45,024 bases of DNA from a virus (taxonomy: Duplodnaviria; Caudoviricetes): the IMG/VR virus record IMGVR_UViG_3300037991_000499, positions 1-45,024 of that record; one strand, 5' to 3'. A program made the position numbers and the translations under genes. This document shows, one piece after another, positions 1-45,024 of this stretch. Each line of letters begins with the position of its first letter. Position 1 is the first letter of the stretch. Under the pieces are notes generated by a model. It was not told the DNA's origin, ran no database searches, and saw only the letters and a program-made list of their open reading frames with translations.

Positions 1-1380
1 AACCAACCACTGTTTATGCAGGGCCTTAAGCTGGAGCATGACTTTGCATCCATTAATGCAGAGATAACTGCCAAGGGTTGGGTATTCGATATGCGTGGTG
101 CTAGGAAACTAAGACGAGAACTCCAGTGGCGTATGGAAGCTATAGAGGATGAGCTAGAGCCACAACTTGGTGAAGTCTGTGTAATGAAAGGAACTAAAGA
201 GGTAGATAAACTTGTCAAAAAGAATGGAGAGTACTACAAGTCAGTCACAGATTGGTTCAATATGGAACTTGGAACCAAAGCATCTGAAGGATGGGTTTCT
301 GGTCCGTTCTCCCGAGTCGAGTTCAAGGAAGTACGCCTCGGTCAAATGGCAGAAGTAAAGAAATATCTGTATGATATTGGGTGGAAACCTGATGACTTTA
401 CTGTCAAGAAGATCAATGGGAAATGGGTAAACCAATCTCCAAAGCTAACAGAGTCCTCTCTGAAGCCCTTGGGTCTAGTTGGTGAAATGATTGGCAACTA
501 TTACATGATGCGTAACAGGTTGGCAATGGTTGAAGGCTGGATTGAAAGTGTTAAAGAGTGGGGTGATGGTAGGTTACATGGCGATATGTTTACCATAGGT
601 ACACCTAGTTTCAGATGTAGACATCGTGGTATAGTAAACATACCCGGTGTCGGAGCCCCCTATGGTAAAGAACTACGTTCCCTACTAACGTGTGAGAAAG
701 GAAGCAAGGTTATCGGTTCAGATTCTGCTGGTAACCAAGCACGAGGTCTTGCACATTACGTAGGAGATCCTGAGATGACTGCAATGATAGTCGAGGGTGA
801 TGAGAAAGAAGGAACTGACTTCCACACTCGTAATGCAGAAATCGTAGGGACTAGTCGTAAACTCGCAAAGAACTTCTTGTATGCATACTTATTCGGTGCT
901 GGTGATGCCAAGCTAGGTGAAACAGTATCTGGTATAAAGTCTGCTAAGAAGGGTAAAGAAGCCAGAGCTAAGTTCGATGGCAACTTTCCAATGCTAAAGG
1001 CACTAAAAGATAAACTAGAACGAGAGTTCAATGTTGCCAAACTAAGAGTAGGCACAGGGTTTATCACAGGTGCTGATGGTAGACGTATCATTGTAGGTTC
1101 AGAGCACCAGCTCCTTAACTACTTACTGCAAACTCTTGAGGGTATTACCTGCAAGACTGCACTTGTATATCAATACAAAAAGATTAAAGAACTAGGTTTA
1201 AAGGATACTTATCCTATTCTGTTCTACCATGACGAGACAGCATGGGTAGCGCCTAAGGAACATGCAGAAACTGTTCGTGATATTAGCATCGAGGGATTCA
1301 AGAAAGGTCCTGAGTCTGTTGGTGTTACAATAATGGATGGTTCTGGTGCCATAGGTAATAGCTATGCAGACGTACACTAA
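1..1380 (+). CDS. Family A DNA polymerase, T7-like (5' end outside window)
   Basis: Frame is open from base 1. Motif A DSAGNQAR, motif B RKLAKNFLYAYLFG, motif C YHDE, plus GRLHG and LNYLLQ. Confidence 0.95.
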   Translation, partial: NQPLFMQGLKLEHDFASINAEITAKGWVFDMRGARKLRRELQWRMEAIEDELEPQLGEVCVMKGTKEVDKLVKKNGEYYKSVTDWFNMELGTKASEGWVSGPFSRVEFKEVRLGQMAEVKKYLYDIGWKPDDFTVKKINGKWVNQSPKLTESSLKPLGLVGEMIGNYYMMRNRLAMVEGWIESVKEWGDGRLHGDMFTIGTPSFRCRHRGIVNIPGVGAPYGKELRSLLTCEKGSKVIGSDSAGNQARGLAHYVGDPEMTAMIVEGDEKEGTDFHTRNAEIVGTSRKLAKNFLYAYLFGAGDAKLGETVSGIKSAKKGKEARAKFDGNFPMLKALKDKLEREFNVAKLRVGTGFITGADGRRIIVGSEHQLLNYLLQTLEGITCKTALVYQYKKIKELGLKDTYPILFYHDETAWVAPKEHAETVRDISIEGFKKGPESVGVTIMDGSGAIGNSYADVH

Positions 1381-1391
1381 AGGTAAAATAT

Positions 1392-2135
1392 ATGTTTGAA
1401 TCAACACACAAGCCAGAGTTTGATAAGTGTTTCATTGACGCTGACTCTATACTGTATCGTATAGCAGCTACAACGGACTCTTTGACTCAAGCTAAAGGAC
1501 ACTTCGATACATCTCTGAAAGCTATCATGAGGGACACAGATAGCGTTCAGGGGTTTGTTGCAGTGAAAGGTAAGGGTAACTTCAGGTTCGAGATAGCAGA
1601 AGACTACAAAGGTAATAGGTCAAGCAGTGACATGGACCCTAAGATGAAAGCTATGCTAGATGACTTATACCAGTACGCTTGGGATACTGATTGTTTTCAG
1701 TCACATAACTGTGAGGCTGACGATGTGGTATCTATCTGGGCTACTGAAGCCTTAGAACTTGAAAGTACTTTTGTCATTGCCCACATAGATAAGGACATCG
1801 ATATGATTCCGGGCTGGCATTACAACTTCAACAAAAAGAATCTATACTATATCGAGCCTGATGATGCTCACCTGAAGCTATGTAAGCAGATGCTAACAGG
1901 CGACTCAGCTGATAACATCAAGGGCCTCAAAGGTGTAGGTGAAAAGACTGCTTTGAAGATACTCGATGGGGTATCTGCAGACGATGCATTGAATGTTGTA
2001 ATAGACCAATGGCGAAAGAAGTACCCTCGTGATTGGAAAGTACATCTTGAGAAGTGCTTCAACCTGTTGTACATGAGACGTAGCTGGGATGACTTCCGAG
2101 CGTTGACTCTCGAGGAGGTGTTCGGTGCGCCATAG
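1392..2135 (+). CDS. 5'-3' exonuclease (T7 gp6 / PIN-FEN family)
   Basis: IDADS, YKGNR, EADD, DKD and the H3TH motif GDSADNIKGLKGVGEKTA. Confidence 0.93.
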   Translation: MFESTHKPEFDKCFIDADSILYRIAATTDSLTQAKGHFDTSLKAIMRDTDSVQGFVAVKGKGNFRFEIAEDYKGNRSSSDMDPKMKAMLDDLYQYAWDTDCFQSHNCEADDVVSIWATEALELESTFVIAHIDKDIDMIPGWHYNFNKKNLYYIEPDDAHLKLCKQMLTGDSADNIKGLKGVGEKTALKILDGVSADDALNVVIDQWRKKYPRDWKVHLEKCFNLLYMRRSWDDFRALTLEEVFGAP

Positions 2136-2301
2136 CATTGTGTACGTACCACTTGCCATACTACTGGGGATTCTCTTTGGTATGGCAGCTAACCTATATA
2201 TACTTACAAAACAAACAGAAGTAAAACCAGTAGAGACTAACAAGTATCTTTGTGAGAAAGTTAGTGGTAAGTTTGAATGTGAGAAATACTTGGAGGACTA
2301 A
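2125..2301 (+). CDS. Small membrane protein, 58 aa (not in ORF track)
   Basis: GAGGAGG RBS at 2112-2118, GTG start, MRHSIVYVPLAILLGILFGMAANLYIL...; stop abuts the next ATG at 2302. Confidence 0.7.
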   Translation: MRHSIVYVPLAILLGILFGMAANLYILTKQTEVKPVETNKYLCEKVSGKFECEKYLED

Positions 2302-2811
2302 ATGGATTTAGGACATTGGAAGTACGAAGGTGAGCCATTCGATCCCGATGATTATTTCGGGTTCATCTATATCATATCAGTAGATCATGATAGTGGTTGC
2401 ACTCGGTATATAGGTAAGAAGCAATTCCATAGCTACAAGAAAAAGAAAAGAGATAAAGAATCTAACTGGAGAACATACACAAGTTCTTCAAAGCATCTGA
2501 ACTCTCTGATCTCAGAAGTAGCTAAAGATAAAGTGTCACTAGAAATAGTGCAACTGTTTGAAACCAGAGGTGGCCTAGTGGCTGGAGAATGTAAAGTCCA
2601 ATGGTACCTCGATGTATTAACTGAAAAGGATGGGGAGGGTGTACCTCTCTACCTTAACAGACAAATAGGCGCAGTAAAATTTATTCCAAAGGAAGCAATA
2701 ACTGATGAAACAAAAAGCAAACTTGATGAGTTATACAGAAGTGGAAGATTACTTATCCAAGGACAAGAGCAAGAAGTGCACAAGGAGGTTGGCAAAGGAA
2801 CTAGCGAGTAA
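2302..2811 (+). CDS. GIY-YIG (Seg-like) endonuclease
   Basis: GFIYII...YIGKK, WRTYTSSS, conserved E and N; GGAGG RBS. Confidence 0.75.
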   Translation: MDLGHWKYEGEPFDPDDYFGFIYIISVDHDSGCTRYIGKKQFHSYKKKKRDKESNWRTYTSSSKHLNSLISEVAKDKVSLEIVQLFETRGGLVAGECKVQWYLDVLTEKDGEGVPLYLNRQIGAVKFIPKEAITDETKSKLDELYRSGRLLIQGQEQEVHKEVGKGTSE

Positions 2812-2857
2812 TAAACGTAAACAAGCTAAAAGCATGAAAGAAAGTAGGTGGCAGTGA
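2705..2857 (+). CDS. Small basic protein, 50 aa, overlapping the endonuclease 3' end
   Basis: MKQKANLMSY...KESRWQ; AAGGAAG upstream; TGATG coupling to the primase ATG at 2857. Confidence 0.45.
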   Translation: MKQKANLMSYTEVEDYLSKDKSKKCTRRLAKELASNKRKQAKSMKESRWQ

Positions 2858-4494
2858 TGGCTGGTGCTAGATTTGTAGGACATATGCCCTGTAACTATTG
2901 TGGTTCCTCTGATGCAGTAGGGATGTACAGTGATGGCAGAGGTAAATGCTTCAACTGCAATAAAGTTAATTATGCAGATCAATATGAAAATGGTGTCGAA
3001 GGGACACAAACAGAAACTAAACAAATGGTTCAGACTATGCAATATAATGAGTCACTATCTGATATACAAACGTATGACTCTCGTGGTGTGCGTGAAAGAA
3101 GCATAACCAAACGAGTGTCTGAGTTCTTCGACATGAAGGTAAGCTACGCAGAGAATGGTAGTATAGATGCACACTACTATCCCTACACAGTAGCAGGTAA
3201 AGTAGTAGCTTATAAGAAACGACAACTCCCTAAGAACTTCCGAGTTGTGGGTGACATGAAAGACCCTAAGTTAGAACTCTTTGGTCAGTCTAAGTTTACA
3301 GGTGGTAAATACCTCGTTATTACTGAGGGTGAGTTGGATGCAATGGCAGTCGCCCAAGCTTCCTTAGACACCAGTAATCGTATCTACCCTGTAGTCTCGT
3401 TACCTTCATCATCTAACATGAAGATACTCTTGAACAATCGTGAGTGGATTCGTGGGTTCTCAGAAGTTATCTTAATGTTTGACAAAGATGAAGCTGGTGA
3501 CAAGGCTTTGACTGAAGCTGCAAAGATAATAGGCTGGGATAAAGTAAAGGTTGCAACTCTACAAGAGAATGACCCTTGTGATACATTAGTAAAGCATGGA
3601 TCAGTAGCACTGAAATCTGCTATATTCAATGCCAAAGCGTATACACCTGCTTCTATTGTGAGAGGTGAATCAATTTGGGAAGCATACCAAGAGCGTAAAG
3701 CTGTCGAGTCAATACCATACCCTAAGTGTCTGGAGGGACTCAACGATAAACTCGAAGGTATGCGTAAAGGTGAGATTGTATTGTTTACTTCAGGTACAGG
3801 CTCAGGTAAATCTACCATGATCAAAGAGATCATTTTGGAATTGCAAGATAACACCGAGGACAACATTGGGTTGGTGTCCCTTGAGGAATCTATTGGCGAC
3901 TCAGCTGAGAAGTTCATCAAGATGTTTACACCAGAGAATCCAACTCCCGAGGAGGAAAGGGAAGCATTCGAAAGAGTGTTTGGAAATGAAAGGTTAATCT
4001 TGCTAGACCACAATGGGGCAGTCTCTGACTCGTCTCTAATTGATCAGATAGAAAACTTGTGTCTACTTGGATGTGAATACATTATACTAGATCACATTAC
4101 AATTGCTGTATCAGAAGGTGCAGATGGTAAGACAGGTAACGAAGCTATTGACTCTGTCATGAGTGACCTACTCAAGATAGTTAAGAAGCATAACGTATGG
4201 TTAGGTCTTATCAGTCACCTCCGTAAGTCTCAGGGTAAGTCATTCGAAGAAGGTCACTTGGCATCTATCGATGACATCAAAGGCTCTGGTAGTATCAAGC
4301 AGATTAGTTTTGATATTGTAACCTTTGCTCGTAACCTTGTTGCTGAAAGCGAAGAGGAACGTAATACAATACGATTGCGTGTACTCAAGTCACGATTCAC
4401 AGGTAAAACTGGGGACGCTGGCTCTGCTTCCTACGACACCATAACGAGGAGACTTACAGGTCAGCAGGACTTTGACTCTTATAACTTTGGATAA
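2857..4494 (+). CDS. DNA primase-helicase (T7 gp4-like)
   Basis: Zn finger CxxC...CxxC, TOPRIM EGELD and FDKD, Walker A GTGSGKS, ILDHI, SHL, KGSGSIKQ, KSRFTG. Start placed at the ATG overlapping the upstream stop. Confidence 0.96.
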   Translation: MAGARFVGHMPCNYCGSSDAVGMYSDGRGKCFNCNKVNYADQYENGVEGTQTETKQMVQTMQYNESLSDIQTYDSRGVRERSITKRVSEFFDMKVSYAENGSIDAHYYPYTVAGKVVAYKKRQLPKNFRVVGDMKDPKLELFGQSKFTGGKYLVITEGELDAMAVAQASLDTSNRIYPVVSLPSSSNMKILLNNREWIRGFSEVILMFDKDEAGDKALTEAAKIIGWDKVKVATLQENDPCDTLVKHGSVALKSAIFNAKAYTPASIVRGESIWEAYQERKAVESIPYPKCLEGLNDKLEGMRKGEIVLFTSGTGSGKSTMIKEIILELQDNTEDNIGLVSLEESIGDSAEKFIKMFTPENPTPEEEREAFERVFGNERLILLDHNGAVSDSSLIDQIENLCLLGCEYIILDHITIAVSEGADGKTGNEAIDSVMSDLLKIVKKHNVWLGLISHLRKSQGKSFEEGHLASIDDIKGSGSIKQISFDIVTFARNLVAESEEERNTIRLRVLKSRFTGKTGDAGSASYDTITRRLTGQQDFDSYNFG

Positions 4495-4499
4495 TCAGA

Positions 4500-6593
4500 A
4501 TGACCCAAGCAATACAAGAAGTAACAAAGTACATCGAGGGTAAGTGCAATTCAATATCTCGAGGAAGAATGCACACAGGGGCTCGTCTAATAAACTTGAT
4601 GAGACCCTACTCTGTAGATATGGCTGCTTTAACAGTGAGGGCTGTATCTGCAGCCTCTCTCTGCTACCAGAAGAGTAGGCGTAAGTCAGATGCACCATTC
4701 AAGTTGACTGTGACATCTACATCGATTGGTCTTAGTGTTATATCCCATATGGGTGTATTCAATACTAACTACCAAGAGTTGTTGTCTGTTGGGGATTTAT
4801 ACTTGGAAGCTTTACTTCAGCTAGGCTTTATACAAATAGAGAGGGAGTACGATGGGTATAGAGCACCTTACATAATCAAGCTGACTGATCGTTGGATTGA
4901 GATAGGTGACCTACCCCCTGAGTATGAGAAACACACTCTCATGGGTACTTCCTTTGTAAAGCCAAAGCCAATCAATGGACTCAGGAATGAGTTCACCAAG
5001 CGACCATATATAAAGCGTATGAGTTCGGAAAGGGATTTCCAACAGTTGCTTGACAGGCCCTTTGTGAAAGCACTTGATAAACTACAATCAACTGCATGGA
5101 AGATAAACATACCTATTGCTAAAGCACTGGAAACAAACATACATAAGTTCCTTGATCTCGAGGATACCTCAATGAAGTCCAGATCAAAAGCAATAGAGAT
5201 GAAGTTTGTCTTATCTAAAGTACATGCAATAAGTGATAACAAGTTTTATCAAATGGTAGAGTGTGATTATCGTGGTAGGATCTACTACACAGAATCATTC
5301 TTTAACTTCCAAGGGTCTGATATAGCCAAAGGTCTATTCCTATTTGAAGATGGTAAACCATTAGACGATAAGGGGTACCAATGGTTATGCATACATACAG
5401 CTTGTTCATACAACCAATCATACAACATCGAGGATTTACCCGAATGGCTAACAACAGACTATCGAATCTATCTGCAAGACGAAGGATTAACCACAATCTC
5501 AGTAGACAAAATGACTCTCAAAGATCGAGAACTGTGGACACTGAACAATCTCACTTGGATAACCCAATTGGCAGATGGGGAAGAGTTCAGGATGGAAGCA
5601 GAGAAACCAGTGAGTTTCCTAGCAGCATGCACAGAGATTCGAAATTATCTTAACTGTAACGATACATATATGTGTCATTTGCCGATACCTGTGGATGGAT
5701 CTAACAATGGTTGGCAACACTTAGCTGCTATGTCAAAGGACAAACAAGCAGGAGACTTGGTGTCTCTTGTACCTAACGACATACAGAAAGACTTCTATGT
5801 TCAAGTTGCTAAAAGATTAATAGAGAGGTTACCCGAATGGTTTGACGAAAGAAAGATGCCCATGAAAGCTATACGTAAAGGTATAGCAAAGCGTGGGTCT
5901 ATGACTAGAGCATACTCTGCAGGTCAAAAGAAGATAGCTATAAACATGTACCATGACTGTAAGGTTGAAGGTTATACCGAAAAGTACAACATCACAGAAG
6001 ATGATTGTAAAATACTAGCAAAGAACCTGATACTAGCAATCAATGATACTTGTGTAGGTCCGTTAAAGACCATGAAGTTTATCCAAAAGATAACTGACTA
6101 TCTTCTAAACCAAGGAGAGACTTGCACTAAATGGGAAACTCCCTCAGGGTTCCCTGTGTTATACGAAGTGTGGCGACAAAAGAACATCTGTGTTAGGAGT
6201 TCTATCTATGGCTTAGGTCAGATAGGTCACTCCATAAAGATACCTATGATAACGCAGAATGGTGACATGATGCCTTGCCGTAGGTCTTTTGCGTCTGGCT
6301 GTAGTCCAAACTTTGTACACTCAATGGATGCTGCTCACATGGCTAAAGTGATCGATAGTTTCCCCGGAGACTTTGGAGCTATACATGACTCCTTCTCAAC
6401 TCATGCATGTGATGTAGATAAACTACTGGATCATACCAAGTGGCAGTTCGCAATGATGTACAACAAACAAAACTTCTTTAACAATATAGAAACTATGATG
6501 CTTACCACAAGAAAAGACTATGATGTAAAGCAACCTATACTGGGTGAGCTAGACATCTCAGAGATAATATCATCTGATTATTTCTTTTGTTAA
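4500..6593 (+). CDS. Single-subunit DNA-directed RNA polymerase, T7 family, short N-terminus
   Basis: DYRGRIY, NFQGSD, motif A PVDGSNNGWQH, motif B RKGIAKRGSMTRAY, PNFVHSMDA, motif C IHDSF. Confidence 0.95.
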   Translation: MTQAIQEVTKYIEGKCNSISRGRMHTGARLINLMRPYSVDMAALTVRAVSAASLCYQKSRRKSDAPFKLTVTSTSIGLSVISHMGVFNTNYQELLSVGDLYLEALLQLGFIQIEREYDGYRAPYIIKLTDRWIEIGDLPPEYEKHTLMGTSFVKPKPINGLRNEFTKRPYIKRMSSERDFQQLLDRPFVKALDKLQSTAWKINIPIAKALETNIHKFLDLEDTSMKSRSKAIEMKFVLSKVHAISDNKFYQMVECDYRGRIYYTESFFNFQGSDIAKGLFLFEDGKPLDDKGYQWLCIHTACSYNQSYNIEDLPEWLTTDYRIYLQDEGLTTISVDKMTLKDRELWTLNNLTWITQLADGEEFRMEAEKPVSFLAACTEIRNYLNCNDTYMCHLPIPVDGSNNGWQHLAAMSKDKQAGDLVSLVPNDIQKDFYVQVAKRLIERLPEWFDERKMPMKAIRKGIAKRGSMTRAYSAGQKKIAINMYHDCKVEGYTEKYNITEDDCKILAKNLILAINDTCVGPLKTMKFIQKITDYLLNQGETCTKWETPSGFPVLYEVWRQKNICVRSSIYGLGQIGHSIKIPMITQNGDMMPCRRSFASGCSPNFVHSMDAAHMAKVIDSFPGDFGAIHDSFSTHACDVDKLLDHTKWQFAMMYNKQNFFNNIETMMLTTRKDYDVKQPILGELDISEIISSDYFFC

Positions 6594-6607
6594 GTGAGGA
6601 GGAAACA

Positions 6608-6826
6608 ATGACAGACAACGTAACAAGTATGCCGGGTGTAAGTCCAACTGACCCCAAGATAGAACCTGACAAGTACGATGCGGAGAATGCTTTGATGGAA
6701 GATCTTAAAAACTTAATAGAAAAGTACAATGGTCTTATCTCTAATGTAGCTATGGTAGGATGCATACAGATAACCCAAGATATGCTAACAATTAATCTGA
6801 TGACACAAGGAATTGAAGATGACTAA
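6608..6826 (+). CDS. Hypothetical protein
   Basis: GAGGAGGA RBS before ATG 6608; fills the operon gap. Confidence 0.7.
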   Translation: MTDNVTSMPGVSPTDPKIEPDKYDAENALMEDLKNLIEKYNGLISNVAMVGCIQITQDMLTINLMTQGIEDD

Positions 6827-7151
6827 ACAAAATGGATATAAAATCTTTGAAGAGCTAGAGGAGTCTGTAATCCAATGGGCATTCACAAAAGGTATCCTAG
6901 GGGACTACTCAATGGAACGCAGACTAGCTCAGCTAAGTAAATTCGAAGAAGAAGCTTCTGAGTTTATGCATGAAGTAGAAAGTGAAAACCTCCATGCTAT
7001 ACGAGACGAGCTAGGAGACGTTCTGGTAACGCTTATTATCCAAGCAAACCTATGGGGTCTATCCCTGTCAGAATGCTTAGAGGAAGCTTATGAGAAGATC
7101 TCTGCTCGATCTGGTCAGATGATCGATGGCGTATTTGTTAAAGATGAATAA
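6819..7151 (+). CDS. MazG-like nucleotide pyrophosphohydrolase
   Basis: EEASE...DELGDV acidic motif; AYEKI..R.G.MIDGVFVK C-terminus typical of phage MazG-like proteins. Confidence 0.88.
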   Translation: MTKQNGYKIFEELEESVIQWAFTKGILGDYSMERRLAQLSKFEEEASEFMHEVESENLHAIRDELGDVLVTLIIQANLWGLSLSECLEEAYEKISARSGQMIDGVFVKDE

Positions 7152-7162
7152 AGGAAACTAAA

Positions 7163-7417
7163 ATGAGTGAAAAGAAATCATACAACGTAACACCTGATAT
7201 TGATGATATGGAGTATGTAGATATGATGGGTCTTGACCCTGAACTTGCATACACACCTGAGATTAATGATGCTATTCTTCAGCATATCTACTCTGAAAAT
7301 ATCAAACACTATACTGATCGAGGTGATGAACTTGAATTAGCTACACAAAAAGCACAGGTACACTTGAATCAGGGTAAGGCTACTGTAAAACACGCAATAG
7401 AAAAGCGTGGTTACTAG
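7163..7417 (+). CDS. Hypothetical protein
   Basis: AAGGA RBS; last gene before the terminator. Confidence 0.75.
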   Translation: MSEKKSYNVTPDIDDMEYVDMMGLDPELAYTPEINDAILQHIYSENIKHYTDRGDELELATQKAQVHLNQGKATVKHAIEKRGY

Positions 7418-7420
7418 TCG

Positions 7421-7457
7421 AAAAAAAAGACCCCACTAGAAATAATCTAGTAGGGTC
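7421..7457 (-). terminator. Rho-independent terminator for the late (- strand) operon
   Basis: On - strand: GACCCTACTAGA-TTATT-TCTAGTGGGGTC followed by T8. Confidence 0.85.
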
Positions 7458-7464
7458 AACCTAT

Positions 7465-7493
7465 GGGGCTCCTTCGGGAGCCTCTTATTTTTT
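7465..7493 (+). terminator. Rho-independent terminator, UUCG loop
   Basis: GGGGCTCC-TTCG-GGAGCCTC-TTATTTTTT. Confidence 0.88.
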
Positions 7494-7495
7494 AA

Positions 7496-10400
7496 TTATG
7501 GTAGAGGGATACCCTCATAGTCCATCTTGACATTGTCAGTAGAATACTGATGTATGCCTTTGAGGTCCTTGAGTAATTTCTCTCTACGCTGCTTAGCATT
7601 CTTAGCTATAATAGAGAATTTTGATTTTATTTTATTACTATACGAAGTTTCGAAAAACATCTTCGAAAAGCTATAAGCATTTGCATTTGTTATCTTAGCC
7701 ACAGGATCCCCTCCTTTTGGGAGAGACTTGCGTACTGACTCAACAAACTTTTCAGCTCTGCCTGTAATACGAGAACCATACTTTTCTGTAGACTTTTCAG
7801 GGTCTGCTGCCATCTGCGTAATCAAACCCCAAAGGTACTCCGCATGGTTCCTATCAGACATAGCAGCCTTAGGGTTATCCTGAGCAGCTTTCTTCATCTT
7901 AGCTAAGCCAACTAGCTCAGTAGTCTTAAAGCCTTTCTCAAGCTCACCAAGTAAGTCGTACTCCTTATGCATCTTTAACCAAACATCATTAATACCTTTT
8001 GTTACACTAAGGAAAGACCCTAGGTCTGTAACAACAGCATCAAAGATAGGTAGAATATATGGGTCACGACCTCCATTCTCCTTACGTAACTTACTAATTA
8101 CTTCACCAGTAACAATGTTTACCATGGTAGCACCATCTAGCTGGATAACAACCTGAGGGCCTCCTGCACCTCGAGTAGCACCACCCGGGATACCGCCTTT
8201 GGCTTTAACCATAGATATTACTTGACGTACCATTGTCGTAAGCTTCTTACGTTGAGATTCTAATCCAGAAACACCCGGAGACTTTTCACTAGTTTCAATG
8301 AATGATCCAGACTCACCTTTAGCTCTAATACGAGTAGGTATTTCTTTGATAGACTCATACGAGTATTCACGCTCATTTATAGAAGACTTTATACCCAAAG
8401 CGTTTGTGTACACGATAGGCTCATTAACGATAGCTGACATCTCAATATAATCTTGCAAGGTTTGAATGTAATCCACAACATCTTTACCAAGAGTGTTCGT
8501 CAACTCACCTGTCAGTACATGATGCAATGCGCCAGCTAACATATCAGTACCTAATTGATCTGCAATCTGAGTAAGTCTTTTACTTTCAGCTATAGTCTTG
8601 TAAGCCTGACCTTTCATAGCGCTCAAAGACTGACCATAAGGTAACGTCATCATTGGTGGCTTTAAGAAGTTTTTCTTATCATCAGCAGCAAGCTTAATAG
8701 CTTCCATGATAAGACCTGCATCCTCGCTATCGGCAATGTTATGCATCCTCTTAAATGATTCATTTTCAAGGTAATTGTTAGCGTTAGATAATATGTTAGC
8801 TTTTAATAAATCACGAAGGTCACCTTCAATACCTAAGTAATCAGATAAAACTTTATCAGGATCATCTTGGAGTACACCAACTCGATACATAGGATCTTGC
8901 AAACCAAGTTGAGTTACAATAGCAGCAAGTCCGTTAGAGATACCATCGACTTCTACAGGTCTCATTTGAGATGTAAATGACTTATTATTATTCTTGGCAT
9001 CCATGTAACGAGCAAATTCCATAGCATGCTCAATGATACTTATGAACTCTGCAGGGTGCTCTTTAGCCTTATTTAAAAACGCTAATGTAGTGCCAGAGAG
9101 ACCACCTAAAGCTTCATTTAAAGCATCAGCTTCTGGTACTGTAACTAACTCATTAACACCAAAGATACCATTCTCGTTAGCCTCTAACTGAGATAATCGA
9201 GAAACAGTACTGTCTGGGTTAAACCCTAACATGACTGTAGCTAGTTCTTTACCAGCATGCTCAACAATCCTTAATTCAGGATCATTTTTAAAGTCAGCAA
9301 TACGAGCTTTCATACGAGATGCAGATTGCTCAGGTACAAATAAAGCTTGATTAAACAAAGTAGCTCCAAACGAAACTAACATTGCAGTATGCTCTTTCGA
9401 GTTTACTCCGGGCTTTATAGTGTACAAGCTAGATGAACCTAACACATTACGAGCTATCTTATGTGCTTGAGGATTCATAACTTGCTGTTGCATAGTTAGT
9501 CGAGTGTTAGCTAGTTGTCGAGAGAATGTAAAAGAAATCTGCTGATCTTTGTGAACAGCCAAATCGTTTAACATTTCAAGTTGTCTTGTAGCATGTCTTT
9601 GGTACATACTTTGTTGCCAAGACTCTTTGCTTGACTCGCTAATCAAGTCCCTCAGTGCCTCTGCTTTGTTAGCTAAGAACTCTGCACGAGGACTTCCGGG
9701 AAGTGAGCTTTGAATTTGCTTGATAACTTCATCTAACTTAAACTGAGCTTCTACAGGTATACGATTTATTTTATTTATTCTATCTTGACCTATATCAAAG
9801 AAATCAGCAGCGTATGTGAAGTGACTATTACCACCCATTACCCTAGCCTTAGTAGCTTCTTGTATTGCCTTTAAACCGAAAGCAAAAGCTAATTTACCAC
9901 GCATTCCACCAACGACATGCCTCACATTAGCATAGTAAGACATAGCTTCATATATCTTGTTTTGGTGTTTAATGCCTGTCTTTAACTGTCTACCTGTAGT
10001 TTCTTTGGCAAAAGCCTGACTACCTTGACGAGGTTGACCTCTGCTACTAGGTGTACCAACAAGAGGTTTAATCTTAAATGTAGGTAATTTAAGTCTAGCA
10101 GCTCTCTCTTTTATCTTTTCCTGACCATAGGGAGTTAGTTGATAAAAGTCATTGTCAGTATCATAGGGAACAGCCTTTAGTATTTCAGGGTTAGCCTGAG
10201 CATACATCTGCATAGCATGTAAACCAGCAAGTGAGTAAGCTTCTTGAGTTAGCTTCGGCATATTTTCAAGACTTGGTCTAGTAAATTCACCACCTTCTCT
10301 AGCTCCCCTAGTAGCGTACCACATCTTTTGAATAGACCTGCCCATAGACTCTATTGTTTGAGCTTGAGACTCTTCGATCTCTTGTTGTAGCCCTAAGTCT

Positions 10401-11131
10401 TTGACATCTTCTTTACTTAAACTATCCACTACATTTTGAGGGATAAGTGTACCAGTTTGAGCTAACATAGGTTCAATAACAGAAAATGCTGTAATCATGT
10501 AATCAGGGTCTATTCGATATGAACGTGCATCACTAGTACGAACTGAAGCATTGAACCCCAGAGGTCCAATAAACAGAGATTGTTGATCTAACTTCACCTT
10601 ATTGTCAACATCAAGAGATGCTTCGTTCTCTTGAGGTGACTTAAGATTATCTATAGATCCAGCTTCTAAAAGAGCTAAGTCTGCTTCAAACTCAGGATCC
10701 CCATTTGTTCTTGCAGTGTACAGGTTATCGGAGTTATCCTTAACCTTAACTAGTGAATCAATAACTTCAGGTCCGGAAACAGGCCCCCAGATATTCATTA
10801 TATCAGTAGAGCCCATAAAACCCCGGGCATCAAAGTCCCCAACATCATACAAATTTTGCATTGAAGGAGGCTGCTCTCTTATTTGTTGTTGAAGTTCGAG
10901 AGTCTCAGGGCCCAATTTCGGTACGTTAAACTCACCCACGTAGCCAACCTCCGGAGAGGCAGCTACAGTAGGTTCTTGGGGTACTGGGGTTATACCCTCT
11001 TCAGTTACCTGTAAAGGCGCAGCAGCAGACTCTTGAGTAGCACCAGTTAGACGTTCACGTAGAAGTCTTGACAACTCGCTATCAATTTCTGCTTGCTTGC
11101 TTTTTGCTAATGTTTGCGATTTACCCGCCAT
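7496..11131 (-). CDS. Putative virion-encapsidated single-subunit RNA polymerase (N4 vRNAP-like)
   Basis: Motifs in the expected order: TRLTMQQQVMNPQAHKIAR, PVEVDGISNG (A), KNFLKPPMMTLPYG (B), PQVVIQLDG, LPIFDA (C). Last gene of the ejection-protein cluster. Confidence 0.8.
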   Translation of the reverse strand: MAGKSQTLAKSKQAEIDSELSRLLRERLTGATQESAAAPLQVTEEGITPVPQEPTVAASPEVGYVGEFNVPKLGPETLELQQQIREQPPSMQNLYDVGDFDARGFMGSTDIMNIWGPVSGPEVIDSLVKVKDNSDNLYTARTNGDPEFEADLALLEAGSIDNLKSPQENEASLDVDNKVKLDQQSLFIGPLGFNASVRTSDARSYRIDPDYMITAFSVIEPMLAQTGTLIPQNVVDSLSKEDVKDLGLQQEIEESQAQTIESMGRSIQKMWYATRGAREGGEFTRPSLENMPKLTQEAYSLAGLHAMQMYAQANPEILKAVPYDTDNDFYQLTPYGQEKIKERAARLKLPTFKIKPLVGTPSSRGQPRQGSQAFAKETTGRQLKTGIKHQNKIYEAMSYYANVRHVVGGMRGKLAFAFGLKAIQEATKARVMGGNSHFTYAADFFDIGQDRINKINRIPVEAQFKLDEVIKQIQSSLPGSPRAEFLANKAEALRDLISESSKESWQQSMYQRHATRQLEMLNDLAVHKDQQISFTFSRQLANTRLTMQQQVMNPQAHKIARNVLGSSSLYTIKPGVNSKEHTAMLVSFGATLFNQALFVPEQSASRMKARIADFKNDPELRIVEHAGKELATVMLGFNPDSTVSRLSQLEANENGIFGVNELVTVPEADALNEALGGLSGTTLAFLNKAKEHPAEFISIIEHAMEFARYMDAKNNNKSFTSQMRPVEVDGISNGLAAIVTQLGLQDPMYRVGVLQDDPDKVLSDYLGIEGDLRDLLKANILSNANNYLENESFKRMHNIADSEDAGLIMEAIKLAADDKKNFLKPPMMTLPYGQSLSAMKGQAYKTIAESKRLTQIADQLGTDMLAGALHHVLTGELTNTLGKDVVDYIQTLQDYIEMSAIVNEPIVYTNALGIKSSINEREYSYESIKEIPTRIRAKGESGSFIETSEKSPGVSGLESQRKKLTTMVRQVISMVKAKGGIPGGATRGAGGPQVVIQLDGATMVNIVTGEVISKLRKENGGRDPYILPIFDAVVTDLGSFLSVTKGINDVWLKMHKEYDLLGELEKGFKTTELVGLAKMKKAAQDNPKAAMSDRNHAEYLWGLITQMAADPEKSTEKYGSRITGRAEKFVESVRKSLPKGGDPVAKITNANAYSFSKMFFETSYSNKIKSKFSIIAKNAKQRREKLLKDLKGIHQYSTDNVKMDYEGIPLP

Positions 11132-11142
11132 TGGGTTCCTCC

Positions 11143-14100
11143 TTAATTCAATGTATATTCTGTAGCTCTGTGCTTGACAGAACCTAGGAATGGTAAACTA
11201 CCATAGAAGTTTTTAACCATCTTAACGTCATCATCTTCCATGTATCCTTCAGCTATCCCATATACCCTTTCTACTGTACCTACAGCAGCAGCTTCACCAG
11301 CTACGTTGTTCCATAGGAAGTGTAAGGGTGTAGGGCTTCTGTCTTCACCATATAATGGGAATAAGAAGTTACTGCCGAGTATTCGTTCACCAGTCCCTAA
11401 CAGACCTGAAGAGTAAATACCTCTAAGTACTTTTTCACGATCAGTCAAATATGGACTTGACTCACCATACTTAAGTTCATCTTTAATTGCTTGGGATAGG
11501 AATGACATGAATACCATAGTAGCTAATGTAGCAAAAGTAGAGTAACGTAACCCCACGTTGCCCTTAACACTTTCCCAAAGTCTTGGTATTTGGTTTGCTG
11601 TGAATGTTGACACATAACCATTAAACTGGGTCAATAACATAAATCGTGGGTCACTATAGAATAGTGGACGATTGAATGCGTTAGGCATTGGTACAGCTTG
11701 GTTTATAAAGTTAGTAGCTCCATTAAGGAACTGAGTTTCCCAGAACACCTGATCTTGGGCGTTAAGTTTGTCTAGCCCACCTTTGGCTACCATCTTTTCT
11801 GAAATGTCTACCATTCGATCAACAGGAACACCTAGGTCTTGTAGCATCCTACGTGCATTCCGAACTTCATTAGTTTCAGGTCTACCTCGACTTGTGTAAA
11901 CAAGCGATAGCTTTTCCATCAAGAAATCATTATAGAATGCAGCTCGTATGTGCCTGTGCATTTGAGTCTGATCTTGCAAGAAGTTAGCCTTAAAGAAAGC
12001 ATCTGCAATAACACGAGTAAAGTCGTTAGTCTCAGTCATACCAGTTGTAGTTGCTGCACCTGTTTCTTGTAGACCCAGACCAGCTCTATTGACGAGATCC
12101 TCAGGGGATCCACGTTCAACTTGGGAGCCTTTACCTGACTCCATAATACCAGCTTCTTTAGCTACACCAGAAACCCTAGAGACTTCCCCAAGGTTCTTCA
12201 TGTAGTTTGCTAATGCCTTACCAGCTTGTTGACCAACAGTTCCAATGTTATCTAGTAGTATTTCACGAGAAACACCATGAGGTAATAAACCCCATTCTGG
12301 TAATGAAGAAAACGCAGCTAGGCCCAAACCCTGAAGTGCAGTAAGTAGTGTTAAGTACTTTTGTGCATTCTTAAGGAATGGTGACTCGATACGATTGTAG
12401 TTACCAGATTCAGCGTTAAGTAGGTTTCTTACGTTAAAGGCAGCTTTACTAATGTCTTTCATTAAGCTGTCTAATACTCGCTGATCCCCAGCGGCATACT
12501 CTCTAGCTTCTTTAACCATATCTTCAAACGCTTGGTCTACCAATGAACCATCTTGACCGAAGAAAGTCATATGAGCTTGGTAACGAGCATTAGCACGAGC
12601 AGCTTCACTCATATTATTAAAGAAGTTCTGATCTAAAAACTCAGCAAACTCAGGGTTATCAGATAAACCAAACTTACGACTCTTATGTTCTCCCGGTAGG
12701 ATACCACCTTTTAAAACATCAAAAGCTTCTTGAGCATTAGTGATATTCTGGTTATTAATGATCGAATATGTAATCGCTTCAGCTTCACCTTTACTTAACT
12801 GAGGGTAGTTTTTCATAAGTGTGTTTACAAACTTAACACGATTCTTTTCGATATAGTCTCGCTTAAAACCTTTATGCCTAAATATCCAATCAGGTAAATT
12901 ACGAATAGCTGCCCTGTTAGCTGCTTTATTTATATCGTTAGTTTCTTTAAGCATACGGACTGCCATATTGTCAGCCCTTGTAAGAGTCTCTATAAGAGCT
13001 TCTTTGTTATCCCTGTAGGTAGGGTCCAGTGACTTCCAATCGACCTTATTAAGGGCCTCTCTGACAGTCATAGAACCATCTTTACCTTGCTTGGTAATGT
13101 TAATCAAAACTTTCCTGTAGAAACCATCAATAATCTTAGATGCCTCTTCAGCTTTAGCAGCAGCAGACTTAGCTTTGTTGACAGTGAACTTATCTATAAG
13201 ATCCTCAGACTTACCTAATGTTTCGTTAAGAGAAGCATTGATGTGTCCTTGGAGGTTGGTAAAGCTACGTCCGGGGAGAGCCCCACCAGTTGTATGACCT
13301 AATACAGATAAGAATCTAGCTGCTGTAGGTAACTTAGCACCTAAGTCTCCTAGGTATCTTGATGAAGCTGCTTGGAAGAACCCTAAGGGGCTCTGAACAA
13401 ACTGCCACATTTTACCGATAGTCGTAGTTTCTTCAGCTTCATAGTTAGCAGCAAGACTATCTGTAGTTATACTTTTGACTTTCTTACGTTTGCCTTTCTT
13501 ACCTTTGACTTTTTTAGCATTTACTTTTTTCTGTTGAGCTGCAGTCCATTCTTCATTTACACGAACTTTGTCATACTCTTGAACTTCTTTTTCAGAGGCA
13601 TAGTCAAACTTTCTTCTATCTTCTGGATCTGCGTTAGTCAAAGCATCAGCAACTCTTTTCCAATCCCCAGCGTCATAAGCTGCTCGAGGGATCATAAACG
13701 TACCACCTAGTAAACCACCAGCTGCAGCAGCGTTTATTAATCTGTTTTCAACTTCATCAAAGTCCCATTCTTTGTTAGAACCTAATACAGCTGCAGTGTA
13801 CTGTGTAAGCTCCTGCATCATCTCCGTAGCTGATTCCCCAGCAGCACCTTTAGAGATCTGACCAACAGCTCTCCTTAATGCAACGCCTCGAGCAACCTGA
13901 TCTTGAGCTAATCGTAGCCCATCAGACGACAGTTCAGCTAAAGCACGTTTAGACATACTAGCAACCATCTGAGATGCTTGATCGTAAGTGAGACCATCTT
14001 CTTCCCTGAGATACTCAATAAGTTCTTTACGACCTTCTTTTGTTATTGCCTGTGAAGGAGATATAAGACCTTTGGCACCCACTCGATCAGCTACCATCAT

Positions 14101-15201
14101 CAGTGCACCAGCACCCAACGCTAAGCTAAAGCTTTTCTCGCTAACCGGGCCTTCCATTTCATCAAGAACAAGACCAGTGTACATTGTGGCAGGTACAGCA
14201 AAGGCAGCACCACCTGTCATAGGGGCAGCAGCAGTAGATGCTATAGCTGCTATAGTCATACTCATGTATGGTAGAGAACTACCCATAAGAGATGCAATTG
14301 AGTCAGTGGCTTCGTCAAATGAAGTCCAATCAACCTCAGTAACATCAGTACGCATCATAGGCATAGCAGCGAGTTCATTCTCGTATGTACCAATACCAGA
14401 TGCAAAGTATGTATCTAAGTCTTCAAAACCAGCCATGTTAGATAGCTTACGACCAACCTCTAGGAAGCTCTGGCCTACGCCCATCCAACCGATGTCCCAG
14501 CCAGTACCAAAAGGAGTATTAGTCATACCCTCAGGATCAGCACCAGCAATACGAGTTCGGATGCCCTTGTATAAATCTGGATTAGCAGCATACTCTTGCA
14601 AGTTAAATGCCATGACTTTTTGTACAGGTATACCTCCGGTATCTGCAGTTTCAGCTGAACGTATAATTTTTGCAGCCTTTTCAAAGTCATTAAGGTCATT
14701 GAAGTTAGTGTCACGTAGAGACCTACGTAGTACCCCAGCTCGGTAAACATCGCTACCATACTGATCAGTGGTGATGTCAGACTTACCCATAAACCCGGGG
14801 AGTACTAGCCCTGAAGCTAGTAGCATATCTGACAATGCGTTACCATCATCATCATAAAGATCGCCAATGTTACGACCACGATCATCTTCAGTATCACCTA
14901 GCTTAACATTAGTAAAACCATGTTTGTTTGCCAGAGACCAGATATAAGATGTAGCTAGTTCAGCACCAGCTTCACCATACTTGTACCCTTCACCTTCGAT
15001 AAACTTAGAAGTTTCTCGTGTGTCTACGTTACCAATACGAACCCTCTTACCAGTAGTGTTATCAACGATAGTATCACCATCAATGAAACTCCAATTAGAG
15101 GATCCAACTTGAAAAGAAGCAGGAGCTTGAGATGACGAGCCAACGTCCCCAAAACTTATTCCTTTTAACAATTGAGCCGTAAGCTCATCATTCTCGCGCA
15201 T
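11143..15201 (-). CDS. Large internal virion/ejection protein with N-terminal thermonuclease-like domain
   Basis: IDGDTIV, RVRIGNVDTRE, DDRGRNIG; hydrophobic Ala/Gly segments; QFNGY near the C-terminus; position in the ejection cluster. Confidence 0.65.
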   Translation of the reverse strand: MRENDELTAQLLKGISFGDVGSSSQAPASFQVGSSNWSFIDGDTIVDNTTGKRVRIGNVDTRETSKFIEGEGYKYGEAGAELATSYIWSLANKHGFTNVKLGDTEDDRGRNIGDLYDDDGNALSDMLLASGLVLPGFMGKSDITTDQYGSDVYRAGVLRRSLRDTNFNDLNDFEKAAKIIRSAETADTGGIPVQKVMAFNLQEYAANPDLYKGIRTRIAGADPEGMTNTPFGTGWDIGWMGVGQSFLEVGRKLSNMAGFEDLDTYFASGIGTYENELAAMPMMRTDVTEVDWTSFDEATDSIASLMGSSLPYMSMTIAAIASTAAAPMTGGAAFAVPATMYTGLVLDEMEGPVSEKSFSLALGAGALMMVADRVGAKGLISPSQAITKEGRKELIEYLREEDGLTYDQASQMVASMSKRALAELSSDGLRLAQDQVARGVALRRAVGQISKGAAGESATEMMQELTQYTAAVLGSNKEWDFDEVENRLINAAAAGGLLGGTFMIPRAAYDAGDWKRVADALTNADPEDRRKFDYASEKEVQEYDKVRVNEEWTAAQQKKVNAKKVKGKKGKRKKVKSITTDSLAANYEAEETTTIGKMWQFVQSPLGFFQAASSRYLGDLGAKLPTAARFLSVLGHTTGGALPGRSFTNLQGHINASLNETLGKSEDLIDKFTVNKAKSAAAKAEEASKIIDGFYRKVLINITKQGKDGSMTVREALNKVDWKSLDPTYRDNKEALIETLTRADNMAVRMLKETNDINKAANRAAIRNLPDWIFRHKGFKRDYIEKNRVKFVNTLMKNYPQLSKGEAEAITYSIINNQNITNAQEAFDVLKGGILPGEHKSRKFGLSDNPEFAEFLDQNFFNNMSEAARANARYQAHMTFFGQDGSLVDQAFEDMVKEAREYAAGDQRVLDSLMKDISKAAFNVRNLLNAESGNYNRIESPFLKNAQKYLTLLTALQGLGLAAFSSLPEWGLLPHGVSREILLDNIGTVGQQAGKALANYMKNLGEVSRVSGVAKEAGIMESGKGSQVERGSPEDLVNRAGLGLQETGAATTTGMTETNDFTRVIADAFFKANFLQDQTQMHRHIRAAFYNDFLMEKLSLVYTSRGRPETNEVRNARRMLQDLGVPVDRMVDISEKMVAKGGLDKLNAQDQVFWETQFLNGATNFINQAVPMPNAFNRPLFYSDPRFMLLTQFNGYVSTFTANQIPRLWESVKGNVGLRYSTFATLATMVFMSFLSQAIKDELKYGESSPYLTDREKVLRGIYSSGLLGTGERILGSNFLFPLYGEDRSPTPLHFLWNNVAGEAAAVGTVERVYGIAEGYMEDDDVKMVKNFYGSLPFLGSVKHRATEYTLN

Positions 15202-15204
15202 AAT

Positions 15205-16971
15205 CTATTCCTTCTTAGTTGCTTTTTTGTTCAAACCTAACAAGTCATTAAAGTAATTTTCATCTTTACCTACAAGGCTAAAGAAGCTGTTAAACTCTTT
15301 ACCTGTTCCGGTAGTGTCAGTAATCCATTCAATAAATGGAGTTGACTTGTTGTTAGTAGCGACTCTAGTCCAGTAGTCGTTAAACTGTTCGTTAGACTTT
15401 CGGTTGTTAAAGTCTTTGTAAGCCTTCTCAAAGACATTTTCAAATCTAACTAACTTATTGATTCTAACTTCTTCTTGTCTAACTTGAGTAGCCGTTAAGT
15501 CCTTTCTTGCGTATAATCTTTCTAAAGCTTGAGAGCGTACTGCATTGACGTCCCTAATACGATTAGATAATTTGTTCTGAGCATCACTGCTTGCCATATT
15601 ACCTTTAAGCATGTAGATTTCCCTAGGTAAGTTTACTTTAGCAGCCTTCATCATCATGCGATCAAACTGACCTTGAGCAGAAGCTATATTGACAACCCCA
15701 CCCGATGCTACTTCACGAGCAAGCTGACCCATAGCTTCTCTCAATGCCTGTTGTCCAGTAGGTGATTCTAAGTATTCTAACCCATAGGAGTCCACAAGAT
15801 TAGAAACAAGTTGGTCTGAAATACCAGCTTCTGAAAACATTTGTTTAGCAATATCTATGTTTTGTTGCTCATAACCCTCAGGTCTCGCGTCACTTTTAAC
15901 AAGATCTTCAAGCTCATCTATTATAGCTGGTTTAAACTTATCTCTGACTTTCTCTGAAGCTTTGATAATACGAGTGTTCCTATCTTCCTCACCTGACTTT
16001 GACAGACGATGACCAGAGGTAGATACTTGATAAGCTACGTTTTCAGGAGCATTAACAGGTCTGAAGAATTTACCATTAGGGGATACATAAGATTCAACAA
16101 AGTTACCCTTATGGTCAACCATGGTTACAACTTTAGACATATCAATAGCATTCTTAGCTGCGGCTTCAGCTTCAGACTTTAATCGTAGTTTTTCTGCCTT
16201 AGCATCAGCTTCCATACCAGATAACAACACTTGTCCTGCAGCCATACCAGAGCCACTACCAGAGTAGCCCATAAGACGAGCACCTAAGTAGTACACTAAT
16301 GCACGTTGGATATTCTTATTACCGAACAAGTCACCAAGTAAAGAAGACTCCTTACGTATAGCTTCAGAAGGTGATTCGCCTCCATCAATTCTGCTAACTA
16401 TATTCTCAGCCATATCTTGAACTTTTGAATCATCCTCTGGATCTAAATCCTTATCAACCTCATCTTTATCAATTCCACTAGCAGCATCAGTTATCTTGTC
16501 TAACTCGTAATTGTTAATTTCAAATTGTTTTTGACTAACAACAGGTAATCCTGCCTCAGTATTTTTTTCAACATAATTTTTATAGTTTTGATTAGAATTT
16601 TCTGCAGAAGCTCTTTTAACATCCTGCTCTCTAGCAAATGCATCCTCAATTAAATTCTTAGCCCATTCATTCCTTTCATAATCTTCAGATGTTAGCTGTT
16701 CACCAGACTTAGCTTTTTCAACTAATCGATCTCTGATTTCGTTTGCAATGCTAAGATCTTCGTCTTGTAGTGCATCAGCACCTTCTTGCATCATCTTAGG
16801 GTATTCAAGCGTAGCTTCAATAGCCTTTTTATGTGCTTCACTTTGTTGAGCTACAGGGTTGATTGGAACTCCCTGCATAGGTGGAACTACCATAGTTTTA
16901 TCAGTTGAAACTTCAGGTGGTACCTCAGGTTTTTCAGAGTCACCTAGTAACTTTTCAATTAAATAATACAT
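15205..16971 (-). CDS. Putative internal virion protein
   Basis: Long charged, helical-looking ORF; position only. Confidence 0.55.
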   Translation of the reverse strand: MYYLIEKLLGDSEKPEVPPEVSTDKTMVVPPMQGVPINPVAQQSEAHKKAIEATLEYPKMMQEGADALQDEDLSIANEIRDRLVEKAKSGEQLTSEDYERNEWAKNLIEDAFAREQDVKRASAENSNQNYKNYVEKNTEAGLPVVSQKQFEINNYELDKITDAASGIDKDEVDKDLDPEDDSKVQDMAENIVSRIDGGESPSEAIRKESSLLGDLFGNKNIQRALVYYLGARLMGYSGSGSGMAAGQVLLSGMEADAKAEKLRLKSEAEAAAKNAIDMSKVVTMVDHKGNFVESYVSPNGKFFRPVNAPENVAYQVSTSGHRLSKSGEEDRNTRIIKASEKVRDKFKPAIIDELEDLVKSDARPEGYEQQNIDIAKQMFSEAGISDQLVSNLVDSYGLEYLESPTGQQALREAMGQLAREVASGGVVNIASAQGQFDRMMMKAAKVNLPREIYMLKGNMASSDAQNKLSNRIRDVNAVRSQALERLYARKDLTATQVRQEEVRINKLVRFENVFEKAYKDFNNRKSNEQFNDYWTRVATNNKSTPFIEWITDTTGTGKEFNSFFSLVGKDENYFNDLLGLNKKATKKE

Positions 16972-17477
16972 TACTTACCTCCTGCACCCTTGCCACCACC
17001 CACTGGTGGGTTAGTTTGACGAGGTATCCCAATAGGTTGTCCACCTCCTGCAGTGATAGGATTGCCTTCACGATCCCTAAGAACAACAGGGGGTGCTTGA
17101 TACGCAGGTTGACCCATCATAACCATATCAGGTACACGAGTTCCGTAATCAGGCTGACCCACCATAACCATATCAGGTACTTGAGATTCTACACCCCGAA
17201 CTAAGTTAATTGATTCGTAGGGTGTTTGTTTTTGCCAACTTGGGGCTGCACCTTCAACCATAAGTTGTCCAGAGGAGTCAGGTTGAACCAGCACACGATT
17301 CATTGAATCATCTACAGGTATTAGTTCCATAGTAGGTTGTACATCATCCTTAACAAAAGCCATTCCTCCATAGCTTCCGGGATATTGAGTACCACGAACA
17401 TTTAGATCACCTTTATCATCCGTAAGTCCAATCTCTAGGTCTTCTAAAAACCGATCTATTTCTTTATTTACACTCAT
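16971..17477 (-). CDS. Hypothetical protein with internal 15-aa duplication
   Basis: Translationally coupled to both neighbours; VPDMVM.GQP.Y occurs twice. Confidence 0.65.
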   Translation of the reverse strand: MSVNKEIDRFLEDLEIGLTDDKGDLNVRGTQYPGSYGGMAFVKDDVQPTMELIPVDDSMNRVLVQPDSSGQLMVEGAAPSWQKQTPYESINLVRGVESQVPDMVMVGQPDYGTRVPDMVMMGQPAYQAPPVVLRDREGNPITAGGGQPIGIPRQTNPPVGGGKGAGGK

Positions 17478-18361
17478 CTATTATCTCCAAATAAAGATCT
17501 AATAACATCCAAAAGACTTACATTAGATTCTCTTTTATTCATGTTCGGATCCGGTACAGGACCACTACTAGTAGCACCAGAACCAGAGGTATTCCTAGTA
17601 GGAAAGCTACCCTGATTTACAGGGGGTACCTCTTTAGATGCTTGTTGCATTTGTTTAAACTTATCTACCAGAGAGTACTCTTGTCTTCCACTAGAGGATA
17701 CACCTACAGGTTTTAGACCAGCTATATCAGGTACTGTGTGAATTACTTGTCCGGGGTATATTAGGTTAGGGTCTTTTATAAGGTTATGCGCTAGTAGTTG
17801 ATCAACTGTTACACCACTTTTCTTAGCGATACCATATAAAGTATCACCAGGTTTTACAGTGTGCATCTTATCGCTTTCTACTTCTTTTTGAGAGTCACCA
17901 TACCTACGCATAGCGTCAGCTGTACTGTCCATACGTTTGTAAATACCAGTGCCTTTTTTCTTGGACTCACGATAACCTTTGTGGTCTAGGAACTCGTCAG
18001 CAGCTTCGTCATATTTACCTTCGTTTAGAAGTTTAACCCATTTGTGTTTCTTCTCTGCATTACCACGATAAACAGTACCTACAAGATGCTTTTGTAAATC
18101 AAAAGGTAACCCCTCGTAGTTTTTAAATAAACCTCGAGTTACATCAACTTTACCTGAGAGAACAGTAGGAAAATCAACACCTTTGTTTCCACCAACTTGA
18201 CCTACCCCAGAAGTTGTTATACCTTTTGTATCTTTATAGTCACCAGTTGAGTAACCTTCTTCCCCAACAATATAACTTTCTAGTTCGGTGAGAGGTCTCT
18301 TGAGTAGTTTTGAAACTTGCTTTCGAGCATCATCTCCGTGATATATTTTAGATGTTGACAT
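17474..18361 (-). CDS. Lysozyme (GH24-like) with LysM domain
   Basis: EEGYSTGDYKDTKGITTSGVG (E-x8-D-x5-T triad); LysM HTVKPGDTLYGIAKKSGVTVDQLLAHNLIKDPNLIYPGQVI. Start moved to MSTSK after AAGGAG. Confidence 0.88.
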   Translation of the reverse strand: MSTSKIYHGDDARKQVSKLLKRPLTELESYIVGEEGYSTGDYKDTKGITTSGVGQVGGNKGVDFPTVLSGKVDVTRGLFKNYEGLPFDLQKHLVGTVYRGNAEKKHKWVKLLNEGKYDEAADEFLDHKGYRESKKKGTGIYKRMDSTADAMRRYGDSQKEVESDKMHTVKPGDTLYGIAKKSGVTVDQLLAHNLIKDPNLIYPGQVIHTVPDIAGLKPVGVSSSGRQEYSLVDKFKQMQQASKEVPPVNQGSFPTRNTSGSGATSSGPVPDPNMNKRESNVSLLDVIRSLFGDNR

Positions 18362-18371
18362 CAGTGTCTCC

Positions 18372-18860
18372 TTATTTTTTACGAGATGCAGCGTATAAAG
18401 CGCCACCAATTAACAATGGAATACCAATAGGACCTAATGCCGCAGCACCTTTACCAGCAGCTCCACCGAGAGATGCACCTGTGGTTCCTGCTGCCTTAGC
18501 AACTACAGGAGCTACTTGGCTACCAGATCCGATAACAGCCTGAGCTGCCAAAGGTGATAGAGTTCCACCTGCAGAAGCAGCGCCAACTTCCATAAGACCT
18601 TTAGCTTGGGCTAAGTTAGAGCCATAACCCATAGTAGTTTTACGAAGAGAGTCTTTGAAACCCTCTTTCAAAGGATCTTTAATCATACTGTCAACTTTAT
18701 CAGAAACAGCTTGAGATGCTATAGACCCCAGTTGCTGCTCCATAGTCATATCCTTCTTCATCTGAACAGGGGTAATGCTATGTGGAGACCCTGCGATCTG
18801 AGGAGTTTTACCCCCAGTAGCCAAAGGCGCATAAGGGTTTTGTTGAATGTCTCCGTACAT
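18372..18860 (-). CDS. Ala/Gly-rich putative ejection protein
   Basis: Ala/Gly-rich with hydrophobic C-terminus; position. Confidence 0.55.
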   Translation of the reverse strand: MYGDIQQNPYAPLATGGKTPQIAGSPHSITPVQMKKDMTMEQQLGSIASQAVSDKVDSMIKDPLKEGFKDSLRKTTMGYGSNLAQAKGLMEVGAASAGGTLSPLAAQAVIGSGSQVAPVVAKAAGTTGASLGGAAGKGAAALGPIGIPLLIGGALYAASRKK

Positions 18861-19465
18861 TACTTACCTCCAGTAGAAGTAGTCACTTGTTCCTTAGGAG
18901 CTACACCAGAGAATAAACCAATACGCTGAGCTAATGCTGTGTATGGTGCATCTAGTTCTCGTTGTTGTTGAGCTTGCTCTGCCTGACCAATTTGACCTAA
19001 TGTCTTAGCACCTAAACCTTGAGCACCTAATGCAGCCTGTAAGTTTTGCATCTGCATTTGTTGAGCCTGCTGATCGATACCAGCAAACTGTGCTGCTAAG
19101 CCCTGTTCAATACTTGCTTGGTTTACTGCCTGACGACTACCACCAAGACCACCTCGTTGTCCTGCAGCAGCAGTAGAGGTTCCTAGAGCTCCCTGTGCTT
19201 GTTGTAAAGCAGCAGCTCTAGCTCCTGATAAATCTACAGGTCTACTAGCAATATCAGCCATGCTAGTCTCAAGACCTGTTTGAACCCCTGATGCAGCCTT
19301 ACCTGCTTCTAGTGCAGCAGTACCTGTGTCAGTAAAGCCAGCTACTTTACCTAGCTGACCTGTATCATAGAGACTTTTAGCTTCGTTAAGCATCTCTGAT
19401 ATTTCAGGTTTAAACTCTGATGCAAATCCAGAGGTTGTTGTTTGTGTTTGTGGACCACCACCCAT
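18860..19465 (-). CDS. Putative DNA-transfer/ejection protein (P22 gp7-like composition)
   Basis: MGGGPQTQTTTS start; Gln/Ala/Gly-rich. Confidence 0.6.
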   Translation of the reverse strand: MGGGPQTQTTTSGFASEFKPEISEMLNEAKSLYDTGQLGKVAGFTDTGTAALEAGKAASGVQTGLETSMADIASRPVDLSGARAAALQQAQGALGTSTAAAGQRGGLGGSRQAVNQASIEQGLAAQFAGIDQQAQQMQMQNLQAALGAQGLGAKTLGQIGQAEQAQQQRELDAPYTALAQRIGLFSGVAPKEQVTTSTGGK

Positions 19466-19475
19466 AATACTTCTC

Positions 19476-19916
19476 CTATACTGTAAAGTCTTCTTTGAGA
19501 CTCTTACGCATGGTTACATATCGTTCTTTCCAGCCAGCCTTTTCTAATGGCCTGACCAGACCTCTTCGTCCTGTAAATTCCACGCAATCAATTTGGGGAT
19601 ATTCTTTCATCATCTCAGTGAACGTGTTTGTCCACTCGATAAGGTTATTGTTTGTTTTGCCTCCCAAAGTGATCACATGGATGGCAATGAAGTTATTGTA
19701 TTGCACGATACGAGTAGAGGCTGTAGCAATCTTATTGCCATTCTCGTAGACGTACCATATGTGCATAATGTTAGGGTCTGTGATAGCACCCTGTATTACT
19801 TGTAGAGAAGTCCACTCTCCTGAACTGTGAGTCAGTGCTTTGGAAATCTCTGGTTCAATTTCAGAGTAGTCCTTAAGGATGTCCTCTACTTCTAATCGTA
19901 CAATATCAATACTCAT
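19476..19916 (-). CDS. GNAT-fold virion assembly protein (T7 gp13-like position)
   Basis: VEFTGRRGLVRPLEKAGWK C-terminus; GAGGA RBS before MSIDIV. Confidence 0.6.
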   Translation of the reverse strand: MSIDIVRLEVEDILKDYSEIEPEISKALTHSSGEWTSLQVIQGAITDPNIMHIWYVYENGNKIATASTRIVQYNNFIAIHVITLGGKTNNNLIEWTNTFTEMMKEYPQIDCVEFTGRRGLVRPLEKAGWKERYVTMRKSLKEDFTV

Positions 19917-19917
19917 T

Positions 19918-20199
19918 TTAGTCCTCTTTAGTATCCAGCAACATGGCCCTAAGTTCAGCCACTTCTTGCTTAAGTTGTTGCACTTCAGATAATGGAACAT
20001 CCAAAGGAGAACGTCCATCATCTTCTTCTACATTATCTACAAACTCGTTATCTATGTATAAATAATTTTCAGAGTTAGTTATTAAATCGTCTGGGTAGCT
20101 ATCTACTTTATAGAAAGAATCGTAATCTACCTCATGTAAGCCATCTTGAACTAAAAGGTTTACAATAGAGCCCTTACCATCTACTTTTAAATAAATCAT
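19918..20199 (-). CDS. Hypothetical protein, possible tail-fibre chaperone
   Basis: Directly follows the fibre gene; C-terminal coiled coil. Confidence 0.55.
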   Translation of the reverse strand: MIYLKVDGKGSIVNLLVQDGLHEVDYDSFYKVDSYPDDLITNSENYLYIDNEFVDNVEEDDGRSPLDVPLSEVQQLKQEVAELRAMLLDTKED

Positions 20200-22802
20200 T
20201 AAGCAATCCTCTTATAGAAGTATTTTCTCCGACTAGATGCATAGCTTGAATCATAGTTTGAAGAATACTTAACATTATTAGCCCAATACAAAATGATAGG
20301 CTCTGTGCCGGACGAGTAAAAATGTTCTCCATTTCCGTATATAGTTTGACCAATAATACTATTGTAGTAAGTAGTGCCGCCTGACGTAGTTGTATACCCC
20401 GGTTGAAGTAAATACCAACCCACTCCAGCTGGAGGTCCATCGTAAGTACCTCTGCCTGTTAGATAAACAGTGCTCCACGTAGAAGGGTCTCTCATTGGAG
20501 ATAAATCTACTGGATTGGAGAAAACAACGCCTGCAGGAGTTACTTTCATGTAACCACCAGCACCATCACCACCAGCTCCTGTGCCAGCACCTAAAGCTCC
20601 AACAGTAATACTTATTGTAGTATCACCAGCTCTTTTAGAATAGTTAATAACAGATCGAGTTGCTGCGTGACCACCATAAGAACTGTATCTATGGTAAGTA
20701 CCTGAGCCTGAGTCCCAAGCCCCATGACCACCACCACCAGCACCATAAGAAGTACTCGCTGCATCACCACCATCTTCTGCAGATGAATAAGTATCTCCTG
20801 TACTAGAATCACCACCAGCAGATCCTCCAGATCCATAGTAACTCGATTCACCTGCTTCACCATAAGAACTACTCCTGTAGTCTCGAACACTTCCAGTGAA
20901 AGGATCGTCAGGGGCTCCTGCGCCACCTGAAGCTGTGTAAGTCACATTACCATTGGTAGAGTTGTTTATAACAGCTATAGTATCTCCACCATCTGCTCCG
21001 GGGAAACCATCTCGTTGTCCGGTGTAGTTATAGTAAGCACCTTGGCCACCGCCGCCGCCACCACCAATCATTTCTATTGTGATATTATCTCCAGTTGATA
21101 GCGAAGAAATATCTAATGTGTATGTTCCGGCTGAAGTATACTCGATAGGTGTGCTTGTAGAAACTGTCCCATAGAAATCTACACCTGCCATTGCAAATGT
21201 ACCATCTGATCTAAAGCTAACAACTGAGCTTCCGTTACTTACGTTAATACCTGATATTTGGTTTCCAGAAGTATCTGTACCATTACCTACGTAGATACCT
21301 TCGTTAGCAAAGTCACTGAGGTTAGTTTTACCAGAAGCTATCCCAGAGTTATCATCAAGTAAGTTTATTGTGTCATCTAAATCAATAGTAACTGCCCTTA
21401 CACTATTAGCAGCCATTTTGTCAGCAGTTATAGCATTAGCAGCTATAGAGTTAGCCACTATAGTTCCTGTTGTGATAACCCCACCATCAATAGTTGTTGT
21501 GTTAGGTGTGTATATGTTATTCGTAACAACAGCTACTTTACTCGTAGCGTCAGCAGAAGCTGTACTTATAGCATTACTTTCTGCAGTATTAGCTTTACTT
21601 GTAGCGTCAGCAGAGGCTGTACTTATAGCATTGCTTTCAGCTGTATTCGCTTTACTTGTAGCGTCAGCAGCCGCAGTACTCGTTGCATTACTCTCAGCAG
21701 TGTTAGCCTTGGTAGTAGCGTCAGCGGCTGCAGTACTCGTTGCATTACTTTCAGCTGTATTAGCCTTCGTAGTAGCATCAGCCGCTGCAGTACTAATAGC
21801 ATTACTCTCAGCAGTAGCAGCAGCACCCGATGGGTCAGCACCCACTGTGGTATACGTTATTGCATTCGTACCAGTGACAACAATCTTAGTAGCATCGATA
21901 GAGGTAGCCTGTATCTTTTCTGCAGCTATCGTTCCATCAACAACAAGGTCACCATCAATAAACTCAGCAGGGTCAACCCAAGCATCTGAACTTCCAGACC
22001 TAGTGTATTTACCAGCTAACTTACCATTATCATACTCAATTACAACTACTGTTCCGTAGCCAAACTCTTTCTGATTGGAATATGATCTTCCTGTGAAGCT
22101 AGACACAGCAGCTACTGCATCAGTTATCCAAGTTGAGTCACCTAGCGTAGGTTTGTTATAACCTGATTTAGTTGATCGTACAAAGGGTATGCCACCTTCT
22201 TTTGCCTGAACTGGATAAATTGCCCAAGGAGATACATCAGTACCTACAGTAAACTTTTCAGCAACCCAATATGCAGTTGATGGGGCTGTTCCTGTAAATA
22301 GAGTCCACGTTACTCCCGATACTGTGTTATCAGGGTCACCTAACTCAGATAGTAAACCCGGATATGTAGTGTAGTATCGAGTATACGAGGGTGTATCTCC
22401 AGATTCACCAGAAGTGAGAGTCCACTCATAATCTGTTGGGTCTGTAGATGCTACATCAGTAGGACCCCACCACAAACCCCTCCATGCTTTCTGATTACCA
22501 CCAGAGTCAAAGGGTGTCTGTGAGAAACCTGTAACATCATTTTGTGAGTTTACTGTACCATCTGCATTGACGTTTGTTACATTATCAGCGTAGTAAATAT
22601 GAAGCTGTTTGCTTGTAAGAGTCCAAGTTCCATCATTAAACAGCCAAAGGTTATTTAGCACACTGTCATAGTGAGTATCACCATTTACATAGTTAGTACC
22701 AGTTGGTGATGAATTACCTACATAAGAAGTACCACCGGGAGGTGATTTCTTTTCGAGAGCTTTAAGCCTACGCTGTAGTTCTGTTTCGCTAATCCTAGCC
22801 AT
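20199..22802 (-). CDS. Tail fibre / receptor-binding protein
   Basis: Thr/Ser/Gly-rich; IDGDLVVDGTI.A.KI, 19-aa repeats, C-terminal glycine-rich domain (IEMIGGGGGGG ... GDGAGGY). Confidence 0.8.
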   Translation of the reverse strand: MARISETELQRRLKALEKKSPPGGTSYVGNSSPTGTNYVNGDTHYDSVLNNLWLFNDGTWTLTSKQLHIYYADNVTNVNADGTVNSQNDVTGFSQTPFDSGGNQKAWRGLWWGPTDVASTDPTDYEWTLTSGESGDTPSYTRYYTTYPGLLSELGDPDNTVSGVTWTLFTGTAPSTAYWVAEKFTVGTDVSPWAIYPVQAKEGGIPFVRSTKSGYNKPTLGDSTWITDAVAAVSSFTGRSYSNQKEFGYGTVVVIEYDNGKLAGKYTRSGSSDAWVDPAEFIDGDLVVDGTIAAEKIQATSIDATKIVVTGTNAITYTTVGADPSGAAATAESNAISTAAADATTKANTAESNATSTAAADATTKANTAESNATSTAAADATSKANTAESNAISTASADATSKANTAESNAISTASADATSKVAVVTNNIYTPNTTTIDGGVITTGTIVANSIAANAITADKMAANSVRAVTIDLDDTINLLDDNSGIASGKTNLSDFANEGIYVGNGTDTSGNQISGINVSNGSSVVSFRSDGTFAMAGVDFYGTVSTSTPIEYTSAGTYTLDISSLSTGDNITIEMIGGGGGGGQGAYYNYTGQRDGFPGADGGDTIAVINNSTNGNVTYTASGGAGAPDDPFTGSVRDYRSSSYGEAGESSYYGSGGSAGGDSSTGDTYSSAEDGGDAASTSYGAGGGGHGAWDSGSGTYHRYSSYGGHAATRSVINYSKRAGDTTISITVGALGAGTGAGGDGAGGYMKVTPAGVVFSNPVDLSPMRDPSTWSTVYLTGRGTYDGPPAGVGWYLLQPGYTTTSGGTTYYNSIIGQTIYGNGEHFYSSGTEPIILYWANNVKYSSNYDSSYASSRRKYFYKRIA
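21530..21815 (-). repeat. About five tandem 57-bp (19-aa) repeats, TAESNA[IT]STA[AS]ADAT[TS]KAN
   Basis: Visible in both DNA and protein; boundaries approximate. Confidence 0.9.
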
Positions 22803-22820
22803 TTAATTTTCTCCTGAAAT

Positions 22821-24386
22821 CTATCGTCTACCAGCTCCTTTAAATGTGAACTGCATAGTGGTTAGTTTAGGGTTTGTTGTACCATTCATTGCTACTTTTA
22901 AATGAACATATCGGCCTGACTCCCTGACATCCATCTTGTGTGATGATGCAGGATTGTAGAGTCTATTGTGGTTAGAAAACTCAGTGTTCAAGTTCAAGTA
23001 ATCAGAGAGCATCGATGTTCCTACAAAGGATACATTAACAGAGTTACTAGACTCTGGGTAAATGGTAGAAATGTCTTTGATTACACTGTTGGCACTTAAG
23101 GAATCATCAATGCGAGTAAAGTAACCACCACTTACGTACTGGCTTGTAGACAACTCGTAAATACCATCGTTACCTTTTGCTCCAAAGATCTTTAGACTCC
23201 CCTCTACTTCTGTTTCGTATATGTCAGAAATATTTGGAATAGATCGTATGTGAACCTTTCGATCACTGTAGCAGAATACAAATGCTTTGTTTGTACCAAA
23301 ACCAGTAGTTGCAGATTCCCTAAAGCAGAACCATATTTCTTTATCACGAGTTTGGTGGAATACAAAAGACTTATCTTTATCGGTACCTTTAACTAAGTTG
23401 AACATAGCATCTTGGAATATACCTTTAGCTATATCTTCTCGTTGGGCTTGACCATCATGAACATAAACACCATAGTTACCCACAACTAAATGCTGAGAGT
23501 CACCTATGTTTGCAAAACATCGGCTTGAGTAAATCCCATCGTCTTCGAAGATAGAGTCAAAACCCAAAACATAGTTGTCACCTGTTTCGAATATACGCAC
23601 AACACCATCAGTTTTGTACGCTATGAAGTTTTCACCAAGTTGACCACCATCCAGTATTCTTCCCGGAGTTTGTGTTAGGAATGCATCGCCTGCACTGTTA
23701 GTAGTAGCAGCTTGCCAATCTACTCCTGATAAAGAGTTTAAAGTTGTAATGTGAGACGACCAAGCGAGATCAATAGGAAACGCTTCATCATCTGAAGTAG
23801 TAGCTGTATTCTTATCGTCATAGAACGACATAGCTATTAGTCTGTTTTTGTAAGGACGCATAATACGTGCGTACTGACTTCCTGCCATTGCAGACCATCC
23901 GGGTAAATCTACTAGATTACCAGCTGTAGTTGCATCAGCAGTTATATATTGTGGGTTGCCTGTACCGGGATTACAAATAAGCAATCCGTTAAATACAAAC
24001 AACTGAGGTGGGTACTCTTCATCAATTTCAAAGTTAGCCCCTGCAGTAGCATTAGTAATCTCTGCGTGAACTTGAGTATCAGTGTTATACACGAATACCC
24101 GACCTTTTGTAGTAGTAGAAGATGAAGTGTCTTTTAAGACATATGCGATGTTTAGGAAAGACGAGCCAGCTGGGGTCCACTGCGTCAGAGCCACGACCTC
24201 TCCATCAGAATACCCTGTAGGTAATCCAATGGAAGATACAAAGTCATATACGCCTTGGACGCTTCCATCCTTAGCTCGAATATCTAAACAATCATTCCAA
24301 GCACCCTGCGGTAGCGCATGGGCAGGTACATCTGTGATAAGACCTACCGATGCAAAGTCTATCTCTGGGGTTGTTTGGTATGCCAT
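22821..24386 (-). CDS. Tail nozzle / stabilisation protein (P22 gp10-like)
   Basis: Beta-rich; GLITD.PAH.LP..AW start and RESGRY...GRR end; position. Confidence 0.7.
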   Translation of the reverse strand: MAYQTTPEIDFASVGLITDVPAHALPQGAWNDCLDIRAKDGSVQGVYDFVSSIGLPTGYSDGEVVALTQWTPAGSSFLNIAYVLKDTSSSTTTKGRVFVYNTDTQVHAEITNATAGANFEIDEEYPPQLFVFNGLLICNPGTGNPQYITADATTAGNLVDLPGWSAMAGSQYARIMRPYKNRLIAMSFYDDKNTATTSDDEAFPIDLAWSSHITTLNSLSGVDWQAATTNSAGDAFLTQTPGRILDGGQLGENFIAYKTDGVVRIFETGDNYVLGFDSIFEDDGIYSSRCFANIGDSQHLVVGNYGVYVHDGQAQREDIAKGIFQDAMFNLVKGTDKDKSFVFHQTRDKEIWFCFRESATTGFGTNKAFVFCYSDRKVHIRSIPNISDIYETEVEGSLKIFGAKGNDGIYELSTSQYVSGGYFTRIDDSLSANSVIKDISTIYPESSNSVNVSFVGTSMLSDYLNLNTEFSNHNRLYNPASSHKMDVRESGRYVHLKVAMNGTTNPKLTTMQFTFKGAGRR

Positions 24387-24824
24387 TTAAGATCTCCTTT
24401 GAACCACTGATTGCCCGAAGTACATACCAACCACAGACATGATAGCATGCGATAGCCAATCCGGTACTACGATTCCTTCGAGGTTTATGTATTCAGTTAC
24501 TGTATTACTAAGATCTAAAAATAAGAACTTAAACCCAGTAGTTACTTCTACAGGTACAGTTGTTGTTTGACCTAGTAATGGTGCTAATAATATAAACCCT
24601 GCCATTGACATAAAAGAGATTACTAAGAATCTGCGTATCCAATTAGCGTTAGGGTTTTGAAACTTTCTTGCATTACTTATGGAGTCCTCAGAAGCTTTAA
24701 ACCTCTGAGTAGCCATCTTGAATTGCTCAGCTCTATCTTGCTGCGACTGAGCCATTAGCTTCAGGAATGCACCACCAAGAGTACTGACAATCATCGTAAT
24801 GACTTCTAAGGGTAATCCAAACAT
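24387..24824 (-). CDS. Holin-like membrane protein
   Basis: Three hydrophobic segments; WIR and GMYFGQ motifs. Confidence 0.6.
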   Translation of the reverse strand: MFGLPLEVITMIVSTLGGAFLKLMAQSQQDRAEQFKMATQRFKASEDSISNARKFQNPNANWIRRFLVISFMSMAGFILLAPLLGQTTTVPVEVTTGFKFLFLDLSNTVTEYINLEGIVVPDWLSHAIMSVVGMYFGQSVVQRRS

Positions 24825-24836
24825 AATTATTTCTCC

Positions 24837-25058
24837 TTAAATAGCTGCTAATTTAAAAAGAGTAGTGAGCCCAATCTGATCGCTCAATACAACTAACCCA
24901 CCACCTATAGCAATCCATTTAATTTGTTGTAGATTTTTTGTTATTGAATTAAGAGTAGTTCGTAATTCATCTGATGCAGAATGAAGCAGCTTGATTTCTT
25001 CGTCATGCTGATCCACTCGCCACTCAATCTTAGTTACTTGCTCTTTTAACTGATCCAT
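24837..25058 (-). CDS. Small coiled-coil membrane protein (holin/XhlA-like)
   Basis: Coiled coil followed by IKWIAIGGGLVV. Confidence 0.55.
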   Translation of the reverse strand: MDQLKEQVTKIEWRVDQHDEEIKLLHSASDELRTTLNSITKNLQQIKWIAIGGGLVVLSDQIGLTTLFKLAAI

Positions 25059-25090
25059 TTTTTATTATTACTCTTTTTATTGAGATGTGG

Positions 25091-25378
25091 TTACCACTTA
25101 GCTTTATCAGCCCAGTATGCAGCAGACATCTTACCTTTAGAGATGTTCTTTGCATGACGAGCCTTAAAGGAAGCACGTTTCTTTTTCATTGCAGAAGATT
25201 CACCAGCCTTAGGTTTTCCAGCAGTTTTAGCACCTTGCTGACCAAAGCGAATGGTTTTAACCTTGTCGCCTTCTTTTGCAACCACAACATGAGATTTTTT
25301 AGGATGATTAGGGGTGCGCTTTGGTTTGTTGTAACCACTAACACCAGCTCTTGCAAGTCTTGGGTCTTTCTTTTTCAT
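25091..25378 (-). CDS. Small Lys-rich phage protein
   Basis: GYNKPKRTPNHPKKSHVV, IRFGQQG, RASFKARH, SAAYWA. Confidence 0.8.
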   Translation of the reverse strand: MKKKDPRLARAGVSGYNKPKRTPNHPKKSHVVVAKEGDKVKTIRFGQQGAKTAGKPKAGESSAMKKKRASFKARHAKNISKGKMSAAYWADKAKW

Positions 25379-25617
25379 CGTTTTTTACCTTTGTGTAATC
25401 CGTGTTTAGCATGTTGCTTTCCTTTGGCGGTAGCTTCACGCTTCTTTTTATTAGCTGCTGCTAACTTTTTCTTTCCTGCTGCAGTAGACTGTAGCTTTTT
25501 AATAGTCTTAGATGGTGCGTAAACTTCACCAGTTTTTCCGCTAGGTTTTCCAGATGGGGTACGCCACTTTTGTTTAGTCCACCTCTTTAAAGACTTTTGA
25601 GACTTTTTAAGAGCCAT
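25375..25617 (-). CDS. Small Lys-rich phage protein
   Basis: SLKRWTKQKWRT; coupled to neighbours. Confidence 0.8.
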   Translation of the reverse strand: MALKKSQKSLKRWTKQKWRTPSGKPSGKTGEVYAPSKTIKKLQSTAAGKKKLAAANKKKREATAKGKQHAKHGLHKGKKR

Positions 25618-25802
25618 TACTTGTAACCTCCACCTTTAGCCTTATATTCTTTTGCTAACATTTGAGCCTTACGTGCAGACCACTGACCAGCTTTACCACC
25701 CTTTGAACCTGATTTAATTTTGTTAAATAAGTTCTTACGCATGGTAGGCTTAGTATAGTTACCAGCTTTGTTTACTGTTGATTTCTTTTTCTGTGCAGGC
25801 AT
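25617..25802 (-). CDS. Small Lys-rich phage protein
   Basis: GQWSARKAQMLAKEYKAKGGGY; GGAGGA RBS. Confidence 0.8.
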   Translation of the reverse strand: MPAQKKKSTVNKAGNYTKPTMRKNLFNKIKSGSKGGKAGQWSARKAQMLAKEYKAKGGGYK

Positions 25803-25827
25803 ATATGTCCTCCATTAAATTTAATAT

Positions 25828-26784
25828 CTACTTGTAATTTTCTAAAGTAAAAGTTGTTCCATGCATCTTGTTAATTTTTGCATGATTGCTATACACAAGA
25901 ACCTCAGGGTCTTCTAAAAGAAAATCACAGTTTTTACAGAAGTCAGGAAACTCTTCGTTACGATGATCTTCCCTCAGCTTATTATACTTTTCACCATTAA
26001 GTACTTGGTCAATTGTGCTAGTGTCTAAGTGACCTAAAACTGCAGCGGAGTCATTACCAAGCACTTGACAGCAAGGGTGTACCGCTGCGGTATGACCATC
26101 ATTACCGCCAGCTCTTACAACTATGTCGGGACTAAATGGTCTACCACAAGATCTTTTAATACCTTTCCTTTGATAACCATCAGTATACTCTCCGGACCAG
26201 TTATGCATCTTCCAGACTTCAGTAAGTCCATCACCATTTAACTCCTTGTACTTTGACAGTTCATAGTCTAAGTTGTCATTGTTAAGTATTAAGTGGTACG
26301 AGGCTATCCTACTCTCAGTCCCTTTTGCATAGTCTCTCATAGAATTTAAGTTATCTAAAACAGTATGAAACTTATTTGAGTTCATCCACTGTGAGTAAGA
26401 TAGTTGGTCATACCCTATGATTGAAAAACGATAGAAGTCTATACCAGCATCTACAATATCTTCCATAAAACTTCCAGATGTTTTTAATCCATTGGAAAAT
26501 ATGTAGGCTTTTGCACCAAGTTCTTTAACAACCCTGATGTACTCTGGTAGGTTATTGTTGAGAGTAGGCTCACCAGAACCTTCTAAGTTTATTACAGAAG
26601 CGCCATGTTCAACGCACTCTTCAACAATACTTTTAAATTGGTTCAAAGGCATTCTTTTAAGGAAACCCTTCTCTCTCCCAGTAGATTGAGGGCACATTTG
26701 ACAAGAGTAATTACAACCCCCATTAACCTCAATGACTGCCCTTTCGATCTGAGAGTACTTCTTCAAATCTTTGTATGAACTCAT
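25828..26784 (-). CDS. Radical SAM protein with SPASM/twitch domain
   Basis: CNYSCQMC, GSGEP, CGRPF, HPCC, CKNC. Confidence 0.92.
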   Translation of the reverse strand: MSSYKDLKKYSQIERAVIEVNGGCNYSCQMCPQSTGREKGFLKRMPLNQFKSIVEECVEHGASVINLEGSGEPTLNNNLPEYIRVVKELGAKAYIFSNGLKTSGSFMEDIVDAGIDFYRFSIIGYDQLSYSQWMNSNKFHTVLDNLNSMRDYAKGTESRIASYHLILNNDNLDYELSKYKELNGDGLTEVWKMHNWSGEYTDGYQRKGIKRSCGRPFSPDIVVRAGGNDGHTAAVHPCCQVLGNDSAAVLGHLDTSTIDQVLNGEKYNKLREDHRNEEFPDFCKNCDFLLEDPEVLVYSNHAKINKMHGTTFTLENYK

Positions 26785-27520
26785 AGCTGCACCTTATATT
26801 ACAATCCTTGCATGGATCTATTGTTCTTTCACCTTTCAAAAGATTCTTTCGATACTCCAAGAGTCTTTTATTAGAATCGTAATACTGAGATATAGGTTCT
26901 GACTTAACATTACCTAGGGTTTCAATGTCTTTCCACACATCACAACAAAGATTATAATCTCCGTTATAGTTTATGTAGACAACCTCAAAGGGTTTGTGAC
27001 ACATCTTCCCATACCTCGGCTGAGGTTCAAAAGATTGTGGGTTTATTTCTGTTAGTGGAATATAACCAGCCCTAGTTTTCCACTTCCTATCTTCTGGTTT
27101 TTTCTTATCCTTAACTAAATAGTCAGGGAAAGTATTGACAGCATCTTGATATTCTATTCTACTTTCAGGGTAGATATTGTATGTAACTCTATCTATCTTA
27201 TCCATTAAGTGTTTATACCTAGGAACTCTTGCACCATTAGTATTCATTTCAATACGGAAGGATGGAACTTCTTCTCGAAACTCTAAGAGTCTTTCAAGTA
27301 TCTTCCCAAACTCTTTGTGTAGAGTAGGCTCACCTCTTCCAGCAAGTTGAACTGTTATCTCTTGATCTAAATCCCGAATATTATCAAGTATTAGATCCAA
27401 AGTGTCTAAGGACATATGAAGGTTCTGGTTAGGGTACCCATGACCCCTAGGGCAAAAGGGACAGTTAAAATTACAAAGCTCCGTAAGGTTTAATTCAACA
27501 TACTTTAAAAGTTTACGCAC
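26729..27520 (-). CDS. Radical SAM protein with SPASM/twitch domain
   Basis: CNFNCPFC, GRGEP, TNG, CHKPF, LCC, CKDC. Confidence 0.92.
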   Translation of the reverse strand: MRKLLKYVELNLTELCNFNCPFCPRGHGYPNQNLHMSLDTLDLILDNIRDLDQEITVQLAGRGEPTLHKEFGKILERLLEFREEVPSFRIEMNTNGARVPRYKHLMDKIDRVTYNIYPESRIEYQDAVNTFPDYLVKDKKKPEDRKWKTRAGYIPLTEINPQSFEPQPRYGKMCHKPFEVVYINYNGDYNLCCDVWKDIETLGNVKSEPISQYYDSNKRLLEYRKNLLKGERTIDPCKDCNIRCSYEFIQRFEEVLSDRKGSH

Positions 27521-27529
27521 AGATACTCC

Positions 27530-28102
27530 TTATACTTTACTTTGAATAAATGTGTTTATAGTAAATCGTTTGCTTAAACTACTGCCGTTTCTAAAGCTAT
27601 GTAATTCATCAGTAAAAATAACACCGCTGTTTTGTTTCCATTCTTGAGTTTTATTTTCTTTTACAAAATGAGTACCCTCAGAATTATATGGGTATATGTA
27701 AACAGATGAATTTAAACAACTAGTATCATGTACATGCTCTGGGAAATCCATTCCACATTCTGTGTACTGAAGCTCTATTCTGCAAGTCAGTAATTTAAAA
27801 GTATTACCTAGCAGTTCTTTACCTGCTTCTTTAAAAGTAAAGTTAGATTGTTTAAAAAAATCAATTAATAGATCAAAAATATAATTATTAAGTTTTTCTG
27901 TAATAAGTGGATGTATTGTTAAGTTAGATGTTTTTCCATCTAAGTGACGGACCTTAACACCTTTTTCAATACCATTTGGTTTAACAAAAACATACCAGTT
28001 TGTTTTTAAAGAATCACCTAAGTCAAGATTATCTAGTTCTTCACAAACGAGATTAAACTTGTTGAATAACGAGTCATCCATCATAACTGACTTGCTAATC
28101 AT
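27530..28102 (-). CDS. 2OG-Fe(II) oxygenase-like protein
   Basis: HVHD, GT.F, W..N, LHS, RFTIN. Confidence 0.65.
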   Translation of the reverse strand: MISKSVMMDDSLFNKFNLVCEELDNLDLGDSLKTNWYVFVKPNGIEKGVKVRHLDGKTSNLTIHPLITEKLNNYIFDLLIDFFKQSNFTFKEAGKELLGNTFKLLTCRIELQYTECGMDFPEHVHDTSCLNSSVYIYPYNSEGTHFVKENKTQEWKQNSGVIFTDELHSFRNGSSLSKRFTINTFIQSKV

Positions 28103-28625
28103 AATCTTTACCTTTTTCTAAAAATTGATTTATTGTTATTCTAAAATCACCTTTATTGCATAAGTAGTCGTGCCAAGTTACACCCTCTACCCCACAAAAT
28201 ATAAATGCTCTGTTTTGTCTCCACTCTATTTCTTTACAAAAAGTTTTGTCTTTAGTAAATAGTCGAGTACCTCTGTTTTCAACAGGATCAATGTAGACTA
28301 CTAAAGATAGAATTTTATTAGGAGCTTCATCGTGCAGTTTATATTTGTAGGGTCCTATGATTGCATTTATTTCAGTGTAAACATTAAGTGTTGTATGCTC
28401 TCTAACGTCAGGGAAATATTTTAAAAGTTTAGGTGAAACTTCACACTGTTTAAGTATTTTATTTAACTCCTCATCTCTTTCAAATCGTAACCTAAATGAC
28501 CCATTAGTGCCAAACCCTTCCTCCTTTAGTTTATTTTTAGCATAAGCTTGTAGCTTTTTAAAAACATTATCAGGGTAAAAGTTATCTATGACTATATATG
28601 TCCAAGGTTCTTTAAATATTTCCAT
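28095..28625 (-). CDS. 2OG-Fe(II) oxygenase-like protein
   Basis: PWTYIVIDNF, HDE, KILSLVVY, GTRL, WRQNRA, WHDY, RITIN. Confidence 0.78.
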   Translation of the reverse strand: MEIFKEPWTYIVIDNFYPDNVFKKLQAYAKNKLKEEGFGTNGSFRLRFERDEELNKILKQCEVSPKLLKYFPDVREHTTLNVYTEINAIIGPYKYKLHDEAPNKILSLVVYIDPVENRGTRLFTKDKTFCKEIEWRQNRAFIFCGVEGVTWHDYLCNKGDFRITINQFLEKGKDYD

Positions 28626-29488
28626 GAATGCAAGTCCTCATCAGTATGTCCTTTCTCGTAAAATTTTAACTTACGAAGTAGTTTATCTTTGTATCCTTCT
28701 CCGTGAAAATCGTGACATATACAATGATAAAACCAAGTAAGCCATTGAGATAACTGATCGTCAGAGATAGCCTTAACTTTTTCAATACCAGTAAGATCCG
28801 GTAGTGTTGGGACTATATCGACCAGCATATTGTTATCTCTCATTTGTACTGTAGGTTTACCCATAAGTATAGACTTAAACGATAAGGCGCTATCTGAGCT
28901 AAATACTAGGTCTGCGTTAGCTACCATTTCTTCTGATCTGTACCCTTGAGCTAGGTTAGTGTACTCTGATAAAAGACCTTCTTTGTAAAAGTAATTCCAT
29001 ATTTTATTGTAATTTGTAATATCACCGGGTACAGGGTGAGCTCTAAAAACAGTATATTGTTTGTTTTCAGTAGCCCACTTTAATGCTTTTACTGTTTCAT
29101 TAAAATCTTTGGTTCTGGTCATTTGCAATGCAAAAAGGTAATATGAGCGATCTGGTTTGTATATACCTTCATCTTGACCATATCTATCATTTCCTTGTGA
29201 TCTAAAAAAATCTAGTATTCCATCTTCAGTATCAGCTTCGAGATACCTTTCGGTCTTAGGGAAATAATCAACATAAAGTCCCTTACTCATACGCATCATG
29301 TGAAAATTAGCATAGCCACCAGTATACCTGTATTTGCAGCTGTGATCTTCCCAATGCATATCCTCTAAAGAAACGTATGGATCAAATATCTCACAATACT
29401 CTTTTACATACTTTAGTCTAATAGCTTTATGAGGTTCATTGTATCTGTTTTTGTACCACTCTATATAGTAATTAGCTAGAGAACCCAA
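28592..29488 (-). CDS. KpsS/KpsC-like (GT-B) glycosyltransferase-like protein
   Basis: LFALQ, VFRAHP, ADLVFSSDSALSFKSILMGKP. Start placed at a TTG 7 nt after GGAGG. Confidence 0.6.
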   Translation of the reverse strand: MGSLANYYIEWYKNRYNEPHKAIRLKYVKEYCEIFDPYVSLEDMHWEDHSCKYRYTGGYANFHMMRMSKGLYVDYFPKTERYLEADTEDGILDFFRSQGNDRYGQDEGIYKPDRSYYLFALQMTRTKDFNETVKALKWATENKQYTVFRAHPVPGDITNYNKIWNYFYKEGLLSEYTNLAQGYRSEEMVANADLVFSSDSALSFKSILMGKPTVQMRDNNMLVDIVPTLPDLTGIEKVKAISDDQLSQWLTWFYHCICHDFHGEGYKDKLLRKLKFYEKGHTDEDLHSWKYLKNLGHI

Positions 29489-29966
29489 ATGAAAACCTCC
29501 GTCCGCTTGACCAAACAGTATGCCAAAAAAGAGGATCGTCAGACACTTCAAACCTACGAGCAGTCCATCCTACATCATCCCAATCTTCTACAATCTCACC
29601 TGTCACCGGGTCTTTATAAATAAAAACACTAGGGTCAATACAGAATGTATAGTATGTCCGTATTCCGGGTTCATTAGAGTTTGTGTGCCAACCAAGCCCT
29701 TGACCAGACATGAGCATGTATGCATTAGTGCTTTCATTTGCACCCAATAGCTCAATTGCTTTTTTTATATCGGGTACTTCTTCATTTACTAGAGAGTAGC
29801 CAGACGAAGTTTTAGGTCTATCTTCTTCAGGTATTGGCCTATCCCTCCATTCATCCACTGTGTATGTTGTTCTCGGTGTATAATTTGCCCACTTAAAAGC
29901 AGTATCTTCAATAATACCACTTAAAGCAGATGTAACTTCGGGATCAACTTCTATTCTGTATGTCAT
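29472..29966 (-). CDS. Cupin / oxygenase-like protein
   Basis: GWHTN...FWHTV...RFSFGF double-stranded beta-helix pattern. Confidence 0.6.
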   Translation of the reverse strand: MTYRIEVDPEVTSALSGIIEDTAFKWANYTPRTTYTVDEWRDRPIPEEDRPKTSSGYSLVNEEVPDIKKAIELLGANESTNAYMLMSGQGLGWHTNSNEPGIRTYYTFCIDPSVFIYKDPVTGEIVEDWDDVGWTARRFEVSDDPLFWHTVWSSGRRFSFGFSS

Positions 29967-30376
29967 TATGCGTTATCCAAATAGTTAAGTATGTTTAGAG
30001 CATCTTCATCTGTAAGTAAATGCTCTTTTTGAATCTCTTCTACTTTCTTAAGACCTAAGTGTACCCTGCAAAGCATAAGAATTGTATTGTATTCCGGAGG
30101 TCTTTCATCTTCAGGAACGAGGAGGAGACTATTTAAAGTATTTTCTAAATCAATTTTACCTTTACTTGTTTCACCATAAACCATTTCCTCTTTTACATAC
30201 AGGACATCATCTTCTTGATTATAATGTGTAAATGTAATTGAGTCTTCAGGTACACTGTTGACATGTTCTTGAGATAATTCTATTTCATAAACATCATCAC
30301 TTATCATAAAGTCTGGGAAATTGTTTTCACTATGACAATTATAACTATTGTCTTCTTTGTTAAATAAAAAATACAT
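29966..30376 (-). CDS. Hypothetical acidic protein, possible fibre chaperone
   Basis: GAGGA RBS; follows the collagen-like fibre gene. Confidence 0.6.
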   Translation of the reverse strand: MYFLFNKEDNSYNCHSENNFPDFMISDDVYEIELSQEHVNSVPEDSITFTHYNQEDDVLYVKEEMVYGETSKGKIDLENTLNSLLLVPEDERPPEYNTILMLCRVHLGLKKVEEIQKEHLLTDEDALNILNYLDNA

Positions 30377-30396
30377 ATAAATAGTTCCTCATAAAT

Positions 30397-33342
30397 TTAA
30401 GAAAATTGGCGATAACCAACTCGGGATTCGATACGATACCAATACCTATCTGCAACCCAGTAGTTACTAGTTGCGATTTGTATCCTTGTCATAGGCCATG
30501 AATTAGTTTTAAGTATTAATGCTTCTACTGCCATCTGGTTGTCAGTAGGTAATGATGCAACATTGTTACTGTCTCTGTCTTCTTGGTACCAACTCGTAAA
30601 CTGTTCAGACCCTATTGTAGATCCACCTATTTGACTCGCATGAAGCCCATCTAATAAGTCAGCATCTAAACCTGAACCAGAGCCGTCAACAGTCTTTATC
30701 TTTGTTAGAACTTGTGAGGCTGTGTCTGGTGAGCCATCTGAACCAGCAGGGCCTTGAGGGCCTGTAGCTCCTGTAGCTCCAGTATTCCCTGTTGGTCCTT
30801 GAGGTCCTTGAGGGCCAGTATTACCAGTGGCCCCAGTATTACCAGTAGGTCCCTGAGGTCCAGTAGGTCCCTGAGGTCCAGTAGGTCCCTGAGGTCCTGT
30901 AGCACCTTGTGGTCCAGTAGCTCCATCGTCACCAGCAGGTCCCTGAGGTCCAGTAGGTCCTTGAGGTCCTGTTGCTCCAGTAGATCCGGTTGCACCTGTG
31001 TTACCAGTGGGTCCTTGAGGTCCAGTATCTCCATCATCACCTTTAACGCCTTGAGGTCCCTGAGGTCCTGTAGCCCCAGCAGGTCCCTGCGGTCCTGTTG
31101 CTCCATCATCCCCATCAGCCCCAGCAGGTCCTTGAGGTCCAGTGGGTCCAGCAGGTCCAGTTGCACCAGTAGCACCTGTTGCCCCGTCATCACCTGCCGG
31201 TCCTTGAGGGCCTGTCGCACCTGTGGCTCCCGTTGGTCCAGTTAGAGCAGCTAGTTGAGACGCAGTAAAGTCACTGTATTCAAAAGCGTCACCCTGAGGA
31301 CCTTGAGGACCAGTTGCGCCAGTAGCTCCGGTAGCACCTTGTGGGCCAGTAGCGCCTGTAGCGCCCTGAGGGCCAGTTAAGGCAGCTAATTGAGCTGAAG
31401 TAAAGTCACTGTATTCAAAGGCATCGCCTTGCGGCCCTTGCGGTCCTGTAGCGCCAGTAGCACCTTGAGGTCCTTGAGGGCCAGTAGCTCCATCGTCTCC
31501 GTCTGCGCCTGCTGGGCCTTGAGGGCCAGTAGCGCCTTGAGGTCCTGTAGGTCCAGTCAATGCAGCTAACTGAGATGAAGTAAAATCACTGTATTCAAAA
31601 GCGTCACCCTGAGGACCTTGAGGGCCTGTAGCACCTTGAGGTCCTGTAGCTCCCTGAGGTCCTGTAGCACCAGTGGCTCCTGTATTCCCGGTAGCACCTT
31701 GAGGTCCTGTGTCACCTTGAGGACCAGTAGCACCTTGTGGGCCTGTAGCGCCAGTAGCGCCTGTAGGTAGTCCTAGAGATAATACTCCAGTTGAACTGTT
31801 ATATGATGATGTAGCAGAACCACCAGCAGAAACAGTTGTAGTGCTGGTTGTCAATGTTGTTAATTCATCACGATAATCTTCGGCTAAGTCTCTAGCACTT
31901 TCAGCAGCAGCTTGAGCTGTCTCAGCAGAAGTCTTGGCTGTCTGTGCAGAGTTTTTGTAAGATAATGCGTTAGCTTCGCTAGTAGCTGCCTCAGATGCTT
32001 TAGTAGTAGCTGTAGAAGCAGAAGTAGAAGCCGAAGTTGCGCTAGTTGACGCAGAAGTAGCACTAGATGCAGCATTGGTTTCGCTAGTAGCTGCATTAGT
32101 TTCGCTAGTAGCTGCATTAGTTTCGCTAGTAGCTGCATTAGATGCACTTGTAGATGCTTCACTAGCTTTAGTAGTTGCAGTTGAGGCTGATCCAGACGCA
32201 GACGTAGCTGAACCAGAAGCCGAAGTTGCACTTGAGGCTGCATTAGTTTCGCTAGTAGCTGCATTAGTTTCACTCGTTGCTGCATTGCTTTCAGATGTAG
32301 CTGCATTAGTTGCAGATGTTGATGCACTAGTTGCAGATGCACTTGCATTGTTTGAAGATGTCAGCGCAGAAGATGCACTAGAAGAAGCTGCGGTTGCACT
32401 ATTTGCAGAAGCAGTCGCTGAACTGGCTGCGTTAGTCTCAGACGTAGCGGCATCATCTTCAGAACTCTGAGCACTAGTAGCACTTGAGGCTGCATTGCTT
32501 GCAGATGTTGCAGCAGACGATGCACTTGCTGTAGCACTTGACTGACTTGCAGCAGCAGCTGTTTGAGCAGCCTCTGCATTTGTTTCAGCAGTCTCGGCAG
32601 CAGTCTTCGCAGTCTCGGCAGCAGCTTGGGCTGTCTCAGCATTTGTTTCAGCAGTCTCTGCAGCAGCTTGAGCTGTCTCAGCATTTGTTTCAGCAGTCTC
32701 AGCTGCGGATTGCGCTGTCTCAGCATTTGTTTCTGCTAACTCTGCGTTTGTTTCAGCAGTCTCTGCAGCATTCTTAGCTGCAACTGCATCAGACTCGGCA
32801 GACTCTGCAGCAACCTTAGCTGTTTCTGCGGCATTTTTATGTGACAATGCGCTGGCAGCAGACGCAGCTGCTTCAGATGCTTTAGTAGTGGCAGTAGAAG
32901 CACTTGTAGATGCACTAGTTGCAGAAGAGGATGCTTCAGATGCCTTAGTAGTCGCAGTAGAAGCAGATGAAGAAGCTGAAGTTGCACTAGCAGCGGCATT
33001 AGTTTCACTCGTAGATGCGTTAGATTCACTAGTAGCTGCAGCAGTGGCAGATGCACTCGCATTTGTTGCGGCAGTTTCTGCGCTAGACTTTGCAGTTTCA
33101 GTTGCAGAGTGTGCGGATTCTGCAGCGTTCTTTGCTGTTATCGCATCAGCAGCTGCGGATGTTGCTGTAGCGTACTCACCTACAGTTTCATTTGTAAATG
33201 ACCCACCTTCTGCTTTTTTATTTATAAGCCCAGCTTCTTCCGTGCCGGAACTAAAAGGGACAGAAGTTGTGTTTCCTTGATCTGGTTGGTATGTGATTGG
33301 AGTTTCAATAACATTACCTGATGAATCATATTCTATAGACAT
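30397..33342 (-). CDS. Collagen-like fibre protein with Ala/Ser/Thr coiled-coil stalk
   Basis: SETNAAT / AETAETN heptads, long Gly-X-Y tract, [15 protein letters not shown] fibre motif. Confidence 0.88.
30735..31770 (-). repeat. Gly-X-Y collagen repeats (GPQ/GAT/GPT) with three [16 protein letters not shown] inserts
   Basis: 9-bp periodicity; inserts near 31237-31293, 31372-31428 and 31552-31608. Confidence 0.92.
31890..33160 (-). repeat. 21-bp heptad repeats encoding an Ala/Ser/Thr-rich stalk
   Basis: For example gcattagtttcgctagtagct repeated at 32070-32140; boundaries approximate. Confidence 0.85.
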
Positions 33343-33354
33343 TATTATCCCCTA

Positions 33355-34116
33355 TTACATTAACTCAGAAACTTCGTAAGTTATCTGATTAGATGAACCT
33401 CTAACTTTTCGGTAGGTCTCTTCATTATTTAATTCTTGTATAGCCATTTCTTGCTTTTGGAAATATTTCATAGATGCTTCATTGTCACCTAAGTAATCCA
33501 TTGCATGGGCTAATGCACCAAATAGCAATGCACGTTCATTATCATCACGAAGCCAGTTATATACTTCGTTACCTGTGTAGTAGTTACCTGAAGAAGCAGG
33601 AAATTCTACAGCCCCTTCGTCTCCACTACTAGCTGTAGTTGTATTACCTGCATTGATGTTAGCTTGGTTCACAACATATGTAGCATTTAAGTCAAATAAC
33701 CTACGATAGTAATGGATTTCAAAAACCTCACCTTCTTCTGCTGCTGGGTGGAATATAATATTACCACCTTTGTAACTAAAAGAGTTTTGAGGCTTTGATG
33801 TATTGTTATCTTCAAAAGATCGTAACCCAAGGTTCTTCATAAATGTACTTGAAGTTCCAGCTGAGTTAGTCCGTCTCATTGAAATTATTTCAGTTAAGTC
33901 TGGAGGAAGCTGTAAAGAGGTCTCTCCTGTTGACGCTGACGTAATAGTTGGATACAAATATGTATACTCCAAAGGTGGAATGCGAAGTTTACGATAGCAA
34001 GTGTCAGCAGAATAATCTAGGAAATCAGTGATAAGCGCATCGGTTAGGATAGAGCTGTCTCTGTTAGCCCAGTTACGCACTTTAGCAACTAAGGCATCAA
34101 AATTTGGAGTAGCCAT
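33355..34116 (-). CDS. Head-tail adaptor / tail tubular protein A
   Basis: VRNWANR, YRKLRIP, NWL..D.E..LLFGAL; position after capsid. Confidence 0.75.
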   Translation of the reverse strand: MATPNFDALVAKVRNWANRDSSILTDALITDFLDYSADTCYRKLRIPPLEYTYLYPTITSASTGETSLQLPPDLTEIISMRRTNSAGTSSTFMKNLGLRSFEDNNTSKPQNSFSYKGGNIIFHPAAEEGEVFEIHYYRRLFDLNATYVVNQANINAGNTTTASSGDEGAVEFPASSGNYYTGNEVYNWLRDDNERALLFGALAHAMDYLGDNEASMKYFQKQEMAIQELNNEETYRKVRGSSNQITYEVSELM

Positions 34117-34135
34117 TTATATATCTCCTTTGATA

Positions 34136-34477
34136 TTAAATTTTCTTCATATGTGAAGTAATTAAGTCAGGGTACTCACTGTATATAATACGTTTTAATC
34201 GAATCATATTTGCAGGGTCATCTAGGAAGTCATCTGCATGAACATTGAGTTTATATTTTGTTAGTATATCAACAGCAACAATATCAGGTATGATAAATAA
34301 AGGTCTGTATTTCTGACCAGCACCAAAGTTATCTCGACCTTGGTTTCTCATATCTTTTGCATAGTTGCGGTAGTGATCGACATCTTGTGTCAATCGAAAT
34401 TGATTTGTTCCAGTTTCTATATCAAAACTGTGACGATTATCTTCTTGTGATTTTTGTCCCATAATAGCGTCCTCCAT
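34136..34477 (-). CDS. Hypothetical protein
   Basis: IPDIVAVDI motif. True start may be the second Met (GGAGG upstream). Confidence 0.7.
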   Translation of the reverse strand: MEDAIMGQKSQEDNRHSFDIETGTNQFRLTQDVDHYRNYAKDMRNQGRDNFGAGQKYRPLFIIPDIVAVDILTKYKLNVHADDFLDDPANMIRLKRIIYSEYPDLITSHMKKI

Positions 34478-34481
34478 TAGG

Positions 34482-34512
34482 AAAATAAAAGGGGCTCCCT
34501 TAGGAACCCCTT
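34482..34512 (-). terminator. Terminator after the major capsid gene
   Basis: On - strand: AAGGGGTTCC-TAAG-GGAGCCCCTT-TTATTTT. Confidence 0.85.
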
Positions 34513-34528
34513 AAAATATTAGCTGCGA

Positions 34529-35554
34529 TTAGCCGCCAATACCAACGATCAAGCCAGAGCCGTTAGGGTTACGTACTTCAAGAGTACATTCTTCAACGAT
34601 CTGACCAATGGTAGAGTCACCAGACTGACCTACTTCAGTTTCCTGAAGAGGACGTAGAGTAGCAACATTGAACCACTGAGGATCATATACTAGAGCAGAA
34701 GCGTCTGCGTTAGTACCCATACCCATGATGTAGTTAGGAACTACTTTGATAGTACCAAAGTCAGACTCATAGAACTCTACAGACTGACGTAAAGTGCCAT
34801 CACCATCGATGTTACGACGAACATTAGAATCAGCTGCTTGAGACTTGCTAGAGAATAAACGACGGTTCTTAGGAGAAACCATCAAGGTAGTAGCCTTACC
34901 ACCATTCTCATATACAAGCTGCATTACGTCATCAACGTGGCTTAGTTCTAGTTCAACCAAGTTAGCATCAGATGAACCACGAGCCAAAGTACCAGCATCA
35001 CCGATACCAGTAGTAGATGGAGCAGTGTAACCACCATTCGCAGATACATCTTTCAAAGTTGCATCGTTTACGAAAGCGTGGTAGCCACCCATAGTACGAG
35101 TACCAGAACCATTGGAGCTGTTCCAAGAGCTGACTGCATCAAACTCTAAGTCACGCTTCAATTCAGTACCACGCTTCTTCAACTGGTAAGCATACTCATC
35201 AGCAACGCCAGCTTGGTCTACAGCACGTTTGGTGCCAGAAACTTCAACAGTCTTGGAGTTGATTTGAGTGTAGTTACCTAGACGAGTACGTAGTGGCTCG
35301 TTACCTTGGGCAGTAGCAACAGTGCTGTAAGAAGAACCTTCAGCAACGGCATTAGAACCGGGAGCATCTAGCTCGTCAGTTTGCCATTCGTGCAGGATAC
35401 CGCCTGCTTGGGTTTTACCGATAGAGCTCAAGAAAGGAGCTTCGTCACGAGTAATTAGGGAAATGAAATCAGACAACTGTTCACGTTCGGAGACGTTCAT
35501 TGCAGTTGTGCCAGCAGCGGCCTTAGGACCACCAGTTACGAAATTACGTGCCAT
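34529..35554 (-). CDS. Major capsid protein (SU10/phiEco32-like family)
   Basis: HEWQTDEL, EG, NYTQI, VSGT, ELKRDLE, YESDFG, E.TLEVRNP; strong codon bias; downstream terminator. Confidence 0.92.
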   Translation of the reverse strand: MARNFVTGGPKAAAGTTAMNVSEREQLSDFISLITRDEAPFLSSIGKTQAGGILHEWQTDELDAPGSNAVAEGSSYSTVATAQGNEPLRTRLGNYTQINSKTVEVSGTKRAVDQAGVADEYAYQLKKRGTELKRDLEFDAVSSWNSSNGSGTRTMGGYHAFVNDATLKDVSANGGYTAPSTTGIGDAGTLARGSSDANLVELELSHVDDVMQLVYENGGKATTLMVSPKNRRLFSSKSQAADSNVRRNIDGDGTLRQSVEFYESDFGTIKVVPNYIMGMGTNADASALVYDPQWFNVATLRPLQETEVGQSGDSTIGQIVEECTLEVRNPNGSGLIVGIGG

Positions 35555-35587
35555 TTGTATTTACCTCTTATTTTAATATAGCAGTAT

Positions 35588-36682
35588 TTACCTAAAGTTA
35601 GAAAAGCTCTTAATAAAATCTAATTGATCTTGTTTAGAGCCTTGACCGGAAAGAACTCGTGCTTTTAAATCATTTTGTTCACGAGTGGCTTTCATAGCTT
35701 TTGAAGGAGCTTTCTTTGTGGGGATACTTTTTGCTTTAGGGCTTCGTTTACGTTTGATTGCGCCTTTAGTCGAACGCTCTTTAAGTTGGCGATAATCATC
35801 GATAAATTTAACGATCCTTGCATCAAATATTTGTCCCAGAATATCCTCGGGTACACCTTCAGCTAGGGCAAACTTTTTAATTTTCTCAGCATCATACTGA
35901 GGTACTAGTTCTTGAATTTCTGTATTAAACTTTGTCAAGAGACCTTCATAATGCTTAGTTAAGTCTGCTTCTTGCTTTTTCTTGATGTTATCAGCTAATT
36001 GTTCACGTTTTTTACGAGCTTCCCAATAGAGTTCTTGAACTGCCTCACGCTTATCTTTTAACTCAGAAAGTTCATACGTATCTCCGCTCTTACGAGCTTC
36101 TTTGATGGACTTATCGAGTTCATGATATTGGCTTGCATACTCATTTTCTGTAGTGGTAAGTTGTTCGTTTAGAACAGCTGCAACCTCTTGGACTTCTTTT
36201 ATACGATTGTTGTATTCGGCTTCTAGCTCCTTCCGCTGTTCACCGATCTGTTCACCCTTTTTAGACAAGCTTTGATCCGTAGCATAACCTTTACGGAGTT
36301 CTTCAAGGGTCAAGTGTTTTGTTTCCCCATCAATTTTGACAGGCACTTGATACTCCCAATCGATCTCCCCTTCTTCTAAATATTCAGCTTCTTGGGTAGA
36401 CTCATCATCATCCTCATCTTCATATTCTTCAGAAGTGTCATCTTCGTCTTCGTGATTTTCGTCATCTGATAAAGTGTCTTCTTCGGGTACTTCACCTTCT
36501 TCATCATCTGACGGATCTGGAATCTCGTCACTATCCGGTAGACCTTCTTCAACAAGACCTAAGGCTTCAGCCATAGGACCCATTGGTACTTGAAGATCAT
36601 CAAAGTTTACGTTATCCAGATCGGCACTGATATTCGCATCATCTCCAGAGGAGGTAGACGGTACTTGATTATCGTTGCTCAT
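35588..36682 (-). CDS. Scaffolding protein
   Basis: Acidic N-terminus, VKIDGE..LTLEELRKGY, coiled coil; upstream of capsid. Confidence 0.88.
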   Translation of the reverse strand: MSNDNQVPSTSSGDDANISADLDNVNFDDLQVPMGPMAEALGLVEEGLPDSDEIPDPSDDEEGEVPEEDTLSDDENHEDEDDTSEEYEDEDDDESTQEAEYLEEGEIDWEYQVPVKIDGETKHLTLEELRKGYATDQSLSKKGEQIGEQRKELEAEYNNRIKEVQEVAAVLNEQLTTTENEYASQYHELDKSIKEARKSGDTYELSELKDKREAVQELYWEARKKREQLADNIKKKQEADLTKHYEGLLTKFNTEIQELVPQYDAEKIKKFALAEGVPEDILGQIFDARIVKFIDDYRQLKERSTKGAIKRKRSPKAKSIPTKKAPSKAMKATREQNDLKARVLSGQGSKQDQLDFIKSFSNFR

Positions 36683-36696
36683 AAATTATTACTCCC

Positions 36697-36930
36697 TTAG
36701 TCCTCTTTTTTCTTAGACACTTTTTTTGATTTAGGTTTAGGTGCACTAGCTGGTGCCTCTAATGCTAGATCAGTTTCTAGCTCCTTAATCATAAAACACA
36801 AATCAGCAAAGGTTGGTGCGTGTAGTCGTGCCTTGCCCTGTGAACCAGCAATCTCTCCAATGAGTGCATGCTTCGCTTTAATGGCAAAATCGAGTGCTTT
36901 CTTAGCCTTCTCGCTCTGTAAATTATTCAT
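36697..36930 (-). CDS. Hypothetical protein
   Basis: Coupled ORF in the head module. Confidence 0.65.
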   Translation of the reverse strand: MNNLQSEKAKKALDFAIKAKHALIGEIAGSQGKARLHAPTFADLCFMIKELETDLALEAPASAPKPKSKKVSKKKED

Positions 36931-37291
36931 CTATATTTTCCTCGTTTAATTGACTCTCACTTAGAAACTGGGAGTTAAACCCAAATGTTTCAATTCGTAC
37001 TAGACGTTCTTTCACTGAACCTAACCCTAATGCTACGTGATATAAGTATTCACGTTCTTTAGTGCAGTGGGGTTCTGTCTGTAACCATGCTTCGAATAGT
37101 TCCAGCATGATTTCACCATAAGCATCATCAAAAAACTGTTCTCGATCTTTTCGAGCAAACTCAGCTTTAGTTAATGCTAGTTGTGCGGTGGGGAAAGTGT
37201 CCGGTTTATATGAGCCATCTGTTTGCATTTGCGGTTTAAACTTTTTGTTAGCCGCATTAGTGTACTTCTTTACACTTGCCTTCTTCGTCAT
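36923..37291 (-). CDS. Head-module hypothetical protein
   Basis: GAGG RBS before MTKK; W..TEPH.TKEREYLY. Confidence 0.7.
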   Translation of the reverse strand: MTKKASVKKYTNAANKKFKPQMQTDGSYKPDTFPTAQLALTKAEFARKDREQFFDDAYGEIMLELFEAWLQTEPHCTKEREYLYHVALGLGSVKERLVRIETFGFNSQFLSESQLNEENIDE

Positions 37292-37433
37292 ATTTACCTC
37301 ATTAATAAAAATTGGTAACAGGCGGCAACCCATAGAGGGCTTAGAGCCGCCTGCCAATCAGATTCTTTTTATCTGTGAATCCACCAGAAGATACTTTATC
37401 ACCTTTCCTTAATATAGCATCTCAAGCTATTGT

Positions 37434-37799
37434 TCAATTACTTTCATCACTTTTCTTTTCTTGGCGTGATAGTGCTTCTATCGTACCAATTCGAATAGTG
37501 AGCTCATGTACTCGATCCTGCATCTCACTTAACTTTTGTATATCTCGCTCTAGCCCTTGTATTAACATATCTTGTCTTGCATCGTCAGGTAACGAACCCA
37601 GTTGACCTCGGGGCCAAAGGATTCGAAACTCTGAGTTTGATTTTATTTCAAGATCTGTCATTTCAACATTATGCTCGAGAGCCGTAAGTCGAGATTCAAT
37701 TGTGAAGTAAGCCATAGTAGCGATTGCGGTAAAAGCAATCATGCCCAATATATTCTTGAGTGGAATAGTGAACTCTGAACTTTCTGATATTTTAGTCAT
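37434..37799 (-). CDS. Single-pass membrane coiled-coil protein
   Basis: Hydrophobic ILGMIAFTAIATMAYF followed by coiled coil. Confidence 0.7.
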   Translation of the reverse strand: MTKISESSEFTIPLKNILGMIAFTAIATMAYFTIESRLTALEHNVEMTDLEIKSNSEFRILWPRGQLGSLPDDARQDMLIQGLERDIQKLSEMQDRVHELTIRIGTIEALSRQEKKSDESN

Positions 37800-37817
37800 T
37801 TGACCACCTTATAGTAG

Positions 37818-39998
37818 TTATTGACCCTGCGGTCCAATCATCTGTTCCATAGCCCCTGCTACTTCAGAAACAACAGTTTTACCAGTTTGAGGCTGTGTCA
37901 TCTGAGAGTTTACAAGAGTTAATGCCTTAGCATATATCTCATCAATACTTGGGTGTTGTAGTATTGGTTGCTGCTCCTTACCAGCCTGAATAGCCACTTT
38001 GTTCCATTCTTGATACGATTTATCCAAGGCAACCATAAGTTGCTTAAGATTATCTTGAATGGCATTCTGAGATTGAACATTAGTATAGTCAATGTTCGCT
38101 TGTTTGAGATCCATCTCTTTCTGAAGTTTAGTAAGCTCCATCTCTTTCTGTTTGGCGATTTCCTGCTGTTCCATTTCACGAGACTTCGCAACTTGCTGTT
38201 TAAATTCATCAGTTGTGAAATCTACAATGAAGTCCATAGGATTCTCACCTAAAGCGTCAATTGCTTTGTGGGCAATCTTTGCTGCAGCTTCTGGGGATAC
38301 TACTCCACCAGCACCAGCGTCTCGTAGTGCAGGTAATACCTGACCACCGATAACTTGCAACTTCTGCAACTTAGTACTGTTGGCTGCATCACCAACGTCA
38401 GCTTCAACAGATAAGTACTCGCAAGGGGGTAAGTCCTTAAACAGAACATCGTTGAAATCTGAGTTGCCAGTATATGCTCCAACGGAAACATCACTTAGTT
38501 CTTTGATCATAGTCTTGTAGACACCTTCGATGAGATCTAACCCACCAGTTTCCATAAACCTACGAGCAATGAACTGTATTCGTACTTGTGCAGCAGATTG
38601 CACTTGGGATACTTTGGCTTCGGAGTTGCCCGACACATATAGCGTATCATTCAAACCCTGGGCTGCTTTTGACAGACCAGTGGCTTGCTCTTTCTGTTCC
38701 TGCAGGTATTGCAATAGTGGAACTGTACCTGTAGAGATTTGCTCTGGTGGGAGCGATGCTACAGCTGCGTTCGGATTACCGATAGAAGCAATAACAGACT
38801 TAGGTTTGTAGTTTTGCAAAGCAGAAAAGTCTACAGTATTTGGGTCTGCAATTTTAGGAGCGTAGTTAGTAAGGTATGTATTCTCAACAAATCCACGTAG
38901 TATAGCAGTGGTAGCAAGAGTAGATGGTCTTGCCATATCAGCCATAGAAAGGCCAGTGAGTTCATGTGGAATTTTGAAGGGAACAAAGGATGCTACCTGA
39001 ATGTGGTCAACATCTTCTTCTTCAAGGATAGTCTTACCAACTTTAACAACACGCTTGAGTTCTGCAATACCATCGCCATCTCGGTCTACATAGACCCAAC
39101 ACTTGACAATAGTAGCAGGATGCATTGCTTCAAGTTCTTCTGTGGGGGACTTCAAGCCTACGCCTGTGTCAGCCCCGGATGCTTTACGTCTCGCAGACTT
39201 ATCATCATTCATGATCTCTTTATAAGTATACGAATGCGTATCAACATCATCCCATTCTATTTCATCAGCTTTTTCTGGGTATCGAGCTCGTATTGCGGAG
39301 CGACTTGTTTCAAACTCTAATGCTACCATTGGAGCGTCATGCAAGTTCTCTGCATCTCGAGAGATACGTAAAGCTTCTGGAGGTACGTTCTTGATTTCTA
39401 CTTTACGAGTAGTTATAGTTCGATTTACACGAACATCTAAGTATGTACCTGTTATATCATCTAAGTACAGATCGCCAACGATTTCTACATTAGGATCTGC
39501 TAGAAGTGAGTCAAGAGCTTCGACAGTAATTTCTTCATACTCTTGTGCGGTTACTTTTACGTCTTCAACGTAGTCCCAAGTGATAATACCTTCTTTCCAT
39601 AAGAGGCCAGACTTAACGTAAGTGTTAAGAATATCCCAACCACGATTCTTTTTAAAGATAGCACAGTTGACTGCCTCTGCACCAGCTCGGGCACGTTTGA
39701 CACCTAGAGGCGTGTTATCAGATGGGGTTAATCTTGCGAGTTTGTTATTATCAAACAACAACTCAGAAAGCACTGCGGTGTAACCTTCGATAGCTTCAAC
39801 TGTATCTGAGGCAACAATTTTAGAGACACCTTGGGGAGCTAGGTGATTGAGAGGTTGCATGGCATACTCCATGGTAGCCTTCTCTCGCTCAGCACTTAAC
39901 TCTGTAGTGTCTAAGAAATTTCCATTTGATTGGGAAATCTCAGAGTCTATTAAGTGTACCAATTCCTCATCGGAAACTGGCTTTAATCCTTCTATCAT
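37818..39998 (-). CDS. Portal protein
   Basis: 726 aa after TerL; DRDGDGIAE, GLSMAD, TGLS...QG. Confidence 0.9.
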   Translation of the reverse strand: MIEGLKPVSDEELVHLIDSEISQSNGNFLDTTELSAEREKATMEYAMQPLNHLAPQGVSKIVASDTVEAIEGYTAVLSELLFDNNKLARLTPSDNTPLGVKRARAGAEAVNCAIFKKNRGWDILNTYVKSGLLWKEGIITWDYVEDVKVTAQEYEEITVEALDSLLADPNVEIVGDLYLDDITGTYLDVRVNRTITTRKVEIKNVPPEALRISRDAENLHDAPMVALEFETSRSAIRARYPEKADEIEWDDVDTHSYTYKEIMNDDKSARRKASGADTGVGLKSPTEELEAMHPATIVKCWVYVDRDGDGIAELKRVVKVGKTILEEEDVDHIQVASFVPFKIPHELTGLSMADMARPSTLATTAILRGFVENTYLTNYAPKIADPNTVDFSALQNYKPKSVIASIGNPNAAVASLPPEQISTGTVPLLQYLQEQKEQATGLSKAAQGLNDTLYVSGNSEAKVSQVQSAAQVRIQFIARRFMETGGLDLIEGVYKTMIKELSDVSVGAYTGNSDFNDVLFKDLPPCEYLSVEADVGDAANSTKLQKLQVIGGQVLPALRDAGAGGVVSPEAAAKIAHKAIDALGENPMDFIVDFTTDEFKQQVAKSREMEQQEIAKQKEMELTKLQKEMDLKQANIDYTNVQSQNAIQDNLKQLMVALDKSYQEWNKVAIQAGKEQQPILQHPSIDEIYAKALTLVNSQMTQPQTGKTVVSEVAGAMEQMIGPQGQ

Positions 39999-40157
39999 TT
40001 TATTACCTCAATATCACGATTGATTCTATCTATCTAATTAGGGGAGGTTTCATTTCATATTCCCAGTACAAAGAAACACATCCAAACAAGTACCTGAGGA
40101 GGACTATTGGGAAACCTTAAATTCTTTTGGGCAACGCCCTAAGATCCTCGGACCCAG

Positions 40158-41804
40158 TTACAGCCATTGAGTATTGTCCGGAACATATGATCTGTTCTTG
40201 AACGATACATTGGTAGTAGAGAGTCGGTCTGCGTGAGTCCTGAGGACCTCAAGGGCAATTGCTGTTGCGATAACTGTATCATCATTACAACCTTTTATCG
40301 CGTTGGTACGACCATTTTCATCAGCCACGTAATCCTTACATTCTTGGATTATCGTAGGGGACGCGAGATTAATATCATCATTCTCTATTGCGTTCTTAAG
40401 ATGACCTATGATCATGGGTTTAGTAGCTTGCGTTGTTCTCCAACCTAAACGTGTACCTTCCTCGTTAGATACATTAGCTACTTTGGTTTGATGGTACAGG
40501 TTCACATAACTCATCTGCTTGAGACGATTCAATGTGGCTATACCCAAGGAATTTGATTCAACTGCTAGTAGAGCATTGTTGTAATAGCGTCCTAAATAAA
40601 ATAAAAGATCCCCATACTCAGTGGGGTCAATTTTATTGTTACGATATAAAGCTACGACTTCTCGTTTGGTGTTCATAACTACCGCTGCGGAGGAGTCTTG
40701 ACCAACACCCAAAGCTACGTCAGCACCAATAATAAAGTGCTCACTAAACTTGGGATACTGAAAGATAGTCATACTGCCTTCGTTGTGATCCTCAAAGGAA
40801 CTCGATGCAAGGCTGAATGATTGTTTCTTCAATACAGGTTCGGGTTGTAAGTCGTTTAGTCTTTCTATGTTAAATACGTTGGAGCCAGAAACCAAAAAGG
40901 CTTCATCTGGGGTGGATGGATATTCCTGTCGGAATTTACTCAAGCCACCTTCGGCTATTTTAAGTCTGCGCCAATAGAGCTGATCAAGCCCTAGGTCATG
41001 TTTTTCTTTAAGATCTAGTTCTTCTTCTGTCAAAGTTTCAGTAAATGCGTCCTCGTCGCCTACATCTCTGCGGTACTCTGACATTAAAAACCAAGGGACG
41101 AAAATTGGAATGTACTCATTCTCGCCTGCTACTGCACCTTTCCATAATCTGTGGAATGCATTACCCACACCATTAGCAGTGGATTCTAGAATTACTTCTG
41201 TTCCATCAGCTTGGGATATACCTTGGAAAAGGCCAGCAAGGATTTTCTCGTCATGTGTCCAGAAAGCAACCTCAGATAAATGAGCAATAGTTGGGGTGGT
41301 ACCCCGTCCTGCTTCTGGAGATCCAGCCGTGTATAATCTGTAGCCTGACTCGTTGTGTTCAAACATTATCTCCTTTGCGTTGGATCTTTTGAACTTAGGT
41401 TTAAACTCAGGTTCCATGTTCTGAATGATATTCCTTGACATTGAGAACAAAGCATCCGATGTAGCACTGTCGTGTGCCATAACAACGGATTTGTTATACG
41501 GACTCAGGTAAGACTTCCAAAAGACTCGCCCACATGAATACGTGGAGAGTCCCATCTGTCTAGCCTTTAGGACAATAGCTCGGACCTTTCCGGTCTCTGC
41601 TAGTTGTTTCTCGATGGCGTCATTTACAATACGTTGCGCCTCGTTAAACTCAAAAGGTATAAAACCTCGTGTGGAGTCCTTAGGGAGTATGCGTACTTGT
41701 TCTGTAGCAAACTCGGCAAAGGATCCTTTGTATCGTTCAAGGTCCTTACGCTTCTTAGCTTCTTTAGCCAGCGCAAGTTTTTGACGATTAGTTAATTGAT
41801 TCAT
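40158..41804 (-). CDS. Terminase large subunit
   Basis: LKARQMGLST, HLSEVAFW, ESTANG, GADVALG, DDTVIA. Start placed at MNQL after GGAGGA. Confidence 0.95.
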   Translation of the reverse strand: MNQLTNRQKLALAKEAKKRKDLERYKGSFAEFATEQVRILPKDSTRGFIPFEFNEAQRIVNDAIEKQLAETGKVRAIVLKARQMGLSTYSCGRVFWKSYLSPYNKSVVMAHDSATSDALFSMSRNIIQNMEPEFKPKFKRSNAKEIMFEHNESGYRLYTAGSPEAGRGTTPTIAHLSEVAFWTHDEKILAGLFQGISQADGTEVILESTANGVGNAFHRLWKGAVAGENEYIPIFVPWFLMSEYRRDVGDEDAFTETLTEEELDLKEKHDLGLDQLYWRRLKIAEGGLSKFRQEYPSTPDEAFLVSGSNVFNIERLNDLQPEPVLKKQSFSLASSSFEDHNEGSMTIFQYPKFSEHFIIGADVALGVGQDSSAAVVMNTKREVVALYRNNKIDPTEYGDLLFYLGRYYNNALLAVESNSLGIATLNRLKQMSYVNLYHQTKVANVSNEEGTRLGWRTTQATKPMIIGHLKNAIENDDINLASPTIIQECKDYVADENGRTNAIKGCNDDTVIATAIALEVLRTHADRLSTTNVSFKNRSYVPDNTQWL

Positions 41805-42161
41805 CTGGTAGTCCTCCAGTTGCATAAGAGTCCTGACGGACTTCCGGGGCATAGCCCGGACAACACAATGCAAAAATGAATGTTGAAAAGGTTACTAAGG
41901 GTGTATAGAGTAGTACATAGGAAGCCTAGGAAGTCCCTATAGTCCCTTAGGATCCCTTCAGACCCCTAGTGATTCTTTTAGATATATTACTTAGATATAT
42001 TCTCGTTAAGAGTACTCCCTAGCGTATACCTTAGGTATTACTAAGAAGGGGGAAGGGGTAGTATGAGTCCTAAGTGACTACACTATGGTTCTGAAGTTAC
42101 TACCTAAATAATACCTAAGGTAGTCTAAGAAGCCCCTTCATCTTCTTAGATAGATCCATAA

Positions 42162-42186
42162 TGTTCCTATAAGGTACTATAAATAC
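42162..42186 (-). promoter_or_regulatory. Candidate phage RNAP late promoter, copy 1
   Basis: On - strand GTATTTATAGTACCTTATAGGAACA; identical 25-mer at 42213-42237. Confidence 0.65.
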
Positions 42187-42212
42187 CTAGGTACTACATT
42201 CCGTGTATAATG

Positions 42213-42237
42213 TGTTCCTATAAGGTACTATAAATAC
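42213..42237 (-). promoter_or_regulatory. Candidate phage RNAP late promoter, copy 2
   Basis: Exact 25-bp direct repeat, 51-bp period, pointing into TerL. Confidence 0.65.
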
Positions 42238-42645
42238 TCTGAGAAGGTACTTAAGTGTATATAATTGGAGTACCCCTAGGGTCCCTAAATAGAGGTCTAT
42301 AGCGTACATAAGTTAATCCCAGATTATATCAGGTACCCCAAAGTATTTCCTATCCCCCCAGTAATCCCTAGGGACACTTCTGTAGTCTCCACACCCATAG
42401 TAGTACCCTAGGGTAGCCCTCAGGTACTCCTCAGGGGCTTCTCAGGGACTCCTCAGGGTACTTCATGGGTATAACCTTGAGTGAGGGTAGAACCTATGGG
42501 TACAGATGGAGTACCAAGGGGTACCCTAGGGGAACTCCTAAAGTACTACTCAGGGACTCCTCAGGGACTCTCACAGTACCACACAGTACCACACAATACA
42601 GGGTAGTACCTTAGGAAGTAGCGACCGTGTCTAATACTACGTAAA

Positions 42646-42658
42646 GGGGCTGCGCCCC
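42646..42658 (+). promoter_or_regulatory. Candidate hairpin promoter for the virion RNAP
   Basis: Template strand GGGGC-GCA-GCCCC (C-GNA-G triloop), about 60 nt before the first early gene. Confidence 0.5.
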
Positions 42659-42716
42659 ACTGAAGGAAGCTCACATCGAGCACTTAATTAACATGATAGC
42701 CAAGAGGATAAATATC

Positions 42717-43145
42717 ATGCCAGTAATGAAAAACGTAGTAATCCGTAACTCTCGCATTGTAACTCCAGTACGTAAATCTTGGGGTGGACAATATTCTTTA
42801 GTAATCGAGACGCCTCAGGGCCATCTCGTTTCAGACTCCAGTGCTGATGGTGAAAACCAGTACTGGCTTAACTGGAATGCAGAGTACCCAAATGGCGACT
42901 CGATTGCGCCTGTCCCTCAAGTTCGTGGTAAGTCAGTAGTAACTGACCCTACAGAGCTTGGTAATGGTTCCGTAGTAGACCTAGCGTTCGAAACAGTCGA
43001 GCGTAATGGTAAGAACTACTACAACCTGAAAGCAATCAAGCTTGTGCAGTACGTTAAGCCTAAGAGCTTACTCGACCTGTTCGACACTGATGAGACCTTT
43101 GAGTCTGATCCGGTGGAAGCTTTCGATGCAGAACCACAGTTCTAG
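42717..43145 (+). CDS. ssDNA-binding protein (T7 gp2.5-like)
   Basis: LGNGSVV...LKAIKLVQY; acidic tail ending in Phe; AGAGGA RBS. Confidence 0.7.
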   Translation: MPVMKNVVIRNSRIVTPVRKSWGGQYSLVIETPQGHLVSDSSADGENQYWLNWNAEYPNGDSIAPVPQVRGKSVVTDPTELGNGSVVDLAFETVERNGKNYYNLKAIKLVQYVKPKSLLDLFDTDETFESDPVEAFDAEPQF

Positions 43146-43150
43146 GCCAC

Positions 43151-43180
43151 AGGGCTCCTTCGGGAGTCCTTTATTTTTTT
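43151..43180 (+). terminator. Rho-independent terminator, UUCG loop
   Basis: AGGGCTCC-TTCG-GGAGTCCT-TTATTTTTTT. Confidence 0.88.
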
Positions 43181-43212
43181 GCCACTAGCTATATAGTGCC
43201 ACGGAGATTCAT

Positions 43213-43293
43213 ATGGAAATCTTTCAATTAGTCTTATTCACTCTTTGTGCTGTGTTCGGCTTAGCTGCCGCTGTAGCATTAACTATAAAGTAA
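43213..43293 (+). CDS. 26-aa hydrophobic peptide
   Basis: GGAG RBS; MEIFQLVLFTLCAVFGLAAAVALTIK. Confidence 0.6.
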   Translation: MEIFQLVLFTLCAVFGLAAAVALTIK

Positions 43294-43310
43294 ATACTTG
43301 GAGAATACAG

Positions 43311-43544
43311 ATGTATACTACATTAACTAGCAATATCGTAAGTGAAACCCTAAACATCATAGATCAGCTCGACCACGGAACTCACCAACAAATGGAAGAT
43401 TCCTCAGAGCTGTCACAGCATCTAGGTGACTGCCTACGAGCTGCTCAATTAAACCAAATCTCATTCTTAGATTTCTGCAAAGAAAGCTGGGATGTACTTG
43501 ATAAGATCGACGAGTTCGATAAAAATAACCAACAAGAAAGGTGA
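43311..43544 (+). CDS. Hypothetical early protein
   Basis: GGAGA RBS before MYTT. Confidence 0.7.
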   Translation: MYTTLTSNIVSETLNIIDQLDHGTHQQMEDSSELSQHLGDCLRAAQLNQISFLDFCKESWDVLDKIDEFDKNNQQER

Positions 43545-43548
43545 TCTC

Positions 43549-43647
43549 ATGGAACTTGTACATGAAATATTCGACTACTCATTCGTAGGCAGCTTCACAG
43601 CTATGCTTATATTGACAGCCGCATTATTATTCTCAATGTTTGACTAG
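43549..43647 (+). CDS. 32-aa hydrophobic peptide
   Basis: AAGGTG RBS; MELVHEIFDYSFVGSFTAMLILTAALLFSMFD. Confidence 0.6.
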   Translation: MELVHEIFDYSFVGSFTAMLILTAALLFSMFD

Positions 43648-43656
43648 GGGACTCTT

Positions 43657-43863
43657 ATGGAACCTAACAAAGAAATCTCGGGCCTGCTACATCTCATTGA
43701 GAATGGTAGGCACCGACACTCAATCCACTATAAGTTTAAATCATTAACCCAACAAGAGGATCTATTGAACCAACTTATGTCCGAAGCAAACCCTGATAGT
43801 GATGCATACATTATTCAATGTGATGCTGATAACCAATATATTGCAACTCATAATATGGAGTAA
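43657..43863 (+). CDS. Hypothetical early protein
   Basis: GGGGA RBS; tight packing with neighbours. Confidence 0.65.
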   Translation: MEPNKEISGLLHLIENGRHRHSIHYKFKSLTQQEDLLNQLMSEANPDSDAYIIQCDADNQYIATHNME

Positions 43864-43868
43864 CTACA

Positions 43869-44141
43869 ATGCGTAGAACAGAAATCCTTAAAATTCAATT
43901 ACTTAACTCTCGTGGTCGTTTCTTCACAACTACATGGCGTGGTCCAACGAAACTACAACAAACTCTCAACTTCAAAGTAACTGAAGTAAAGAAAGTACTT
44001 CAAGATCGTATCGAGGTCAAAGCTTATGTGCCTAGCTCAAAAAGCTACCAAAATATATCTTTCTTCATGGATAAGAAGGGCGACTTGCTCTACTTATCTT
44101 CCGATAAAACTAAGATTCAACTCTCCGGCTCAGGTATCTGA
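43869..44141 (+). CDS. Hypothetical basic protein
   Basis: GGAG RBS; GRFFT motif. Confidence 0.7.
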   Translation: MRRTEILKIQLLNSRGRFFTTTWRGPTKLQQTLNFKVTEVKKVLQDRIEVKAYVPSSKSYQNISFFMDKKGDLLYLSSDKTKIQLSGSGI

Positions 44142-44155
44142 TTTATAGTACCTTA
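44141..44155 (+). promoter_or_regulatory. Third copy of the candidate promoter core
   Basis: ATTTATAGTACCTTA, 15/15 match to the late repeats, intergenic and upstream of the rIIA-like gene. Confidence 0.65.
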
Positions 44156-44177
44156 AGCTCCTAAAACCAAGAGGACG

Positions 44178-45024
44178 ATGCAAATGCAATTATCTCAATA
44201 TGGTGCAAACGCACAAACTAGCGGACTAAACCACGCTCAAGCTTTCTCAATGCAAATGAATGCAAAGATGTTTAGTATTCTTACCGATAAACTGTACACT
44301 AATAAAGAAGGTGCAGTTATTCGAGAGCTATCATCTAATGCAAAAGATGCTCACGTAGCAGCTGGTTGCCCCGACAAACCATTCTACCTAAAGCTACCAT
44401 CATGGCTTGATAAGACGTTCATGATACGTGATTACGGAACTGGTATTCACCCTGATAAGTTTTGTGAAGTATACACAAACCTTGGGTACTCTACCAAAGA
44501 AAACGAGAATGAGTCACTTGGAGCTTATGGGTTAGGCTCCAAAACTCCATTCGCTCTAACCGATACGTACACTATCCGTAACTTTTATAATGGTAAAGTA
44601 TATACATATACAGCCTACAAAGATGCTGGTATGCCTACAGTATCATTAATAGGTTCAACGGATACAGAAGATCCTAATGGCTTAGAAATATCGTTATCAT
44701 ATGACTTGCAATACACAGGTGCGTTTATTGATGCGACTCGAGAGCAGCTAAGATACTTCAAAGTAAAACCTATCGTGGATAGTGATGAAGATTTTGAATG
44801 GTTAGAAGTACCTGACTTATCAAAGGGTTATTCAATACGTGACTCATTCAGCTCATACGCTACTGTAGTTATGGGTGGTGTACCCTATGAACTAAAGTAT
44901 TCAGATATAGTCAACCATGACTTCTATGAAGTTATGCGACGAACTGCCTTAATACTTAAAGTAGATATTGGTGATGTTGATGTAACTCCTAGTCGGGAAA
45001 ACGTGGAAATAACTGAAAAGACTT
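44178..45024 (+). CDS. rIIA: rIIA-like protein with GHKL ATPase domain (3'-truncated, not in ORF track)
   Basis: KMFSILTDKLYTNKEGAVIRELSSNAKDAH, IRDYGTGI, LGAYGLGSKTPF, TPSRE; GAGGA RBS. Confidence 0.85.
   Translation, partial: MQMQLSQYGANAQTSGLNHAQAFSMQMNAKMFSILTDKLYTNKEGAVIRELSSNAKDAHVAAGCPDKPFYLKLPSWLDKTFMIRDYGTGIHPDKFCEVYTNLGYSTKENENESLGAYGLGSKTPFALTDTYTIRNFYNGKVYTYTAYKDAGMPTVSLIGSTDTEDPNGLEISLSYDLQYTGAFIDATREQLRYFKVKPIVDSDEDFEWLEVPDLSKGYSIRDSFSSYATVVMGGVPYELKYSDIVNHDFYEVMRRTALILKVDIGDVDVTPSRENVEITEKT

Follow-up and report, generated by a model that had tools for sequence, protein, structure and literature searches.

The window, a 45-kb fragment (45,024 nucleotides) of a CRP-7-type marine podovirus, is organised in two opposed arms (Table 1). 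RNAP2 is the final large gene of the plus-strand arm, and the late genes run along the minus strand, with TerL (40158-41804) at one end and the gene for a 1211-aa protein at the other; no tRNAs were found in the window. The opposite-strand late genes recognised in the first-pass annotation are thereby borne out, as are its T7-like replication genes (DNA polymerase A, exonuclease and primase/helicase) and, through Pfam families, its SU10-type capsid, portal and adaptor. For the gene at 44178, which we take to be rIIA-like, the GHKL ATPase domain stands as the only domain seen with Pfam, and rIIA is a tentative name; the gene is present in two of five relatives and was not found in CRP-7. Matches in CRP-7 were found for 15 window proteins, with the core genes in the same order, and among cultured phages CRP-7 matches RNAP2, capsid and TerL best; recognisable N4-like phages are absent from the best 30 capsid and best 25 TerL matches. 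The earlier suggestion of a distinct lineage was not upheld, as the phage groups with Roseobacter phage CRP-7, which was set apart in 2019 as a separate group. The genomes of the relatives measure 52-60 kb (CRP-7, 58.1 kb), and approximately 13-15 kb of the plus-strand arm are absent from the window fragment.

Table 1. Genes and predicted signals of the window, by position.
Feature	Position	Strand	Remarks
DNA polymerase A (cut by window start), 5'-3' exonuclease, GIY-YIG endonuclease, primase/helicase	16..4494	+	Replication block, 5' of RNAP2
RNAP2, T7-type single-subunit RNAP, 697 aa, short N-terminus	4500..6593	+	PF00940, E 6e-56
Two terminator-like hairpins	7429..7457; 7465..7484	-; +	Arms converge; consensus match only
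1211-aa cysteine-free single-subunit RNAP, likely virion RNAP	7496..11131	-	Terminal gene of late operon
Likely ejection-protein cluster	11143..20021	-	phrog_6958 virion protein (E 2e-8), LysM
SU10/phiEco32-type adaptor, major capsid, scaffold, portal, then large terminase	33355..41804	-	PF24175, PF17236, PF23899
Linear motif, proximal late copy (predicted RNAP2 promoter)	42162..42186	-	-17 to -1 = 42184-42168; predicted +1 G 42167
Linear motif, distal late copy (predicted RNAP2 promoter)	42213..42237	-	Predicted +1 G 42218
Hairpin, predicted virion-RNAP promoter	42646..42666	+	+1 at ~42663 from N4 spacing
First early gene, 142 aa, likely ssDNA-binding protein	42717..43145	+	Weak family matches, acidic tail
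Terminator-like hairpin, 3' of likely SSB gene	43151..43170	+	Of the RNA-library contigs, one stops at 43152 and another reads through
Linear motif, middle copy	44141..44157	+	Departs from late copies at -2 to +1
GHKL-ATPase-domain gene, truncated at window end	44178..45024	+	PF13589, E 2e-5

The 1211-aa protein had been put forward as a candidate virion RNAP, and its predicted fold and its motifs agree with this role, with packaging itself a prediction. It has no match in Pfam, a sole match in PHROGs (phrog_414, E 7e-4) and nothing in cultured phages (tblastn) or PDB sequences; a tblastn search with its family likewise matched no phage record. The AlphaFold model, covering residues 201-1211 (pLDDT 77), is predicted to have the right-hand fold of T7, mitochondrial and N4 RNAPs: all 39 Foldseek matches listed are such enzymes (E 2e-12 onward), and with VIA the six best matches are single-subunit RNAPs (Z 11.8-17.1), whereas family A DNA polymerases score Z 9.7 at most. 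Yeast mitochondrial RNAP reaches Z 17.1 (rmsd 5.2, 481 aligned) and N4 mini-vRNAP Z 14.2 (rmsd 5.2, 577 aligned); N4 vRNAP does not come out above T7 or mitochondrial RNAP in the structural comparisons. The family profile matches seven Schitoviridae vRNAP domains at 98% (E 3.9e-14) and RNAP2 at 60% (E 8.6e-5), with reversed controls at E 0.09 or worse; judged by these profiles, the 1211-aa protein is nearer to the N4 virion RNAP than to RNAP2. The motif A/B/C residues D729, K824, Y832 and D1031 are invariant in 121 of 121 aligned family members, R561 is kept in all 121 and K558 in 105, and K558, R561 and E727 align with N4 K437, R440 and E557, which contact the initiating nucleotide (PMC4496689). 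Descent from N4 vRNAP may be proposed on the basis of the profile scores and the shared residues. The family has a median length of 1181 aa and, when clustered at 50% identity, falls into no fewer than 342 protein clusters. CRP-7 gp33, a cysteine-free protein annotated as hypothetical, is homologous to it by profile-profile comparison only (95%, E 3.7e-8), as BLAST and HMM searches gave no link between the 1211-aa protein and gp33.

Cysteine is absent from the 1211-aa protein and from 112 of the 121 family members, none of which has more than one; N4 gp50 and gp51 and T7 gp15 and gp16 also contain none, and this likeness to the N4/T7 ejection proteins suggests packaging; the place of its gene at the end of the late operon is a second, likewise indirect, indication. 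For StenR_269, a vRNAP was proposed on size and absence of cysteine alone (PMC10747016). We consider it likely that the 1211-aa RNAP is packaged in the particle and injected. The adjacent likely ejection-protein cluster encodes proteins of 1352, 588, 168, 311 (LysM/lysozyme-like), 162 and 201 aa, each free of cysteine, and a further member of 181 aa. No support was obtained for an origin of the 1352- and 588-aa proteins as split-off N4 gp50 NTD/CTD, gp51 or T7 gp15/gp16 (E 0.12 or worse) in a weak test, run against single sequences and with reversed controls scoring equally. RNAP2 lies tail-to-tail with a gene of the 1211-aa family at 75 of 80 loci, and at all 68 having at least 3.5 kb downstream, which confirms co-occurrence of both RNAPs in related contigs; the loci contain near-identical contigs and are therefore not independent.

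The separate short RNAP of the first-pass annotation is confirmed as RNAP2 by its Pfam match. Profile comparison places it with T7 RNAP (E 9e-114), and its best cultured match is CRP-7 gp30 (35-36% identity). It contains 17 cysteines (median 13 across 81 homologues) and is a single chain, split into two ORFs at only one of 75 loci. The linear motif that had been noticed before the rIIA-like gene and the late operon proved to be an exact 15-mer at 42170-42184 (-), 42221-42235 (-) and 44141-44155 (+), with no copies in 200 shuffles; the two late copies have 25 nt in common. Seventeen nucleotides with a TATA end, followed by GGA, correspond to T7-promoter geometry, and the middle copy is predicted to be a weaker or shifted RNAP2 promoter. 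The motif is kept in six close relatives (G001-G005 and G009), with sense-oriented copies both upstream of TerL and within the middle arm; its variants are phage-specific yet concordant inside each genome. CRP-7 has five sense-oriented copies of a related motif (at 2023, 7144, 14761, 38283 and 57233), one of them 9 nt ahead of its RNAP gene. No clear linear motif was seen in G006, and neither the linear motif nor a repeated hairpin appeared in G007, G008 and G010, for which partial arms were scanned.

The hairpin described before the first early gene is present (GGGGC-TGC-GCCCC at 42646-42658, a 5-bp GC stem with a 3-nt loop, C-GCA-G on the template strand) and is followed by a 4-nt spacer and AAGG. 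It is unique in the window when up to two mismatches are allowed and is conserved directly 5' of the SSB-like gene in five relatives (G001, G002, G003, G005 and G009); its folding energy, in contrast, is not significant (z -1.0). A match arises in 14 of 100 shuffles. The hairpin is thus weak in isolation and gains weight only through the relatives, whose loops are mostly GAA, GGA or AAA. A separate hairpin filter was derived from the hairpins that it found, which makes its own shuffle test favourable. In N4, promoter hairpins have a C:G closing pair, a 5'-G/3'-A loop, a purine at -11, G at -8 and C at +1 (PMC4496689); the window hairpin conforms at the closing pair, at both ends of the loop, at -8 (G) and in its spacing (9 nt from loop to start in early-arm hairpins, as in N4) and departs in a pyrimidine at -11 and a template T at +1. 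No GNA-triloop hairpin was found in CRP-7, the early arm of which carries a 7-nt-loop hairpin in two copies and one 4-nt-loop hairpin.

That SSB is made first is consistent with the position of its likely gene as the first past the hairpin, with the SSB label itself resting on weak matches: phrog_112 (E 0.0018) for two of six homologues, the window copy not being among them, and clusters of ESM look-alikes, where ssDNA-binding Pfam families occur in 10-59% of the members. The acidic tail of the protein ends in Phe, and alignment against the PDB gave nothing meaningful. In the metatranscriptome runs, examined as assembled contigs, RNA-library contigs start at 42676 and 42686, downstream of the hairpin, which a comparison run of unstated kind bridges, a weak hint at a start there; one further contig ends at 42206, near the distal late copy of the linear motif (also weak). 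Three RNA runs give no cover at 42246-42609, a gap that proves nothing because the comparison run also lacks cover at 42155-42427.

Based on these findings, we think it probable that the phage uses two single-subunit RNAPs in a two-step cascade, in which a packaged 1211-aa enzyme reads hairpins and RNAP2 reads linear promoters. We propose the following hypothetical sequence: (i) the cysteine-free RNAP would leave the particle together with the adjacent ejection proteins and start about 11 nt beyond the loop centre of the hairpin, the likely SSB being made first; (ii) it would get to the replication genes and RNAP2 via a second hairpin or by terminator read-through, the least certain step; (iii) RNAP2 would boost the middle genes, including its own gene in CRP-7, and start the opposite-strand late operon from two tandem promoters. 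As this operon terminates in the virion polymerase gene, the cycle would be reset. On this model, host RNAP would be needed little or not at all. The core of the model proposed earlier, with an injected RNAP at the hairpin, SSB first and RNAP2 on the linear promoter, agrees with all testable points and is conserved in relatives.

A serious contender, though not one we would call likely, is that both phage RNAPs operate as proposed and host RNAP bridges them, transcribing the middle arm or RNAP2 before RNAP2 takes over. Such a bridge would fit the lack of a hairpin near RNAP2 in the closest relatives, G001 (complete; the nearest lies ~19 kb upstream), G004 and G005, the terminator that follows the SSB gene, and the small genes at 43245-44141, which have neither motif and contain four weak sigma70-like matches; the ~13-15 kb of arm outside the window also leave room for it. 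Against it stand second hairpins 5' of the replication genes and RNAP2 in G002, G003 and G009, as N4 has before gp15, and an RNA-library contig, possibly DNA, that spans the terminator. The first-pass annotation had held start sites at sigma70 promoters to speak against its model; the scan found six sites where 7.6 were expected by chance and none ahead of the late operon, though such a scan could miss the promoters of the phage's own host.

We regard as improbable an N4-like scheme, in which SSB directs host RNAP to the late genes and the linear motif serves as middle promoter or as replication or packaging signal. N4 itself operates in this way (PMC4496689), and the repeat-rich genome end in which the late copies are found could hold packaging or origin signals; however, the motif has T7-promoter geometry and points at downstream genes on both strands, it recurs within the CRP-7 late region (38283) and before the CRP-7 RNAP gene, and the late operon is without an upstream sigma70-like site. 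Equally unlikely, in our view, is that the 1211-aa protein acts in ejection, its RNAP fold being inactive or reused for DNA pulling or priming, the hairpins being RNA-processing or decoy elements. Its lack of Pfam or PDB sequence matches, the Arg that replaces the usual motif B Lys in the CRP-7 gp33 family and the tandem repeats of G001 and G005, with extra hairpins that lack a purine start, could be read in this sense. Retention of catalytic and initiating-nucleotide residues over ~20% identity, hairpin spacing equal to that of N4 and a loop type that shifts between clades as the polymerase diverges argue against this reading.

The lineage is already known as the CRP-7 group; the second polymerase and the cascade, in contrast, were not found in the literature searched, in which CRP-7 is credited with a single RNAP (ORF30) and with no promoters (PMC6918029). 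It is conceivable, if short of probable, that this is a widespread marine podovirus family that finishes its cycle without host RNAP by means of two single-subunit enzymes. Virion-packed single-subunit RNAPs are treated as a hallmark of N4-like phages. One vRNAP survey dropped matches below 2,500 aa (PMC10654107), a cut-off at which families of this size would be lost. If the cascade holds, a vRNAP of one-third size in an unrelated capsid lineage, combined with a T7-style late programme, would constitute a new transcription strategy and, were the whole cycle independent of host RNAP, would parallel the phiKZ strategy with single-subunit enzymes in a genome of 58 kb. A stand-alone 'natural mini-vRNAP' may resemble the ancestral form of the giant N4 enzyme, which would bear on the origin of that enzyme and the role of its additional 2,300 residues. 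Hairpin promoters that differ by clade, together with a minimal T7-type RNAP and the promoter it reads, would provide many orthogonal polymerase-promoter pairs, which could become expression tools. With CRP-7 and its host in culture, the cascade is directly testable.

Compared with known systems, the phage resembles N4 and other Schitoviridae in a virion-type single-subunit RNAP that comes last in the late genes, behind the ejection proteins, in a homologous catalytic core, in equally spaced triloop hairpins, in an ssDNA-binding gene (here a likely SSB) among the earliest genes and in opposite-strand late genes. In contrast to N4, the vRNAP has ~1200 instead of ~3500 aa, with no counterpart of the N4 NTD/CTD detected among its neighbours, RNAP2 is one chain rather than the two subunits gp15-gp16, a T7-style promoter precedes the late operon where N4 uses host RNAP and N4SSB, and capsid and portal are SU10-type. 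Schitoviridae are defined with a large (~3500 aa) virion RNAP (PMC7650795), and 1211 aa falls outside; three RNAP genes with a split RNAPII and an N4-type capsid/portal/terminase core are not seen here, SU10-type Pfam families taking the place of the latter, and the family genome of 59-80 kb with terminal repeats compares with a fragment whose relatives measure 52-60 kb. T7 and the Autographiviridae share the T7-type RNAP, polymerase A, exonuclease and primase/helicase, as well as a 17-bp presumed promoter with a TATA end before a GG start and weaker middle variants. However, T7 has its early genes transcribed by host RNAP, places its RNAP early and lacks a virion RNAP, whereas RNAP2 closes the middle arm here. 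Autographiviridae have a co-directional genome and a T7-type capsid module, as opposed to opposed arms and an SU10-type capsid in the window phage. The phiEco32/SU10 and LUZ24-like podoviruses share capsid, portal and adaptor families; they depend on host RNAP and are not known to have a single-subunit RNAP of their own. The phiKZ-like jumbo phages combine a virion and a non-virion polymerase for host-independent transcription (PMC4496689), as may be the case here, but with multi-subunit beta/beta'-type enzymes and much larger genomes. CRP-7 (MK613349) carries different loops in its hairpins and matches the window phage in gene order, TerL (57%), capsid (53%) and portal (46%).

RNAP2 is plainly a T7-type polymerase, and the 1211-aa protein can be regarded with considerable confidence as a second active RNA polymerase. 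Ordinary sequence searches with the latter (Pfam, cultured phages by tblastn, PDB sequences) gave no match; a profile search over 1.84 billion representatives gathered 342 clusters at E ≤ 0.001, and among the 150 matches listed the full-length ones are mostly 1100–1300 aa. D729, K824, Y832 and D1031 are invariant in 121 of 121 rows of a family alignment comprising the window protein and 120 of these 150 matches, picked by length. Every listed Foldseek row for the AlphaFold model (residues 201–1211, pLDDT 77) is a T7, mitochondrial or N4 polymerase, and in a wider structure search T7/mitochondrial/N4-type polymerases occupy places 1–6, with DNA polymerases ranking below. Profile comparisons place the protein nearer to the virion RNAPs of Schitoviridae (98%, E 3.9e-14) than to the phage's RNAP2 (60%, E 8.6e-5), and K558, R561 and E727 correspond in the aligned stretch to N4 K437, R440 and E557, described in PMC4496689 as contacts to the initiating nucleotide. 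Since structure scores by themselves give N4 no advantage over T7, descent from the N4 enzyme is only likely. In one related locus, L105, RNAP2 appears divided between two neighbouring ORFs (about 230 and 500 codons), which recalls N4's split RNAPII or reflects a sequencing error.

The 1211-aa protein is very likely packaged in the virion. Its gene is the final late gene, the place held by gp50 in N4, and its upstream neighbours encode a protein with a virion-protein match and a LysM/lysozyme-like protein. Ejected phage proteins generally lack cysteine. This rule was borne out by N4 gp50 and gp51 and T7 gp15 and gp16, which contain none, against RNAP2 with 17 cysteines and more than one in 81 of 81 homologues; the 1211-aa protein, six of its neighbours and 112 of 121 family members are likewise cysteine-free. 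The trait is echoed in PMC10747016. The pairing of both polymerases proposed in the first-pass annotation recurs in viral metagenomes: among the best 80 of 123 IMG/VR loci, many of them near-duplicates, RNAP2 lies tail-to-tail with the 1211-aa family gene on the opposite strand in 75, including every one of the 68 loci that extend 3.5 kb or more downstream, and the five loci where this was not seen each have less than 750 nt there.

Compared with five relatives of 44–60 kb and the cultured Roseobacter phage CRP-7 (58.1 kb), the window, an entire virus contig of 45,024 nt, is a permuted fragment: about 13–15 kb that would separate its right end from the DNA polymerase gene are absent. The plus arm starts with the likely SSB gene and a GHKL-ATPase gene and continues beyond this gap with DNA polymerase, exonuclease, primase/helicase and RNAP2; the minus arm begins at TerL, passes through the portal, capsid and tail genes and closes with three large proteins, of which the 1211-aa protein is the last. 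Two terminator-like hairpins mark the point where the arms meet. Two radical SAM/SPASM genes close to the collagen-repeat tail fibre are possibly a cassette modifying a virion protein. The related genomes G002 and G003 carry ORFs that, judged by eye, look like the gene cluster for amidoligase, glutamine amidotransferase and ATP-grasp proteins of phiEco32/PaP3-like phages.

Coordinates of features in the window and in related virus genomes
Feature	Sequence	Position	Strand
RNAP2	window	4500–6593	+
1211-aa candidate virion RNAP	window	7496–11131	-
1352-aa protein	window	11143–15201	-
Radical SAM/SPASM genes (2), late arm	window	25828–27520	-
Tail fibre, 981 aa (7-residue Ala/Ser/Thr-rich, then collagen repeats)	window	30397–33342	-
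95–99% identical in marine/aquatic metatranscriptome assemblies (four studies)	window	33000–45024	
Linear motif, late copies	window	42162–42186; 42213–42237	-
Imperfect 11-nt and 10-nt repeats	window	42370–42600	
Hairpin	window	42646–42658	+
Likely SSB gene	window	42717–43145	+
Linear motif, middle copy	window	44141–44157	+
73-bp repeats (5)	G001	49467–49759	
73-bp repeats (2)	G005	457; 530	
Amidoligase-like cluster	G002 (L055)	12070–17802	
Amidoligase-like cluster	G003 (L058)	13983–18431	
Second SSB-like gene, middle arm	G009 (L166)	11263–11769	
Split RNAP2	L105	2619–4820	

The linear motif is, with high probability, the RNAP2 promoter for the late genes. In its late copies, TATA closes a stretch of 17 nt and GGAAC comes next, the same layout as in annotated T7 promoters. 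The core recurs in G001–G005 and G009, both ahead of TerL on the late strand and, on the other strand, in the middle arm, with flanks or one core base varying between phages and mostly agreeing within each. CRP-7 carries five copies of a related 23-nt motif, each oriented towards the genes that follow it. Three lie in the plus arm, including one 9 nt upstream of the CRP-7 RNAP gene; a fourth stands at the late start and a fifth within the late region. Shuffling the right half 30 times yielded zero copies. The middle copies of the window, G001 and G005 deviate at the start site, recalling the weaker T7 promoter class. No clear motif was found in G006 or in the partial arms of G007, G008 and G010. 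One late-side RNA-library contig ends at 42206, 12 nt beyond the predicted distal late start, a weak hint of this start.

Taken alone, the window's hairpin is unremarkable in shuffle and folding tests. In the window, G001, G002, G003, G005 and G009, the SSB-like gene is immediately preceded by a GC-rich triloop hairpin with a purine-rich start 9 nt past the loop (the G004 contig lacks this region), and the same scan gave this spacing for N4's own three hairpins. A filter derived from the very hairpins counted, applied genome-wide, gave 1–3 hits in each genome, almost always where a gene block begins; shuffled sequences averaged ≤0.2. The window copy retains the N4 closing pair, both loop ends and the G at -8, and lacks the purine at -11 and the C at +1. 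The distant G006 instead has four copies of a 5-nt-loop hairpin, one of which immediately precedes the SSB-like gene, and CRP-7 has two copies of a 7-nt-loop hairpin; these differences fit promoters changing with their polymerase, or selection of whatever hairpin was present. RNA-library contigs from two studies start at 42676 and 42686, 13–23 nt beyond the predicted early start; a run of unknown kind spans the hairpin there. These contig ends are weak hints of that start. We consider the hairpin probably to be the early promoter. In G001 and G005, tandem 73-bp repeats just before the first early hairpin each contain a long triloop hairpin (loop TTC or, as in the window, TGC on the early strand) and may serve as decoys or loading sites or belong to the genome ends. 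The window's repeats between the predicted late and early promoters, matched by other tandem repeats at the same site in relatives, probably lie near the genome ends.

Transcription completely independent of host RNAP is conceivable, if somewhat doubtful. In G002, G003 and G009, a second hairpin about 3–3.6 kb before the DNA polymerase match heads the block ending in RNAP2, as an N4 hairpin precedes gp15; G009 also has a second SSB-like gene. No second hairpin was found ahead of the replication–RNAP2 block in the closer relatives G001, G004 and G005, so RNAP2 there would need about 19 kb of read-through or a host step; this is the chief weakness in the case for host independence.

Across 50,697 phage records, RNAP2, capsid and TerL all have their best cultured match in CRP-7, which is also the sole match for the 1352-aa protein. 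The N-terminal region of this protein weakly matches an endonuclease (phrog_452, E 9e-4) and has similarity also in CRP-7 gp34. CRP-7 gp33, annotated as hypothetical, occupies the same genomic place as the 1211-aa gene and is cysteine-free; its family matches the 1211-aa family over 586 columns (95%, E 3.7e-8, profile–profile) and keeps both aspartates and the tyrosine, with Arg replacing the motif B lysine and a Lys four residues before. The description in PMC6918029 assigns CRP-7 to a new group, with a single RNAP named, and a vRNAP survey dropped matches below 2,500 aa (PMC10654107). A full-text search, with most subscription papers and all supplements outside its range, returned for this group no account of either a short virion RNAP or a cascade of two polymerases. 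The window phage lies outside the Schitoviridae definition as published in PMC7650795 and is excluded from Autographiviridae by layout and capsid. The combination of parts and the stand-alone compact virion polymerase appear undescribed so far, and the individual parts have precedents.
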